From: Vulcanimicrobiota bacterium
GTDB taxonomy: Bacteria; Vulcanimicrobiota; Xenobia; Xenobiales; JADMJV01
Reading direction: 5' to 3'
NCBI GenBank assembly: GCA_050250895.1
Contig: JBFWNU010000005.1
Location: 160,001 to 224,000, forward strand
DNA length: 64,000 nucleotides
Every line of letters begins with the position of its first letter. The first letter of the stretch is position 1. Below the pieces are notes generated by a model, which did not search any database, was not told the origin of the DNA, and saw nothing but the letters and a program-made list of their open reading frames with translations. A program made the position numbers and the translations under genes. This document shows, in pieces, positions 1 through 64,000 of the stretch.

Positions 1-41
1 CCGCGCGGAACTGCAGGTCCCGCGGCGTTGGCCTGGCGCCG

Positions 42-338
42 GTCCGTCTCGGCGGCGGGTTCGATCCGGTCTCGGCAATCCTGACGTGGTCAGGACTTCC
101 AGGTGGAAGTCCGGCGGGTCTGTCTGACTTGGGGGCGGCGATCTGGTCTCGGCGGCGGCTGGGACGATTCGTCTCGGCATCCCGGACCTGGCCGCGTCTC
201 GAATCGCTCGTCTGACCCGCCGACCCTTGCCTGGCGTGGCGGCGGCTGAGCCCGTCCGTCTCGGCGGCGGCGGGGTCGATTCGGCCGCGGCAACCCTGAC
301 CGGGCCGGGCCTGGAATCGCTCTTCCGGGCGGAAGTCC
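42..338. repeat. Degenerate ~100-112 bp tandem repeat (3 copies visible)
   Basis: Core GTCTCGGCGGCGG at 46, 146 and 258, each followed by GAT(T/C)CG..CGGCA..CC; TTCC(A/G)GG(T/C)GGAAGTCC at 97 and 323. The periods are not multiples of 3. Confidence 0.6.
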
Positions 339-349
339 CGGCGTGGGGC

Positions 350-376
350 TCAAGCCAAGCCAGAAATTGCCGATAT
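350..376 (+). promoter_or_regulatory. Possible sigma28/FliA-type promoter
   Basis: TCAAG-N14-GCCGATAT ending 10 nt before ATG 387. Confidence 0.35.
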
Positions 377-386
377 AGAGGATGCA

Positions 387-854
387 ATGACAGGGACGCT
401 ACTTATAGGGCTGGCCGGAGTGGTGGCCGCCAGCCGCGTGACCAAACCACTACCCGGCCGGGCCGCCAGCCTGCTGCGCGTGCTGATTCCCTCGTGGCGC
501 TTCTTCGAGGATGTCTGCGAGCAACCCAGCCTCTACATCCGCAACGGCGTTTCGCCCACGCAGATGGGCCCGTGGCGCGAGTGCCTGCCGGTCGCCTCTC
601 CCCAGGTGCTCGATTTGGTCAGCAATCCCGAAGGCAACCTGGCTCTGGCCTGCAACGGGGTGCTCCAACAGCTATTGGCCGACTCGGCCTGGATGAATGC
701 GGACGAACTCCACCAGTCCGTCAGCTATCGCCTGACGCGCCAGCTAGTCATCTATTTTCAGCGGCCCGAGGGCTACTTCCAGTTTAAGCTGTGCGCAGCT
801 CTTCCCGGCCGCGAGCCCGAGGATGTGGTGATCTCCTCGTTGCATCTGGCTTGA
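387..854 (+). CDS. Hypothetical protein, partner of the HTTM-like gene (SdpA-like position)
   Basis: 155 aa ORF with a PSWRFF motif; its stop overlaps the next start (TTGA). Confidence 0.7.
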   Translation: MTGTLLIGLAGVVAASRVTKPLPGRAASLLRVLIPSWRFFEDVCEQPSLYIRNGVSPTQMGPWRECLPVASPQVLDLVSNPEGNLALACNGVLQQLLADSAWMNADELHQSVSYRLTRQLVIYFQRPEGYFQFKLCAALPGREPEDVVISSLHLA

Positions 855-1579
855 CCGCTCTGCTCTTGACTCAGCGTCTGGTGGCGCTGTCCGTGCTTCT
901 TCAGACGATCGAGCTGGGGCGACTGCGAGGGGCGGTTAGCGACCAGGGGATCTGGCCCTGGCAGGTGCTGCGCGACGACTTTGAGGGCTGTCCTGGCTGG
1001 GTCCGCCGTGTTCTTGATCTGACCCTGGCTTACCCCAACTTCCTGGGGTTGCTGGCGCTCCAGGCATTGGCTTCGCTAGCTCTGTTTTGGTGGCTCGGGG
1101 CCGCGCCCGTGCTGGTGCTCACGACCGTGCTTATCAGCCTGCGCTGGCGGGGAGCTTTCAACGGCGGCAGTGATTACATGACGGTCACGGTGCTGCTGGC
1201 CCTGGCCGTGGCGGCAATCGTCCATCACCCGGTGATGACGCTGGCCTGTCTTTGGTATGTGGCCCTGCAGTGCTGCCTTTCCTACTTTGTGGCCGGTATC
1301 GTAAAGTTGAATCGGGCCAACTGGCGCAACGGCCGGGCTCTGTCGGCCTTTACGGGCGGCCGGCTGGGCCCGCCCCGGGCTGCTCGTCTGTCGTGGGCGG
1401 TGATCGGCTTTCAGTGCGCCTTTCCGCTGGTTCTGCTCGTGCCCGAACTGGGTCCAGTGTTCGTGCTGGGAGCAGTGGGTTTTCATCTGGCCAATTTCTA
1501 CTTTTTGGGGCTCAATCGGTTTTTCTGGGCCTGGCTCGCCACCTATCCGGCTCTTTTTTACTGCGCGGGCTATCGGTAG
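851..1579 (+). CDS. HTTM-like (SdpB/vitamin K-dependent carboxylase-related) multipass membrane protein
   Basis: Many TM segments; FNGGSDYM, SYFVAGIVKL..W.NG, FHLAN and GLNRFFWAW motifs; TTG start coupled to the upstream stop. Confidence 0.7.
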   Translation: MTALLLTQRLVALSVLLQTIELGRLRGAVSDQGIWPWQVLRDDFEGCPGWVRRVLDLTLAYPNFLGLLALQALASLALFWWLGAAPVLVLTTVLISLRWRGAFNGGSDYMTVTVLLALAVAAIVHHPVMTLACLWYVALQCCLSYFVAGIVKLNRANWRNGRALSAFTGGRLGPPRAARLSWAVIGFQCAFPLVLLVPELGPVFVLGAVGFHLANFYFLGLNRFFWAWLATYPALFYCAGYR

Positions 1580-1938
1580 GGATCGAACGGCTCGTCAGCT
1601 CCGAGTGTGCAGCCGGGCGGGGCGCGGAAGTGGGCTTCGTGAGCGCCCTGGCAGACGATGGTGAGGTCCCAGGGAACATCTCCAGGGTCGAGCGCATAGC
1701 CGGCGGTTCTGGTGGTGGGGCAGGTCGGTAGGGTTTTGAAGTAGTTCGGGGTGAGAAGGGCGAGATTGGGTGGGTAGTGGCCCGACCAGTCGGTGGAATA
1801 CATCTCTATTTGCGTCCGCAACTCGGCCAGATTCAGCTTGCAGATATCGAGGTCGGCAACCTCTTCCTGGTGGTAGGCCCAGGCCATTGCCAGGGCCGTC
1901 AAACTCGACAGAGTGAAGGCGACTAGCACGTGCTTCAC
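1570..1938 (-). CDS. Pilin/GspG-like paralog 1
   Basis: GTG 1938 overlaps the upstream TGA; N-terminal TM, then CKLNL..IEMYSTDWSGHYP..LTPNYFKTLPTCP. Confidence 0.75.
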   Translation of the reverse strand: MKHVLVAFTLSSLTALAMAWAYHQEEVADLDICKLNLAELRTQIEMYSTDWSGHYPPNLALLTPNYFKTLPTCPTTRTAGYALDPGDVPWDLTIVCQGAHEAHFRAPPGCTLGADEPFDPYR

Positions 1939-2381
1939 GGGCGATCCAGGTAACCTTCGCGGGAGCCCCAGCGGGGATAGCCCGGGGGCGAGCCGGTATG
2001 GTGATGGTCGCCCAGGCAGATCAAAACGTAGTCTTCTCCAGAGCGCTCGTAGAGATAGGTTTGCGAGCAGGTCGGCAAGGCCTTGAGATAGTCGGGCACC
2101 AACTCTTCCAGGTGATCGGGCAGTCGCTGGTCGTGCTCGGCGGCGTACATCTCGAGCCCGGTCGAAAGGGTCTTGAGGTTCGAGGCGCAGTTGGAGCGGC
2201 GTCCCTGGTGGTGGGCATGCAGCACGGGCCGACCGATCAGCCCGACTAGCAACAGGGCGATGGCCACATTGAACAACGTGAGCAAACTGGCACCTCGCAG
2301 CCGATAGCCTTCCGAGCCGCACCGTGGGCAGTAAGGCGAGTCGTCGTAACTGTGCTGGCAAACGAGGCAGGTGCGTAGCAT
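1935..2381 (-). CDS. Pilin/GspG-like paralog 2 with N-terminal zinc ribbon
   Basis: CLVC..CPRC, TM, CASNLK...LEMYAAE..LVPDYLKALPTC. Confidence 0.8.
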   Translation of the reverse strand: MLRTCLVCQHSYDDSPYCPRCGSEGYRLRGASLLTLFNVAIALLLVGLIGRPVLHAHHQGRRSNCASNLKTLSTGLEMYAAEHDQRLPDHLEELVPDYLKALPTCSQTYLYERSGEDYVLICLGDHHHTGSPPGYPRWGSREGYLDRP

Positions 2382-2507
2382 GTCCGGAATACGCCCGAGC
2401 CCAGCCGGCGGTTCACATGATCGAAAAAGCGCTCGTTTTCAGGTTTTATGCGGTTTGAAGGAAACTGCGAGTTTACCCGGAAGCACCCAGGCCTGTTGGG
2501 AGGATAT

Positions 2508-3137
2508 ATGAAAAAGTTATTTCATTGCAGTCTCGCGCTTTTGGCGCTGACGCTCATTCTGGTCGGTTGCGGCGAAAGTGAAAAGGTCCAGGTGACCAAC
2601 TATATCAAAGCCGTCGACGAGTACGACCAGGAAGTGAAAACAATGGCCGACAAAATGAAGTCGGACATGGAAGGCATGAACCAGGCCATGCAGCAAGGCG
2701 ACTTCAAAGTCGAAGAGATGAAAGCCAAGCTGGCCGAGTTCAAAAAGTCCCTGGAAGATAACAAAGCCAAAATGGCTGCCCTGAAGGTTCCTGAAAAGGC
2801 CCAGGCGATGCACGACGCCGGTCTGGCTCGCTATGACGCGGCTTTGCAGCTGGTCGCCAAAGTCGACCAGATGGTCGACGTGGTCGGTGGCCTGGCCGAG
2901 ATCATGAAGAAGGTCAAAGCGAACCCGAAAGAAGCCGCCAAGTATCAGGGTGAAGTCAAAGAAGCGATCGGCAAGATCCAGCCGATGGCTCAAGAGCTTC
3001 AGGAGATCGGCAAAAAGGGTGACGAATACGAAAAGACCATGAAGGCCGAGAAGAAGAAGCTCATCGAAGAGTTCCAAATCACCGAAGTCGCAGCCGAAAC
3101 CCCGGCTGGCGACGAGGGCGAAGGCGCCGCCGAGTAA
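2508..3137 (+). CDS. Helical/coiled-coil lipoprotein
   Basis: GGAGG RBS; signal peptide with lipobox LVGC; Lys/Glu-rich helices. Confidence 0.85.
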   Translation: MKKLFHCSLALLALTLILVGCGESEKVQVTNYIKAVDEYDQEVKTMADKMKSDMEGMNQAMQQGDFKVEEMKAKLAEFKKSLEDNKAKMAALKVPEKAQAMHDAGLARYDAALQLVAKVDQMVDVVGGLAEIMKKVKANPKEAAKYQGEVKEAIGKIQPMAQELQEIGKKGDEYEKTMKAEKKKLIEEFQITEVAAETPAGDEGEGAAE

Positions 3138-3159
3138 AGGCGAGTCTTCTCACGCAAAG

Positions 3160-3186
3160 AGCCGGTCGTTTGACCGGCTTTTTTTT
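3160..3186 (+). terminator. Rho-independent terminator
   Basis: AGCCGGTC-GTTT-GACCGGCT followed by a T run, directly after the lipoprotein gene. Confidence 0.85.
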
Positions 3187-4351
3187 ATGGCCCGTCGAGG
3201 CTCCAGCCGACGCCCACCGGGGGATCGACGGAGCGGTCGAAGACCTTGCGGGCTTGAGGGTCGTAAGGAACACCGGTAATGTCGGCTTTCAACGCGCCCA
3301 GGGTTTGATGTAGGTCTTCGGTCAGCTTGCGGACTCCCTCTTTCGAGTCGGAGCCTGGGGGGAAGTAGGGACTGACGGGGATTGGGTCGCCCACTTTGAC
3401 CCGGGCGATGGGACGGTTGCGCCATCCTTCCGAGATACCGACGGTGGCGGCGGCACCGGTGAGGCCGGTGATGGCCAAACTCGAAGGGTTGGTGACTCCC
3501 AGGACGCCGCCCGCCAGAGCTCCGGCGGCAAGCCCGGCGGCTCCGGCTTTTAGCCCGGCAAAATACTTGGGGAAAGGGTCGCACCATTCGGGATTGGGAG
3601 TCAGGGCTCGGGCGGCGGCGCCCGCTCCGTAGAGCCCGGTCAGACCGCCGGTGATGGCTCCGGCCACGGCCCGGGTGAGCGGGTCGCCGGCCATGGCCGC
3701 CACACTGCCGGCGGCAACCAGGGCGGCGGCGGCCCATCCGGCCAACCGCTCGCCGGTGCGAGGCTTATCGTTGGCGACATAATCCATGGCGATGGGCACG
3801 ATCGACTCGGCTCCCGAGTGATGCGCGATGAAGGCCGAGCCCTGCTTGAGGCGGTCGACGTGATTGCGATCTTCAGAAATTTTTCCTTCGGGAAAGATGA
3901 CCAGACCTTTGCCCTGTTTCACCACGTCAATGGCATGACGCACGGTGCGCATGCGACCCCAGTTGAGGTCGGTGGGAAAGGCTCCCGACCAGCTCATCAC
4001 TTTGCCGCGCAAGCCATCAAAGACGTTCTCGGCGGCCACATAGCGCAGGTCCCGATCGCTGAGCACCGCCATCACCGGTGGGTCGAAGAAGGTCGGATGG
4101 GTGGGGCAGTAGAGGTGCTTGCCTGTGTGAGGAACCTTTTCGGTGCCTTCGGCCTCGACCCGATAGGCCATCGCCACCAGGGCCTTGGAAATGGGACGGA
4201 GCAGCCACTGGTGCTTCATCTGCGAAAAGCCATCGGCAGGACCGGTGTAGTTGTCGACCTGGAGGCCAAACTGATTCTCGGGCGGCGGAGGAGGATACTC
4301 AGGCCGGGCTTGGGCCGGAGCTCCGTTGGCGTGGTGAGCTCGGATCTGCAT
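3185..4351 (-). CDS. PlsC-family lysophospholipid acyltransferase with an N-terminal leader and an inserted Gly/Ala-rich hydrophobic segment
   Basis: HPTFFD (HxxxxD), IFPEG, LKQGSAFIA and IVPI motifs. Confidence 0.85.
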   Translation of the reverse strand: MQIRAHHANGAPAQARPEYPPPPPENQFGLQVDNYTGPADGFSQMKHQWLLRPISKALVAMAYRVEAEGTEKVPHTGKHLYCPTHPTFFDPPVMAVLSDRDLRYVAAENVFDGLRGKVMSWSGAFPTDLNWGRMRTVRHAIDVVKQGKGLVIFPEGKISEDRNHVDRLKQGSAFIAHHSGAESIVPIAMDYVANDKPRTGERLAGWAAAALVAAGSVAAMAGDPLTRAVAGAITGGLTGLYGAGAAARALTPNPEWCDPFPKYFAGLKAGAAGLAAGALAGGVLGVTNPSSLAITGLTGAAATVGISEGWRNRPIARVKVGDPIPVSPYFPPGSDSKEGVRKLTEDLHQTLGALKADITGVPYDPQARKVFDRSVDPPVGVGWSLDGP

Positions 4352-4360
4352 GATAGTAGC

Positions 4361-4385
4361 AGCCTAAACCCTTACCATGAAAGAA
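4361..4385 (-). promoter_or_regulatory. Conserved TYSTTTMA-N11-TANNNT promoter-like motif
   Basis: Minus strand TTCTTTCA-N11-TAGGCT-N9-ATG(4351). Confidence 0.65.
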
Positions 4386-4414
4386 ACATTAAATCCACGG
4401 CGAAGGGCCCGACC

Positions 4415-5656
4415 ATGCGGCGCTTTGAGGATGGTCAGGCTGGCAAGTTCTACGAGGTCGAGTTGGTGGCCAACGAGTTGCACTCGCGGGCCGGACAGCT
4501 CGGCAAAGCAGGGCGCCGGACCGTCAAAGTGCACGAGGACGAAGCCCGGGCCATGGCGGCTCTCGAGAAGAAGGTGGCCGAGAAACTTAAGCAGGGCTTT
4601 CGTGAGGTCGCCCCGGGGCTGCCCGATGAAAGCGGGGTGCGTCTTCCCGACGGCTGGCTCAAGCTTGTCCTGCCACGCCAGGGCGGACGCTGGCGACCCC
4701 GCTTGCTGACTCTGCCCATCGACGAGGCCCTGGCCCTGGGTCGTCAGAAGCTCGAGCAATCCCCTCCTCACGCTGCGCCCCGCTGGAAGGCAGCGCTGGC
4801 AGCGTTTTCGCGCGGGGACGAGGCCACCCTGGAAGAGGCGGCCGCCATGGGCTGGGCCCTGGCCCACGCCCGCGACGCCTCGAAGGCCCGCCGGGCTCTG
4901 GTCGACTTTTGGATGCAGAAGTACGATCCGGCTCTGGCCACCGCCGCTATCATGGAGACCGACCTGCTGATGGAGCGTCACGCCGAGCGTCCCGACCCGA
5001 GCTGGGATGTCGACTATTTCTATCGCCTTCGCAAGCACCTGGGCCTGGCCGAACCCGAGGGCTATCGTTTGGCTTTGCAGGTGGCGGCCGAGCGCCGCAA
5101 AGCCATCAGCGTCACCAGCCGAGTCCGCACCGCTTTTCTTTTTCCCACCGAGAAGCGCTGGTTGCTGCAAGATCTCGACCGCGTCAGCCCGACCGATTTT
5201 CGCTGGCTGGTAGGCTGTGTCGGCGACCCCGAAACGGCCACTCGCGTGCTGGCCCGCGGGGGTTTGGGCTGTCTGGTCAGCTCGGCCCACAATCTGGTTC
5301 CGACCCTGCTCGATGGTCTGGGCGCCGGGGCGGCCGCGGTCCTGGCCGAATTCGTCGACGACCGCAGGCTCGAGTCTGACGCCGTCGGGCCTCTGGCCCG
5401 CGCCCTGGCGGCCATTCCCCGACCGGAAGCTCTTGACAGTCTGCTGAGGATGGTCCGCCACCACAAGCGTGCCCGGCCCGCTCTGGAAGAGGCTCTGGAA
5501 CGCTTCCCGCGTCTTGGACTAGAGATTCTCAGCCGGCACCAGGTCGAGCAGGGGCTGGCTCAGGCCACTCTCGAACGCCACCCTCAGGCTCTAGAGGCCA
5601 TCCGCGATCACCTTAGTCAGCCTCAACTCGCCTTTCTGTCTAAGGTCGCTCGATAA
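4415..5656 (+). CDS. WGR-domain protein with helical (DUF4132-associated-like) body
   Basis: Probable start MRRFEDG; KFYEV..G.LGKAG...K..EKLKQGF.E pattern typical of WGR domains. Confidence 0.75.
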   Translation: MRRFEDGQAGKFYEVELVANELHSRAGQLGKAGRRTVKVHEDEARAMAALEKKVAEKLKQGFREVAPGLPDESGVRLPDGWLKLVLPRQGGRWRPRLLTLPIDEALALGRQKLEQSPPHAAPRWKAALAAFSRGDEATLEEAAAMGWALAHARDASKARRALVDFWMQKYDPALATAAIMETDLLMERHAERPDPSWDVDYFYRLRKHLGLAEPEGYRLALQVAAERRKAISVTSRVRTAFLFPTEKRWLLQDLDRVSPTDFRWLVGCVGDPETATRVLARGGLGCLVSSAHNLVPTLLDGLGAGAAAVLAEFVDDRRLESDAVGPLARALAAIPRPEALDSLLRMVRHHKRARPALEEALERFPRLGLEILSRHQVEQGLAQATLERHPQALEAIRDHLSQPQLAFLSKVAR

Positions 5657-6116
5657 GTCCCTGGACCGCGGTATACTGCGGATAGTTAGCCGTTCTGATG
5701 CTGGCCGAGTGGTGGTTCTCGCCTCGGCAGAAGATGGTGTACGCGTCTGGTTCGGCGTGCCACCGATAGGTGGACGTATAGGTATCGCTGCCGGCCCCTG
5801 GACAGGTGGGCACGGTTTTAAGATAGTTGGGCGTAAGCAGCCGGATATCGGGCGGGTAGCGGCCTGACCAGTCCGTGGAATACATCTCTAGCGCGGTACC
5901 CATGTTCTTGAGGTTGGATTTGCAGGCGGTAAGCATTCCTCGACTGGGAGCGCGGGTAAAGTTGGGCACGACCACGGCCGCCAGCAGCAACGAGGCCAGC
6001 CCCGAGAGCAGGCCGTAGAGCCACCAGTCGACCTCGGTGAGCACTTTCTCGCAATCGCAGCGAGGACAACGGCGCTGGCCGTGGATTAGCTTGCATTCGG
6101 CACATCGGCGTTTCAT
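5640..6116 (-). CDS. Pilin/GspG-like paralog 3 with zinc ribbon
   Basis: CAEC..CPRC, TM, VPNF.RA, CKSNLKNMGTALEMYSTDWSGRYP...GLIERP. Confidence 0.85.
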   Translation of the reverse strand: MKRRCAECKLIHGQRRCPRCDCEKVLTEVDWWLYGLLSGLASLLLAAVVVPNFTRAPSRGMLTACKSNLKNMGTALEMYSTDWSGRYPPDIRLLTPNYLKTVPTCPGAGSDTYTSTYRWHAEPDAYTIFCRGENHHSASIRTANYPQYTAVQGLIERP

Positions 6117-6331
6117 GTCAAGACTACGCCGCTCGAGCCGGACGGGTTCAATTTCTATGGTCTCTCGGGCCGCCGGTTACTTGAACCGCAGCCCGTCCAC
6201 CGGCGTAGGCCAAGCGTGGACGCTTTCAAAGACCTGGTCATCGCAGCAATCCTGGCCGGGATTGCCATCGAAGTCGGTTTTGCTGGACAGCCCATTTGCC
6301 GAGCCTACCGCAGCACTCTCGAGTGCCCCTG

Positions 6332-6736
6332 ATGGATGACGACTTCTATCAGGACTGCATGACTACGCTGGTGCTAGCCGCTTGCGCGCTCTTGACCTGG
6401 TCCTTCGCTGCAGGTGTGGTGCGCCACCGGGCCCAGGGCCGGTTAATGGCTTGCAAGTCGAACCTGAAGGGCATCGGCACGGCCCTAGAAATGTACTCGA
6501 CGGATTGGTGCGGGCGTTACCCCACCAACATCAACCTGGTCACCCCGAACTATCTAAAGACCTTGCCGACTTGCCCCGGCGCCCGTAGTGACAGCTATAG
6601 CGCCAGTTACCAGTCGACCTCTCGACCCGATGTCTACACCCTCTACTGCCAGGGAATGAACCACTGCGAAGCCGGCTTCATCGAGCCGAATTACCCTCGA
6701 TATCAGGCAATTTCTGGGGTCCTGGAGCGCCCTTAG
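6332..6736 (+). CDS. Pilin/GspG-like paralog 4
   Basis: TM, then CKSNLKGIGTALEMYSTDWCGRYP...GVLERP. Confidence 0.85.
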   Translation: MDDDFYQDCMTTLVLAACALLTWSFAAGVVRHRAQGRLMACKSNLKGIGTALEMYSTDWCGRYPTNINLVTPNYLKTLPTCPGARSDSYSASYQSTSRPDVYTLYCQGMNHCEAGFIEPNYPRYQAISGVLERP

Positions 6737-7098
6737 CTCTTGGCGCTGAGTTCGGGCAGTTCGGCCCCCAGGGCTGTGGCCACCGCCTCGAGTTCGTCTT
6801 TTTCGACCGAGGCGACCATGTCGTCGGCGCTGGCGATGGCGGCCAGGTAGTCGAGCACTTGCTTTTTGCCGGCTTCGTCGACCAGTTCGCGGAAGACGCA
6901 GGCCAGCTCATAGGCCGGCGGCAGCTGCGAAATGCCATCGAGGAGTGTCTCGAAGGTCATAGGGGCAAACGACGGAAACATCTTGACTCCCAGGCTGGTA
7001 GCCACCGCCATCTCGGACTTTTCTAGCTTGCCGTCGACAGCAATCAGGGAAGCGGCCAGGGCTGCCGCGATGGTGGGGATATCTGCGTGTAGATCCAT
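6733..7098 (-). CDS. TerB-family (tellurite resistance) protein
   Basis: GGAGG RBS; two TerB motifs, IAVDGKLEKSE and ASADDMVASVE. Confidence 0.75.
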   Translation of the reverse strand: MDLHADIPTIAAALAASLIAVDGKLEKSEMAVATSLGVKMFPSFAPMTFETLLDGISQLPPAYELACVFRELVDEAGKKQVLDYLAAIASADDMVASVEKDELEAVATALGAELPELSAKS

Positions 7099-7177
7099 GA
7101 AAACGACCCTCCTCGAGATGAGGGGTTCTTTAAGGCAAACCCACGCCGATCCCTGCCGAACAGCCACAGGAAACGGC

Positions 7178-7441
7178 TCAGGGTCGCTCGATCAGGCCCT
7201 CAACAGCCGCGTATCCGGGATACTCGGCGGGATCAATGGCGGCTCCCTGATGGCTCGTGGTGCTACAGTATATCGTGTAGGCGTCGGGTAGCAGGGCCGT
7301 CCTCTCGGGTGCGCGACTCGCCAGGGAGCAGTTGTCGGCGCTGGGAATGGGACGAGGGGAAAGGCCGACCAGCAGGCTCGAGAGCAGCAAGGCCACGGCC
7401 AACCAGGAAAAATCGGACTTCTTCACCGTCTGGCTACGCAC
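7178..7441 (-). CDS. Internally deleted pilin-like paralog 5 (possible pseudogene)
   Basis: TM plus the C-terminal PDAYTIYC...YP.Y.AVEGLIERP, but the central GTALEMYSTD..PTCP core is missing. Confidence 0.6.
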   Translation of the reverse strand: MRSQTVKKSDFSWLAVALLLSSLLVGLSPRPIPSADNCSLASRAPERTALLPDAYTIYCSTTSHQGAAIDPAEYPGYAAVEGLIERP

Positions 7442-7468
7442 CGCGTCGTCGACCGGTTCAAAACGAGG

Positions 7469-8452
7469 GTGGCTCTCGGGCTTGAAGAAAGTTCCAGGGT
7501 GAACAACCGATGGGTCAGGCGTTTGCTACTGTTGTTTGCCTTTGCCGTCGTCGGCTACGCCGCCTGGAACCCGGGCCGCCATGAGCCACTGCCCGCCCGC
7601 CACAACGGAGCCTGGCTGACGCACGCCTGGTGGGCCGACCAGACCTGGTTCGACCAGTCCGCAAGAAGGCAAGAAGACTATCTGGACCAGGTCGAGCGGC
7701 TGCAATCCCTGCTCGAGGCGGGCATCGACGACTGGTACGTCCACGCCTGCCCCTGCTATCCCTCAGGCGAGTTGCCAGCCGTGAATCTAGAGCAAGCAAG
7801 ACGGCTCACCGCCGTCAATCACCAGGGCCAGGTGTTGGCCTGGGTCGGGGGGATGGTCGGAGAGGACGCTTTTCCCGAACGCCCCCAGTGGCGGCGCACC
7901 TTCGCCCAGGCCTGCGCCCGGCTGGTCAAAGAAGGCGAGTTGGACGGCATCTCGCTCAACCTCGAGCCGTGTCCCTCCTTCACTCCCGGCTTTCTGGAGT
8001 TGCTCGAAGAGCTGCGAGTAGCCCTGCCGGTCGGAGCCAGGCTATCGGTGGTCGCTCACCCACCACCCAGCTGGCTTCATCCCGTGCCGGCCCTGCATTG
8101 GAACCGGGGCTTTTACGCCGAGGTGTCGGCCCGCTGCGACGACCTGTGTGTGATGGCCTACGACACCGCCCAGCCCAGTTCCAAAACCTATACCCATCTG
8201 GTCTCGAGCTACAGCCGGCGGGCCATGCAGTGGTCGAGCGCCCCGGTGCGCGTCGGGCTACCGGCTTATGAAGAAGACAGCCTCTATCACCGCGATCGGG
8301 TCGAGAATCTGGCCAACGCCTTGCCTGGGCTCGCGGCCGCGCTCCATCCGAAGGTGCCCGGCAATTATGCAGGTTGGGCCGTCTACGCCGAGTGGAGCCT
8401 GGATTCGGCCGAGTTGCGATTTTTGCGCCAGCCCACCGTGCCGGGGCGATGA
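7469..8452 (+). CDS. GH18-like TIM-barrel glycoside hydrolase, membrane anchored
   Basis: N-terminal TM; LDGISLNLEP, VMAYD and VGLPAY motifs; start may be GTG 7500. Confidence 0.7.
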   Translation: MALGLEESSRVNNRWVRRLLLLFAFAVVGYAAWNPGRHEPLPARHNGAWLTHAWWADQTWFDQSARRQEDYLDQVERLQSLLEAGIDDWYVHACPCYPSGELPAVNLEQARRLTAVNHQGQVLAWVGGMVGEDAFPERPQWRRTFAQACARLVKEGELDGISLNLEPCPSFTPGFLELLEELRVALPVGARLSVVAHPPPSWLHPVPALHWNRGFYAEVSARCDDLCVMAYDTAQPSSKTYTHLVSSYSRRAMQWSSAPVRVGLPAYEEDSLYHRDRVENLANALPGLAAALHPKVPGNYAGWAVYAEWSLDSAELRFLRQPTVPGR

Positions 8453-8455
8453 GAC

Positions 8456-8480
8456 TCCTTTAAGGGCCGTTGGGTATCCT
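8456..8480 (+). promoter_or_regulatory. Conserved TYSTTTMA-N11-TANNNT promoter-like motif
   Basis: TCCTTTAA-N11-TATCCT upstream of the gene starting at 8530. Confidence 0.5.
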
Positions 8481-8529
8481 GGACCTCCAACCATCCTCGT
8501 CCAGCTTTTCCGTAGCGAGGACACAACAG

Positions 8530-9215
8530 TGATTGTTATAAATAGGGCCGCCAATTTGGGCAAGGCCAACGATATCGAGTCTCTCAAGAGGCTCAAGGAG
8601 CAAGCCGCCAGGCAAGAGGCTGAGGACGCCAGCGCTCGGCGCGACCAGCTGGCCGCAGGCCGCGAACTCTCTGAATTCGATAGATTGAGCGCCTTCTTCA
8701 AGAAATGTCAGGGCAGCTCTTTGGACCAGGCCGGCGACGATCCCAAGAAGGTCGTGCTCGACGACGTTCCGATGCTGAACATCGCTTCTGCTGTAGCTCT
8801 GGGAACGCTTCGGGCTCTCTCTTTCGGTTACATCGATCATCCCGGCCTGAAGGCCCGCATCACCGGCGTGGCCGAGTTCGATGACTCCGGCAACCTGACC
8901 AAGCTCGATTGCGAGACGAGACGCGAGGGCATGCAAACCTTTGACCGCTCCCTCATGATGCAGAGTCCGTACTCTGAAAGTTCGGGTGAATACCACGCCG
9001 CGGTTGGGGCGGACGGAAGTATGCGCCACCAGCACCGCACCGACCGTCGGGACGATTTGGTCTTCCGTCGTGAGAGTTGGAACATCGAAGGCAGTCCCAC
9101 CAAAGGGTACGATTTTCAGTATACCGGGAACCAGTCCATGCCCAGGGGCTGGGCCTGGAGTGGATTCAATGACGGCTTTCAGGGCCACGGTCATTTAGAC
9201 CCGACAGTCCACTAG
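8530..9215 (+). CDS. Hypothetical protein
   Basis: GAGG RBS and GTG at 8530 within the 8268..9215 ORF; no family recognised. Confidence 0.65.
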
Positions 9216-9260
9216 CTTCCCCGGTCTACCCCGGACTTCCGCGCGGAAGAGCAACTCGGC

Positions 9261-9704
9261 TCAAGGCCGCTCGATGAGGCCCTGGACAGCTGTGTACTGC
9301 GGGTAGTTGGCGGTGGTGATGCTGGCATCCACGTGGTTGAAGCCATAGCAATACATTGTGTAGGCGTCCGGCAGCGAGTGGGAACGGTAGGTCAAGGTGT
9401 AGGTCTCGATGCCGGCTTTGGGACAGGTGGGGACGGTTTTGAGGTAGTTCGGCGTGATGAGAAGGAAGCTGTTGGTGGTCGGGTAGCGGCCAGACCAGTC
9501 GGTGGAATACATCTCCAGAGCCGTGCCCATGTTCTTCAAGTTGGACTTGCAGGAGGTGAGGTTGCCCTGGCGATGATGGCACCGTGCACGTGTTCCAACC
9601 ATGAGAGCCAGCCCGCAGCCGACCAGTCCCAGGACTATCACGATCCAGGTATCGTCATGTTTATCCATCACGAGGGTTACGAGGCGGGGGTCCCGCCGGT
9701 TCAA
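9261..9704 (-). CDS. Pilin/GspG-like paralog 6
   Basis: TM, then CKSNLKNMGTALEMYSTDWSGRYP...YPQYTAVQGLIERP; start uncertain. Confidence 0.85.
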   Translation of the reverse strand: MNRRDPRLVTLVMDKHDDTWIVIVLGLVGCGLALMVGTRARCHHRQGNLTSCKSNLKNMGTALEMYSTDWSGRYPTTNSFLLITPNYLKTVPTCPKAGIETYTLTYRSHSLPDAYTMYCYGFNHVDASITTANYPQYTAVQGLIERP

Positions 9705-9716
9705 GGCCGACTCGAG

Positions 9717-10541
9717 CTAGGGGAGGGTCAGTTCGGGGTGACGATTGACGTCTTTGTAGAGGAGATAGCGAAAGGGCTCGTCGCTGGTGGCCATGCAGGC
9801 CTGGGGGCACCAGGCTCGCAGCCACATGAAGTCGCCCGGGCCGACGCTCACCCAGTCGCGGTTGAGCAGGTAGCGGGCCGTGCCCTGCAAGACGTACAGA
9901 CCGTGCTCCATGATGTGGGTCTCGGCGAACGGGATGCGGCCCCCGGGGCGGAAGGTCACGATGTTGGCGTGCATGTCGTGGCGGATATCGGTGGGGTCGA
10001 CGAAGCGGGTGGTGCCCCAGGCCTCGGTGCCGGGCATATACTCGATGAGCTCGGGCCGGTCGTGGTCGATGACCACTTCGGGAGCGGAGAGCCCGGGGGC
10101 GGCGACCCAGCGTTTGCGGATCCAGTGAAAGCGTAGGGGGCCGTCGCCGCTGCTCTGGACGGTCCAGGTGTGGCCGGGGGGAAGATAGGCGTAGCCGCCG
10201 GCCCCCAGGGTGTGCACCTGACCATCGACGGTCAGCTTCATCTCGCCGCTGGCCACCAAAAGGGCCGCCTGGGCACCGGGGTCAGGCTCGGGGTGCTCGG
10301 AGCCTCCGCCCGGCTCGACCTCGACGGCATACTGGGCGAAGGTCTCGGCAAAGCCAGACAGCGGGCGGGCCAGGATCCAGGCGCGGGTGCGCTGCCAGCC
10401 GGGCAACAGGCTGGTCACGATGTCGCGCATCACCGAGGCCGGGATGAAGGCGTAGGCGGTGGTGAACACCGCGCCTGATTCAGACGGGTCCTCGCGCTGG
10501 GGGGGCAGGCCTCCGGGCGGGAAGGCGTAGGTGAACTTCAT
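9717..10541 (-). CDS. allE: (S)-ureidoglycine aminohydrolase (bicupin, YlbA/AllE)
   Basis: RDIVTSLLP, ARPLSGFAETF, IPFAETHIMEHGLY, MWLRAWCPQAC and FRYLLYKDVNR. Confidence 0.9.
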   Translation of the reverse strand: MKFTYAFPPGGLPPQREDPSESGAVFTTAYAFIPASVMRDIVTSLLPGWQRTRAWILARPLSGFAETFAQYAVEVEPGGGSEHPEPDPGAQAALLVASGEMKLTVDGQVHTLGAGGYAYLPPGHTWTVQSSGDGPLRFHWIRKRWVAAPGLSAPEVVIDHDRPELIEYMPGTEAWGTTRFVDPTDIRHDMHANIVTFRPGGRIPFAETHIMEHGLYVLQGTARYLLNRDWVSVGPGDFMWLRAWCPQACMATSDEPFRYLLYKDVNRHPELTLP

Positions 10542-10575
10542 AGCCAGGCATTTTCCAGCCCCGCCCTAATGCCTT

Positions 10576-11646
10576 CTAGACCTGGCGGGCGCGGTCGCGC
10601 TGGGCCTGAAGGTCGGGAAAGAACATCTCGCCCACGATGGGGTCGTCCTGGTGGCTGATGCGCCATAGAGCTACCAGGCGGGGCGGGCGGGCGTCCATCT
10701 TGTTGAGCTCTTCCAACCAGGCCGGGCTATCGCGGAAGGTATGGCGCCATTTCGCCACGCTGGCCTGGTAGACGGGGTCGCCGGTCTCGACTTTGACCAG
10801 CAGGCCCTTGTCGGCCAGCGACTCGATGATGGGAAGGTTGGGGTTGTCGGCGGTCAGATCGAGAAAGGACATGTCGACCTCGTCCGGATCGTTGTCGATG
10901 ATGCGCCAGACCATTTTCTGTTCGGCCCGAGACAGGCCGGGATAAGCCTCGGCCAGCGGCAAGCGAGCTTCGTGCTTGGGCTTGGCGGGCATGGCCAGCA
11001 TGACTTTCTGGTCCTGGGAATCGAGGCTGGCTGGCACGCGTTGGCGCAGTTCGGCCGCCCAGGCGGGGTCGGCCAGCAGTTGGCCTCGTCCGTCGGCGCC
11101 GTGCAAAGAGCGGGACAGCAGCTTGGTCATTAGTTGTTCCCACTTCGGCCTGGGATTATCACCGATGGGGGTGGGGTCGAGTTCGTCGAGACCGAAGACA
11201 GCTTGTTGAGCTTGAATGCCTTGCAGGTCGACCAGGGGCTCCTTGGCCAGGGCCTGCTGGAAGCTTGCGAAGAAACGTTCTTTGTCCTGCCCGTCGGCGA
11301 TGATGATGTGGAGGAAGTCTACGTCGGATTTGGGCAGGGCCAGACCGCGCCCGACCGAGCAGTAGGGGTCATAGCCGGCATAGAGCACCGGAATGCCGGT
11401 TTCTTTTGCGGCGGCTTTAAGACTGTCGCGGACATGGTCGAGCATGCGATGACTCACCAACTGCAGGTCGGGAAAGCCGGTGGCCGCTTCCTGGCGAGCC
11501 AGTTCGGGGTCTTTGGGCGCTACCAGCCCGGGCGGAATGAGCCCCGGCTCTTCGGGTGAACACGGCGTGAACCGGTCGCCGGGCGCGGTGGCCGAGGCGG
11601 TTCGGAGCCGGGCGACCGGTGGCGATTGAGCCGGACGGATGACCAT
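10576..11646 (-). CDS. Hypothetical protein with a Pol-beta nucleotidyltransferase-like motif and an N-terminal leader
   Basis: YCSVGRGLALPKSDVD resembles hG[GS]-x9-13-DxD; Pro/Ala-rich N-terminus. Confidence 0.6.
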   Translation of the reverse strand: MVIRPAQSPPVARLRTASATAPGDRFTPCSPEEPGLIPPGLVAPKDPELARQEAATGFPDLQLVSHRMLDHVRDSLKAAAKETGIPVLYAGYDPYCSVGRGLALPKSDVDFLHIIIADGQDKERFFASFQQALAKEPLVDLQGIQAQQAVFGLDELDPTPIGDNPRPKWEQLMTKLLSRSLHGADGRGQLLADPAWAAELRQRVPASLDSQDQKVMLAMPAKPKHEARLPLAEAYPGLSRAEQKMVWRIIDNDPDEVDMSFLDLTADNPNLPIIESLADKGLLVKVETGDPVYQASVAKWRHTFRDSPAWLEELNKMDARPPRLVALWRISHQDDPIVGEMFFPDLQAQRDRARQV

Positions 11647-11653
11647 GCCTAAG

Positions 11654-11678
11654 AGTCTAAGGCCGGACCGTTAAAGAA
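11654..11678 (-). promoter_or_regulatory. Conserved TYSTTTMA-N11-TANNNT promoter-like motif
   Basis: Minus strand TTCTTTAA-N11-TAGACT-N7-ATG(11646). Confidence 0.65.
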
Positions 11679-12280
11679 ACCTCATTCAACCATTCGGCCA
11701 GCAGCTGGGCGGTCGCATCCTGGTGATAGAACTCGGCCTGCTGGCGGGGCGTGCGGCGATGACCGTTGAGGGCGTTGGGCTGGGCTCCGTGAGCGAGCAG
11801 GCAGCGCACCGTCTCGAGGTGGCCCTGGGCTGCGGCCAGGTGGAGTGGAGTCTGGCTGTCGTGAGAGTGAAGCCACTCCAGCTCCTCTTTGCCTGGGCCG
11901 TGGGGGTCGATGACGGGTGGGTTGACCGGGGCGCCAGCCGCGATGAGCAGCTCGACGATCTCGGTTTGGCCGGCCTCGGCGGCGGTGCGAATCAAGTCGG
12001 GGCGAAGAGGCGAGGCACCCTGTTCGAGCAGCAGGCGCACAAAGCGGGGACGGCCTTCGTCGACGGCCAGGGCGAGAAGCGGTTCTGAGCACACCCTGCG
12101 GCCGGCGAAGGTGTCCTGGAGCTGGCGAAATCGAGCCAGCTCGTCGGCCTCGATGGTTTGTTCCATTTGGGCCAGAGTCTCGAGCTTCATCCGCGTGATG
12201 CGCTCCCCGATGCTGTTATAGCCGACTGCAGCCAGCAGCAGCAAGGCGATCAAGAGCAGGCATTTTTCTTGGCTTGTCAT
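11657..12280 (-). CDS. Ankyrin-repeat protein with N-terminal TM
   Basis: TPLHLAAAQGHLETVRCLLAHGA and related repeats; TATGCT-N6-ATG(12280). Confidence 0.85.
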   Translation of the reverse strand: MTSQEKCLLLIALLLLAAVGYNSIGERITRMKLETLAQMEQTIEADELARFRQLQDTFAGRRVCSEPLLALAVDEGRPRFVRLLLEQGASPLRPDLIRTAAEAGQTEIVELLIAAGAPVNPPVIDPHGPGKEELEWLHSHDSQTPLHLAAAQGHLETVRCLLAHGAQPNALNGHRRTPRQQAEFYHQDATAQLLAEWLNEVSLTVRP

Positions 12281-12394
12281 TCTGCCAGCATAGCCGAAGG
12301 CGAGTCGATTCTGCGGTGAACTGGCTAACGCGCGTTCGGTGACGGGGATCACCATTAAAGGGACTTACCCTAGCCGGCGCAAAGCTAGCGCGGC

Positions 12395-14713
12395 GTGGAC
12401 ATCGAGGCTATGGCCAGAGAGGTGGGGGGGCCGGTTTACCCGGTCATTCGGCAGCAGCCGGATCCGATGGCCTACCTCCGGCGCCACTACCCGGCGGCCC
12501 CTCGCGAGGATGCGGCCAACGGCTACGAACAGTGGCTCTTCGCCCAGATGTTGGCGGCTCGCCGGCCCCGGTTCACGCATCCGCCCCGGCGGCTGGGGCA
12601 TCGCCTGGTCTTGATTCTCAGCGCTCCTCGCTCGGGGTCGACGTTGCTGCGCAACGCCCTGTCGTTTGCCCCCGAAGTGCGGGCCATTCCCGAGTATGGT
12701 CTGCTGGCCTACGAGTCGAACGACCAGCTGGGCCTGCTTGGGGGACTGGGGATGCCAGTCGAGGACCCTGGTCGACTCTACGGCGGCAGCGTGCTGGAGA
12801 AGTCGACCAGCTACGCCCTCTGGCCGTCCCTGCTAGAGCGTTTAGCCGGCCACTTCGAGCGGCTCGAGTTGGTGCACCTGGTGCGAGACATCAGAGCCGT
12901 GCGCCGCTCTTTTGCCCGGGCCCGGCTGGACCGCGTCTTCTTTGGCGGGCGGCATCCCTTTGCTCCCGAGGTGCTGGGCGAGTTGGTGTGGCAAACGGTG
13001 GAACAGAATCTCAGCGAGTTCGAGCCCGTCCGCTTTGAAGAGCTGGTGGCTCGGCCCGAGCAGAGCTTACGCGAGTTGTGCCGGCGGCTTGGCCTGACCT
13101 TCCAGGAGCAGATGCTGGCCCCCTGGGACGTGCCCAGGGCTGGGCTCGACGACCCTTTTCATGGTGAGCATCGTCACTGGAAAGTGGCTGCTCCCGTGGT
13201 CGAGGCCAGCCGGCGGTTGCCCTGTCTCCACCAACTCGTGCGGGGCCAGGACGAGGCTCCAGCCGTGGCCGTCGGCCCACGGTCTTACACCTACGCCCAT
13301 CTGCGCCAGCGGGTCGAGGAAGTGGCCGGCTTTCTGTCAGGGCGCTGTCGGCCCGGGTCTCGGGTGGGTCTGACCATGGCACCGGGCTTCGAGGGACTGG
13401 CCTGTATGCTTGCCATCATGCGCGTCGGCGCCATCTACGTCCCCCTGCCCCCTCAGCTTCCCCCCGCCCGCCGGGCTCAAGTCGAGCGTCACATCGAGCT
13501 GTTAGTCGACCAGCCGCCGCCGGCCGGACCCGACCCGGGACTCCCCTGGGACGACCCCACCAGCCCAGCCTACGTTCTGTTCACCTCCGGCTCTACTGGG
13601 GTTCCCAAAGGCGTGGTAGTAGCCCATCAGGGAGTAAGCAATGTGGTGCTGCAACAGATCGCCCTGTTTGAAGTCGAGCCTCACAGTCGGGTGCTGCAGG
13701 GGGCGCCCTGGACCTTCGACACTTCCATCGTGCAGATGTTCATGGCTCTGGGAGCAGGGGCCACCCTGGTTTTCCCAGAGCATCCCCTGGAGTTGGCCGA
13801 GGCTGCCCGGGGCGTGACCCATTTGGACCTGGTCCCCTCGCTGCTGGCCACCTTGCCTGATGAGCTCGAGGCACGCGTCATCAGCACCGGAGGCGAGCCA
13901 TGCCCCCGAGGGCTGGTCCAACGACTGGCCACCGGCCGCCGTTTCTTCCATTGCTATGGCCTGACCGAGACTTCCATCTGCTCGACCCTGCGCGAGTGCT
14001 TTGCCGACGAGGCTGACGACCCGCCCATCGGTCGTGCTCTCGAGGGCGTCCATGTCTATCTGCTGGAAGACGGGCAACCGGTCCCTTTCGGAGCCGAAGG
14101 CGAGCTGTACATCGGGGGAGTTGGAGTGGGGCTGGGGTATCTCGATGGCGGCGACCGGTTCCTTCCCGATCCCTTCCGCCCGGGCAAGATGTTTCGCACC
14201 GGAGACCGGGCGCGTTACAACGCTGATGGAGAGCTGGTCTTTCTGGGCCGAGTCGACCGCCAGCTCAAGCTGGGCGGGGTCCGCCTCGAGCCCGGTGAGG
14301 TCGAGAGCCTGTTGCGCACTCATCCCCGGATCGAGCAGGCCACCGCCAAGTGTTTCGAAGGGAGCCTGGTGGTGAGCTACCAGGGTACCCTCGAGCCCGC
14401 TTTGGCCACTGAATATCTGCGCCAGCACCTCCCCTCGGAGGCCATGCCCACTCGCCTCGAGCGGCTCGAGTGCGAGACCGCGGCAGCCACCCCGCGCGGA
14501 CTGGCCGCTCGGGTGGCCGGATTGTGGGCCGGCACGGTGGGGGCCTCGCACTGGCCAACCGCTCGGCGCTTCTGGGAGAGGGGAGGTACTTCCCTCGACT
14601 TGATGCGGTTTCGCGCCCGCCTCGAGCAAGAGTTGGGGGGCTCGGTGGCCATGGCCGACCTGTTTGCCCATCCCACTCCGGCGCAGCTGGCAGCCCACCT
14701 GGAGAAGCGATGA
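12395..14713 (+). CDS. Sulfotransferase-adenylation-PCP NRPS-like starter protein
   Basis: PAPS loop SAPRSGSTLL, LEKS and HLVRD; A-domain YVLFTSGSTGVPKG, YGLTE and FRTGD; PCP GGTSL. Confidence 0.85.
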   Translation: MDIEAMAREVGGPVYPVIRQQPDPMAYLRRHYPAAPREDAANGYEQWLFAQMLAARRPRFTHPPRRLGHRLVLILSAPRSGSTLLRNALSFAPEVRAIPEYGLLAYESNDQLGLLGGLGMPVEDPGRLYGGSVLEKSTSYALWPSLLERLAGHFERLELVHLVRDIRAVRRSFARARLDRVFFGGRHPFAPEVLGELVWQTVEQNLSEFEPVRFEELVARPEQSLRELCRRLGLTFQEQMLAPWDVPRAGLDDPFHGEHRHWKVAAPVVEASRRLPCLHQLVRGQDEAPAVAVGPRSYTYAHLRQRVEEVAGFLSGRCRPGSRVGLTMAPGFEGLACMLAIMRVGAIYVPLPPQLPPARRAQVERHIELLVDQPPPAGPDPGLPWDDPTSPAYVLFTSGSTGVPKGVVVAHQGVSNVVLQQIALFEVEPHSRVLQGAPWTFDTSIVQMFMALGAGATLVFPEHPLELAEAARGVTHLDLVPSLLATLPDELEARVISTGGEPCPRGLVQRLATGRRFFHCYGLTETSICSTLRECFADEADDPPIGRALEGVHVYLLEDGQPVPFGAEGELYIGGVGVGLGYLDGGDRFLPDPFRPGKMFRTGDRARYNADGELVFLGRVDRQLKLGGVRLEPGEVESLLRTHPRIEQATAKCFEGSLVVSYQGTLEPALATEYLRQHLPSEAMPTRLERLECETAAATPRGLAARVAGLWAGTVGASHWPTARRFWERGGTSLDLMRFRARLEQELGGSVAMADLFAHPTPAQLAAHLEKR

Positions 14714-15534
14714 AACGAACCAGGCGCAGTCTCATGTGTTCTCCCGATCACTTCCAGGTGAGCTACTCTATCAACGACTGGATGGATCCGACCCGAGCCG
14801 TCGACCAGGAGCTGGCCCAGAGCCAGTGGCAGTCGCTCAAAACGCGGCTCGAAGAGTTGGGCCAGCAGGTGATGGTGGTCCCGGGCCAGGCCGGCTGGCC
14901 CGACATGGTTTTCGCGGCCGACTGCGGGTTGGCCCTGGGCGGCACCTTTTGGGTCAGCAACTTTCGCCATCCCGAGCGGGCCGGTGAGGCCGACCACTAC
15001 CGGAGGTGGTTCGAGTCCAACGGTCTTCAGGTGAGACAGGTGCCGGCCGGGATCACCTTCGAGGGTCTGGGCGACGTGATCGTGTGCGAGCGCGGTCTGG
15101 TGGTGGGCCTGGGGCCCCGCTCGTGTCCCGAATTGGCGGGCTGGTTACAGGACCAGGGTCTGCCCGTTTTGGCCCGCGTCGAGCTAGCCCAGGAGCGATT
15201 TTATCACACCGCTAATGTCCTGGCTTGTCTGGACGGGTCCACGCTGATCTATTATCCCGACGCCTTCACTGCCGCCAGTCGCCAGGCGCTGTCCTTGGTC
15301 TTCGATCAGTTGGTGGAATGCACTCAGAGCGACGCGGTCGACCACTTCGCTTGCAACTGCATGACGGTCGCCCAGACAGTGCTGATGGGAGAGTGCTCTC
15401 CACCGCTGCGGGCCCAGCTAGCGCGGTTGGGGTGGAGGGTCGAGAGCCTGATTTTATCGGAATTCAAAAAGAGTGGGGCAGGAGTTCGGTGCCTGGTGTT
15501 GGATTTTTGGCAGCATGATCTGCCTGGGGGTTAA
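14710..15534 (+). CDS. Amidinotransferase/dimethylarginine dimethylaminohydrolase (penteine) family protein
   Basis: MCSPDHF..Y.IN.WM, PDMVFAAD, R.GE, FEG.GD, FYH and EF.K.G....CL; ATGA overlap with the upstream gene. Confidence 0.85.
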   Translation: MKRTRRSLMCSPDHFQVSYSINDWMDPTRAVDQELAQSQWQSLKTRLEELGQQVMVVPGQAGWPDMVFAADCGLALGGTFWVSNFRHPERAGEADHYRRWFESNGLQVRQVPAGITFEGLGDVIVCERGLVVGLGPRSCPELAGWLQDQGLPVLARVELAQERFYHTANVLACLDGSTLIYYPDAFTAASRQALSLVFDQLVECTQSDAVDHFACNCMTVAQTVLMGECSPPLRAQLARLGWRVESLILSEFKKSGAGVRCLVLDFWQHDLPGG

Positions 15535-17197
15535 CTCGGTCTACCACGAGTCGTCTGCTTGTATCGTGGTCGACGGTGAGGTGGTAGCGGCCGTTGAAGA
15601 AGAGCGGTTCTGCCGTGTCAAGCACGGCAAGGTGGCTCGTGTCGATAATCCCCAGACCCTCCCTCTGGCTGCCATCGATTACTGTCTGCGGCAAGCCGGA
15701 GTGCGGCCACAGCAGGTCGAGCACATCGGTTACTCTTTCGACCCGGCCCGGCGGGTTGCTCCACCGCCAGAAGAGGTCGAGCCCGAGAGCTGGGGGTCGT
15801 CGATAGGCGAGGACACCTTCCGGCGTGGCCTGAGCGAGGTGCCAAAACTGTTGTCGGCTATAGGTCTGACCGGGTCGCTTCACTGGCTGGGCCATCACCT
15901 TTGCCACGCCGCCTCGGCTTTCTACGCTTCGCCCTTTGAAGAGGCGGCGGTGATGACCGTCGATGGCATCGGCGAGAATGACAGCTCGAGCATGGCGGTG
16001 GGACGAGGAACCGATCTGACCGTGCTCGAGCGGGTGGCCTATCCGCATTCGCTGGGTTTTCTGTGGGAGAAGCTGTCTGGCTTTCTCGGCTTTTCGTGTT
16101 ACGACGCTGGCAAGGTCATGGGGTTGGCTCCCTATGGTCGGGCCGAGCGCTTCGCCGTCGAACTGGCCAGCCTGGTCTGGCCCACTCAGGCGGGAGGCTT
16201 CCAGGTCGACCATCGTCGGCTGAAGTTTCGTAGCTCGGATTTTTCGCCTCTCGAGGAGCTCTTTGGTCTGCCTCGGCGAGGCCCAGAGCAACCCGTCCTG
16301 GAGGCTCATCAGGACCTGGCCGCGTCCCTCCAGGCCGCCACCGACAGAATTGTCCTGCATCGTACTCACGAGCTTTATCACCGAACTTCGCTGTCGTGTC
16401 TGGCCATGGCAGGAGGGGTGGCTCTCAACTGCATCAGCAACCGGGTGGCCTTCGAAGAGGGACCGTTTCAGGAGTTTTTCGTTCAGCCCGCTGCCCACGA
16501 TGCCGGGACGGCCCTGGGGGCTGCCCTCTACCTGGCGGCCCGCACCAGCGGAAAGCGGCCGCTTCCTTTGCTGGATCCCTATCTGGGCCCCCAGTTCTCG
16601 GCTGCCGAGATGGAGGAAATGCTGCGCGCTCAGGGTCTGGTGTTTTCCCGTCCCCGTGACCTGACCGGCGAGGTGGCCCGGCGGCTGGCCCAGGGCAAGC
16701 TGGTGGGCTGGTTTCAGGGTCGCATGGAACTGGGCCCCAGAGCTCTAGGCAACCGCAGCTTGCTGGCCGATCCACGCTGCCCGGCCGTGCGCGAGACGCT
16801 CAATGCTCGCATCAAGAATCGCGAAGCCTTCCGTCCCTTTGCCCCCAGTGTGCTCCAGGAGCGGCTGGGGGAGTGGTTCGAGGTCAAGAAGCCCACCTCA
16901 GCAGCCGAATCCATGCTGGTCTGCTATCCGGTCAAGCCCGAGCGACGCGATCAGATCCCGGCCGTGGTCCATGTCGATGGCAGCAGTCGCGTGCAGGCGG
17001 TGTCGGCTCGCTCCAATCCCCTCTTCCATGAACTGCTACAGAAGTTCGAGGATTTTACGGGCGTGCCCATGCTGCTCAACACCTCGTTCAACGACCGCGA
17101 GCCCATCGTGTGCACGCCGCTCGATGCCTACCTGGCTTACCAGCGAATGGGCCTGGACGCGCTGGCCATGGGGCCCTACCTGGTGGAGGCCCCGTGA
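15515..17197 (+). CDS. Carbamoyltransferase (NodU/CmcH/TobZ family)
   Basis: EEERF.R.KH, HHLCHAAS, DGIGE, GGVALN, ELGPRALGNRS and LLNTSFN. Confidence 0.95.
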   Translation: MICLGVNSVYHESSACIVVDGEVVAAVEEERFCRVKHGKVARVDNPQTLPLAAIDYCLRQAGVRPQQVEHIGYSFDPARRVAPPPEEVEPESWGSSIGEDTFRRGLSEVPKLLSAIGLTGSLHWLGHHLCHAASAFYASPFEEAAVMTVDGIGENDSSSMAVGRGTDLTVLERVAYPHSLGFLWEKLSGFLGFSCYDAGKVMGLAPYGRAERFAVELASLVWPTQAGGFQVDHRRLKFRSSDFSPLEELFGLPRRGPEQPVLEAHQDLAASLQAATDRIVLHRTHELYHRTSLSCLAMAGGVALNCISNRVAFEEGPFQEFFVQPAAHDAGTALGAALYLAARTSGKRPLPLLDPYLGPQFSAAEMEEMLRAQGLVFSRPRDLTGEVARRLAQGKLVGWFQGRMELGPRALGNRSLLADPRCPAVRETLNARIKNREAFRPFAPSVLQERLGEWFEVKKPTSAAESMLVCYPVKPERRDQIPAVVHVDGSSRVQAVSARSNPLFHELLQKFEDFTGVPMLLNTSFNDREPIVCTPLDAYLAYQRMGLDALAMGPYLVEAP

Positions 17198-20100
17198 GCG
17201 AATTGGCCATCACCGGCCTGGCCTTGCGCTTTCCCGGGGCCAACAGCTGCCGGCAGTTCTGGGACCTGCTGCGCCATGGACGTGAGGGCATCTCGCGCTT
17301 TGCCCCGCGGCCCGACCAACCCGACTACGTGCCGGCCCGAGGCGTGCTGGGCGGGCTCGAGCACTTTGAACGGCAGCTCTTCGGGTTGAGCGCCAGCGAG
17401 ACCCGGATCGCCGACCCCCAGCACCTGGTTTTGCTCGAGTGTGTGTGGGAGGCGCTGGCTAACGGGGGCTATCACCCGGCCCGATTTGCCGGCAAGATCG
17501 GCATCTTCGCTGGAGCGGCCAGCAATGGACACCGGAGCGAGCCAGGCACCGACGCCCTGGGCAGTCTCTCGCGTGCCCTGGTCAACGAGGTGGACTTTCT
17601 CACCACCCGCGCCTCCTACCACTTTGGTCTGACCGGACCGAGCGTGGTGGTGCAGAGCGCCTGCGCCACCTCCCTGGTGGCCCTCCATCTGGCCGCCCAG
17701 AGCCTGCGCAATCGGGAGTGCGACCTGGCCCTGGTGGGGGCCGTTTCGATTCGCCTTCCCCAGACGGTCGGCTACCACTATGTCGAAGGAGGGATTCTTT
17801 CTCCCGACGGCCATTGCCGCCCGTTTGACCGCCAGGCCGCCGGCACCGTCAGTAGTAACGGCGCGGCTGTGCTCGTGCTGCGTCGCCTGGAGGAGGCCTG
17901 GCGCGAGCGCGACACCATCCGGGCCATCCTCAAGGCCACGGCCGTCAACCACGACGGCTCCAACAAAATAGGCTATACCGCCCCCAATCCGACTGCCCAG
18001 GTAGAGGTCATGCGCAGCGCCCTGGAGGCGGCCGGGGTCGAGCCCGCCCAGGTGGCTATGCTCGAGGCCCACGGCACAGCCACCCGGTTGGGGGACTCGG
18101 TCGAGGCCTGGGCCCTCGGTCAGGTCTACCAGTCGGGGACTCACTGGCTGGGCTCGGTCAAGAGTAACCTCGGCCACCTCAACACGGCCGCCGGTATGGC
18201 TGGATTGGTCAAAGCCGTCCTGAGCCTCGAGCACGGCCTGGTTCCGCCCACCTTGCACTTCGAGCAAGCCCACCCCGAGTTAGGCCTCGACCCGGCCGTG
18301 TTCACCGTGCCTACCAGTTGTCAGAGCTGGCCCGAAGGGCCGCGAATGGCTGCCGTCAGCTCGATCGGTTTGGGAGGTACCAACGCCCATACCGTGCTGG
18401 CTCAGGCTCCCGAGCGCAAAGCCCTGGAGGCCCTCGAACGGCCTCGTCTATACGTGCTCAGCGCCCGCACCCGGCCGGCCCTTGAGGCCCTCCAGGAGGC
18501 TATCACCTCGACCGGACCAGACGTGTCCTTCACCTTGCGCAACGGACGGGCCGAGCTTGACTGGCGAACTTTCAGCCTCGACACCAGCCAATGGAGCAGC
18601 CGGCGCCGACTCGAGTCGCCGCGTCTTGCCTTTGTCTATCCGGGGGTCGGCGATCACTATCCCGGCATGGGGCGGGAACTCTACCAGCGCGAAGCCGTCT
18701 TTCGCGACTCGCTGGAGGCTAGCCAGGCTTGTCTGGGCGGCGGCCTGCTCGAGCGGCTCTACAGGGGGCAGCCGCTAACCGGCGTCTGGGCTCATCTGGC
18801 CGTGGTGGCTATCGAGGTGGCCCTGACGTCGCTGTTGGCCAGTTGGGGGCTGCGGCCCGAGGCTACCCTCGGGCACTCTCTGGGCGAGTATGTCTCGGCT
18901 TACACTGCCGGCGTCCTCTCGCAGGCCCAACTGCTTCGTCTGGTCCGAGCCCGGGCCGAGGCGGTCGAAAAGCTCGAGCCCAGCGCCCAGCTGGTGGTTC
19001 CCCTTGGGGCCGCTCAGCTCTCGCTGGGGCCTGGGCTTCACGCCTGTCTGGAGAACGGACCGCACCTGACGGTGGCGGCCGGGTCTTGTCAGGCGGTTGT
19101 CGAGCTGCAAGAGCGCCTCAAAGCCGAAGGCGTGCCGAGCCAGACCGTGCTCGATGGCCGAGCCTACCACTGTCCCCTGGTCGAGCCAGCCCGCGCGACC
19201 CTCGAGGCGGTCCTGGCCGAGCTCGAATTCAACCCCGGCCAGGTGCCCTGGCTGAGCAACCTCGATGGCCAATGGAAGGATCGGGCCGGACCTGACCATT
19301 GGCTCGAGCACCTGGTGCGGCCGGCCCGCTTTTCTCAGGCCCTGGCTCGTCTGGCCGCCGAGCCAGACTGGGTGGTACTCGAGGTCGGACCCGGCACCAG
19401 CCTGCAAAGCTTGGCTCGCCAGGCCGGGCTCCCGCGCGTGGCCAGCTGTTTGGGCACGGCTCTCGAGACTGCCCGGGACGACCATCGCCGCACCCTGGCG
19501 GCGGTGGCAGAAGCCTGGACCTGGGGAGTCGATTGTGACCTGGCGGGCCTGGACCCTGATGGCGGCCGTGTGCCCCTGGCGCCCTATCCCTTCGGCTTGA
19601 AGGACGAAACAGGACAGCTGCCGTCAACGGCTCCTATGGATGCCCTCGAGCAGGTCTGGTGCGGGGTGCTGGGCCTCGAGCGCGTGGGTGACGAGGACGA
19701 CTTCTTCCGGCTGGGCGGCAATTCTTTGTTAGCACTGCAGCTGATTCATCGCCTCCAGGTCGACTTCGGACTAGGTCTCAAACTGCAGCAGTTCTTGCAG
19801 AATCCGACCCTGGCCGCCCAACGTGCTCTTCGCCTGGAGCAGGTGGACAGCCACCGCCAATTGATAGTGGGCGAGCCCGACCAGATTCACCAGCCCTTCG
19901 AGTTGACTGATGTGCAGGAGGCCTACTGGGTGGGCCGCCGCTCAGAATTCGGGGCCGAGGTCTCGACCCATGGCTACGCCGAGATCGACAGCTCCATCGA
20001 AGTCTCGGTGATGGAAAGGGCCTGGAACCGGCTCATCGCTCATCACCCCATGTTGCGAGCGGTGGCCAGCGCCGACGGCCGGCAGCGGGTGCTCAAGTCG

Positions 20101-23100
20101 GTGCCACCGTTCGTGATCGACCTTCAGCCGGCCGGGCGCGGCGCTGAGGTCCGTCGAACCCTGGAGAGCCGGGTGGTCGACCTGCAGCAGTGGCCCTGGT
20201 TCAAGGTGGTGGCGGTGGCGCTTGACTCGGGGCTCAGGCGCTATTGTATCAGCTTCGACCTGCTTTTCGGCGACGCCAGCAGCTGGCAAATGTTCTTCGC
20301 TCAACTCCATCAATTGTGCCACCAGCCCGAGGCCCCTTTGCCGGCCTGCGGCCTCACCTTTCGCGACTATGTGCTGGCCGAGCGCCGCCAGCGCGAGGGG
20401 CAGTCCTATCAGGCCTCGCTGGCCTACTGGCGAGGGCGGCTCGACAGCCTGCCGGCGGCTCCCCAATTGCCGCTGGTCGAGGGGGCCGACACAAGTCGCT
20501 TTCGACGCCGGTCGGGGCGGCTCGAAGCCGACCTGTGGCAGGCCCTCAAAGGGCGCGCAAGCAAGCTGGGATTGACCCCTTCGGGCGTGTTGTTGAGCGC
20601 CTTCTCGCAGGTTTTGGCCCATTGGAGTCGCAGCCGCCATTTCACCCTCAACCTCACTCTTTTTCATCGCCAACCCCTGCATCCCGACGTGGACCGGATC
20701 TTTGGCGACTTTACCTCGCTGGCGCTGCTCGAGGTCGACCTCTCGCCCGAACAATCGTTCACGGCCAGCTGTTTGCGCTTGCAGCGACAACTCTGGCAAG
20801 ACCTCGAACATCGCCAGGTTACGGGCGTGCGCGTCTTGCGCGAGCTTCGCCAGCGGCTGGGCCTCAAACCCGGCCCTCTGATGCCGGTGGTGTTCACCAG
20901 CACCCTGGGCCTGGGGCCGGAGGGTAGCGATTCTTCGGTGCCGGGTCAACTGGCCCGTCTGGGAGAGATGGTCTACGCTCAATCGCAGACCCCGCAAGTT
21001 TGGCTAGACCATCAGGTCTTCGAGCGAGGCCAGAGCCTGCACTTCAACTGGGACTTTCCTGACGAGCTTTTCCCGGATGGAGTCCTTGACGACCTCTTCG
21101 AAGCCTACCAGGACCTGCTCCAGCGGCTGGCCGAACAGTCCGAGCTGTGGGATTGCCGGCAACTGGACCTGACTCCCCACGACCACCGAATGCTCTACCA
21201 GGCCCTCAACGATACTTCCCGGGACTTTCGCCCCCAGCAGTGCCATCAGCCCCTTTGGGAGCAGTACCTGGCTCGCCCCGAGGCGGTGGCCGTGGTGGAC
21301 TGCATCAGGCCCTGGACCTATGCCCAGCTATGGCGGCGCGCCGCCGGTCTGGCTCGCCAGCTCGAGCAAAGGGGCTTTGCCGGCCGCCAAACGGTGGCCG
21401 TGGTGGTCGAGCGGGGCGGGGCCCAGGTGGCAGCCGTCCTGGGTGTGCTGCTGGCCGGCGGCAGCTATTGTGGGCTGGCCTGTGACGACCCGCGTCTCGA
21501 GGAGTGTATGACCTCGGCCGCTATCGAGTGGTTGGTCACCACCGAGCCCGAACTGCTGGGCAAGGTGGCCAACTGCCTCTACTGGGGAGAGGTTCCCGAG
21601 GCCCCGCCAGTGGCTCGCTTCGGCGACCCGGAAGACCTGGCCTATCTGATTTTTACCTCGGGTAGCACGGGCACGCCCAAGGCCGTGACCATTCGCCACC
21701 GGAGCGTGGCCAACCGGCTGCAAGACGTTCAGGAGCGGTTGGGGGTGAGCCCCACCGATGTCGGTTTGGCCCTGGCTCCGCTCCACTTTGATTTGAGCGT
21801 CTTCGACATCTTTGGCATTCTGGGAGCGGGCGGGCGACTGGTCTTTCCCGACCCCGAGCGCGGGCGCGACCCCGCTCACTGGGCCGAATTGCTCGAGCGC
21901 GAAGGGGTGACCCTCTGGAATTCGGTCCCGGCTTTCATGGAGATGTTGCTAGATTGGATCGGCGCCGGCCAGCTGGCCACCAGTCTGCGCCAGGTGATTC
22001 TCTCGGGGGATTTTCTCTCTCCCACTTTGCCACAGCGGCTAGCTGCCTGCAGTTCGGCTCGCCTGCTCAGTGGCGGGGGGGCCACCGAAACCACCATCTG
22101 GGATATTTGCCATTCGGTCGAGGGCAACCCTTCGGGCGGGCCCATCCCCTATGGCAGGCCGATGAACAATGCCCGCTACTACGTGCTCGACGAGCATCGG
22201 CAACTGCGTCCGGCCGGGGTGGTCGGCCACCTCTACGCAGCCGGAGAAGGGATGGCCGAAGGCTATCGGGGCGCGCCCGAGCTCAGTGCCCATCGATTTC
22301 CGGTGCATCCCGAGTTGGGTCGATTGTATTGCACCGGCGATCTCGGACTGCTTTCGAAAGCCGGCTATTTCGAGATTCGCGGGCGGGCCGACCAGCGCCT
22401 GAAGATCCGAGGAGTGCGGGTCGAGGCGGGCGAGGTCGAGGCCGCCCTGGTGGCCTCGCCGGCCGTCGAGCAGGTCGCCGTGGTGGCCCGCGGCGAGCCC
22501 GGACTGCAGAAGCTTTACGCCTTTTATCAGGGGCAGGTTGCACCCGACCAGCTGCGCGATTGGGCCCGGGCTCGTTTGCCCGCCTCGATGGTTCCCTCCC
22601 ACTTTGTTGCCCTCCCCAGGCTGCCGCTGGGCCCGACCGGCAAAGTGGACCGTGGCGCTTTGCCGGTGACCGAGGTCAAGAGCGAGGGGGCGCCTCCGGC
22701 CCACTCCCAGACCCAGCGCCTGGTGAAGCTCATCGGCGAGGTCCTGGCGGTCGAGGTCGGTCCCGACACCAACCTCATCAAGGCCGGGGCCACTTCGGTC
22801 GACATGGTGCGCCTGGCCAACCGCATCCAGGACGAACTGGGCGTCCGTCCGCCGCTTGATCTGTTGTATGAGGGGGCCTGTGCGGCTGCCATCGCGGCCG
22901 GGCTGGAACCCGCCTCGGCCGTCCCGGTGGCCTTGGGCGCCCTTCGCGATCCCGACGAGCAAGAGCGATTTCGCGACGCCCGCCACTGGCACCGCCAGCT
23001 TGAGGACCCGGGCCACGAGCTGGTCCGCAGCCCTTCGGTCAGTCGCCGTCGCAGCCAGCGCCGCTACGCCCTCACGCCCATCGCCAGTGCGCAGCTGGGA

Positions 23101-23670
23101 GGCTGGCTGAGTTGCCTGGGCCTGGGCCCGGATGGATTCGAGTATCCTTCGGCCGGCGGCCTGCAGCCGGTGCAGACCTATCTGTATCTCAAGAAGGGTC
23201 GGTTTGAAGAGCTAGCCGGCGGAACCTACTACTACGACCCGGTGGCCCATCGCCTGGTGGGCCTGGCGCCGGGGGCCGAGGTCTCTCGCAGACTCTATGG
23301 CCTGCATCCCAACCGGCCCATCTTCGACGAGGCCGCCCTGGGCCTCTATCTGGTGGCCGACCTCAGGGCCATCGAGCCGATCTATGGTGGACACGGGCTA
23401 GAGTTCTGCCTGCTCGAAGCCGGGTATATGAGTCAGCTGCTGATGGAACGGGCCGACCAGTCCGGCCTCGGTGTTTGTCCTATCGGTAACCTGGATTTCG
23501 AGCCGCTAAGACCGCTTTTCTTGCTGGACACCGAGCACCGCCTGGTTCACTCGTTGCTGGGGGGCATTCCCGACCTCTCAAGCAGCACCAGCCAGGGGGC
23601 CGACCGCCTGCTCGAGCAGGTCAAGACGCTCAGTCCCGAGCAGGTTCGTCGTCTGCTCGAGGAGCGTTAA
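17194..23670 (+). CDS. Hybrid PKS-NRPS: KS-AT-ACP-Cy-A(Cys-like)-PCP-Ox
   Basis: KS SACATSL/EAHGT/NLGH; AT GHSLGEY; ACP GGNSL; cyclization domain DLLFGD, FTLNLT.F and SQTPQVWLD; A FTSGSTG.PK, HFDLSV and LWNSVP; PCP GATSV; SagB-like oxidase RRS..Y, YPSAGGL and EAGY..Q. Confidence 0.92.
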   Translation: MSELAITGLALRFPGANSCRQFWDLLRHGREGISRFAPRPDQPDYVPARGVLGGLEHFERQLFGLSASETRIADPQHLVLLECVWEALANGGYHPARFAGKIGIFAGAASNGHRSEPGTDALGSLSRALVNEVDFLTTRASYHFGLTGPSVVVQSACATSLVALHLAAQSLRNRECDLALVGAVSIRLPQTVGYHYVEGGILSPDGHCRPFDRQAAGTVSSNGAAVLVLRRLEEAWRERDTIRAILKATAVNHDGSNKIGYTAPNPTAQVEVMRSALEAAGVEPAQVAMLEAHGTATRLGDSVEAWALGQVYQSGTHWLGSVKSNLGHLNTAAGMAGLVKAVLSLEHGLVPPTLHFEQAHPELGLDPAVFTVPTSCQSWPEGPRMAAVSSIGLGGTNAHTVLAQAPERKALEALERPRLYVLSARTRPALEALQEAITSTGPDVSFTLRNGRAELDWRTFSLDTSQWSSRRRLESPRLAFVYPGVGDHYPGMGRELYQREAVFRDSLEASQACLGGGLLERLYRGQPLTGVWAHLAVVAIEVALTSLLASWGLRPEATLGHSLGEYVSAYTAGVLSQAQLLRLVRARAEAVEKLEPSAQLVVPLGAAQLSLGPGLHACLENGPHLTVAAGSCQAVVELQERLKAEGVPSQTVLDGRAYHCPLVEPARATLEAVLAELEFNPGQVPWLSNLDGQWKDRAGPDHWLEHLVRPARFSQALARLAAEPDWVVLEVGPGTSLQSLARQAGLPRVASCLGTALETARDDHRRTLAAVAEAWTWGVDCDLAGLDPDGGRVPLAPYPFGLKDETGQLPSTAPMDALEQVWCGVLGLERVGDEDDFFRLGGNSLLALQLIHRLQVDFGLGLKLQQFLQNPTLAAQRALRLEQVDSHRQLIVGEPDQIHQPFELTDVQEAYWVGRRSEFGAEVSTHGYAEIDSSIEVSVMERAWNRLIAHHPMLRAVASADGRQRVLKSVPPFVIDLQPAGRGAEVRRTLESRVVDLQQWPWFKVVAVALDSGLRRYCISFDLLFGDASSWQMFFAQLHQLCHQPEAPLPACGLTFRDYVLAERRQREGQSYQASLAYWRGRLDSLPAAPQLPLVEGADTSRFRRRSGRLEADLWQALKGRASKLGLTPSGVLLSAFSQVLAHWSRSRHFTLNLTLFHRQPLHPDVDRIFGDFTSLALLEVDLSPEQSFTASCLRLQRQLWQDLEHRQVTGVRVLRELRQRLGLKPGPLMPVVFTSTLGLGPEGSDSSVPGQLARLGEMVYAQSQTPQVWLDHQVFERGQSLHFNWDFPDELFPDGVLDDLFEAYQDLLQRLAEQSELWDCRQLDLTPHDHRMLYQALNDTSRDFRPQQCHQPLWEQYLARPEAVAVVDCIRPWTYAQLWRRAAGLARQLEQRGFAGRQTVAVVVERGGAQVAAVLGVLLAGGSYCGLACDDPRLEECMTSAAIEWLVTTEPELLGKVANCLYWGEVPEAPPVARFGDPEDLAYLIFTSGSTGTPKAVTIRHRSVANRLQDVQERLGVSPTDVGLALAPLHFDLSVFDIFGILGAGGRLVFPDPERGRDPAHWAELLEREGVTLWNSVPAFMEMLLDWIGAGQLATSLRQVILSGDFLSPTLPQRLAACSSARLLSGGGATETTIWDICHSVEGNPSGGPIPYGRPMNNARYYVLDEHRQLRPAGVVGHLYAAGEGMAEGYRGAPELSAHRFPVHPELGRLYCTGDLGLLSKAGYFEIRGRADQRLKIRGVRVEAGEVEAALVASPAVEQVAVVARGEPGLQKLYAFYQGQVAPDQLRDWARARLPASMVPSHFVALPRLPLGPTGKVDRGALPVTEVKSEGAPPAHSQTQRLVKLIGEVLAVEVGPDTNLIKAGATSVDMVRLANRIQDELGVRPPLDLLYEGACAAAIAAGLEPASAVPVALGALRDPDEQERFRDARHWHRQLEDPGHELVRSPSVSRRRSQRRYALTPIASAQLGGWLSCLGLGPDGFEYPSAGGLQPVQTYLYLKKGRFEELAGGTYYYDPVAHRLVGLAPGAEVSRRLYGLHPNRPIFDEAALGLYLVADLRAIEPIYGGHGLEFCLLEAGYMSQLLMERADQSGLGVCPIGNLDFEPLRPLFLLDTEHRLVHSLLGGIPDLSSSTSQGADRLLEQVKTLSPEQVRRLLEER

Positions 23671-24658
23671 TCGCTTTGAAATACTCGGGATAACTCGGTG
23701 CCTCGAGACCGCTCCAGCCAAATCCGCCCTGGTTGCGGCTAAAGCCCGCCAGGCGCAAGCTGATGTCCATCATGCGGTTGCGGGTATTGGCCTGGTAGTC
23801 CACCTGCAGACTCAAGCCGGCGCCCTGGGCCCGCCGCATCAGGTAGGTCAGCAGACCGATGCCCACCCCTCGGTTGAGGACGCGGCAAGAGGTCAATAAG
23901 AGCCGGCAACGATGTTGGGGCGGCCGTTCGTCGACTAGCGCCAGAGCCACCGTGCCGTAGTCTCCGAAACGATCGCAAGCCCGCATCAGCCAGCAGCGCA
24001 CGCCTGCTTCCATCAGCTGCTGCAGGTCCTCGCCTCGATAGACCAGGCCGGTGCTGTTGAGCTGGGTAGTGCGGGCGGTCAACTCTTCGGCTCGGCTCAG
24101 GTGCTCTGGCCCGGCCTCGAAGATATCGAGCTCCAGCTCGAGTTCGGCCAGAAATTCTAGCGACGGTCTCTGATGTTCTTGCTCGGCTTGCTGGCGGCGG
24201 ATCTCGAGTTGCACCAGTTCTCGACGACGGCCCGCTTCGGGGCTCCGTGACCGGGGGCTGAAGGCTTCCATCGAGGCCACTTCGCCCAGTTGGGTGACGT
24301 CGAGACAGAGCACCTGCGGATGGACACTGGCCACCTCGGCGCGTTCCACCGGGCAGTCGTCGACAAAGGCGATGTTGCCCGGAGCCAGTTGCAGCTGTTC
24401 GGCGATACGGGCGATGGCCACGGACTTCGCCGACCAGCCGATTTGAGGATAGACGAAATAGTCGTCCAGTCCGTGCGAGCGCAGGTGCGACAAGACCAGA
24501 GCGTTATCGTTCTTGCTGGCGATCGAATGTAGGATGCCGCGCTCATCGAGCACACGCAGGGCGGCCTCTGCCTGGGCTCGAGGGCGGGCCGGATCGCCTT
24601 CGCTCAGGACACCCTCCCAGAGGGTCTCGTCAAGGTCCCAGACCAGGCATTTGATCAC
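23630..24658 (-). CDS. fkbH: FkbH-family glyceryl-ACP synthase (HAD-IIIC)
   Basis: IKCLVWDLDETLWEG, SIASKND, FVDD...ER and LTSCRV; GTG 24658 overlaps the upstream TGA. Confidence 0.92.
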   Translation of the reverse strand: MIKCLVWDLDETLWEGVLSEGDPARPRAQAEAALRVLDERGILHSIASKNDNALVLSHLRSHGLDDYFVYPQIGWSAKSVAIARIAEQLQLAPGNIAFVDDCPVERAEVASVHPQVLCLDVTQLGEVASMEAFSPRSRSPEAGRRRELVQLEIRRQQAEQEHQRPSLEFLAELELELDIFEAGPEHLSRAEELTARTTQLNSTGLVYRGEDLQQLMEAGVRCWLMRACDRFGDYGTVALALVDERPPQHRCRLLLTSCRVLNRGVGIGLLTYLMRRAQGAGLSLQVDYQANTRNRMMDISLRLAGFSRNQGGFGWSGLEAPSYPEYFKAINAPRADDEPARD

Positions 24659-25689
24659 AGCAGCTCCTTCCCCAAAAAGGCGGCCAACACCGGTTGGCTG
24701 CCTTCGATGATCTCCATGACTTTCGAGTCGCGCAGGTGTCGCTGCAACGGATTCGATAGCAGGCATCCTACCCCACCTTGTAGGCACACAGCAACCTCGG
24801 CCGCCCGTCGATAGCTGGCGGCGGCGGCAAATTTGGCGGCCATGGCCAGACTGGCACAGTCGGGCTCGCGTTCTTGCCAGGCCCGGCTGGCTCGTCTGGC
24901 CAGTCCTTCCAGGGCCAGAGCCTCGACCCGCATCTGGCCCAGGCTGGCCAAAACCTGGCCATGCTCACCCAACCCGCGCGCGCGAACGTGCTCGATACTG
25001 GATTCAAGGCAGGCCTCAAGCCCCCCCAGGCAGCCCCAGGCGACACCCAGCCGCCCCAGGGTCAAGCACTCCTGAACCACCAGGGCCAACCCCAGACCTT
25101 CGCCCCCTACCAGCTGGTTGGCCTCTACTCTACACGCATCGAAATGGACCGATGCGCTCAGGCTGGCCTGCAACCCGGCCAACGGCTCGGAGGGCTCGAC
25201 CCGGAGTCCCTCTTGCTCGCGGCTAACCCAAAAGGTAGTCAGCCCACCCGGCGCCCTGGCCAGCACCAGAAAGGCATCGGCTATCTGGCCGAACGAAACC
25301 CAGGTCTTGGTTCCGCTCAGCCGATAGCCTGTCTCATCGAGTCGGGCTCGACAACGGACCCGGTCCAGGCGGGTTCCGGCGCCCTCTTCCGAAGCGGCGA
25401 AGGCGGCAAATTTGCTGCCCGCCTCAAGAGGCCCTCGCCATCGCTCGACCAGCGAAGATTGGGCTCGCCGAACCAGGGCCAACAACGCCATGGAGTGGAC
25501 CGTGACCAGGGTGCGTAGCGACCCCGAGCTGGCGCCGAGCTGGCGATTGATTTCGGCAAACTCGAGGCTGTCGGCGTGACTGGCCAGCGCTCCCGAGGCT
25601 GCCAGCCGGATAAGGACCGAGGTGGGCAAGCTACCCTCTTCTTGGGTGGGAAGCTCGAGCTGGCGAGCAAACGCCTTCCAATCGGTCAA
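24655..25689 (-). CDS. Acyl-ACP dehydrogenase (FkbI-like)
   Basis: Acyl-CoA dehydrogenase fold: GTKTWVSFGQ.AD, R..VAWGC and RD.K.MEIIEGS; lies in the Fkb cassette. Confidence 0.85.
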   Translation of the reverse strand: MTDWKAFARQLELPTQEEGSLPTSVLIRLAASGALASHADSLEFAEINRQLGASSGSLRTLVTVHSMALLALVRRAQSSLVERWRGPLEAGSKFAAFAASEEGAGTRLDRVRCRARLDETGYRLSGTKTWVSFGQIADAFLVLARAPGGLTTFWVSREQEGLRVEPSEPLAGLQASLSASVHFDACRVEANQLVGGEGLGLALVVQECLTLGRLGVAWGCLGGLEACLESSIEHVRARGLGEHGQVLASLGQMRVEALALEGLARRASRAWQEREPDCASLAMAAKFAAAASYRRAAEVAVCLQGGVGCLLSNPLQRHLRDSKVMEIIEGSQPVLAAFLGKELL

Positions 25690-25913
25690 AGCTTGGCCCT
25701 CACCAGGCCAATCAGCGCTTGAAAGCTTTGAAAGTTGGCTCGCTGGAGATCGTCGGGCCCCAGTTGAATGGAGAATTCTTTCTCGAGAAACATGACCAAC
25801 TGCAAAGCGAATAGACTGGTCAGATAACCCGACCCGAAAAGGTCTGCTTCGGTCAGGGCTCGCTCGGGCACGTGACGCAACAGATATTCGCGCACGCGTT
25901 GCTCAATTCTCAT
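25686..25913 (-). CDS. Acyl carrier protein (FkbJ-like)
   Basis: DLF..G.LTSLFALQLVMFLEKEF.I.....DL...NF.S. Confidence 0.9.
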   Translation of the reverse strand: MRIEQRVREYLLRHVPERALTEADLFGSGYLTSLFALQLVMFLEKEFSIQLGPDDLQRANFQSFQALIGLVRAKL

Positions 25914-26757
25914 ATTCGAAGAAGCCCTTTCCACTCTTGCGGCCGAGTCGCCCCGCAGCCACCATCGCTCGCAGCCGCGGGGCCGGCTCGAAACGTTGGG
26001 GATCGACCCGTTCGGCCAGGATCTCGAGGGTGTTGAGCACGGTGTCCAGGCCGATCAGATCGGCCGTAGCCAGGGGTCCTTCAGCGTGACCGAAGCAGCC
26101 GCGAAAGAGCCTGTCGATTCCGTCGGCTTCGGCCCTTCCCTCGTCGAGCACCCGGATTGCTTCATTGAGGGTCAGCATCAGGACCCGGTTGGAGACAAAG
26201 CCCGCGCCGTCCTTCACACTCACCCACTGCTTGCCCAGGCTCTCGAGAAAGTCGTGAGCTTGCGACAAGGTAGCCGGACTGGTGGAGGGCGCCTCGATCA
26301 GCTCGACCCAACCGTTGAGATGGACCGGATTCATGAAATGGATGCCGACCAGTCGCTCGGGCCTGGCCAGCAGTGAGCCAAGCTCGGCAATGGGAAGCGC
26401 CGAGGTGTTGGCGGCCAACATAGCCTGGGGACAGAAGCGGTCGAAAAGAGGATAGAGTTCAGCTTTGAGTGCCCAGTCTTCGGTGATATTCTCGACCACT
26501 ACCGAACATTCCGAGAGCAGCTCGAGTGAGGTCGCAGACTGAACCCTCCCCAGGATTCGAGAGGCATCCTGGCTATCGTCGAGCCCGAAGAATCGCCGAA
26601 ATCGCAGTTGTCGGGCCATGCCGGCCAGGCTGCCCTCGAGCTGGCTGGCCCGGTCATCCACCAGCCTGACCTGATGACCTCGCAGGCAGGCGCACAGAGC
26701 GACCCCGCTACCGATCACGCCGGCTCCCACCACACCAACACACAACACCACCGTCAA
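25903..26757 (-). CDS. 3-hydroxyacyl-CoA/ACP dehydrogenase (FkbK-like)
   Basis: GVVGAGVIG, ENITE....K, NTS, HFMNP and GFVSNR; start may be GTG 26751. Confidence 0.9.
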   Translation of the reverse strand: MTVVLCVGVVGAGVIGSGVALCACLRGHQVRLVDDRASQLEGSLAGMARQLRFRRFFGLDDSQDASRILGRVQSATSLELLSECSVVVENITEDWALKAELYPLFDRFCPQAMLAANTSALPIAELGSLLARPERLVGIHFMNPVHLNGWVELIEAPSTSPATLSQAHDFLESLGKQWVSVKDGAGFVSNRVLMLTLNEAIRVLDEGRAEADGIDRLFRGCFGHAEGPLATADLIGLDTVLNTLEILAERVDPQRFEPAPRLRAMVAAGRLGRKSGKGFFEYEN

Positions 26758-26829
26758 GCCTACGCCCAGCGCCGGGCAACTCCTTTTTCCCCGAAAGGAC
26801 TTCGGGGTCCAAGCAGAGTAACGGCCAGA

Positions 26830-29800
26830 ATGCGGGGCCTAGGGGAACTAACACCGGAACAGCGCCAACTCTTTGATCGGCTGTTGGCCCAAACCAACGA
26901 CCATCGCCTGCGCCCGCGCCCGTCGGGCGAAACGCCGCTCTCCTACGCTCAAGAACGCATTTACTTTCTGGAACAACTCGGCCCTCAGAGCACGGCCTAC
27001 ACGGTGGCCTGGGGCTTTGACGTGGTGGGGCCCCTCGACTGCGGGTGTCTCAAAGAGGCCTTCCGGCGGTTGCGCGACCGCCACGAGATCTTGCGGGCCC
27101 GCTGTGTAAAAACCTCGACCGGTGCCCGTCTCGAGTTCGAGCCACCCGGGCCGGTCGAGGTTCTCGAGTTGGACCTGCGAGGTCTGGCCCGAGACGAGGT
27201 AACCACCCGAGCCACCGAGTTGATTCGCGCCCCCTTTGAGCTCACCGCCGGCAGCTTGTCCCGGCTCAGCTTGATCCGGGTCGGCCCAGACGAGCACGTG
27301 CTGCTCTTGCACTCCCACCACCTGATCGTGGATAGCTGGTCGGCCAAGGTGATTTTGCGCGAACTGGGTTCGGTTTATGCCGCCCTGGTCCAGGCCCGCG
27401 AGCCGGCTCTAGAGCCTCTCCCCTTGAGTTATAGCGACTTTGCCTTCTGGCAGCGTCAGCGCCAGCAGAACTGGGCCCAGGAGATCGCCTATTGGAAAGA
27501 GGCTCTGGCCGGGGCACCCACATGCCTGACTCTACCGACCGATCATTCTCGCCCTGCCTTTCGCAGTTATCGCGGTCAGAAGCACCACTTTCGGGTGGAC
27601 TCGGCCCTGGCCGACCAGTTGGCCGAGTCGGCCCGGCAAGGCGGGGTGACGCTCTTTAGCCTGCTACTGGCCTTGTTTGGCGCTTATCTTGGCCGCTTGA
27701 GCGGTCAGTCCGAGGTGGTGATAGGGGCAGCTCTCTCGGATCGCTTTCCGGCCGAGACCGAAGCGATGGTGGGGTCGTTCGCCCACTTGCTCCCCTTGCT
27801 GTGTGGCTGTGGGCCCGACGAGACTTTAGCCGACCTATTGCCTCGAGTTCGCCAGACGGTGGCCGGAGCGTTAGCCCACAAAGAGGTGCCTTTCGAGCGT
27901 CTGGTCGATGAGTTGGCCCCGCCTCGCAATCTCGACCACGATCCCATTTTTCAGGTCATGTTCGTGCTTCACGAGGACCCCCTGGAAGAAGAGCTGCACC
28001 TGCTCGGCTGTCAGGTCCGGCGACGGGTACTGGAAAAGGGTGGCTCGCGTTTTGACCTGATGCTCGAGATGGTGGACGGTGAGAACGAGCTATTCGGATG
28101 GTTCGAGTATAGTCTGGACCTTTTCGAGCCGGCCACCATCGCCGCCATGACCGAGCAGTTCTGGTTGCTGGTCGCGGGGGCCCTGGCCGCGCCTGAGGCC
28201 CCTCTGGCCGACCTGCCCCTGGTGCCCCCTTCCCAGCCCGAGCCATCGCTTGGGCCCGCTCTCGCGATCGATCCCGAAGTGCGGGTGGAAAGCTTGATTG
28301 CGAGCCAGGCCGCACTTCGACCTGAGCAGCTGGCGGTAGACCAGCTGACCTATGCCCAACTCGCCGAGCAGGTCCAAGTCAGGGCCGCCAGCCTCTTGAG
28401 CCAGGGTCTGGCGGCCGGACAACTGGTGAGCCTCAGCTCCTACAAAAATTCCCAGCTGCTGGTGAGTATGCTGGCGGTGTGGAGGTGCCAGGCTTCGTTC
28501 TTGCCGCTCGGTCCCGACTGGCCCGCTCGCCGGCGGCAGGCGGTGGTGGCGGCCTCGGGCTGTCACTGGCAGTGGGAACAGGAGGTCTGGCGGGCTGGCC
28601 CGGGTGGGTCCCCTTTCGACTCCAGCCGGGCTTATGCCATGGCGACCTCGGGCTCGAGCGGCCTGCCTAAGGTGGTGGCGGTCAGCCATCGGTCGCTGGC
28701 AAACCTCTTGCTGTCGATGGCCGATGAACCCGGTTTTGGGCCCGACGATAGCCTCCTGAGCGTGACCACTCCCACTTTCGACATCGCCTTGCTAGAGTTC
28801 TTCTTGCCCCTGGTGGCCGGCGGTTCGGTCCAGTTATTACCTGACGAGATCCGAGGGGGTTGTGGTTTGCGGCAGGCTCTCGAGCGAGGCCAGCCCAGCG
28901 TGGTGCAAGCTACGCCAACCATGTGGCGGATGCTGCTCGAAACCGGTTGGCGGCCCACGAACGGGCTAAAGATCTTGTGCGGCGGCGAGGGCCTCTCGCG
29001 CCAGCTGGCCGGGCAGCTGCTAGGGGCCGACTCACTTTGGAACCTCTATGGTCCCACCGAAACCACCGTCTGGTCGACTCTGCACAGGGTCCAGAGCGCC
29101 GACCGGGAGCCACCCATCGGGCGGCCCATCGCAAACACCCGCATCGAGATCCGAGATGATCGAGGACGGCCCGTTCCGCGAGGAGTGGTCGGCGAGATCT
29201 GCATTAGCGGTCTGGGGGTGGCTCAAGCCTATCTCGGTGGCGATGAGCTCGCTCGCGAAGGGTTCTATCATACTGGTGACCTGGGCTGCTGGGATCGCCA
29301 CGGACAGCTCCACTTCGCAGGACGCCGCGACCAACAGGTCAAGGTCAGGGGCGTGCGCATCGAGTTGGCCGAAGTCGAGCATGCGCTACTCGGTCACCCG
29401 GGCATCAGCAGCGCCGCGGTGGTTGCCCGCCAGGATGAACTGGTGGCCTTTCTGGTTGGCGACCCGGCTCCGGCCAACGTCCTTCAGGCCTATCTGCGAG
29501 GCCGCCTGCCCGAGGCCTTCGTGCCCTCGACCTTCCACTTTCTCGAAAAGTTTCCGACCACCGCCAATGGCAAGCTCGACCGGCGGGCGCTCGACGCCAC
29601 CGGCGGCCCACCCGCTCCGGCCGGCAGCACCTATCGGGCTCCCCAGACCCCCACCGAGGCCCGGGTGGTGGAACTCTACGAGGCGACCTTGCAGCGGCAG
29701 CCGGTGGGCTGCGAACATGACTTCTTCGCCCTGGGAGGACACTCGTTGCTGGCCATTTCGCTGGCCAGTCGTCTTGAGACGGCATTCGAGCTGACTTTCC

Positions 29801-29928
29801 CTCTGCGCAAGGTCTTCGAGCTGGGCACGCCAGCACGCGTTGCCGGCTGGCTCGAACAGCAGATTCTGCTCGAGATCGAAGCGATGAGCGAAGAAGAAGC
29901 CAGCCATCTGGCCTTCGGTCATGGATAG
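26830..29928 (+). CDS. NRPS module C-A(Gly-like)-PCP
   Basis: LSYAQER; HHLIVD; A TSGSSG.PK, FDIALLE, VQATP and NLYGPTETTVWS; PCP GGHSL. Confidence 0.92.
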   Translation: MRGLGELTPEQRQLFDRLLAQTNDHRLRPRPSGETPLSYAQERIYFLEQLGPQSTAYTVAWGFDVVGPLDCGCLKEAFRRLRDRHEILRARCVKTSTGARLEFEPPGPVEVLELDLRGLARDEVTTRATELIRAPFELTAGSLSRLSLIRVGPDEHVLLLHSHHLIVDSWSAKVILRELGSVYAALVQAREPALEPLPLSYSDFAFWQRQRQQNWAQEIAYWKEALAGAPTCLTLPTDHSRPAFRSYRGQKHHFRVDSALADQLAESARQGGVTLFSLLLALFGAYLGRLSGQSEVVIGAALSDRFPAETEAMVGSFAHLLPLLCGCGPDETLADLLPRVRQTVAGALAHKEVPFERLVDELAPPRNLDHDPIFQVMFVLHEDPLEEELHLLGCQVRRRVLEKGGSRFDLMLEMVDGENELFGWFEYSLDLFEPATIAAMTEQFWLLVAGALAAPEAPLADLPLVPPSQPEPSLGPALAIDPEVRVESLIASQAALRPEQLAVDQLTYAQLAEQVQVRAASLLSQGLAAGQLVSLSSYKNSQLLVSMLAVWRCQASFLPLGPDWPARRRQAVVAASGCHWQWEQEVWRAGPGGSPFDSSRAYAMATSGSSGLPKVVAVSHRSLANLLLSMADEPGFGPDDSLLSVTTPTFDIALLEFFLPLVAGGSVQLLPDEIRGGCGLRQALERGQPSVVQATPTMWRMLLETGWRPTNGLKILCGGEGLSRQLAGQLLGADSLWNLYGPTETTVWSTLHRVQSADREPPIGRPIANTRIEIRDDRGRPVPRGVVGEICISGLGVAQAYLGGDELAREGFYHTGDLGCWDRHGQLHFAGRRDQQVKVRGVRIELAEVEHALLGHPGISSAAVVARQDELVAFLVGDPAPANVLQAYLRGRLPEAFVPSTFHFLEKFPTTANGKLDRRALDATGGPPAPAGSTYRAPQTPTEARVVELYEATLQRQPVGCEHDFFALGGHSLLAISLASRLETAFELTFPLRKVFELGTPARVAGWLEQQILLEIEAMSEEEASHLAFGHG

Positions 29929-32900
29929 CCAGCTGTCGCCGGCCAAGCGAGCGCTGCTAGCCCGCCGACTACAAGGTCGCTCCCAGCGCTCACCAGACGG
30001 CCTGACCGCGAGCCCGCTGGCCTCGCGGGGCATGGAGAGGCTGTGGTTCTTGCACCGGCTCGAACAGCAGGCGCCGATCTATAACATCTATTGTCACTAC
30101 CGGATTCGCGGTCAGCTTGAGATAGAACGCCTCAGCCGTGCCTGGAGCGAACTGGTCGAACGCCATGCGGCCCTGCGAACTCGGCTGGTGGAAGCGGGCG
30201 ACCAGCTCTTGCGCCAACCATGTCCAGCGCCCCGACTGGCTCTGATGGACCAGCCCCAAGACCTGGCCCAGGCGCTGCGGGCCTTGCGGCGCGAGCCGTT
30301 TGACCCGGCCACCGGACCCCTGGCCCGAGCGGCGCTGACGCCGGTGGGTCCCGACCATCATGTGCTGACCATGGTGCTCCACCATATCATCTGTGACGGC
30401 TGGTCGTTGCGGCTGCTCGAGCGCGAACTGGGGGCTCTGTATTCGGGCCAAATCCTGCCGCCGCTAGAGGCCGACTATGGTCACTTCGTGGCCTGGCAGG
30501 CAAGCCATGACGAAGGGCGGGAGCTTGCCTACTGGCACGAGCGCCTGGCCTGTCCGACGCGCTGCGAGGTGCCCACCGACCTGGGCCGCCCGGCCCGCTC
30601 GGACTACGCTTGCAGGCAGCTACGCCGACCGGTAGCGGCCCCGGCTTTGCGCCAACTCGCCCAGGGCTACCGGACCACCATCTTCACGCTCATCCTGGCC
30701 GCCTTCAAGGCCACCCTGTGTGCCTGGGTGGGAAGCAGCGATATCCTGGTGGGAACGCCCATGGCCGGTCGCTTGCAGCCCGCTTTCGAGAGCCTGGTGG
30801 GCTTTTTCGTCAACACCCTGGTGTTGCGGACCTGCCTGGACGGCGATCCCACCTTCGCAGAGGTGATTGAGCGGGTGGGTGAGACGGTCTTGCAGGCCCA
30901 CGAGCATCAGCGGCTGCCCTTCGAGCGGTTGGTACGCGAAATAAAGCCTGACCGCGACAGCGGCCGCAACCCGCTCTTTTCGGTGATGTTCGTGGGCGAA
31001 GACGGCCCTCGTCAGGTTGTGCCCCTGGTCGGGCTCGAGGTCGAGCCGCTCGAACTCGAGCGAGAGGCCCTGCCTTATGACCTCGAAGCCCGTTTCACCG
31101 ACCTGGGGGAGCAGCTGGTGCTAGCCATCGACTACGATCCAGCCCTCTATGCCGAAACGACCGTCAAAGACTTGCTCGAGCATTTTGCCCAGGTTCTCGA
31201 ACGCCTCGGGACTGCCTCCGAACTCCCCCTATCTCGATGGGGCGCCCTGCCATCGGCCTATCTCGAGAGTTTGAACGAGCGCCTGTCGGGGCCGGTGGTG
31301 GCTCACCCCGGCGGGTGTCTCCACCACCGTTTCGAGCAGCAGGCGCGGTCCACGCCCGAAGCGGTCGCCGTGGTCGACGAGGGCCGCCAGTATAGCTATC
31401 AAGAACTCAACCAGGCGGCCAACCGGCTGGCCCATCGCTTATTGCGCCAGGGCGCCGGCCCGGGGCGGGTGGTGGCCCTGCCCCAGCCCCGTGGCTACTC
31501 GGCCCTGGTGAGCATTCTAGGCATTCTCAAGACTGGCGCGGCCTATCTCCCCCTCGACCCGCAACTGCCGGAGGCCGTGGTGGCCGACCGCCTGGCCGAC
31601 AGCCAGGCCCTGGTGCTTGAGCTAGAGGCTTTCGATGGCCCCGTCAACGACCCGCCTCCGGCCGGCCGGGCCCAAGACATTCTCTGCATTCTCTATACTT
31701 CGGCCTCGAGCGGCCCGGCCAAGCGGATAGCCTGCCCTCACCGGGGGGCCGTCCATCGTCTGGATTGGGGCAGCCGTGAGTTGCCGCTCGCTCCCGACGA
31801 GGTGGTCGGTCAACGCGCCAGCCTGGGCTTTGTGGACTCGATTGCCGAGCTCTTTTCGCCGCTTTTGAGTGGGGCTCGGCTGGTGTTTTTGCCCGAACTC
31901 GACTCTTTGTCGCGGTGGACCGCCCAGCTTCGCCGTCAGCGAGTAACCCGCTTGCTGGTGGTGCCCAGCCTGCTGGCTACTCTGCTTGAGTCAAGCCTCG
32001 ATCTCCCCGCTCTCAAACTGGTGGTATCCAGCGGCGAGGCCCTCCCGTCGAGTCTGGCCAGGCTCTTCGCTCGCCGACTTCCCCAGGCCCGGCTGGTCAA
32101 TCTCTACGGCTCGACCGAGGTGGCCGGAGACATCACCTGGTCTCACGACTCGAGCCTGGGCCGGCCCATCGACAATCATCGCTGTCGCATCGTCGACGAG
32201 CACGGCCGTTCGGTGGCCCGCGGGGCGGTGGGCGAGTTGCTGGTGAGTGGACCGGGCCTGGCCGCCGGTCTTGGTCCCGAGTTTGCAACCGGAGATCTGG
32301 TAAGGCTGGAACGAAACGGCCGGCTGGACTACATCGGTCGCAAGGACTCTCAGGTGAAGATTCGCGGCATTCGGGTGGGTCTGGCCCAGGTCGAGCAGTT
32401 GCTGGCCCGGCATCCGGCCGTTCGCAGTTGCGCTGTGGTCGAGCAGGCTCAGACTCTGCACGCTTTCTGGACGGGGCATCAGGCCGCCGACCTGCAGGTC
32501 TATGTCGAGACCCATCTCGAGCGGGCCCTGCGGCCGCGCTTGCATCACTGCGAACAACTGCCGCTGACGACCAACGGCAAGATCGACAGGTCAGCCCTGG
32601 TTGTGCGGCCTGGACCCGCGCGGCCAGCCGGCTCGTTCGAGCAGAAGGTGGTCAGGGTCTGGTCGCGGGTGCTGGGTTTCGAGGTCGCTCCGGAGGCAAA
32701 CTTCTTCGAGCTGGGCGGCCACTCGCTGCTGGGTGTGCGCCTGATGGCTGCTCTGGAACGTCTGGTCGGGCATCCTTTGAGCGTGGGCCTGCTGTTCGAA
32801 GCTCAGACCGCCCGGTCCATGGCTCGAGTCTTGCAGCAAGAGGGCCGTACGGGCGAACTGGTGGTCATGAAGCCGGGCGCCGGGCCGCCCTTGATTCTCA

Positions 32901-33568
32901 TCCCCCCGGCCGGCTGCACGCTGGTCCGGTATGCTCAGTTGCTCGAGCACTATGACGGTCCCGTTCTGGGCTTTGAATACCCGCCAACTCCGGTCGCCTA
33001 TACCCGATTGGTGACCCGCTGGGCCGACGAGTTGGCGGCCCTGTTGGGCGATGGACCCTATGTGGTGGGTGGAGCGTGCCTTGGGGGGCGCTACGCCTTC
33101 GAGCTTGGCCGGCGGTTGCGCGCACTGGCCCTACCCGTGGCCCTGGTGGTGGTCATCGACACTGGCCCGAGCCACCCTCTCGCGCCTCGCAAGGACGCTG
33201 CCTACTGGCGAAGCTGGCTGGTCAGCCACGCCTTGTCGCCGCGCCGTTTCAAGAAGTGGTTCCGAAATCATCTCAAGCGTGCCAACCGCTATCTCTTCCA
33301 ACCGGCTAAGGTCAGGTTCGAGCGCCTGATGATAGAGCATCTGGCCTCGATGAACGGCTATCGCCCTCAAAAACTGGACGCCCCCGTCTTGCTGCTCGAG
33401 TCCGAGGAGAAAAGGCTTGAGTCGCGAGAGGCAACCTGGTGGCAAGACTTGCAACCGGATCTGGAGGTGACGGGTCTGCCGGGAAGCACTCACATGGGCT
33501 TGCTCGACCAGACGCGCCAGGCCGAGTGGGTGGCCCGCACCATCCGCCGTCGGGTCGAAGAACTATGA
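29921..33568 (+). CDS. Terminal NRPS module C-A(beta-Ala-like)-PCP-TE
   Basis: HHIICDG; A YTSASSG..K, FVDS, VSSGE and NLYGSTEVAGD; PCP GGHSL; TE GACLGG..VIDT..THMGL. Confidence 0.9.
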   Translation: MDSQLSPAKRALLARRLQGRSQRSPDGLTASPLASRGMERLWFLHRLEQQAPIYNIYCHYRIRGQLEIERLSRAWSELVERHAALRTRLVEAGDQLLRQPCPAPRLALMDQPQDLAQALRALRREPFDPATGPLARAALTPVGPDHHVLTMVLHHIICDGWSLRLLERELGALYSGQILPPLEADYGHFVAWQASHDEGRELAYWHERLACPTRCEVPTDLGRPARSDYACRQLRRPVAAPALRQLAQGYRTTIFTLILAAFKATLCAWVGSSDILVGTPMAGRLQPAFESLVGFFVNTLVLRTCLDGDPTFAEVIERVGETVLQAHEHQRLPFERLVREIKPDRDSGRNPLFSVMFVGEDGPRQVVPLVGLEVEPLELEREALPYDLEARFTDLGEQLVLAIDYDPALYAETTVKDLLEHFAQVLERLGTASELPLSRWGALPSAYLESLNERLSGPVVAHPGGCLHHRFEQQARSTPEAVAVVDEGRQYSYQELNQAANRLAHRLLRQGAGPGRVVALPQPRGYSALVSILGILKTGAAYLPLDPQLPEAVVADRLADSQALVLELEAFDGPVNDPPPAGRAQDILCILYTSASSGPAKRIACPHRGAVHRLDWGSRELPLAPDEVVGQRASLGFVDSIAELFSPLLSGARLVFLPELDSLSRWTAQLRRQRVTRLLVVPSLLATLLESSLDLPALKLVVSSGEALPSSLARLFARRLPQARLVNLYGSTEVAGDITWSHDSSLGRPIDNHRCRIVDEHGRSVARGAVGELLVSGPGLAAGLGPEFATGDLVRLERNGRLDYIGRKDSQVKIRGIRVGLAQVEQLLARHPAVRSCAVVEQAQTLHAFWTGHQAADLQVYVETHLERALRPRLHHCEQLPLTTNGKIDRSALVVRPGPARPAGSFEQKVVRVWSRVLGFEVAPEANFFELGGHSLLGVRLMAALERLVGHPLSVGLLFEAQTARSMARVLQQEGRTGELVVMKPGAGPPLILIPPAGCTLVRYAQLLEHYDGPVLGFEYPPTPVAYTRLVTRWADELAALLGDGPYVVGGACLGGRYAFELGRRLRALALPVALVVVIDTGPSHPLAPRKDAAYWRSWLVSHALSPRRFKKWFRNHLKRANRYLFQPAKVRFERLMIEHLASMNGYRPQKLDAPVLLLESEEKRLESREATWWQDLQPDLEVTGLPGSTHMGLLDQTRQAEWVARTIRRRVEEL

Positions 33569-35242
33569 CTCGCCTGCTGCACTTTTTGGGCCGGGTTCGG
33601 GCTTCTCAGGGTCGGCTGCTGTTCTGGTCTACCCTCAATAGCCTGGCTCTGGCCCTTTCCGGCGGCGGAGGATTGCTGTTGTTGGTGCCCTTGCTTCACC
33701 TGGTGGGCGCCGAAAAGACGCCCTCGCCGGCCAATCAGGCCATCTCGAATTGGCTCCACGGCCTCGGCATCGGGCTCAACCTGACCAGTGTGTTGCTCGC
33801 CTTCGTGGCCCTCCAGTTGTTGGCCGCCTGGTTAGAACGGGTGCGCCGACTGCAGCACATCGATCTCTCTTTGCGCTTCGCCTTCGAGTGTCAGCAAGAG
33901 CTGCATCGAGCGCTGGCCCAGACCAGTTGGTTGCAGTTCGCCAAGTTGCAGCGCGCCAACTTGCTGCAAACCTGCACCGAAGAGATCCGGCGCATCTCGG
34001 CGGCCGCCTACTCGATTCAGTGGGCTATTGCCGAGGCAGCTTTGCTTTGCGCCTATTTCCTGACGGCGCTCGTGGTGGCCCCGGTCTTCTCGCTGGCGGC
34101 GGCCAGCGTCGGCCTGGCCTGCCTGTGGGTGATTCGGCGCACCACCGGACGGGCGCTCTTTCTTGGCGATCGCCTGACTCAGAACTGGCAGGAGATGTTC
34201 GCGGCCACCGGCGACTTCCTCGATTCTGCCCAACTGGCCCGCTGCTACCAGACGACCGACAGCCACGCCTCGATGTATCTGGCTCGAGCGACCGAACTCT
34301 ACCAGACCCGCCGCGAACTCGAAGTCAACTCTACCCGCGCAGCCACGCTGTTCACCGGCCTGGTGGTGGTGGCTCTGGCCATCCTCTGCTATGTGGCCAT
34401 CGGCTGGGCGGGCATACCTGCCTCGTCGCTGATCGTGCTGATCTTCGTCTTCAACCGCATGGCCAGCCGCCTGGGCGGACTCGAGCAGGTAGCTCAACGT
34501 CTGCTCAACGACCTGCCAGCCCTGGAGCGCGTCAGGCAGACCATCACGGCCTGCCAGGCCTCGCACCAACTCGAGGACACTGACGAGGTCGCTCCGGTGC
34601 TCGCCAGCGAGCTTGTTTTCGAACAAGTCCGCTTTGCCTATCCCGGCGAGAAGTTCGAACTGCGCGTAGACCAGGCGATCCCGGCTCGAAAGCTCACGGT
34701 TTTGTCAGGACCGAGCGGGGTTGGCAAAAGCACCGCCCTCAGCCTGGTCCTCGGCCTGATTCGTCCCGATTCGGGTCGGTTACTGGTCGACGGCCAACCC
34801 CTGCAGCCTGGGCCCAATTGGCGCCGCACCATCGGCTACCTGCCTCAGCATCCCTTTCTCTTTCACCAAAGCATTCGGGCCAATCTGCATTGGGGCGCTT
34901 CCGAGGCGACCGAAGAGGATCTCTGGTCGGCCCTCGAGCAGGCTGAAGCCCGAGACTTCGTAGAGGCTTTTGCCCAGGGCCTGGATACGGTCGTGGGCGA
35001 GCGCGGTGACCGCCTTTCGGGCGGTCAGCGCCAGCGCCTGGCCCTGGCCCGCGCCTTGCTCCGACAGCCCCAGCTCTTGCTCTTGGATGAACCTACCTCG
35101 GGCCTCGACGAGGCCAACGAAGTGGCCATTTTCCAGACCCTGAAAGCGCTCTCTTCACGTTTGACGGTGCTGGTTGTCAGCCACCGCACCTCGGCTCAGG
35201 GCCCTGGCTGACCGGGTGGTCGACCTGGGCGGGACTGCCTGA
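33565..35242 (+). CDS. ABC exporter (fused permease/ATPase); probable frameshift near 35200
   Basis: TM domain; GPSGVGKS, LSGGQRQR, LLLLDE and SHR. The natural end ALADRVVDLGGTA* lies in the shifted frame; the ORF as read stops at 35211. Confidence 0.85.
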
Positions 35243-35294
35243 GTTGCGGCTTGGCTGGTGCCTGGTGAAAGTCTGTCGGTCGCGCCTCAAAAGA

Positions 35295-35320
35295 AAAAGG
35301 CTACCCACAGGTAGCCTTTT
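35295..35320. terminator. Bidirectional Rho-independent terminator
   Basis: AAAAGGCTACC-CACA-GGTAGCCTTTT between convergent genes. Confidence 0.85.
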
Positions 35321-35348
35321 GCGACTGTCAGCGAGACGTCGATAGAAT

Positions 35349-35603
35349 TTAGCGACGGGTCTTTTTGGCGCGAGCCTCGTTGACCACGAGGCGGCGACCG
35401 CCGAATTCTTTGTCGTTCATTCCTTCGATAGCCTTGTTACCGGCTGTCTTGTCGCCCATCTCGACGAAGCCGAAGCCGCGAGCCTGACCGGTGTCGCGAT
35501 CCTTGACCACGTTGACGGACGTGACGGAGCCGAATTCCTCGAAAGCGCGAAGAAGCTCATCCTCGGTGACTTCGAAAGAGAGATTTCCAACATAAAGATT
35601 CAT
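35349..35603 (-). CDS. RRM (RNP-1) RNA-binding protein
   Basis: MNLYVGNL (RNP2) and RGFGFVEM (RNP1); GGAGG RBS. Confidence 0.95.
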   Translation of the reverse strand: MNLYVGNLSFEVTEDELLRAFEEFGSVTSVNVVKDRDTGQARGFGFVEMGDKTAGNKAIEGMNDKEFGGRRLVVNEARAKKTRR

Positions 35604-35749
35604 AATAATCCTCCAAGAGAAAGTGTGCAAAAGGGACGGAACGATCTGGCCACGTGAACGGAATGGAGAGCCAAATCAAGCGAAGGATCTCATCGTTGTC
35701 ACCTGCTGGAGACGGTGGTTCGACGGGTTTTACCCGCAGTTGCCGGGTC

Positions 35750-35778
35750 ACCATACGTTAGTTTGGAGGAAAATGCAA
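35750..35778 (-). promoter_or_regulatory. Sigma70-type promoter of the RRM gene
   Basis: Minus strand TTGCAT-N17-TATGGT, about 145 nt upstream of the ATG. Confidence 0.6.
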
Positions 35779-35869
35779 GCTTTTTCTCAGGATTGCGTCC
35801 GGTGAACCTCGTTTTGGCCATTCGCGCAGAGGCCATTCATCCGAATCAAAAGGTCAATCGGCCAGGCCT

Positions 35870-37681
35870 TCACGTCGGCGAGACGGTGACCAGCTGAGCG
35901 TCGGCCTCGACCTGATCGCCGGGTTGGTAGTGGACGGCCTCGACCGTGCCAGCGCACTCCGAGCAAACCGTGTGCTCCATCTTCATGGCTTCGAGTTTGA
36001 CCAGGGCCTGATTCTTTTCGACCGCATCGCCCACGGCCACCAGCACCTCGACGATGGACCCCGGCATGGGAGCCCGCAGCGAGCCGTGGGATTCGCGGCT
36101 GGCGGCCGGTTCGGGCAGGCGGTCGAGGGCCTTGAGGTGGAAGGTACCGTGGGGGCTGTGGCACCACCAGTCGCGCTGGTTGAAGACGGCGGTGAAGGGG
36201 AAGCGCCAGCCGTCGACCACCGCCGCGCCTGTCTCGAGGTGGACGTGGTGGTCGGTCAGGCAGACCGGCTGGTGGCCCTCGAAGGCAAGCTCGAGGCGAC
36301 GAAAAGGCAGATTCGACCAGCCGCTGGCCCCGGCTCGCACGGCCGTGGCCGCCAGCACCACCGCCTTCGAGGGGATGGGCTTTTGATAGGTGAGCTGCTC
36401 GAGCAGGCGGGTGTGCATTCGGCCCTCTTCCACGGCCGGGTTCTGCAGCAGCATCTGCAAGTAGTCGAGGTTGTGGGTCAGGCCGAGCAGCACGGTTTGA
36501 CGCAGGGCCCGTGATAGCGAACGCAGGGCGGTGCCGCGATCGGGGCCCCAGGCGACGAGCTTGGCCAACATGGGATCGTAGTGGGTGGTGACGGCGCCGC
36601 CCGGCTCGAGGGCCGTATCGACCCGGACCGGACCGGGCCGCCAGGCCAGTACCGGACCGGAAGTGGGCAAAAAGTTGTTGGCCGGGTCTTCGGAGTAGAG
36701 GCGAGCCTCGACGGCGTGGCCCTTGAAGGCTATCTGGGTGGACGGCAGGGGGCGGCCCTCGGCGATAGCCAGCTGCCACTCGACGAGATCGAGGCCCGTC
36801 ACCGACTCGGTGACCGGATGCTCGACCTGCAATCGAGTGTTCATCTCGAGAAAATAGAACTCGTCGCCGCAAACCAGAAACTCGACCGTGCCAAGGTTGG
36901 TGTAGCCGATGGCCTCGGCCAGCTTGAGGGCGGCCGCCGTCAGGCCGTCCAGCAGAGTCTGGGAGGCGTTGGGCGGGGGCGTCTCTTCGATGACTTTCTG
37001 GTGGCGCCGCTGCAGCGAACATTCGCGCACCCCCAGGTGGAGGCGGTTGCCGTGGGTGTCGCAAGCCAACTGCACCTCGAGGTGGCGGGCCTCGATCAGA
37101 GCTTTTTCTAGATAGACAGCCGGGTCGCCGAAAGCCTTCTCGGCCTCGCGGCGGGCCGAGGGCAGGGCGGCTTTGAGGGCGGCCTCGTCTTCGACCCAGC
37201 GCATGCCCTTGCCACCGCCGCCAGCCGAGGCTTTGAGCATGAGCGGAAAGCCGATACCCGTGGCGGCCGCCAGCAACTCTTCGTCGCTGCCGGCCGGACC
37301 GCCGGGCACCACCGGTACGCCGGCCTCTTGGCAGCGCCGGCGAGCCTCGACCTTGGAGGCCATGGCTTCGATGGCTTCGGCGCTGGGGCCGACGAAGGTC
37401 AGGCCCTGCTCGGCGCAGGCCCGAGCCAGGGCGGGGTTCTCGGCTAGAAAACCGTAGCCGGGGTGGATGGCGTCGGCCCCGCTGCGGCGGGCCGCGGCCA
37501 CCACCGCCTCGATGTCGAGATAGCTACCCAGGCGGATAGCCTGGTCGGCCCGGCGCACATGCAGGCCGTCGGCGTCCGGGTCGCAAAAGACGGCGACCGT
37601 CTCGATTCCCAGGCGATGACAGGTGTCGAAGATGCGGCAGGCGATCTCGCCCCGGTTGGCTACCAGTAGTCGCCGGATCAT
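35870..37681 (-). CDS. Acyl-CoA carboxylase alpha subunit (biotin carboxylase plus biotin carrier; MCC/geranyl-CoA type)
   Basis: LVANRGEIA, HPGYGFLAEN, GGGGKGMR, EMNTRLQVEH and EAMKME. Confidence 0.93.
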   Translation of the reverse strand: MIRRLLVANRGEIACRIFDTCHRLGIETVAVFCDPDADGLHVRRADQAIRLGSYLDIEAVVAAARRSGADAIHPGYGFLAENPALARACAEQGLTFVGPSAEAIEAMASKVEARRRCQEAGVPVVPGGPAGSDEELLAAATGIGFPLMLKASAGGGGKGMRWVEDEAALKAALPSARREAEKAFGDPAVYLEKALIEARHLEVQLACDTHGNRLHLGVRECSLQRRHQKVIEETPPPNASQTLLDGLTAAALKLAEAIGYTNLGTVEFLVCGDEFYFLEMNTRLQVEHPVTESVTGLDLVEWQLAIAEGRPLPSTQIAFKGHAVEARLYSEDPANNFLPTSGPVLAWRPGPVRVDTALEPGGAVTTHYDPMLAKLVAWGPDRGTALRSLSRALRQTVLLGLTHNLDYLQMLLQNPAVEEGRMHTRLLEQLTYQKPIPSKAVVLAATAVRAGASGWSNLPFRRLELAFEGHQPVCLTDHHVHLETGAAVVDGWRFPFTAVFNQRDWWCHSPHGTFHLKALDRLPEPAASRESHGSLRAPMPGSIVEVLVAVGDAVEKNQALVKLEAMKMEHTVCSECAGTVEAVHYQPGDQVEADAQLVTVSPT

Positions 37682-38829
37682 TGGGGCGAAAGCCCTTCCA
37701 TTTTGGCGATGATCTCGAGCATCACCTCGTCGGCTCCGGCCCCGATCGAGAGCAGGCGGGCATCCCGGAAGTAACGGGCCATGGGGTATTCTTCGGCATA
37801 GCCCATGCCGCCGTGAAACTGCACGCAGGTGTCGGCTACCTGGCGCACCAGGCGCCCGGCCTTGAGCTTGGCCATCGAGATTTCGCGCGTGATGTCTTCA
37901 CCGGCTACGAACCGGTCGGTGCAAGAGAAGTTGAACTCGCGCAGGATCTCGAGTTCGGTCAACAGCTCGCACAGCTTGAAATAGACCCACTGGTTGTGCA
38001 GCAGCGGCTTGCCGAAGACCTTGCGGTCGCGACAGTAGTCGATGGTGCGACGCACAGCGGTCAGGGCTCCCGAGGTACCTAGCACGGCTCCGACCAGCCG
38101 CTCCTTCTGAAACTGCTTCATCTGGTATTGAAAGCCGCGGCCCTCCTGGCCCACGCAGTACCAGCGCGGCACCCGCACGTTGTCATAGGTCAGCAACCCC
38201 GTGTCCGAGCTGTGGTTGCCCATCTTCTCGAGCTTTTTCGAGACGGCAAAGCCGGGCGCGTCGGTGGGCACTACCACCAACGACATGCCGCGATAGCCGC
38301 CGTCGTCTGAAGTGCGGCACAAGGTGACCACGAAGTCGGCCTGCGTGCCGTTGGTGATCCACATCTTGGCTCCGTTGATGATATAGTCGTCGCCGTCGAC
38401 CACCGCTCTCGTCACCAGCGAGGCCACGTCCGAGCCGCAATCGGGCTCGCTGACTCCCAGGGCGGCCACCATGGTGCCTTCGACGGCCGGCTTGAGAAAG
38501 CGGTCCTTGAGCTCGTGCGAGCCGAACTCGGCTAGCCCCGAGACGCCGATGTCGGTCTGCACCAGGATGGCCATGGGCACGCCCATGCATTCGGACCGGC
38601 CCAGCTCGTCGGCCAGGATCACGTGATACCAGTAGTCACCGCCGGCCCCGCTATATTCGGGAGCATAAGAGGCCCCCAGCATGCCCAGCCGGCCCATTTT
38701 GGCGAACAGCTCGTGAGCCGGAAAGATACGGGCTTGTTCCCACTCTTCCACGTGGGGCTTGATCTCGGCCTCGACGAATTTGCGCACGCTCTGGCGATAA
38801 AGCTCGTGCTCGGGGGTCAGTTGACGCAT
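37678..38829 (-). CDS. Acyl-CoA dehydrogenase (AtuD/long-chain-like)
   Basis: GVSEP..GSDV, KMWITNG, QFQ.ER, HGGMGY and IGAGADEVM. Confidence 0.92.
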   Translation of the reverse strand: MRQLTPEHELYRQSVRKFVEAEIKPHVEEWEQARIFPAHELFAKMGRLGMLGASYAPEYSGAGGDYWYHVILADELGRSECMGVPMAILVQTDIGVSGLAEFGSHELKDRFLKPAVEGTMVAALGVSEPDCGSDVASLVTRAVVDGDDYIINGAKMWITNGTQADFVVTLCRTSDDGGYRGMSLVVVPTDAPGFAVSKKLEKMGNHSSDTGLLTYDNVRVPRWYCVGQEGRGFQYQMKQFQKERLVGAVLGTSGALTAVRRTIDYCRDRKVFGKPLLHNQWVYFKLCELLTELEILREFNFSCTDRFVAGEDITREISMAKLKAGRLVRQVADTCVQFHGGMGYAEEYPMARYFRDARLLSIGAGADEVMLEIIAKMEGLSPQ

Positions 38830-38836
38830 CTGCTCC

Positions 38837-40447
38837 TCACATTCTAAAGACCCCATAGCGCGGGGCGCCGGGGTTGACGAAGTCGACGTTGTGGGCTACC
38901 GAAAGGGCTACCGAGAGCGCCTGGCGAGTGTTACGCGGATCGAGGATCCCGTCATCCCACAGGCGGGCGGTGGCATAGTAGGGCGAGGATTCTTGCTCGA
39001 ACTTGGCCAGCGTGCCGGCCCGCATGGCCCCGATTTTCACCTGGTCGGGCTCTAGGCCTCGGGCGATGGCTTGCTGCTCGGCCACCAGGGCCAACACGCC
39101 GGCGGCCTGCTCGCCCCCCATGACCGCGATGCGCGAGTTGGGCCAGCTAAACAGAAAGCGAGGGTCGTAGGCGCGTCCGCACATGCCGTAGTTGCCGGCC
39201 CCGTACGAGCCGCCCACGATGACGGTGACCTGAGGCACGGTCGAGGTGGCCACGGCGTTGATCATTTTGGAGCCGTGCTTCACGATGCCCTCGCGTTCGG
39301 CTTTGGTGCCGACCATAAAGCCGGTGATGTTCTGCAGATAGATCAGCGGCGTGCGCGACTGGTTGCAGAGCTGGATGAACTGGGTGGCTTTGAGGGCCGA
39401 CTCGGAGAAGAGCACCCCGTTGTTGCCCAGAATACCGACCGGATAGCCGTCGAGGTGGGCGTGGCCACAGACCAGGGTGGTGCCGTATTCGGGCTTGAAC
39501 TCGAAAAAGCGCGAGCCGTCGACCAGCCGGGCGATGACCTCGCGCATGTCGAAAGGGTGGCGGGGGTCGGCCGGGATGATGCCCAGCAACTCGTCGGGAT
39601 CATACGCCGGTGGGGTGGGGGAGAGGCGGCGATGGGCCAGGGCTTTGGTGCGATTGAGGTTGGCCACGATTTCACGGCCCAGGCGCAGGGCATGAACATC
39701 GTCTTCGGCGGTATAGTCGCTCACTCCCGAGACGCGGGCATGCATGCTGGCTCCGCCCAGGGTCTCGTCGTCGACCTCTTCGCCGGTAGCCATCTTGACC
39801 AGGGGCGGGCCGCCTAAAAAGACCTTGGCCTGGTTGCGCACCAGCACGGCGTAGTCGGACATGCCGGGGATGTAGGCTCCGCCGGCGGTGGACGAGCCGA
39901 AGACCAGGGCGATCTGGGGGATGCCGGCGGCCGACAGACGGGCTTGATTGGCAAAGACTCGACCCCCTCCGTCAGCGAACAGTTCGGCCTGGTGGATGAG
40001 GTTGGCCCCGGCCGACTCGACCAGGGTCACGCAGGGCAGGTGGTTTTCGGCGGCGATGGTCTGGGCGCGCAGCATCTTGCGCAGGGTCATGGGATAGATG
40101 GCCCCGCCTTTGATGGTGGCGTCCGAGGCCGAGATCAGGCACTCGGTGCCGCTGACCACGCCGATGCCCGTGATCTGGGACGCTCCCGGGCTTTCGTTGT
40201 CGTACATGTCGAAGGCTGCCAGGGTCGATAACTCCAGAAAAGGCGTGCCCGGGTCGAGCAGCCCGTCGACCCGCTCCCGGGGCAGCAGCTTGCCGCGGGA
40301 GCGATGGCGCTGCTGGGCTTTGGCGCCGCCGCCAGCGATGACCGTGGCCTGGCGCCGGGCCAACTCGTCGACCAGGGCCTGCATGGCTTCGCGATTGGCG
40401 CGATAGTCGTCCGAGCGCGTCGACAGGCGCGACTCAATGCGGGGCAC
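38837..40447 (-). CDS. Acyl-CoA carboxylase beta (carboxyltransferase) subunit, MccB/AtuC-like
   Basis: RGKLLPRER, TAGGAY, GSYGAGNYGMCGRAY and ARLWDDG. Confidence 0.93.
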   Translation of the reverse strand: MPRIESRLSTRSDDYRANREAMQALVDELARRQATVIAGGGAKAQQRHRSRGKLLPRERVDGLLDPGTPFLELSTLAAFDMYDNESPGASQITGIGVVSGTECLISASDATIKGGAIYPMTLRKMLRAQTIAAENHLPCVTLVESAGANLIHQAELFADGGGRVFANQARLSAAGIPQIALVFGSSTAGGAYIPGMSDYAVLVRNQAKVFLGGPPLVKMATGEEVDDETLGGASMHARVSGVSDYTAEDDVHALRLGREIVANLNRTKALAHRRLSPTPPAYDPDELLGIIPADPRHPFDMREVIARLVDGSRFFEFKPEYGTTLVCGHAHLDGYPVGILGNNGVLFSESALKATQFIQLCNQSRTPLIYLQNITGFMVGTKAEREGIVKHGSKMINAVATSTVPQVTVIVGGSYGAGNYGMCGRAYDPRFLFSWPNSRIAVMGGEQAAGVLALVAEQQAIARGLEPDQVKIGAMRAGTLAKFEQESSPYYATARLWDDGILDPRNTRQALSVALSVAHNVDFVNPGAPRYGVFRM

Positions 40448-41297
40448 GAGTCATCTCCAGGCGCTGGCGAGTGTCGGCCGGACTGGCCACGCTGCCGCCC
40501 AATTCATGGACGAGGCGCACGGCTTTTTCGACCAACTCGGCGTTGGAATTGGCCATGTGGCCCTCGTTGAGATAGAAGTTGTCTTCCAGGCCCACCCGCA
40601 CGTTGCCGCCGATGGTGATGGCGGCAGCCACCAGCGGCCACTGGCAGCGGCCGATGCCGATCACCTGCCAGTTGGCCCCGGCGGGCAGGCTTTCGACCAT
40701 GTGCAGCAGGTTCTTGGTCGAGGCGGGAATGCCGCCCAGCACGCCCATCACCAGACTAAAGCACAGCGGCGCTTGGAGCAGGCCCATGTCGATGAGGGGT
40801 TGGGCGTTGTGGATGTGGCCGCAATCAAAGCACTCCATCTCGGGGCAGGTCTTGACCTCTTGCATGGCCTCGAGATAGAAGGCGATGTCGCCGAAGGGGT
40901 TTTCGAAGACGTGGTCGTGGTAGAACTTCTTCTTTTTGCTCGAGTAGATGGCATAGTTCATAGAGCCCATGTTGAGGGCGGCCATCTCGGGAGCCAGCGC
41001 TTTGACGGGCGCGATGCGGGTGTCGCGGTCGATGCCGACGGCCCCGGTCGAGAAGTTGAGGATGGCCTCGGGACAGGCCTTGCGAACGGCCCGATCGATG
41101 GCTTGATAGGTGTCCACGTCAAAGGCCGGACGCCCGTCGGGTTGGCGGGCGTGGATGTGCACGATGCTGGCTCCGGCTTCGACGCTACGCCGGGCTTCTT
41201 CGGCGATCTCGTCGGGGGTGTAGGGAATAGCCGGGCACTGGTCGCGGGTGGCCAGAACCCCGGTCAGGGCGGCGGTGATGACGACGGGTTTTTCCAC
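40434..41297 (-). CDS. Beta-keto acid cleavage enzyme (BKACE/Kce, DUF849)
   Basis: IT.ALTG, P.TP.EIA, H.H.R, LNMGS.N and RVGLEDN. Confidence 0.92.
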   Translation of the reverse strand: MEKPVVITAALTGVLATRDQCPAIPYTPDEIAEEARRSVEAGASIVHIHARQPDGRPAFDVDTYQAIDRAVRKACPEAILNFSTGAVGIDRDTRIAPVKALAPEMAALNMGSMNYAIYSSKKKKFYHDHVFENPFGDIAFYLEAMQEVKTCPEMECFDCGHIHNAQPLIDMGLLQAPLCFSLVMGVLGGIPASTKNLLHMVESLPAGANWQVIGIGRCQWPLVAAAITIGGNVRVGLEDNFYLNEGHMANSNAELVEKAVRLVHELGGSVASPADTRQRLEMTRAPH

Positions 41298-41347
41298 CCC
41301 GGGCGTTTGGTCGCCGGCCGGAAATTACCTGCCTTGCTGCGACCACC

Positions 41348-41779
41348 TCAGCGCAGAGGGTCGAGAAAACGCAGTTCGGGCTCGAAGCGGCGAAAGTCGT
41401 GGTCTCGGGAGCACAATGTCGCATCGTATTCGATGGCGAGGGCCGCAAGGTGAGCGTCGGTGGTCAGGTTGGCGGCCGTTCCCGATTGCCTGAGGAGGCT
41501 CTGAAGAATCGACCAATGGCGCGCTCCAGGATGGATCTCCACAACCACCGGGAGGCTTAGCCAGCTACTGACCGTGTCGATGGCCTGCTCGGGCGTAAGA
41601 GGCTGCGAGAAGATGGCTGGTCGGGTGGTGATTCGCAGGAAGCCCAGCACCACCACCCAGGCCAGACCGACGGTCTCTTCTCGCGAGAGGGTTTGCTCCC
41701 ACCACTCGCGGGCCTCTTCGTGACCTGGAGCATCGCGATTTGTGGCATACAAGAGCAGGTTGAGGTCGACCAGTTTCAC
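41348..41779 (-). CDS. vapC: VapC PIN-domain toxin
   Basis: LVDLNLL.YA, DAHLAALA and S.D.DF.RF. Confidence 0.9.
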   Translation of the reverse strand: MKLVDLNLLLYATNRDAPGHEEAREWWEQTLSREETVGLAWVVVLGFLRITTRPAIFSQPLTPEQAIDTVSSWLSLPVVVEIHPGARHWSILQSLLRQSGTAANLTTDAHLAALAIEYDATLCSRDHDFRRFEPELRFLDPLR

Positions 41780-42039
41780 TTGCGCATCTCGAGTTTGCTC
41801 ACGATCGCCTCATCCTCGAGTTCGGAGGCCACCTCGAGGGATTTGATCAGATCGATGGACGGTCGGCCCATCGAGAACGTCGGGGCGCTATAGCAAACCT
41901 TCGCTTCAGACGGGTGAACCCGCTCAAGGCCGAGCTTGAGCACGCGGTTCACGGTTTCGGTCAAGCTTGAACCGCTTCGCTCGGCTTCGCGCCGCAGGGC
42001 TCGCAGCACGTCATCATCAAGGTTGACGGTCGTCCGCAT
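41776..42039 (-). CDS. vapB: VapB antitoxin (RHH type)
   Basis: MRTTVNLDDDVL; GTGA overlap with vapC. Confidence 0.85.
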   Translation of the reverse strand: MRTTVNLDDDVLRALRREAERSGSSLTETVNRVLKLGLERVHPSEAKVCYSAPTFSMGRPSIDLIKSLEVASELEDEAIVSKLEMRK

Positions 42040-42045
42040 AGACTC

Positions 42046-42080
42046 ATCGTAGCATCGCAGTAAGATGATGTCAAAGCATC
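42046..42080 (-). promoter_or_regulatory. Leaderless sigma70 promoter with operator palindrome
   Basis: TTGACA-N17-TACGAT-N6-ATG; GATG-N6-CATC overlaps the -35. Confidence 0.75.
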
Positions 42081-42180
42081 ACCGACTGGATTTACCCGTT
42101 TTCTCTCTTGATGGCGGTCATACCGCCGCCCCTCCCGGACGAACTAGGATAACCTCGAAATCCAATCTTGGGAGGCTTAC

Positions 42181-44166
42181 GTGTTTTCTTCTTATGGCAG
42201 ACTAGCTCTGCTCTCTTTTCTGACGCTGGCCGTCATGGTTGCCTGTGACTCAGGCGGCGGCGAGAATTCCTTTATCGCACCTGGTGGCATACCGGTGACC
42301 ACCGGCAACATCATCGTCAATCATGTCTTGTTGGCCGGCACTCCGGTGGCCCCGGCCATCGACCAATTTCGCTTTACCGGCAAGGATGTCAACGGCACCG
42401 TCACCTACGGGCCGAAGACCTTTCCAAAGATGGCCGTGACTCCCCTGACCGGAGTTCCGACCGAGACGACTGCGTTGCTAATCGAGTACCTGGTCGGCGG
42501 CGCCGTGGCCGGGACTTTCCAGGTAGCGGTGGTGGTCCAGCCTGGGCAGGACACTATCATCGACGGTAGCTACCTCTCCAACGGAACGCCCATTCCGTTC
42601 CAACTCGAGTTCGTGAAACCACCAACCAACGTCATCGCCACCGGCACCTTCACCGTGGTGGTCAGGGTCCTCGACCAGTTCGGCAACCCCTTCACCACCT
42701 TCAATGGCAACCTCAACGCAGCCCTGGCCACAAATGGCGCCGGCGCCACACTGGCCGGAACCACCAGCGTGCCCCTCACCAACGGCGTAGCTCAGTTCGA
42801 CGGCCTATCCGTCTCGATGCTGGCCACCGGTGTGGTGCTGCAGGTGGCCGATGCCGGCGGCACTCTGCCGACACTCAACTCAGCTCCTTTTGCCGTGGTC
42901 ACCAGCCTGGGGCAGTTCAACACCTTCTTCTTTCAGGGCATCCCCGCCCAGGACGGTGAGCGCGAGGCTTTTCCCGGCTCGGCCAACATGTGGGACCTTT
43001 ACGATTTCCTGGCTATCAGTGACGGCTTTGGCGACAACCTGGACGGCGCCGTTCGCCTCTATCTAGGAGGGTCAGAGGTCAATGTGGGCACGCTCAACTA
43101 CAATGATCTGACTTTCTTCGGCCCCATCTTCTCCCTGGCCGACGGTCTGCTGGTGGCGGCCGTGGCCGATGCCAACTATGACACCCCGATTGCGGGCACC
43201 TACTCGGGCTTTCTGGCCGCGCCCCACAACGGGGCCATCTGTCAGGACCTCAACCTGACCGGCGCAGTAGGAACCGTGACCTTGAACTTCAGCTACGAGG
43301 TGCCCGGTCCGGGCAATAACTTCAACAACCAACCTCAGCTGTTCTACGTAGTGGTGACCGACCTCAACGACAACCTGCTCGACACCGTTTTCACGCTCAA
43401 CACGGGTGGCTCGGGCAACGTCAACTTCTCTCTGGCGCCCTACGCCGGTCAGACCGTTCGGCTGTGCTTTGGCACCACCGACTACTTCCCGTTTGGCCGC
43501 TCTTCGGCCAAGATCGACAGCGTGAGCGTCATGGACGCGAACTCGACCGAGTTCGTCCAAAACGGCGACTTCGAAACCGGTGACCTCAGCAACTGGCAGG
43601 TGCGAGCCATCGACGCGCCTCAGGGGGTGCAGGCTCCTGCCACGACGGCTGCGGGTCTGACCGTCATGCGCACCTTCTACACCCCGCCGGGCGCCATGTG
43701 GGGGCGCCACGTCGATACCATCGTCAACAACACAGCCGCTCCGATCACGGTCGAAGTGTCCTACCTCACCAACCTGGGCTCGGATGGTTACGGCATCACA
43801 ACCCCAGTTCCCGGAGTCGAAAGCTTGGCTCTGTCGACCTGGGATGGCCAAACCACCGACCGCGACCTGGGCTGGGTGCACGGTGGGTTCGTGACCCGCA
43901 CAGCCAACCCGGCCAGTTCTATCGGAGCAGGCGACGGCACCAATGACTTGATCGTCAGCCACGGCATGGTGACCTTCCAACCAGGCGAACGCAAGACCTA
44001 TGTCAACTTCACCCTGATGAACGGAATCCAGACCCGGCAGACGGCCGCTTCGACGGCCGACCGGGCCACCGACATCGACGCGATGTGTGTTCAGATAGCC
44101 AACAACCCCCAGCTGTTCTTCGACGGCATGGCCACCGACCAGCTCAGCTCGCTGGCCAACTTCTAG
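42181..44166 (+). CDS. Large beta-rich surface lipoprotein (Ig-like/carbohydrate-binding-like domains)
   Basis: GGAGG RBS; lipobox MVAC; Thr/Gly/Asn-rich; DQFGN and NGDFETGDL motifs. Confidence 0.8.
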   Translation: MFSSYGRLALLSFLTLAVMVACDSGGGENSFIAPGGIPVTTGNIIVNHVLLAGTPVAPAIDQFRFTGKDVNGTVTYGPKTFPKMAVTPLTGVPTETTALLIEYLVGGAVAGTFQVAVVVQPGQDTIIDGSYLSNGTPIPFQLEFVKPPTNVIATGTFTVVVRVLDQFGNPFTTFNGNLNAALATNGAGATLAGTTSVPLTNGVAQFDGLSVSMLATGVVLQVADAGGTLPTLNSAPFAVVTSLGQFNTFFFQGIPAQDGEREAFPGSANMWDLYDFLAISDGFGDNLDGAVRLYLGGSEVNVGTLNYNDLTFFGPIFSLADGLLVAAVADANYDTPIAGTYSGFLAAPHNGAICQDLNLTGAVGTVTLNFSYEVPGPGNNFNNQPQLFYVVVTDLNDNLLDTVFTLNTGGSGNVNFSLAPYAGQTVRLCFGTTDYFPFGRSSAKIDSVSVMDANSTEFVQNGDFETGDLSNWQVRAIDAPQGVQAPATTAAGLTVMRTFYTPPGAMWGRHVDTIVNNTAAPITVEVSYLTNLGSDGYGITTPVPGVESLALSTWDGQTTDRDLGWVHGGFVTRTANPASSIGAGDGTNDLIVSHGMVTFQPGERKTYVNFTLMNGIQTRQTAASTADRATDIDAMCVQIANNPQLFFDGMATDQLSSLANF

Positions 44167-44199
44167 AGGCCCCCGGCCGGGCGAGGCGAAAGCAGCCAG

Positions 44200-46917
44200 G
44201 TGAAGAAGCTCTGCTTGCTCCTGCTTTTGCTAACGCTGGCCTCGCCCGGCCTGGCCCGTCCCAGGGATCGCCTTAAGGACAGGCGCGAGGTCCATAAGAC
44301 TCAAGCTGAATCGCCGTTCTGGCTGGCCCTGGCGGCCGGCCAGACGGGGAATTTTCGGCAGGCCCGCCAGGCTCTGGGCCAATGCCCCGAGGATGCCCTG
44401 ACCCGGGCCGTCGGGGCCTTGATGGATGACGCCCAGGGCAACTACGGGCGGGCTCGCAAGCAGTTCGAGAGTCTGTTTGCCGAGCCCGATTTTCAGGCCT
44501 ACCAACTGCAACTCCATCTCGGTATGGTCGAGATAGGGCGCCACAGCGGTGATGGTCGCCTGGTAGCCGCCCATCTTCCTCAGTTGGTCACCGCCCAGAC
44601 GAACGCCGGCCCGCTGACCCGCTTCGTGTGCGCCACGCTGCAACGGGAGGCGCGCCTGGCTCGGATGAACCCGGAGGAACTGCTGCGCGAACACGACGTG
44701 GTATGGAAAGAGTTTTCCGACCACCGCAATCTTGGCTCGGAGCTGATTTTTCCGCATCGGTGGACGGTCGAGGCGGCCCGCATCTGGGTGTTGAGCATGG
44801 TGCGTTGGTACCATCGCCTGGGCAAAGACCATCCGCTGGCCAAGCAGATCGAGGAGCGCCTCCAGCAAGACTTGAAGGGGCTGCTGGTTTTTGGCACGGG
44901 GTTAGAGGCTCTCAACAATCCCGAACTGCTATCCCAGATCTATTTTCTGGCTCTTGACCTGGGGCGGGTGGGGCTGGAACTGGGCGAGGTCGATAAAGTC
45001 GCCGAACTCGACCGAGCTCTCGACGAGTTCGAACGCACCCGTCTGCCCAACATCAAAGCCAAGCTCGAGCGGTCGCTAACGCCCAGGTTCAAGTCGATCG
45101 GCATCGACTTTTCTCTCGAGCAGGGCGATCTGGCCCGCTTGTTGTCGGCCCACCAGCGCTTGAAGGCGCGTCTGGCCCTGGCCCGGGGCGTTCCTGGGGC
45201 GCTCGAGCACCTTCAGCGGGCGGCGACTATGCTCGAGAAGGCGCCCGACCTGAGGGGGCAGGTCGACCTCCACACTCTGGCGGGCCAGGCGCTGCTAAAG
45301 CTCAAGCCCCAGGGCTGGGTCGAGCGAGGGCTAGAACAGGCCGATGCCCTGCAGCAACTGAGCCAGCGATCCGGCAGTCGTCTGGCTGCGGTCGAGGGCC
45401 AGGCTCTGCGGGCTCTGGTGCTCGCCGAGAGCGACTCGACGGGGGCCCTGCCCGAATTGGAGAAGGCCTCGCAGGCTTTGGAAGCCATGATCGCCGAGTC
45501 GGGAGCCGCCGATCCCGAGCAATTGCTCAACCTGGGTCAGCGCTCTCAGCAGCTCTACGCCCAGATGCTGCGACTCTACGCCGAGCAGAAAGCCACAGCC
45601 AGCGCACTGGCGACCCTCAGTCGCCAACAGGATGCCCAGAAAGTGGTGGGCTTTGCGGCTCTGGCCGCTCCTTCTGACTCGCAGGCGGTGGCCGCCGTCG
45701 AGGCCTCGCGCGAGCGAACCCGGGCGCTGCAAGAAGAACTCGAAGCCCAGCAGGCTTTACCGGCCGAACAGCGCGACCCCGAAGTGGCCCAGAAACTGGC
45801 CTCGAGCCGCTCCGAGTTCTACGCGGCGGTGCGCGAGTTGCGCGCCAGCGAGCCTGACTACGCTGCGGCGCTGGCCATCGACCCGGTCGATTTCGCCGCC
45901 CTGCAAAAGGTGGTACCGGCCGACACCGTGTTGCTCGAGCCGTATCCGGGGGAGGACCGCTTGCTGCTTTTTGCGGTCACCAGCGAGACCTTCGAGATGT
46001 ACTCGGTGCCCGTGTCCGGCGACGCCCTCACCAGTCTGGTCAAGCAGTTCCGCCGAGCGGCGGCCGGGGCTCCGCCCGACTTTAGCTGGGATTCTGAGGC
46101 CGGCAAACAGTTGCTAGCGGTGTTGACCCAACTCGGAACCCATCTGCTCGAGCCCGCCCAATCGCTGTTGCAGGGCAAGAAACGCATCCTCTATGTTCCC
46201 TCGGGCATCCTTCACTACTTTCCGTTGCAGGCTGCGGCTGGCCTTCGCGAAGGGCGCCCCGAGTTCGTGGTCGAGCGTTTCGAGGTGGTCAACTTCACCC
46301 GTACCGGTGATCTCATGCTGGGGTCCAACAAGACAGGCTCGAAGCGGATGCTGGCGCTGGGCAATCCCGATGGTTCGCTGCCCAGCGCCGAGAACGAGGC
46401 CCGTCAAGTGGGCGACCTGTTTCCCGGGGCCGAGGTGCTGCTCCAGGGCGCGGCTACCGAAGACGGCTTGCTGGCCGTTCGCGCTCCCGGTTATCTGCAT
46501 CTGGCTACGCACGGGGTGTTGGTGGCCCGCGACCTCAACTCGAGCTACCTGGTCCTGGCCGGGGCGGGCGAGAAGGGGCGCTTTCGGGCCGACGAGGTTC
46601 TGCGCATGAACCTCGACGACACCGACCTGGTCACTTTATCCGCCTGTGAAACGGCCGTGGGCGAGTGGAAGCCCGGAGGCAACGTGTCGAGTCTGGCCGA
46701 GGCCTTTGGGCTGGCGGGCTGCCACTCGGTGGCCGCCAGTCTGTGGAGGGTCTCCGACGATTCCACCCGGGACATGATGGTGGGCTTCTATTCGCAGCTG
46801 GCCAAAGGAGTGGGCAAGGGCGAGGCGTTGCGCCAGGCTCAGTTGTCCCAGTTGCGGGGCAACTACCCCCACCCTTACCACTGGGCTTCGTTCATTTTGA
46901 TCGGCGACTGGAAATGA
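44200..46917 (+). CDS. Secreted CHAT-domain (caspase-like) protein with helical N-terminal region
   Basis: Signal peptide; LHLATHG, LSACETA, ASLWRV.D and HPYHWASF. Confidence 0.9.
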   Translation: MKKLCLLLLLLTLASPGLARPRDRLKDRREVHKTQAESPFWLALAAGQTGNFRQARQALGQCPEDALTRAVGALMDDAQGNYGRARKQFESLFAEPDFQAYQLQLHLGMVEIGRHSGDGRLVAAHLPQLVTAQTNAGPLTRFVCATLQREARLARMNPEELLREHDVVWKEFSDHRNLGSELIFPHRWTVEAARIWVLSMVRWYHRLGKDHPLAKQIEERLQQDLKGLLVFGTGLEALNNPELLSQIYFLALDLGRVGLELGEVDKVAELDRALDEFERTRLPNIKAKLERSLTPRFKSIGIDFSLEQGDLARLLSAHQRLKARLALARGVPGALEHLQRAATMLEKAPDLRGQVDLHTLAGQALLKLKPQGWVERGLEQADALQQLSQRSGSRLAAVEGQALRALVLAESDSTGALPELEKASQALEAMIAESGAADPEQLLNLGQRSQQLYAQMLRLYAEQKATASALATLSRQQDAQKVVGFAALAAPSDSQAVAAVEASRERTRALQEELEAQQALPAEQRDPEVAQKLASSRSEFYAAVRELRASEPDYAAALAIDPVDFAALQKVVPADTVLLEPYPGEDRLLLFAVTSETFEMYSVPVSGDALTSLVKQFRRAAAGAPPDFSWDSEAGKQLLAVLTQLGTHLLEPAQSLLQGKKRILYVPSGILHYFPLQAAAGLREGRPEFVVERFEVVNFTRTGDLMLGSNKTGSKRMLALGNPDGSLPSAENEARQVGDLFPGAEVLLQGAATEDGLLAVRAPGYLHLATHGVLVARDLNSSYLVLAGAGEKGRFRADEVLRMNLDDTDLVTLSACETAVGEWKPGGNVSSLAEAFGLAGCHSVAASLWRVSDDSTRDMMVGFYSQLAKGVGKGEALRQAQLSQLRGNYPHPYHWASFILIGDWK

Positions 46918-46945
46918 ACAAGCCCGGCAGGTGGGCCGGGCTTGT
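46918..46945. terminator. Stem-loop terminator (probably bidirectional)
   Basis: ACAAGCCCGGC-N6-GCCGGGCTTGT immediately after the CHAT stop. Confidence 0.7.
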
Positions 46946-47123
46946 CGTTTGGGCCGCCGGTCAGCGACATGGCTCGAAGTGCTGAGTTCGTCTGGAGCAC
47001 CCGCTCGCCATCCCGGTCGAGTGGGGTGCCCTGAACCGTTGCAGGCTTGTGTTTTGATCCTGCCGGCGGCTTGACGTTCGCCTTTCTTCATGAGCATTCT
47101 AGCCCGGTCCCGCCAGCGGTTAA

Positions 47124-47137
47124 TTGATCTAGATCAA
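47124..47137. promoter_or_regulatory. FNR/CRP-family binding box
   Basis: Perfect TTGAT-CTAG-ATCAA, centred at -41.5 relative to the minus-strand TAGAAT (47096-47101). Confidence 0.7.
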
Positions 47138-47163
47138 GAGGCTCGCGCTGTTTCGCTTCAACA

Positions 47164-47188
47164 TTCTTTCAGGCGTCCAGGTTAGGCT
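47164..47188 (+). promoter_or_regulatory. Conserved TYSTTTMA-N11-TANNNT promoter-like motif
   Basis: TTCTTTCA-N11-TAGGCT-N6-ATG(47195). Confidence 0.65.
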
Positions 47189-47194
47189 GGGGAC

Positions 47195-47806
47195 ATGATT
47201 TCCGCCGTATCTCAACCTATCCATAGGCCGCTAGCTCGAGCGGCCGCCGCCAGGCCCGCCGAAGCGGCGCCTACCGAAAGCTTTCAGGCCGCAGCCCCCG
47301 ACCCGGGCCTGATCCCACGACCGACCTTCGACAGCCGCGAATTTCGCAACGCCATGGGCCGCTTCGCTACCGGAGTCGCCATCATCACCGTCGGCGATGA
47401 GCAGGAGCGTTCAGGAATGACGGTCAACTCGCTGACCTCGCTTTCGCTCGACCCGCCGCTGTTGCTGTTTTGCCCCAAGAACGAGAGTGCTACCCTGGAG
47501 CTGGTCAAAGAGCATGGCACCTTCGCCGTCAACCTTTTGAGCGCAGAGCAGGCCGAGCTTTGCGGTCAGTTCGCGGGTAAAGTCGAGGGCGACAAGTTCA
47601 ACGGCGTGGCTGCCCACGCGGGACCGGCCACCGGCGCGCCGCTGCTGGATGGCAGCCTGGCCAGTGTGGAGTGCCAACTCGAGGCCATTCATCCCGGTGG
47701 CGACCATGCCATTGTGGTCGGCCGGGTGGTGGGCTTCGAGACTTCGCAGCCTCAAGAACCGTTGCTCTTCTGGAACGGCAAGATCCAGTCCAGCCACTGG
47801 ACCTAG
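47195..47806 (+). CDS. Flavin reductase (HpaC/DIM6-NTAB family) with a ~45 aa N-terminal leader
   Basis: FRNAMGRFATGV, SLSLDPPL, GGDH and PLLF. Confidence 0.9.
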   Translation: MISAVSQPIHRPLARAAAARPAEAAPTESFQAAAPDPGLIPRPTFDSREFRNAMGRFATGVAIITVGDEQERSGMTVNSLTSLSLDPPLLLFCPKNESATLELVKEHGTFAVNLLSAEQAELCGQFAGKVEGDKFNGVAAHAGPATGAPLLDGSLASVECQLEAIHPGGDHAIVVGRVVGFETSQPQEPLLFWNGKIQSSHWT

Positions 47807-47817
47807 GAGCCAAAATC

Positions 47818-49263
47818 ATGAGAGTCCGTCTTTTGGCTTTGCTTGTAAGCCTGCTGTGGTGTGGTTGCGGCGGTGGGGGAGAGGCTCCGGACGGACGGGC
47901 CAGCCAGGGGCCTGGACCGGCCACGGCTTTGCTCTCCTTGCGGGTCGACCCGGTTCACCCGCAAACGCTAGGTTCGCTGCCGGTGCGATGCCTGATCGAG
48001 GTGCTCGACGCCGTCACCCTGCAGGCGGTGGCGTCGGCGGTCGATGTCGACCTCTCGAGCGGTCAGTCGCAAAGGGTCACGATTCTCAATGTGACACCCG
48101 GCTTGCGGGTGGTGCGGGCTCAATTCTTCGATTCGGCCGACAGCCTGGTGGGGCAAGACCAGGTCACGGTCGAGCTGGTGGTGGGGCGGGTGGTCGAGGT
48201 GAGTCTCTCGCCTCAATCCCTGCTGACCCCGGTGGTGCCTCCGCGCGAGTTCGTGCTGGTGACCGACAGTGCCAATGTCTACAGCTTTCAAGTCAACCTG
48301 GACACGGGTGCCCTGACCCCGGCCCCCGGCTCGCCCCTGTTCTTTAACACCGATTTCCCGAACAACATCGCCATCTCGCCCGACGGTCGCTTCGCCTACG
48401 TCGACCTGGGCGGCTCGGGACAGGTGGCCCAATTGGCCATCGATGACCAGACGGGTGCCCTCACCGAGGTCTCACGAGCCAACAGCAGTGGTCCCCAGGG
48501 GTCGGGCATCGCCATCGCCGGCAATTTCCTGGTGGTGCCGATCTTTGCGACTTCGATGATCGACATCTTCGCCATCAACCCGGCCACGGGCGCCCTCACC
48601 TTGCAAAGCACGGTGCCGGCCGGAGTGGCCGAGACCCAGCGCATCTACGCTCACCCCAACGGTCAGTTTCTTTACATGTCCGAGTCGGCCACCGGCGGCG
48701 ACCCGGGTAAGGTCGCCTGCTTCCAGTTGAATTCCGCGGGAGTCTTGACCCTCACCGAAGTCGAGCAGGCCTTTGGTGACCCGCCCGGACGCACCTACGA
48801 CTTCCACGCGTCCCCGGATGGGACCGTCCTCTATGTCACCGGCAACGACCCTTCGGTCAACGCCTTCGACATCAATCCCAGCGATGGGTCGCTAACCCAA
48901 AAGGCGGGCTTTCCCGTGTTGACCCCGGCCCCGCTCTTTCTGGGCGGGCTCGAGGTGGACTCGGGTCGCCAGGAGTTGCATGTGGTCGGATTTGATGCTG
49001 ATTCCGTCTTCACCTATCCCATCCACAGCGACAACACCCTCGGCCCGCTGGCAGCCACGCTGGCGACGCCATCGACACCGTTCAACCTGGTCCTCGACCC
49101 GACCGGAGACAACCTTTTCGTGACCGGCTTCACCAGCCCCGGCACCATTACCAGCTACCATCGCCAAAGCAATGGTCAGCTGGTTTCGGCGGGCACGCTC
49201 AACCTCACCAATATGGGCTCGTCGAGCGCTTTTGCCGTGGCCGTGGTTCGCTTTACCGACTAA
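47818..49263 (+). CDS. Lipoprotein with lactonase-like beta-propeller
   Basis: GGAG RBS; lipobox WCGC; repeated TGALT, SPDG.F.YV and HPNG.FLY blades. Confidence 0.85.
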   Translation: MRVRLLALLVSLLWCGCGGGGEAPDGRASQGPGPATALLSLRVDPVHPQTLGSLPVRCLIEVLDAVTLQAVASAVDVDLSSGQSQRVTILNVTPGLRVVRAQFFDSADSLVGQDQVTVELVVGRVVEVSLSPQSLLTPVVPPREFVLVTDSANVYSFQVNLDTGALTPAPGSPLFFNTDFPNNIAISPDGRFAYVDLGGSGQVAQLAIDDQTGALTEVSRANSSGPQGSGIAIAGNFLVVPIFATSMIDIFAINPATGALTLQSTVPAGVAETQRIYAHPNGQFLYMSESATGGDPGKVACFQLNSAGVLTLTEVEQAFGDPPGRTYDFHASPDGTVLYVTGNDPSVNAFDINPSDGSLTQKAGFPVLTPAPLFLGGLEVDSGRQELHVVGFDADSVFTYPIHSDNTLGPLAATLATPSTPFNLVLDPTGDNLFVTGFTSPGTITSYHRQSNGQLVSAGTLNLTNMGSSSAFAVAVVRFTD

Positions 49264-49360
49264 TTGCGCCTCGAGACGTTGCCCAGCGCATCCCCGCCTG
49301 GCGCGGGGAGGGCGACTATCGCCCGGGAGGATACGTCTCCCCAGAAACGAAGCCCGAACT

Positions 49361-50107
49361 ATGCCAAACATGCCTCATAAATTCAGCCGCCATCACAAGG
49401 TCAAGGAGGCGGAATATCATCCTCTTCTGCAAGAAGTCGGCGAGGAATTACTGGTCTATGACCCGCTACTGGGTCGGTGCCACGTTCTGAATCGTGAGGC
49501 GGCCCTGGTGTATCGTTCGTGTGACGGGGAGACGATGATGGAGCAGGTGGCCGAGAGGCTCGGTCCAGACGGGGAAAGCATTCTAAGCCACTGTCTTCAA
49601 GATCTCGAAAAGGTCAATTTGATAGACTTTCCCGAGGCTCCGGAGACTTCGCGGCGCCGATTTCTTAGTGGAGCTGGAGCCCTCATTATCACGGCGGCTT
49701 TGTCAACTCCTGCGGCGGCTGCCAGCGTCCCGTGCACGACAACAGGCTGTACCGGTCTGCCGACAAATGGCGGCGGGGGAGGCAGCGGGCTCGGACCCGG
49801 AGGGTGCACCGTTTGCTGTGGTCAGGTCGGCTGTGCGGAGGGCTGCCCTTGCGGAGGGACTTGCGCTTGCTTTATTCAATATAATTGCCGCGCTTCCGCC
49901 GCTGCCCCTGTAAGGGAAGCTTGCGCCAATGGGGGCGTAGACATCTGCGTTGCCGGCACCTTCGACACCGTCAACAATCCGGCTTCGGGTTGCTTGGATA
50001 TTCCCGGCGCCACCATGCAACGAGCGTTGAGTTGTTCGGCCGCGAGGGCCCAGGTTGTAGCTGCGGGTTTTGGCGCATCAACCTACCAGTGCTGTGCTTG
50101 TCCCTGA
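49361..50107 (+). CDS. PqqD/RRE domain fused to an SRR leader-like segment and a Cys-rich C-terminal region
   Basis: ELLVYD....CH.LN..AA.V...CDG (PqqD-like); SRRRFL..PAAAAS; 18 Cys in the C-terminal ~125 aa. Confidence 0.75.
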   Translation: MPNMPHKFSRHHKVKEAEYHPLLQEVGEELLVYDPLLGRCHVLNREAALVYRSCDGETMMEQVAERLGPDGESILSHCLQDLEKVNLIDFPEAPETSRRRFLSGAGALIITAALSTPAAAASVPCTTTGCTGLPTNGGGGGSGLGPGGCTVCCGQVGCAEGCPCGGTCACFIQYNCRASAAAPVREACANGGVDICVAGTFDTVNNPASGCLDIPGATMQRALSCSAARAQVVAAGFGASTYQCCACP

Positions 50108-50241
50108 CGGGGCAAGGTGTCCGCGATTTGACCGCGCTGGACTGACCCGGGCGGGCGGCTTCGACCTTGGAAGCCTGCCGGTCGACAGCCGTGTTCAGGT
50201 ATCGCCCGCTGGCCCGGTCTTCCCGTGGTGCGCTTTACCAA

Positions 50242-50943
50242 TTAGCCCTTCTTGGTCGGTTCGCTCCCTTTGGGCAAGAAGACCCTGGCCTTGGTGCCGT
50301 AGTTGGTGATCTGATCGCGCATCACGTCGCTGGCCTCGCGTCCGTCGCCGGTGGCGATCGAGATGTGGCCGTGTTCATGGCCGGCGCCGCGATCCCAGAC
50401 CACCACCGCTCCCGGGGGCAGCTTGGGGAAGTCGGCCGGATTGACTTTGGCTTCTTTGAACTTTGAACTCTCGGCCAACTGATCGGCGGCCATATAGGCG
50501 CTGGCTCCGGTGGCGGTCACGCCATGGCGGCCCAGGGCTTCGGAGACGTACTTGTAGCACCAGCCGCCCGAACCGGTAGCGTGGGCGGTGGCGTCCGCGG
50601 CCAGATCCCGCCCCCAGGCCGTGCCGCCTTTGATCTTGTCGAGGTCGACCGAGCCGCCCTGAGCCGCTCCGAAGGTCGGCGAGCCACCGCTGCTCGACGG
50701 GCTGGACGGGGCGGTGCTGCCGCCCAGAAAGCTGTTGAGGCCACCCCCTTCACCGCCACCCGAGGCCGGGGCCCCGCCGAAGTTGGCCTGGCTGGGCAGC
50801 ATCGACCCTGAGTCAAAAAGTCCGAAGGGGAGGCCCCCACCGAGCAAGCCCGCCAAGAGGGTCTGAATTAGCTTCTTCAGATCGCCCTTGCCAGGTGTGG
50901 GACTGTTGGGCCGGATCTGTCCGAGAATGTTCTGTATCTGCAT
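50242..50943 (-). CDS. Putative CHAP/NlpC-like Cys-His peptidoglycan amidase with Gly/Ser-rich N-terminal region
   Basis: GWCYKYV..AL, PPGAVVVW and HGHI.I..GDG.EASD. Confidence 0.7.
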   Translation of the reverse strand: MQIQNILGQIRPNSPTPGKGDLKKLIQTLLAGLLGGGLPFGLFDSGSMLPSQANFGGAPASGGGEGGGLNSFLGGSTAPSSPSSSGGSPTFGAAQGGSVDLDKIKGGTAWGRDLAADATAHATGSGGWCYKYVSEALGRHGVTATGASAYMAADQLAESSKFKEAKVNPADFPKLPPGAVVVWDRGAGHEHGHISIATGDGREASDVMRDQITNYGTKARVFLPKGSEPTKKG

Positions 50944-51019
50944 TGGGAGTCAACCTTCCGTGTGTGTTGAGCCCATCCTAAAAGAGGTCAATCGAGGCAG
51001 GCTAAACTCAGCCGAACGG

Positions 51020-51039
51020 ATGTAAACTCTATGTAAACT
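51020..51039. promoter_or_regulatory. 11-bp-period direct repeat, possible OmpR/PhoP-family site
   Basis: ATGTAAACT-CT-ATGTAAACT between divergent genes. Confidence 0.45.
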
Positions 51040-51091
51040 TCCGGTGGCCTCCGAGTCGAGGTTTCTCGCCACAAAGACCGAAGATAGCTCT

Positions 51092-52714
51092 ATGGCCGTG
51101 ACCATCACCGAGAATCTCGCTTTGATCGACCGCTGGCGCGGCGAGCCCGCGCCGCTGCTGCCTATTTTGCATGCTTTCCACGACCGTGACGGCTATCTCT
51201 CCGACCAGGTTCTCAGAGACGTGGCTCGCGAGTTGCGCATTCCCATCGCCGACCTGTTTGGCACGGTCACCTTCTATCACCACTTCGCCCGCACGCCGGG
51301 AGGCAAGGCTCGTCCCCGCGTCTGCACCGGGCCGGTCTGCTGTTTGCGCGACGCCCACCAGTTGGTGAAAGACCTCGATGGCGACGAGATGCCTTGCGCC
51401 GGCCGCTGCGACCACGGCATCCCCGTGTTGCGGGGCGACCAGGTGTTGATGGCTCCGAGCCTCGAGGCCGAACCCTCGCCCCTGCCGGCCCCCAATCCCG
51501 GCGGCCACACCGAGTGTGTCTTTGCCAGGATTCGCCAGCCCGGCCGAACCACGCTGGCCGGCTATGGTCCCTACCGCGGCCTCGAGCAGGCTCGCCAGTT
51601 GGGCAGTGCCGGGGTGATCGAGCTGCTGCTCGAGAGCAAGCTGGCCGGACGCGGCGGAGCCGGTTTTTCCACCGGCACCAAGTGGAAGCTGGTGGCCGAG
51701 GCCCAGGGCCATCCCAAGACCATTGTTTGCAACGCCGACGAAGGCGAACCCGGCTGCTTCAAAGACCGGGTCATTCTCGACTACGAGCCCCACGCTATCC
51801 TCGAAGGGATGGCCATCGCCGGGGTGGCCACCGGCGCCAGCCGCGGCATCATCTATCTTCGTTACGAGTATCCCGACACCATGGCCGTGCTCGAGCGAGC
51901 CCTGAACGAAGCCGACGCGATTTTGGGGGATTTCAAGATCTACCTGCGCCGCGGCGCCGGGGCCTACATTTGCGGTGAAGAGACCTCGCTACTCAACAGT
52001 CTCGAAGGCAAGCATCCCTTTCCCCGCAACCGCCCGCCTTTTCCCGTCACCCATGGCTTCGAAGACCTGCCCACGGCGGTCAACAACGTCGAAACACTGG
52101 CCTCGGTGCCGGCCATCTTAGAGAAGGGGGCCGAGTGGTACCGCAGCCTTGGCCTCAACGGGCAGGCTGGGACCAAGATCATCAGCCTGTCGGGCGACAT
52201 CCGAAAGCCTGGTAACTATGAGGTGCCTCTCGGCTTGCCTTTGCAGACTTTGCTCAACGACTGGGCCGGTGGGCCTGGTCCGGGGCGGACCATCCAGGCG
52301 GTGACCATGGCCGGCTTGTCCGGTGGCTTTCTGGCCGGAGACGACCTCGAGGTAACCCTCGACGAGCCCAGCATCCGGGCCAAAGGCTCGTTCTTAGGGG
52401 CGGGGGGCATCATGGTCTTTGACGACCGCCGCGACATGGTCGAGGTGGCCCACCAGGCTATGACGTTCTTTGCCCATGAGTCGTGCGGCAAGTGTTTTCC
52501 CTGTCGCATCGGCACCCAGCGGCTCAAAGAGCGTTTGGGAGGCGAAGCCGGCCCCGGAGAAGGGCAAGCCTGGCGCCAGGAGGTGGCCGAGATCGGCCGC
52601 ACCATGAAGGGCCTGAGCGCCTGTGGCCTGGGCATGGCCGCGCCCCTGGTAAGCGAGAGCCTGGTTCGATATTTTCCCGAGCAGATCGACGAGCACGTGA
52701 GGAGAAACGCATGA
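51092..52714 (+). CDS. NuoE-NuoF fusion diaphorase subunit of an NAD-dependent formate dehydrogenase (FdsG/FdsB-like)
   Basis: N-terminal TFY..F, CTGPVC..CAGRC (2Fe-2S); GRGGAGF, NADEGEPG, YICGEE and CGKCFPCR..C. Confidence 0.9.
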   Translation: MAVTITENLALIDRWRGEPAPLLPILHAFHDRDGYLSDQVLRDVARELRIPIADLFGTVTFYHHFARTPGGKARPRVCTGPVCCLRDAHQLVKDLDGDEMPCAGRCDHGIPVLRGDQVLMAPSLEAEPSPLPAPNPGGHTECVFARIRQPGRTTLAGYGPYRGLEQARQLGSAGVIELLLESKLAGRGGAGFSTGTKWKLVAEAQGHPKTIVCNADEGEPGCFKDRVILDYEPHAILEGMAIAGVATGASRGIIYLRYEYPDTMAVLERALNEADAILGDFKIYLRRGAGAYICGEETSLLNSLEGKHPFPRNRPPFPVTHGFEDLPTAVNNVETLASVPAILEKGAEWYRSLGLNGQAGTKIISLSGDIRKPGNYEVPLGLPLQTLLNDWAGGPGPGRTIQAVTMAGLSGGFLAGDDLEVTLDEPSIRAKGSFLGAGGIMVFDDRRDMVEVAHQAMTFFAHESCGKCFPCRIGTQRLKERLGGEAGPGEGQAWRQEVAEIGRTMKGLSACGLGMAAPLVSESLVRYFPEQIDEHVRRNA

Positions 52715-55422
52715 ACGCGACCAAAACGCTGACCCTGACCCTGGATGGAGACGAGGTCACCTTCAGCGAAGGAGAGACCCTCTATGAGGTAGCCCGGCGG
52801 CACCGCAAAGACGTGCCCACGCTGTGCTACGACCCGCGTTTAGAGCCCTTCGGTGGCTGCCGCATGTGTGTGGTCGAACTAGAAGGCTCGCGTAATCCCG
52901 TGGCTTCGTGCACCATGAAAGCCACCCAGGGCATGGTCGTGCGGACCCACACCCCCGAAATCGAAAGCCACCGCAAGACTCTGCTCGAGATGGTGGTCTC
53001 CGAGAATCGCCAGGTCGAGGTCGACCCGCTCAGCGGTTACGCCTCCCAGGAACTCAAGACTCTGGTGGACCGCTACCAAGCCGACACGGGCCGCTTCAAA
53101 GGGCGCCGTTCGGGCCAGTCCAACACCGACGACGAGAACCCGTTCATTCTGCGAGACTACGACCAGTGCATCTCGTGCTATCGCTGTGTGCGGGTGTGCG
53201 CCGAGCAGGAAGGCGATTACGCCATCAGCGTGATGAACCGGGGCTTTGATACCCAGATCACCACCGAGTTCGAGGGCCTGCTCAAAGACTCGCAGTGCAC
53301 TTTTTGTGGGCAGTGTGTGCAGACTTGCCCGACCGGTGCCCTGGCCGATCGCAAGGCCCTGCGCCATCAAGACAAGCCGGCCGAGACCAAGCTGACTCGC
53401 ACGATCTGCGCCTATTGCGGAGTAGGCTGCTCGGTGGACCTGATGACCCGCGACAACACCATCGTGGGCGTGCTGCCGGCCATGGATGGGCCGGCCAACG
53501 AAGGGGCCCTGTGTGTCAAAGGCCAGTTTGCCTATGACTTCGTCCACCATCAAGACCGCCTTACCAGCCCCTTGATTCGCGAGGGGGACGGCTTTCGCAA
53601 AGCCAGCTGGGATGAGGCTCTGACCGTGGCCGCCAGGGGCCTCGGCCAGGTGGTCGCCGAGCACGGTCGCCACAGTCTTTACGCGGTAGCCTCGGGTCGG
53701 ACCCCGAGTGAAGCCTGCTATCTGATGGGAAAATTCGTCCGGGTGGGGATGGGAACGAACTACATAGACAACTGTAGCCGTGCTTGACACGCTCCCACGG
53801 TCGCCGGTCTGGCGGCCCTGATTGGTCGGGGAGCGATGTCGAACCCCCTCAAGGATATGGAAAAGCCCGATGTGATCTTCTGCATCGGCACCAACATGAC
53901 CGAGTGTCACCCGGTGGCGGCGACTCGCATCAAGAAGGCGCTAGCTCGCGGAGCGACCCTGATCACGGCCGACCCCCGTCGCATCCGGCTGGCCGAGATG
54001 GCTCATGTCTATCTGCCTTTGCGCGTGGGCAGCGATACGGCCTTGCTGCTGGGCATGGCCCACGTCATCGCCCGCGAGGGCCTGATCGACCGCGACTTCA
54101 TCGCCGAGCGCACCGAAGGCTACGAGGCCTTCGCCAGCCACGTGGCCCAATTCACTCCCGAGTGGGCCGAGACCATCACCGGCGTGCCAGCCGCCGACAT
54201 CGAGCAGGCAGCCCTGCTCTATGGCCGCGCCGAGCGCGGAGCCATCTTCTATACCCTGGGCATCACCGAGCATATCTGCGGCGTCGACAACGTCCAGAGC
54301 CTGTGCAACCTGGTGTTGATGACCGGCAATATCGGGCGCGAAGGGGTCGGCATCAACCCCATGCGCGGTCAGAACAACATCCAGGGAGCCGGTGATTCGG
54401 GAGCCCTGCCCAACAACTACGTGGGCTTTCAGCCGGTCACCGACCCGGCCAACCAGGCCAAGTTCGAAAAGGCCTACGGCCGCAAAGTCGACCTCGAGAA
54501 GGGCATCACCAAGGTGACGGCCCTGCAAGAGTGTGGCAAGAGCATTCGAGCCATGTTCATCGACGGCGAGAACACCCTGGTGTCAGATCCCGACCGGGCC
54601 CACTGCGAACACGCTCTCAAGAGCCTCGATTTTCTGGTGGTAGCCGACATCTTCATGACCGAGACGGCCCAGTTGGCTGACGTGGTCTTGCCGGCCTCGT
54701 CGTGGGGCGAGACCGACGGCGTGTGCACCAATTCCGAACGGCGGGTGCAGCGACTCAGGGCCGCCGTCAATCCGCCCGGAGAAGCCCGCCCCGACTGGTG
54801 GCTCATCTCGCGGCTGGCCCAGAAGATGGGCTGGGAAGGCTTCGACTATGAGAGCGCTGCCGAAGTGTTCGCCGAGATGTGCGAGCTTTCGCCCATTTAT
54901 GGCGGCTTGAGTTGGGAGCGCATCGAGCACGGCGAGTACCAATGGCCCGTGCCGGAACCGGGTCACCCGGGCACGCCGGTGCTGCATGAGGACGAGTTCG
55001 TCAATGGTCGTGGCAAATTTGCCATCGTTGGCTATCGCGATCCGGCCGAGACCATCAGCCCTGACTACCCCGTCTGGCTGACCACCGGCCGGCGCCTCGA
55101 GTCCTACCACACCCGCACCCAGACCGGTCGCTCGGCCGGCATCGACTACCTGTTGCCGGAAGAGAGCCTGGAGGTGCATCCCGAGGATGCCCATGCCTGG
55201 GGCCTGGCCGACGGGGCCTGGTGCTCGATGGCCAGCCCTCGAGGCTCGGTGCAAATCCGGGTCAAGGTGACCGACCGCTCCCCCCGGGGCACGGTCTTCT
55301 CGAGCTTTGCCTTCAACGACGTGCCCATCAACATCCTCACCGGCGGCGGCTACGACCCCATCACCCACACGGCCGAACTCAAAGTCTGCCCCGTGCGCAT
55401 CGCAAGAAGCGAAGCTCGCTGA
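52711..55422 (+). CDS. fdhF: Selenocysteine-containing formate dehydrogenase alpha subunit (Mo/W-bisPGD) with N-terminal Fe-S domains
   Basis: Fe-S motifs, CAYCGVGC; in-frame TGA at 53785-53787 in NCSRA-U-HAPTVAGL, with the frame continuing into ORF 53836..55422 (RGQNNIQG, TTGR..YH). Confidence 0.92.
53785..53820 (+). promoter_or_regulatory. Sec UGA codon with bacterial SECIS hairpin
   Basis: TGA CAC GCT CCC AC GGTCGCC-GGTCT-GGCGGCC: the stem starts 11 nt after UGA, similar to the E. coli fdhF SECIS. Confidence 0.85.
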
Positions 55423-55540
55423 GCTCGCTTCGGGAGAAGAAGCGCTTGCTTCGCTCGCGGGAAAAGGAGCGGCGTGAGCCGCTCTTCCTGTCGACGCGCA
55501 GCGTCGAGGTCTCCGCGTAGCGGCTCCTTTTTCCTCGGCG
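55405..55540. repeat. Cluster of short palindromes/mini-hairpins (REP-like structured element)
   Basis: GCGAAGC, GCTTCGC, GCGCAGC, GCGTAGC; GGAGCGGC-GTGA-GCCGCTCT; TCGACGC-GCA-GCGTCGA; GGGAAAAGGAGC..GCTCCTTTTTCC. Confidence 0.5.
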
Positions 55541-55650
55541 GCGCCACCGCCCGACAGGCGTACAGGCGTTGACTAGCCGCGACTCCTAACATTATACTTG
55601 AGAAGTAAAATAAATGTTGCATTAAGTTAAGTTGAATAGAGATTAAAAGT

Positions 55651-56250
55651 GTGAATAAGAGTTTGAAGCCGTTGACGGAAGCTGGCCCCCTGGAGGATCG
55701 GTTGGCTGAGGTACAATCGACTGTCGAGGGGATATGGGGGAGCTCTGACTTTCATCCCCTGGTCGAGTTGCGCCATGCTAAAGACAATCGTAAAGTGCGA
55801 GCTGATTCTAATCAGGCCTACGACTTAGAGCAGATCGTGATTCAGGTGTCCTTCCAGCGCCGCCAAGCAGACTTTGACGAGGTCGGCCGATTGTTTGTCG
55901 AAGCCTTGTCGCAAGTCGAATCTACGCGTCCGTTCGTTTCCCTCAAGTGGTTTCGTGATACCTACCTTCCCGAAGAGTTGGGAGGCGTGTTCTCCCGGCC
56001 CGAAACGCGTAGCCAAACTCTTACCGAGCTTATCGAGGGAGGGCTCGTCACGGTCGGTAGCGTGCCGCATCCCGATCCTGCCAAGCCCTACTCGACGACG
56101 ACCATCAATCTCAATCATCGTCACCGCTCTGTACGCGCCATTCTCGACCAGCCGAATGCAGTGCCAGCGAGAGGCTCAGGCAGCCGTTTTCGACCACGAC
56201 GGTTGAAGGGTGAGCCTTTATCCAAAACCGTGCTCGATGAGCGCCGATGA
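55651..56250 (+). CDS. Putative large antitoxin/hypothetical protein
   Basis: 199 aa; ATGA overlap with a PIN gene; antitoxin-like tail LKGEPLSKTVLDERR; lower GC. Confidence 0.65.
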   Translation: MNKSLKPLTEAGPLEDRLAEVQSTVEGIWGSSDFHPLVELRHAKDNRKVRADSNQAYDLEQIVIQVSFQRRQADFDEVGRLFVEALSQVESTRPFVSLKWFRDTYLPEELGGVFSRPETRSQTLTELIEGGLVTVGSVPHPDPAKPYSTTTINLNHRHRSVRAILDQPNAVPARGSGSRFRPRRLKGEPLSKTVLDERR

Positions 56251-56681
56251 GGATTTATTTCGACACCAGCGCCGTTGTGAAGCTCTTCGTTCTCGAGGAG
56301 GGCACAGACGCCACCATCAAAGTAGTGTCTGGCCCTGGCGAGCTTTATCTCTTGTCGCTCGCCAGAGCAGAGTTTCACTCGGCAGTGCAGAGAAGATTCA
56401 GAGACGGTGACCTTTCCGCAACAGAACGGACCGAGCTACTCGAGACTTTTGACAATCAAATAAATCAGGAATTTATTATCCAGCCAACTACTGATGGGGT
56501 CGTGAGTCGGGCCTTGTATCTCTTGGAGAGATACCCACTGCGTGCCTACGATGCCCTTCAACTGGCCGGATGTCTGAGTCTGGCCAAGCCAAAAGAGATT
56601 ATTTTCGCGTGTGCTGACGACCGGCTGTTGGCGGCCGCGGGTGGTGAGGGGTTGCAGACTTTCAATCCACTCAATCCCTGA
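56247..56681 (+). CDS. vapC: VapC PIN-domain toxin
   Basis: YFDTSAVVK, LRAYDALQLA and FACAD.RL..AA..EGL. Confidence 0.9.
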   Translation: MRIYFDTSAVVKLFVLEEGTDATIKVVSGPGELYLLSLARAEFHSAVQRRFRDGDLSATERTELLETFDNQINQEFIIQPTTDGVVSRALYLLERYPLRAYDALQLAGCLSLAKPKEIIFACADDRLLAAAGGEGLQTFNPLNP

Positions 56682-56703
56682 GCAATTCCTGGGGCGGCGG
56701 GCG

Positions 56704-57237
56704 CTAGTCTTCGACGGGCACCAGCGTACCGTTGATGACCAGGTAGCCGACTTCGGTCTCGAGGTGTTTCTTGCTGTCGGTGTGGCCGAAGCTGGCCAGT
56801 TTGGCCATTTCGGCCCGGGCCGCGGCGTCCTTGGCCAGCTTGTCTTCGACCTGTTTCTCGACGGTCCTGAGCAGGTCTTCATAAAGTTTGACCTCGCTCT
56901 TGCGGAAGGGAAACTCGATGGCTCGCTCGGTGGCCCGCATGTCGGCCGATACCATCACCCAGCCGGAGGCGATGGCCCCTAGCGTGCCGGCGGCGGCCAC
57001 TCCTAGAGCCAGGGCCGGCGAGACGCTTTTGAGCAGCAGCCCAGCGCTAACACCGACGCCCAGACCGCCAACCAGCCCGCCAAAGGAAAGCTTCTTCTGG
57101 CGCAGGGCCGATTGATAGTCGGCCACGTGCAGGTCCAGGCGATCGCGGGCGCCGGCCACGGCCTCTTCGGCCTCGGCGATGGTGCGGATCGGCTTGAAAG
57201 GCTGGCTGTGAGGAGGAGCGAGGGGACTGACTTTCAT
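56704..57237 (-). CDS. Hypothetical membrane protein (Gly-rich hydrophobic hairpin)
   Basis: 177 aa, two hydrophobic segments, abuts the upstream gene. Confidence 0.7.
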   Translation of the reverse strand: MKVSPLAPPHSQPFKPIRTIAEAEEAVAGARDRLDLHVADYQSALRQKKLSFGGLVGGLGVGVSAGLLLKSVSPALALGVAAAGTLGAIASGWVMVSADMRATERAIEFPFRKSEVKLYEDLLRTVEKQVEDKLAKDAAARAEMAKLASFGHTDSKKHLETEVGYLVINGTLVPVED

Positions 57238-58311
57238 CTATTCGTGGCGGATGACCGCGTTGTCGAGAAAGCCCGACCCGTCGATGCGGACACCGTTCTC
57301 GGTGCGGGTCACGGTGGCGTCGTTCCAGGGACCGGGATGGGAAATCTCGAGTCGGCCGTCGGTGTTCTTGATGGTGATGGTGTTGAGGATACCGTTGCTG
57401 TCCATGGTGACCTGGTCACCACAGAAGAAGGCGCTGGTCTGGTTGAGGGGGCCATCGGGGTCGATGTGGTAGGCGTTTTCGGTCTTGCTGATGTTGGTGT
57501 GGTTCCAGAAGAGTCCCGGTTCGGTCACGCGCAGGTTGTTGCCGTCGCGGGTGATGGTGATGGCGTCCCAGCCGCCGAAGCCGTGGGGGTCGATGGTGGT
57601 CTGGTTGCCGTGGCGGGTGATGGTGATCGAGTTCCATTTACCCAGGCCCCAGGGGTCGATCTTGGTCTGGCCGCTACCCTCGGTCACTTTGATCGAATTC
57701 AATACGCCAAAGCCCTGGGCGTCGACCTTGACCTCGCTGCCCTGGCGGTCGATGGTGATGTCGTTGAGCCAGCCGTCGGGCTCGAGCAGGGTCTTGCCCT
57801 GGGCCGGTTCGACCAGCGGGCCGCCGAAAGCGCGGGCCGGGATCATGGCCAGGTTGCCGTTGGTGTCGAAGAACAACCCATCGCCCAGGTAGACACCGAT
57901 GGGGGAACGATCGACCTTCACGGTGCGCGTTTGGGTCTCGCCGTTGCTATCGGTGTAGGTCTCGGTGTAGGTCTGGCGGACGATGTCGACGCTGCCCATC
58001 TGCTCGGGAATGACTTCGACCCTCATCTCGCCCTGATTGGTTTCGGTCGACCAGGTCGAAGAGTTGCATTGCGAGGCCGGGGGAGGAGTGGCCGCCGGGG
58101 GTAGTGTCGCCAGTCCACCAGCTACCACGGCCAGTCCACCCAGGGCCAGTAAAGCTTTGGCTTTGCCCGACATCGGTCTGGCCGAAGAAGAGCCGCTCAG
58201 ACTGACCACGTCAAGCCGTGTGGGGGTCGGATTTGAGCCGGCGCGGGCTCCGGGGGGAGCCACGCGGGGGTCGACGGTCGGATTCTTGGCAACCGGATGA
58301 AAGTTGATCAT
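57238..58311 (-). CDS. Hypothetical repeat protein (about nine 20-22 aa repeats) with an N-terminal leader and TM
   Basis: Repeats of the form IDPxG..N.ITITRxG..T; biased codon usage. Confidence 0.8.
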   Translation of the reverse strand: MINFHPVAKNPTVDPRVAPPGARAGSNPTPTRLDVVSLSGSSSARPMSGKAKALLALGGLAVVAGGLATLPPAATPPPASQCNSSTWSTETNQGEMRVEVIPEQMGSVDIVRQTYTETYTDSNGETQTRTVKVDRSPIGVYLGDGLFFDTNGNLAMIPARAFGGPLVEPAQGKTLLEPDGWLNDITIDRQGSEVKVDAQGFGVLNSIKVTEGSGQTKIDPWGLGKWNSITITRHGNQTTIDPHGFGGWDAITITRDGNNLRVTEPGLFWNHTNISKTENAYHIDPDGPLNQTSAFFCGDQVTMDSNGILNTITIKNTDGRLEISHPGPWNDATVTRTENGVRIDGSGFLDNAVIRHE

Positions 58312-58317
58312 GGGCTC

Positions 58318-58342
58318 AATCTACCCCGGACGGCTTAAACAA
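58318..58342 (-). promoter_or_regulatory. Conserved TYSTTTMA-N11-TANNNT promoter-like motif
   Basis: Minus strand TTGTTTAA-N11-TAGATT-N6-ATG(58311). Confidence 0.55.
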
Positions 58343-58480
58343 TCCTGACAGGTGGCCAGCGCCGTCGTCTCCTCTGCTCCGGTAGTCTCGTGGGCAGGCT
58401 GCAGCGTCTTCCCGCAGGCTTGGCGGCCTGGTAACTCTCTCGCAAAATCAGCGTAACCTCGGACGCCGAGAATGGCCTCT

Positions 58481-58855
58481 ATGAGTATCACCATCCAGGC
58501 CATCCGACCACAGCAACAGGCTCCGGTGAAAGGATGCAGCGTGCATCCGAACATGCTCGACAAACTGCGAAGAGCCGGGCTCGAGGAGCGGCAAATCCTG
58601 ACGGATGCCCGCCCTCTGATGGGTTCGTCGGCCCGCGAGAACCTCGAAGGCCGAGGCTTCGCCCTCGAGTCCGAGTCTGACGAGCAGGTTATTCTCGGCT
58701 TGGGGCAGCCGCAACTATACCTATCCGGTCAACGAGCCGTGCTCAAGAGCAACGGCGCGGTCGAACTGCTGACCTTCGCCGAACGGTGGGTCCAAATCAT
58801 CCGCGTCGACGCGCTCGGTCGAGTCGAGCACAACAGCATCCAGAAATTGCCTTAG
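58481..58855 (+). CDS. Hypothetical protein
   Basis: ORF filling the intergenic gap; start 58472 or 58481. Confidence 0.6.
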   Translation: MSITIQAIRPQQQAPVKGCSVHPNMLDKLRRAGLEERQILTDARPLMGSSARENLEGRGFALESESDEQVILGLGQPQLYLSGQRAVLKSNGAVELLTFAERWVQIIRVDALGRVEHNSIQKLP

Positions 58856-58927
58856 GGCAAGAAGGTGAGCCGGCCGCGCCGACGGTAACCGGAGGAGTTC
58901 CATGGCTGACCGTCCAAAAGACGATCC

Positions 58928-61900
58928 GTGAACATGCCGTCGCAGGTCAAACCGTATAAACCACGCCACCACGTGCGGATCGTGAGCGCGGCCTCGCTTT
59001 TCGACGGTCACGACGCGGCCATCAACGTCATGCGTCGTCTGATGCAGACCTCTGGCTCTGAGGTGATCCACCTCGGCCACAACCGCTCGGTAGCCGAGAT
59101 TGTTCGGTGCGCCATCCAGGAGGATGTGCAGGGCATCGCCATCACTTCCTACCAGGGTGGCCATGTCGAATACTTCAAATACATGATCGACCTGCTCCGC
59201 CAGGCTGGCGCCAAGACCAGGGTGTTCGGGGGCGGGGGAGGCACCATCTTGCCCGCCGAGATCGACGAGCTTCAGGCTTACGGCGTGGCCCGGATCTACT
59301 CGCCCGATGACGGCCGAGCCATGGGCCTTCAGGGTATGATTAACGACGTTATCACGCAGTGCGATTTCGAACTGCGCACCCCTGACTTCGACGCCCTGCT
59401 ACCGGGGCTTGGCCAGCGCGACCCGGGCTCCATTGCGGGACTGATCACCATTGCCGAGAATTTTCCCGAGGCCGGAGATAAGCTGCGCTCAGCCCTGGCC
59501 GCCCTTCCGACGAATACCCGGCGGGCGCCGGTGTTGGGCATCACGGGCACGGGCGGTTCGGGTAAGTCGAGCCTGGTCGACGAGTTGGTGCGCCGCTTCT
59601 TGGCCGAGCCGGGCGAAAAAACGGTCGCCATCCTTTCGGTCGACCCGTCCAAGCGAAAGTCGGGTGGCGCTCTCTTGGGCGACCGCATCCGCATGAACTC
59701 CATCGACCATCCCCGAGTCTACATGAGGTCTTTGGCCACGCGCCAGTCAAACCTGGCGCTCTCCAAGCATGTCGGAGAGTCGATCGAGATTTGTCGAGCC
59801 GCCGGTTTTGATCTCATCATCGTCGAGACCTCTGGAATCGGTCAGTCAGACACGGAGATCACCGAATTCTCGGATGTCTCGCTTTACGTCATGACGGCCG
59901 AGTATGGGGCTGCCACGCAACTCGAGAAGATCGACATGCTCGACTTCGCCGACGCCATTGCCATCAACAAGTTCGACAAGCGCGGCTCGCTCGACGCCCT
60001 GCGCGACGTCAAGAAGCAGTGGAAGCGCAATCACCTGGCTTTCGAGACGGCCGATGAAGAGATTCCCGTCTACGGCACCATCGCCTCGCAGTTCAACGAC
60101 CCGGGCATGAACCGGTTATATGTCGAGGTGATGAAGATTGTGGCCAGCCGGGTCGAAGCTGCTTTGGAGCCTTCCCTCGAGCTGACCCCGGGGATGAGCG
60201 AAAAGCGGTGGATCATCCCTCCCGAGCGCACTCGCTACCTGGCCGAGATCGCCGAGACCTGCGACAAAATCGAGGCCTTCGTCAAACAGCAGGCGGCCAT
60301 CGCTCGCAAGATGTATCAGTTACGCGGCAGCCTCGAGACGCTGCGCGAAGGAGTGGGCAAGAAACGTCTTGACATCGTCGAGCCGGAGGGTCCTTCCGAC
60401 ACGGTGCAGGTGACCCAGCGAGTGGAGAGCGAGCCCCAATGGCTAGCTCAACTCGAAGAGGCCTACAGCGACCTCGAGGCCCATCTGGCCCCGGAATGCA
60501 AGAAGCTTCTGGACGAATGGCCCACCACCAAAGCACGCTACGCGGCCTCCAAATACCAGTTTCAGGTGCGTGACAAGGTGTTGGAACTCGATCTGGTCAG
60601 TGAGACTCTTTCGCACCTGCGCATTCCCAAGGTATCGCTACCCAGGTATGAGGACTGGGGAGACCTGCTGGTGTGGCTGCTGCGCGAGGCCCCGCCTGGA
60701 CAGTTTCCGTTCACCGCCGGCGTGTTCCCGTTAAAGCGCGAGAACGAAGACCCGGCCCGGATGTTTGCGGGCGAGGGTGGGGCCGAACGAACCAATCGCC
60801 GATTCCACTATGTATCGCGCGGACTGCCGGCCAAGCGGCTCTCGACGGCCTTTGATTCGGTGACGCTCTATGGCGAAGACCCCGATCACCGCCCCGACAT
60901 CTATGGAAAGGTCGGCAATTCGGGAGTCTCCATTGCCAACGTAGACGACGCCAAGAAACTCTATTCGGGTTTTGACCTGGCCAACGATTCCACCTCGGTT
61001 TCCATGACTATCAACGGACCGGCTCCGATGCTGCTGGGCTTCTTTCTCAACGCCGCTATCGATCAGTCGTGCGAGAAGTGGATCAAGAGCCAGGGCGACG
61101 AGATGGTGACCGAAGTCGAGCAGAAGATCGATGGTCTGTATGCCGAGCGGGGCCTGCCGCGGCCACGCTACCAGGGTTCTTTGCCTGAGGGCAACGACGG
61201 CCTGGGCTTGATGCTCCTGGGAGTCTCGGGCGACGAAGTCCTGCCCCGCGAGGTCTATGAGCGGATCCGTGCCGCCACTCTTTCTAAAGTGCGGGGGACG
61301 GTGCAGGCCGACATCCTCAAAGAGGATCAGGCTCAGAATACCTGCATTTTCTCGACCGAGTTCAGTCTCCGCCTGATGGGCGATATCCAGCAGTATTTCA
61401 TCGACCATAAGGTCCGCAACTTCTATTCGGTTTCTATCTCGGGCTACCACATCGCCGAAGCCGGGGCCAACCCTGTCTCTCAACTGGCCTTTACGTTGGC
61501 CAACGGCTTCACGTTCGTCGAATACTACCTCTCCCGGGGGATGCACATCGACGATTTCGCGCCCAATCTCTCCTTTTTCTTCTCCAACGGCATGGACCCC
61601 GAGTACACCGTGATCGGGCGGGTAGCCCGCCGTATCTGGGCCCGCACCATCCGCGATAAGTACGGGGGCAACGAGCGCTCCCAGAAGCTTAAATACCATA
61701 TTCAGACCTCGGGACGTTCGCTCCATGCCCAGGAGATCGCGTTCAACGACATCCGCACCACCCTGCAGGCGCTGCTGGCGCTGCAAGATAACTGCAACTC
61801 GTTGCATACCAACGCCTACGACGAGGCCATCACGACCCCCACCGAAGAGAGCGTGCGGCGGGCCCTGGCCATCCAACTCATCATCAACAAGGAATTCGGC

Positions 61901-62392
61901 CTGGCCAAGAACGAGAACCCTATCCAGGGTTCGTTCATCGTGGAAGAGTTGACCGATCTGGTCGAGGCCGCCGTGCTGGCCGAGTTCCGTTCGCTTTCCG
62001 AGCGAGGCGGCGTCTTGGGCGCGATGGAGCGGATGTACCAACGCTCCAAGATCCAGGAAGAGTCGTTGTACTACGAGACCCTCAAGCACAGCGGGGCTCT
62101 GCCGCTCATCGGCGTCAATACATTTCTCGACCCCCAGGGGTCTCCCACCATCACCCCTCCCGAGGTGATCCGAGCTACCCAGGCCGAGAAAGACTATGCC
62201 ATCGAGGCTCGCGATGCGTTCTGGAAGCGGAACGCTAGCCGCGGACCCGTCGCTCTCGAGCGACTTCAGCAGTGTGCCGTGGAGGGCGGCAATGTCTTCT
62301 CGGAATTGATGGAGGCCTGCAAGGTATGCACGCTGGGCCAGATCTCCTCAGCCCTCTACGAGGTCGGCGGCCAGTACCGGCGCAACATGTAG
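58928..62392 (+). CDS. icmF: Fused isobutyryl-CoA mutase/MeaB-like GTPase IcmF
   Basis: B12 motif DGHDAAIN; [14 protein letters not shown] and NKFD; mutase RMFAGEG, RLSTAFD and [11 protein letters not shown]; C-terminal GGQYRRNM. Confidence 0.95.
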
Positions 62393-62452
62393 CCCATCCG
62401 GCTGAATGCGCGACATCCCGGCGCCCGTCCATCGAATTGCAGCTATGGAATG

Positions 62453-62492
62453 GTGATGTGTTGACATCGCCATGATGATGCTCTAGCATCAT
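62453..62492 (+). promoter_or_regulatory. Leaderless sigma70 promoter with operator palindromes
   Basis: TTGACA(62461)-N17-TAGCAT-N6-ATG; GATG-N6-CATC over the -35 and ATGATGCTCTAGCATCAT over the -10. Confidence 0.75.
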
Positions 62493-62495
62493 AGG

Positions 62496-62720
62496 ATGCG
62501 GACCACCTTGAATATCGACGACGATGTTCTTTCTGCCGCGAGAGAGTTGGCGGATCGGCATCAGGTTTCGGTCGGAAAGGCCTTGTCGATGCTCGCCCGG
62601 CAGGCGATGACAACCCCCTGCTCTGGTGATACGAGGAATGGGTTTCCTCTCTTCCCCTTGCGTTCGGATTCGGGCATCGTCACTCCGGAATTGATCGCCG
62701 ATTTGCGCGATGAGCTATGA
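62496..62720 (+). CDS. vapB: VapB antitoxin
   Basis: MRTTLNIDDDVL.AA; RNGFPLF...VTPELI; ATGA overlap with vapC. Confidence 0.85.
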   Translation: MRTTLNIDDDVLSAARELADRHQVSVGKALSMLARQAMTTPCSGDTRNGFPLFPLRSDSGIVTPELIADLRDEL

Positions 62721-63141
62721 GTCGCTATCTCCTGGACGTGAATCTGATGCTGGCTCTTGCCGATCCGGCCCATGTGCATCACAACGAAGCGCACGGATGG
62801 TTCCGTGGGGTCGAGTCCAGGCTCTGGGCCACCTGCCCTCTGGTAGAGAATGGCTTCGTGAGAATCGCGAGTCACCCGCAGTACCCGAACTCTCCTGGGG
62901 ATACACAGGTCGCTCTAGGCTTGTTGCGAAGGATGTGCGCGAGTCCCGAGCACGAGTTTTGGCCTGACGAGGTTTCTCTGCGAGAAGTGATAGCGAGCTC
63001 GACCGTGCTCACCCATCGTCAGGTGGGCGATCTGTACCTTCTCGCCTGTCAATCCGCCGGGGTGGAAAACTGGCGACATTTGACCGCAAGGTTCCCGCCG
63101 CCTCGGTAGCGGGAGGCCCGGACGCTCTGGAGATTCTGTAG
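62717..63141 (+). CDS. vapC: VapC PIN toxin, frameshifted near 63045 (pseudogene or sequencing error)
   Basis: LLDVN.L.AL and WATCPLVENG; the conserved tail GGKLATFDRK..ALEIL* is in another frame ending at 63141. Confidence 0.75.
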
Positions 63142-63252
63142 GCGGCCCGCTCGGTCAGGGCTCGCTGCGGCAGCTAACAGAGCCAATTCACCTGGCAGCG
63201 CGCGACCGTAGAAACCCCAGGGAGGACCGGCGCGACTGCGAATCCAGCCCAC

Positions 63253-64000
63253 GTGGACGACAAGAACTTCCAGAGCTTTCTCGAGTATCAGCGAGGCCGT
63301 GGCGCGCTCGACTCTAGCGGGGCTTTCACCATCGATTACTCGAAAGCGCGGGTCAAGCTGGGGCGCTACCAGCTCGACGATCAGGCCGCCTATTTGCTCA
63401 AGCTGGTTCAGGCCGGAGTCGCTCTGGGGGCTAAAGAAATCGAGATTCGGGTGGCCACTCGCACCGTCGGGGTCGACTTTCTGGAGCCCGAGGCGAGTCT
63501 GAGCGCGGGAGAGGTGATCGAGCTCTTTCAGAAGCCTATCCTGGCCGGACGACCCAAAGCTCACGACTTTTTGGCCTCGGGTCTCAATGCCGCTCAGGCC
63601 AATCAGATCACCGTTCGCGACACCCGGGTCGGCTGGCGCTTAGGTCTGACCGAAGGAGTGGAACTGGTCGAAGAACAGCCGGACGAATCCCCTCGCCTGG
63701 CCATCGAAATCACCCGGCCCCGGAGCAGTCTCAATGCGGCCGCCCGGGCGGCCGAAGCGAAAGCTCTGACCGCTCGCTGCCAGTTTTGTCCGGTTCAGGT
63801 CAAGCTTGACGGCGTCTTTCTCAATCTGCTCTCGTCGGTTCCGTTTTACAACGATGCGCGCCACGCCGAGCTGCCCGGGCCGAGTCTGTACCTGGCCGAG
63901 GGCCTCAAGGTCGAGACCAATCTTTCGGGTCTGGGCCTGCCACCGCTGACCTCACGCCAACCTGGCATCGAGTATGTGGGCCAAACACGGATCGAGACCG
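63253..64000 (+). CDS. Partial hypothetical protein with a degenerate GHKL/Hsp90-like N-terminus (runs off the window)
   Basis: Open frame from GTG 63253 to the window end: DSSGAFTID..KA..KL..YQL, YLLKLVQAG and C.FCPV.V.LDG. Absent from the ORF track because it has no stop. Confidence 0.65.
   Translation, partial: MDDKNFQSFLEYQRGRGALDSSGAFTIDYSKARVKLGRYQLDDQAAYLLKLVQAGVALGAKEIEIRVATRTVGVDFLEPEASLSAGEVIELFQKPILAGRPKAHDFLASGLNAAQANQITVRDTRVGWRLGLTEGVELVEEQPDESPRLAIEITRPRSSLNAAARAAEAKALTARCQFCPVQVKLDGVFLNLLSSVPFYNDARHAELPGPSLYLAEGLKVETNLSGLGLPPLTSRQPGIEYVGQTRIET

Follow-up and report, generated by a model that had tools for sequence, protein, structure and literature searches.

What would be built by a cluster in which a sulfotransferase (ST), a guanidino-modifying enzyme and a carbamoyltransferase accompany a hybrid peptide-polyketide assembly line, and can the enzyme that begins the chain still load a substrate? 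The cluster lies in the window, a 64,000-nucleotide stretch of one contig, and its host is an uncultured Ca. Eremiobacterota with a genome of 9.5 Mb. On sequence evidence it is likely a hybrid NRPS/PKS variant not described before, with a predicted product and activity.

Gene content and setting

All 11 genes were located by Pfam, NCBIfam and motif inspection, and every element named in the original prediction was found where it had been placed:

12395..14713, plus strand: ST-A-PCP starter enzyme (start GTG 12395 or ATG 12410; Pfam Sulfotransfer_3, AMP-binding, PP-binding)
14710..15534, plus strand: penteine enzyme of ArgZ fold (NCBIfam, PDB, fold comparison)
15515..17197, plus strand: CmcH/NodU/TobZ-type carbamoyltransferase (NovN-type E 9e-93, TobZ E 9e-91)
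17194..23670, plus strand: hybrid KS-AT-ACP-Cy-A(Cys)-PCP-Ox protein (domain and motif calls)
23630..24658, minus strand: FkbH glyceryl transferase (TIGR01686 above cut-off)
24655..25689, minus strand: FkbI-like acyl-ACP dehydrogenase (acyl-CoA-dehydrogenase-like, Pfam and NCBIfam)
25686..25934, minus strand: FkbJ-like stand-alone ACP (start 25913 or 25934)
25903..26757, minus strand: FkbK-like 3-hydroxyacyl dehydrogenase (start uncertain)
26830..29928, plus strand: C-A(Gly)-PCP (domain calls, A code)
29921..33568, plus strand: C-A(beta-amino acid)-PCP-TE (VD-type A code; ortholog P0294, 37% identity)
33565..35242, plus strand: ABC exporter (frame ends at 35211; normal NBD tail in another frame ending at 35242)

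With C/Cy-A-PCP and KS-AT-ACP modules, a release domain, and motifs intact except at the starter A10, the cluster belongs among hybrid NRPS/type I PKS systems. Its co-directional genes share overlaps of 4-20 nt and thus resemble translationally coupled operons. Ten of the genes carry no internal stop or frameshift; the exporter tail is frameshifted, with a 548-aa product that is identical in the NCBI and Logan records. The cluster end first given, 35242, is the stop of the frame carrying the NBD tail; the exporter frame itself stops at 35211. The original prediction also called the cluster self-contained, which did not hold, as genes for a PPTase, for PAPS supply or for beta-alanine supply were not recognised within it. 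Other contigs of the genome carry an APS kinase and a single gene of the PPTase family, and neither PanD nor MbtH was found in the whole genome. C/Cy domains occur in the 9.5-Mb genome only within the cluster, which sits in a variable region:

3138..35869, no strand: variable region containing the cluster, both flanking genes of which adjoin in the same-genus genome G001

About 32.7 kb is thus absent at the equivalent site of that genome. Base composition of the cluster is only mildly atypical (GC 65.2% vs 62.9 +/- 1.2%; 25 of 405 segments exceed its tetranucleotide distance). An Rfam search gave no match, a repeat search gave nothing meaningful, and no promoter consensus was seen at 26600-26950.

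Orthologous pairs of proteins were found on two further contigs, P0002 and P0019 on one of 31,655 bp and P0145 and P0294 on one of 1,021,396 bp, the linkage within each pair being taken solely from equal contig sizes. P0002 and P0145 match the starter enzyme at 64% and 42% identity, and P0019 matches the hybrid protein at 67% (BLASTP); the 120 matches listed for that protein include no ortholog from the 1.02-Mb contig. No ST-A ortholog was found in 40 relatives (11 of 41 genomes matched, with no non-self match starting before residue 265), in 400 genomes of the phylum (four weak non-self ST matches, in frames of 386-439 aa), in 43 further class genomes searched with a three-row profile, or in a GTDB scan with the ST-A alignment. 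Scans with a PCP-Ox alignment, from which 80 of 177 genome loci were kept together with 68 metagenome loci, yielded 148 related loci, none with at least two of nine accessory queries. One Kitasatospora cluster combines an ArgZ-type N/D penteine with a thiazole module and has no ST, carbamoyltransferase or Fkb match. E. coli genomes, searched by blastn, contained no match. The cluster is highly unlikely to have diverged from a pathway already characterised: named matches of the hybrid and terminal proteins are generic modules at about 45% identity or less, and plasmid searches, with four plasmid regions inspected, returned only unrelated loci. The earlier claim of no characterised counterpart stands for the sequence searches and for the part of the literature open to searching.

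The starter enzyme and its A10 position

The ST of the starter enzyme (residues counted from start 12410) is of the CurM/OLS type. It keeps the SAPRSGSTLLR motif, the Glu and the EKS, its PAPS-binding and Arg/Glu/Lys motifs align with those of CurM and OLS, and its best PDB matches are CurM (E 2e-16) and an OLS-type PKS sulfotransferase (E 6e-16), both of which act on carriers. It lies N-terminal to A-PCP, whereas the CurM/OLS ST follows the carrier and precedes the TE; it also has Gly for the His of the CurM PELH motif and an internal deletion, its middle region being shorter than in CurM and P0145. The ST part of an AlphaFold model of the protein has pLDDT <50, and the Foldseek ranking of the model was left out of the specificity evidence.

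The adenylation domain (A1) has motifs A3, A5, A7 and A8 and the pocket code DTVDSGCIC, which is conserved at 9/9 positions in both P0002 and P0145. Other A domains compared share at most four of the nine positions, and the code is absent from a supplement of A codes (PMC12283262). Arg-activating A domains group on Asp235, Asp278, Gly301 and Ile/Val330 (PMC12283262). A1 carries all four, and lacks the Glu239 described there as typical of Arg domains (PMC12283262).

The ST-A-PCP architecture predicted from the first reading is present, except that its A domain lacks the canonical catalytic lysine of the A10 motif, PxxxxGK. The relevant segment is:

14447..14593, plus strand: A9 Pro680 to PCP Ser728, A10 Lys absent, with Arg696 at the A10 register (+16)

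A lysine occupies +16 in 356 of 400 parsed A-PCP junctions and in P0145. P0002 also lacks it, with arginine exactly at the A10 register and the A10 proline kept. From Arg696 to Ser728, the PCP1 serine, there are 32 residues, 24 below the median of 56 (42 in P0145). The A10 lysine is needed for adenylate formation (PMC10510592), and the cystobactamid domain CysK-A3, a natural A domain that likewise lacks it, was inactive by experiment (PMC7966384).

Such features would suit a cluster that is decaying or silent in the host lineage, with a starter A domain that cannot adenylate and a truncated exporter, while the P0145 lineage retains a working pathway. The original prediction had itself raised pseudogenisation, and some of its signs are present: the lysine is replaced, the linker is short, the small subdomain of A1 is diverging (43% identical to that of P0002, against 78% for the Cys module), the exporter frameshift occurs in the products of two assemblies, and CysK-A3 offers a precedent (PMC7966384). 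However, no stop or frameshift was found in the ten other genes, and in both proteins an arginine stands exactly at the A10 register. A long-dead domain is also unlikely because P0002 shares this state at 64% overall identity, yet its A3-A8 core is 75% and its ST 69% identical, with the code fully conserved. We consider decay improbable.

Alternatively, A1 might no longer be the loader here, with PCP1 receiving its substrate in trans; FkbH could, for instance, deliver glycerate that the ST sulfates into a sulfoglycerate starter such as some cyanopeptolins reportedly carry. Loss of the lysine and the presence of FkbH fit this, as do the action of CurM-type STs on carrier-bound hydroxyacyl groups and the loading of cystobactamid in trans (PMC7966384). 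This reading is nevertheless very unlikely. CysK-T3 is loaded by CysH/CysB, whereas neither a shuttle pair of that kind nor a separate A-T gene could be recognised in the cluster; FkbH is already explained by FkbI, FkbJ and FkbK; the amino-acid pocket, with Asp235, is conserved in full, including in the Lys-bearing ortholog; and the penteine enzyme would be left without explanation.

The penteine enzyme

The penteine enzyme has no Pfam match at E<=0.001, and it matches the NCBIfam dimethylargininase and arginine dihydrolase models at E 6e-65 and 4e-57, both under the curated cut-offs. Its best PDB match is ArgZ (E 7e-51, 37% identity), with which it shares the fold (Z 38.5, rmsd 1.7, 264 aligned residues) more closely than with DDAH (Z 29.7, rmsd 2.3) or SxtG (Z 24.8, 14% identity). 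The Cys-His-Glu triad common to ArgZ and AgrE is intact as Cys261-His166-Glu118. The enzyme departs from an ArgZ-type dihydrolase at two positions, with Asp71 for Asn71 and Ala168 for the Asp of HLD (His+2). Asn71 of ArgZ is said to decide dihydrolase activity. In arginine deiminases the Asp at His+2 is the guanidinium-binding residue; in DDAHs another residue takes its place, making room for a substituted guanidine (PMC11659421). Judged by its residues, the enzyme is ArgZ-like overall with a DDAH-like pattern at 71 and 168. Among 103 parsed homologs, 65 keep the N/D pair and four have D/A; Asn71 is kept in 4/4 family-level homologs of other genomes.

The best non-self match of the enzyme among 1.84 billion representatives is P0145, in which the penteine is fused to ST-A-PCP in one 1088-residue protein, a form that also sets it apart from ArgZ/AgrE. 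Together with the conserved pocket code, this fusion points to arginine chemistry on the carrier.

The penteine might instead supply a precursor, converting free arginine to ornithine that A1 loads, with the sulfate and carbamoyl groups going to the glycolyl hydroxyl or to amines of the ornithine, perhaps combined in an N-sulfocarbamate like that of some saxitoxins. In saxitoxin, N-21 is the carbamoyl nitrogen. Sulfation at N-21 is described in PMC2885083, the nearest structures are the ArgZ/AgrE dihydrolases, and the arginine dihydrolase Lon22 reportedly makes ornithine in a cyclic-peptide pathway, that of longicatenamide (cited in PMC12305651). We regard this reading as unlikely, given that both ArgZ residues are altered, that the D/A pair is rare among homologs while the N/D pair and Asn71 prevail, and that the PCP fusion in P0145 suggests a tethered substrate, although channelling fits that too.

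Extension, release and the predicted product

The hybrid KS has a Cys/His/His active site, the Cys lying in VQSACATS, with NEVD upstream, a pattern that we take to mark KSs fed by an NRPS module; no supporting paper was found in the literature searched. The AT has an intact GHSLG and an unusual GRAYH, which presumably matches neither the malonyl nor the methylmalonyl motif, and there is no KR. The A domain code DLFNISGIW is Cys-like, the D-L-x-N...I-W pattern being common to Cys codes, and the presence of an Ox domain implies a thiazole, not a thiazoline. FkbH, FkbK, FkbI and the stand-alone ACP complete a hydroxymalonyl-ACP gene set of the same four families as the zwittermicin type, which supplies that extender. 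The cluster differs from zwittermicin in having no KR and no aminomalonyl branch and in feeding a thiazole module. No methyltransferase or seryl ligase was recognised within it.

Colibactin ClbK reportedly continues after its ACP with Cy-A-PCP-Ox. The hybrid protein resembles it in having a KR-less KS-AT-ACP module that uses a heteroatom-malonyl extender and passes the chain to a thiazole-forming NRPS module (bioRxiv 10.1101/530204). In ClbK the AT* is an inactive relic, whereas the AT motifs here are intact, and the extender is aminomalonyl in colibactin but FkbH-based hydroxymalonyl here. The N-acyl-Asn starter C domain, peptidase and amidase that characterise colibactin (clb) are not among the 11 genes. 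Colibactin membership was rejected on FkbH, the intact GHSLG, and the lack of aminomalonyl supply and an inactive AT*.

The glycine module has the code DILQLGLVW, one residue off the Gly code DILQLGMIWK, and the last A domain has the beta-amino-acid-type code VDALVSLGD. The Fkb set, the three A codes and the Ox domain agree with the backbone originally predicted, (starter aa)-glycolyl ketide-thiazol(in)e-Gly-beta-amino acid. The TE has a nucleophile Cys1053 (GACLGG, about 33077), Asp1080 in position I and His1191, with a cationic lid (16 K/R vs 4 D/E); its best match is AB3403, and both orthologs have Ala-Cys-Leu and Asp in position I. The cysteine thioesterase, the altered penteine site and the P0145 fusion are additions to the original prediction.

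A Cys-nucleophile TE is shared with sulfazecin SulM/SulN and AB3403, and with the cationic lid and a sulfotransferase in the cluster it raises a monobactam-like pathway, in which the ST would N-sulfonate the last residue and the TE close a beta-lactam. SulM, however, is marked by TE Gln-Cys-Asn, Asp in position II and positive residues at two of three SulM positions, and the SulA3 Dap code by Asp at positions 1, 8 and 9 (PMC11298585). Here the TE has Ala-Cys-Leu and, like AB3403, an Asp in position I, the last code is not that of SulA3 (predicted beta-Ala, not Dap), and the ST sits in the first protein, which makes this pathway barely credible. SulM-type membership was rejected on the TE and the Dap code, although a sulfotransferase is present.

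With something short of an even chance, the 11 genes build and export a small peptide that likely begins with arginine, likely sulfated and guanidine-processed on the first carrier. A1 would load a basic amino acid, L-Arg being slightly favoured, onto PCP1. The in-cis CurM-type ST would use PAPS to sulfate the tethered residue, tentatively on a nitrogen as an N-cap, and penteine Cys261 would attack the guanidine carbon, the likely end point being a ureido (citrulline-type) group. By family analogy, FkbH/K/I would produce hydroxymalonyl-FkbJ, which AT and KS would add without reduction to give an alpha-hydroxy-beta-keto unit. Cy-A-PCP-Ox would then incorporate Cys and form the thiazole, Gly and then beta-Ala would be added, and the Cys thioesterase would end the process by hydrolysis or by closing a ring. 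This scheme predicts the chain starter-CO-CH(OH)-thiazole-4-carbonyl-Gly-beta-Ala. The carbamoyltransferase, which is full length with both N- and C-terminal domains, would likely cap the glycolyl hydroxyl, since this is the sole hydroxyl predicted from the assembly line. Against the scheme stand the absence of the A10 lysine in both the host cluster and P0002 and, for the beta-Ala step, the failure to find PanD.

The tailoring sets of saxitoxin (SxtG/SxtI/SxtN) and cylindrospermopsin (CyrA/CyrB/CyrJ) likewise bring a guanidino-enzyme, a carbamoyltransferase and a sulfotransferase together within one pathway (PMC2885083); here the penteine is ArgZ-type, there is no SxtA-type aminotransferase, and the backbone is a thiazole peptide. 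The ketone next to the thiazole-bearing carbon resembles the unit made by ClbK, from which we speculate, by analogy, that the product most likely serves in competition or defence by inhibiting enzymes as an electrophile.

The enzyme families are individually known; in the literature searched, no described starter module places a PKS-type sulfotransferase before A-PCP with a penteine behind. The single P0145 protein makes on-carrier sulfation and guanidine chemistry directly testable, the identical pockets of the Lys- and Arg-bearing orthologs offer a natural test of A10 lysine bypass, and 23 kb is small enough for heterologous expression. The boldest form of the proposal, which we hold to be unlikely, is that ST-A-PCP-penteine is a new NRPS initiation unit that sulfates and rewrites the guanidine of carrier-bound arginine, works with arginine for the A10 lysine in two of three versions, and yields a class of sulfated ketol-thiazole inhibitors. 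If true, a starter with that replacement and almost no A-PCP linker would be functional, and an uncultured Eremiobacterota lineage would be the source of an inhibitor class.

Cluster layout, supply genes and distribution

The gene set named in the original prediction is borne out, with 11 genes lying within 23 kb. Neighbors on the same strand overlap by 4–20 nt, while 72 bp separate the minus-strand hydroxymalonyl block from the divergent gene for the Gly module.

Features of the window in and around the cluster
3138-12394: rest of the variable region, with genes for WGR-domain, TerB-like, GH18 glycosidase, (S)-ureidoglycine aminohydrolase and ankyrin proteins
12395-35242: the cluster, in the order sulfotransferase (ST)-A-PCP, penteine enzyme, carbamoyltransferase, KS-AT-ACP-Cy-A-PCP-Ox hybrid, four hydroxymalonyl genes (minus strand), C-A-PCP, C-A-PCP-TE, ABC exporter
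35349-35630, minus strand: small RRM-like putative RNA-binding protein, judged by eye, between the exporter and the biotin-carboxylase operon
35870-41297, minus strand: operon for biotin carboxylase, acyl-CoA dehydrogenase, carboxyl transferase and beta-keto-acid cleavage enzyme
42181-46917, plus strand: 661-aa protein without Pfam match, then 905-aa CHAT-domain protein

In a genome of the same genus (G001), a homolog of the window gene at 2448-3137 adjoins the biotin-carboxylase gene (at 35870 in the window), and therefore the cluster is lacking there, as part of a missing stretch of about 32.7 kb. The missing region also takes in 3138-12394, none of whose genes looks tied to the pathway. The operon at 35870-41297, whose carboxylase was matched in 14 of 15 other family genomes, is ordinary catabolism and sets the right boundary of the cluster.

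The host genome has a size of 9.5 Mb and a completeness of 99.6%. By tblastn it holds no Cy or C domains beyond the one Cy and two C domains of the cluster; one PPTase-family gene and one APS kinase are located elsewhere in it, and neither PanD nor MbtH was found in the genome. Four PLP-decarboxylase-family genes are candidate sources of beta-alanine. Elsewhere the genome holds a further carbamoyltransferase (37%) and one more A-domain gene (G000:C1:2355658-2357421 and C1:16420-17421). The enzymes encoded at 12395-33568 stand out as compact: homologs from other groups have longer loops and linkers.

No ST-A ortholog turned up in the 40 relatives, 400 phylum genomes and 43 class genomes searched. 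Protein searches recovered two further versions. P0002 (ST-A-PCP, 64% identical to the window protein) and P0019 (hybrid, 67%) are both recorded on a 31,655-bp contig, while P0145 (ST-A-PCP-penteine) and P0294 (terminal C-A-PCP-TE module, 37%) are both recorded on a 1,021,396-bp contig; each pair is putatively linked, as the contig sizes are equal. Near-identical fragments of the Gly module occur on two other NCBI contigs. Among 148 loci retrieved by means of the PCP-Ox region, none carries at least two of the nine accessory queries.

The starter module and its missing lysine

The A10 lysine of the starter adenylation domain (A1) is missing in both the window protein and P0002. Of 400 parsed junctions, 356 have a lysine 16 residues past the A9 proline; at this position the window protein and P0002 have arginine, and P0145 has lysine. 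The PCP serine follows at a distance of 32 in the window protein and 42 in P0145 (median 56, n=376), and the arginine could also be the usual Pro-Arg at the start of the PCP, with the A10 loop deleted. Between the window protein and P0002, identity is 43% in the A1 small subdomain and 75% in the A3-A8 core, while the corresponding values for the Cys module and its ortholog are 78% and 70%. It is thus the core of A1 that is conserved, and not its catalytic loop. Adenylation is described as needing the A10 lysine (PMC10510592), and the cystobactamid domain CysK-A3, which lacks it, is reported to be inactive and bypassed in trans (PMC7966384). Loading of PCP1 in trans would be the equivalent here, but no shuttle for it was recognised in the cluster and this explanation is improbable.

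All three versions share the A1 code DTVDSGCIC, which agrees with other fetched A domains at 4 of 9 positions at best. Asp235, Asp278, Gly301 and Ile330 fit the residues described for a cluster of arginine-activating domains, in which Glu239 is also part of the pattern (PMC12283262); A1 has the first four without Glu239. Arginine is the putative A1 substrate because these pocket residues fit and because the penteine is fused to the starter module in P0145, a single protein that is the best non-self penteine match among 1.84 billion representatives. The starter module is the most unusual portion of the cluster: its sulfotransferase belongs with the carrier-acting CurM/OLS type, yet lies N-terminal to A-PCP.

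The penteine has no Pfam match, but resembles the arginine dihydrolase ArgZ in sequence (E 7e-51) and fold (Z 38.5, rmsd 1.7, 264 aligned). The Cys261-His166-Glu118 triad is kept, with Asp71 in place of ArgZ Asn71 and alanine in place of the His+2 Asp. We take Asp71 to be the second guanidinium Asp of DDAH and ADI. Of 150 penteine matches, 103 were parsed at the first site, with the N/D pattern of ArgZ in 65 and D/A in four, including the window protein and P0145. The His+2 Asp is reported to hold the guanidinium in ADIs and to be replaced in DDAHs, fitting a substituted guanidine (PMC11659421). The penteine could instead act on free arginine as a dihydrolase supplying ornithine, for which Lon22 offers a precedent, cited second-hand in PMC12305651; this is unlikely. 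Saxitoxin tailoring likewise draws on a guanidino enzyme, a carbamoyltransferase and a sulfotransferase (PMC2885083), although SxtG of that pathway is a much more distant match to the penteine than ArgZ is. An unannotated Kitasatospora plasmid cluster (L187, 9316-49000) combines an ArgZ-type penteine, several NRPS modules, PKS modules and a Cy-A-Ox module; it was ruled non-orthologous.

The predicted backbone

The KS keeps its Cys/His/His residues, and in the AT, GHSLG is retained alongside an unusual GRAYH; a KR is absent. The FkbH, FkbI, FkbJ and FkbK families are present, while a methyltransferase and a seryl ligase are absent, a combination that presumably follows the logic of a hydroxymalonyl-ACP pathway, and for this reason hydroxymalonyl-ACP is the predicted extender. 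The A-domain codes, obtained by anchoring motifs on 236 aligned cores, are DLFNISGIW (Cys-like), DILQLGLVW (Gly) and VDALVSLGD (last module); we take the opening VD of the last to be a beta-amino-acid signature. The predicted chain, as regards the backbone alone, is probably starter-CO-CH(OH)-thiazole-CO-Gly-beta-Ala.

The hybrid is like ClbK of colibactin in being a PKS plus thiazole protein (bioRxiv 10.1101/530204), but it retains intact AT motifs and its predicted extender is a different one. Two other proteins with the same domain order (P0064 and P0092, 41–45%) have several signature motifs in common with the hybrid and differ in the AT motifs; the three are possibly members of a wider family. 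FkbJ-FkbI-FkbH cassettes in four genomes from another family of the same taxonomic order (L173-L176, in G037, G033, G035 and G038; FkbH 43–47%) suggest other hydroxy- or methoxymalonyl pathways. On an AT-rich metagenome contig (L109, 7124-11902), a carbamoyltransferase (37%) directly follows a Cy-A-PCP-Ox region. Plasmid clusters of Streptomyces (L186) and Kitasatospora (L188), at about 9400-25200, have an FkbH domain upstream of Cy-A-PCP-Ox, followed in L186 by phosphotransferase and urease genes.

Release, export and overall reading

The TE has a Cys (GACLGG), an Asp in position I, a His and a cationic lid, all shared with P0294; its best PDB match is AB3403. Among 58 other parsed TEs, five have the Cys, including the P0294 ortholog. 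Because the TE fails to match what is described for SulM, the sulfazecin NRPS (PMC11298585; PMC12042044), a monobactam pathway is extremely unlikely. The exporter frame stops at 35211, just past the H-loop, and the normal tail is encoded in a different frame, which runs to 35242. An error in a single assembly is less likely, since NCBI and Logan record an identical 548-aa product. Decay of the cluster in the window lineage would be one way to read such a frame and the missing A10 lysine, and is a doubtful one.

The best overall reading, held tentatively and at somewhat less than an even chance, is one of arginine start, on-carrier processing, extension, carbamoylation, release and export. A1 would load arginine onto PCP1, where sulfation and guanidine processing would take place. 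Hydroxymalonate would extend this starter, followed by the thiazole, Gly and beta-Ala, and the glycolyl hydroxyl would be carbamoylated. The Cys-TE would release the product and the exporter would send it out.

The original prediction did not recognise a characterised pathway in this domain combination, and searches of the openly accessible literature likewise showed no pathway with these enzymes together; it is very improbable that the pathway has already been characterised. The cluster is rare and uncharacterised, its starter architecture is new-looking, and the A10 position presents a testable catalytic oddity.
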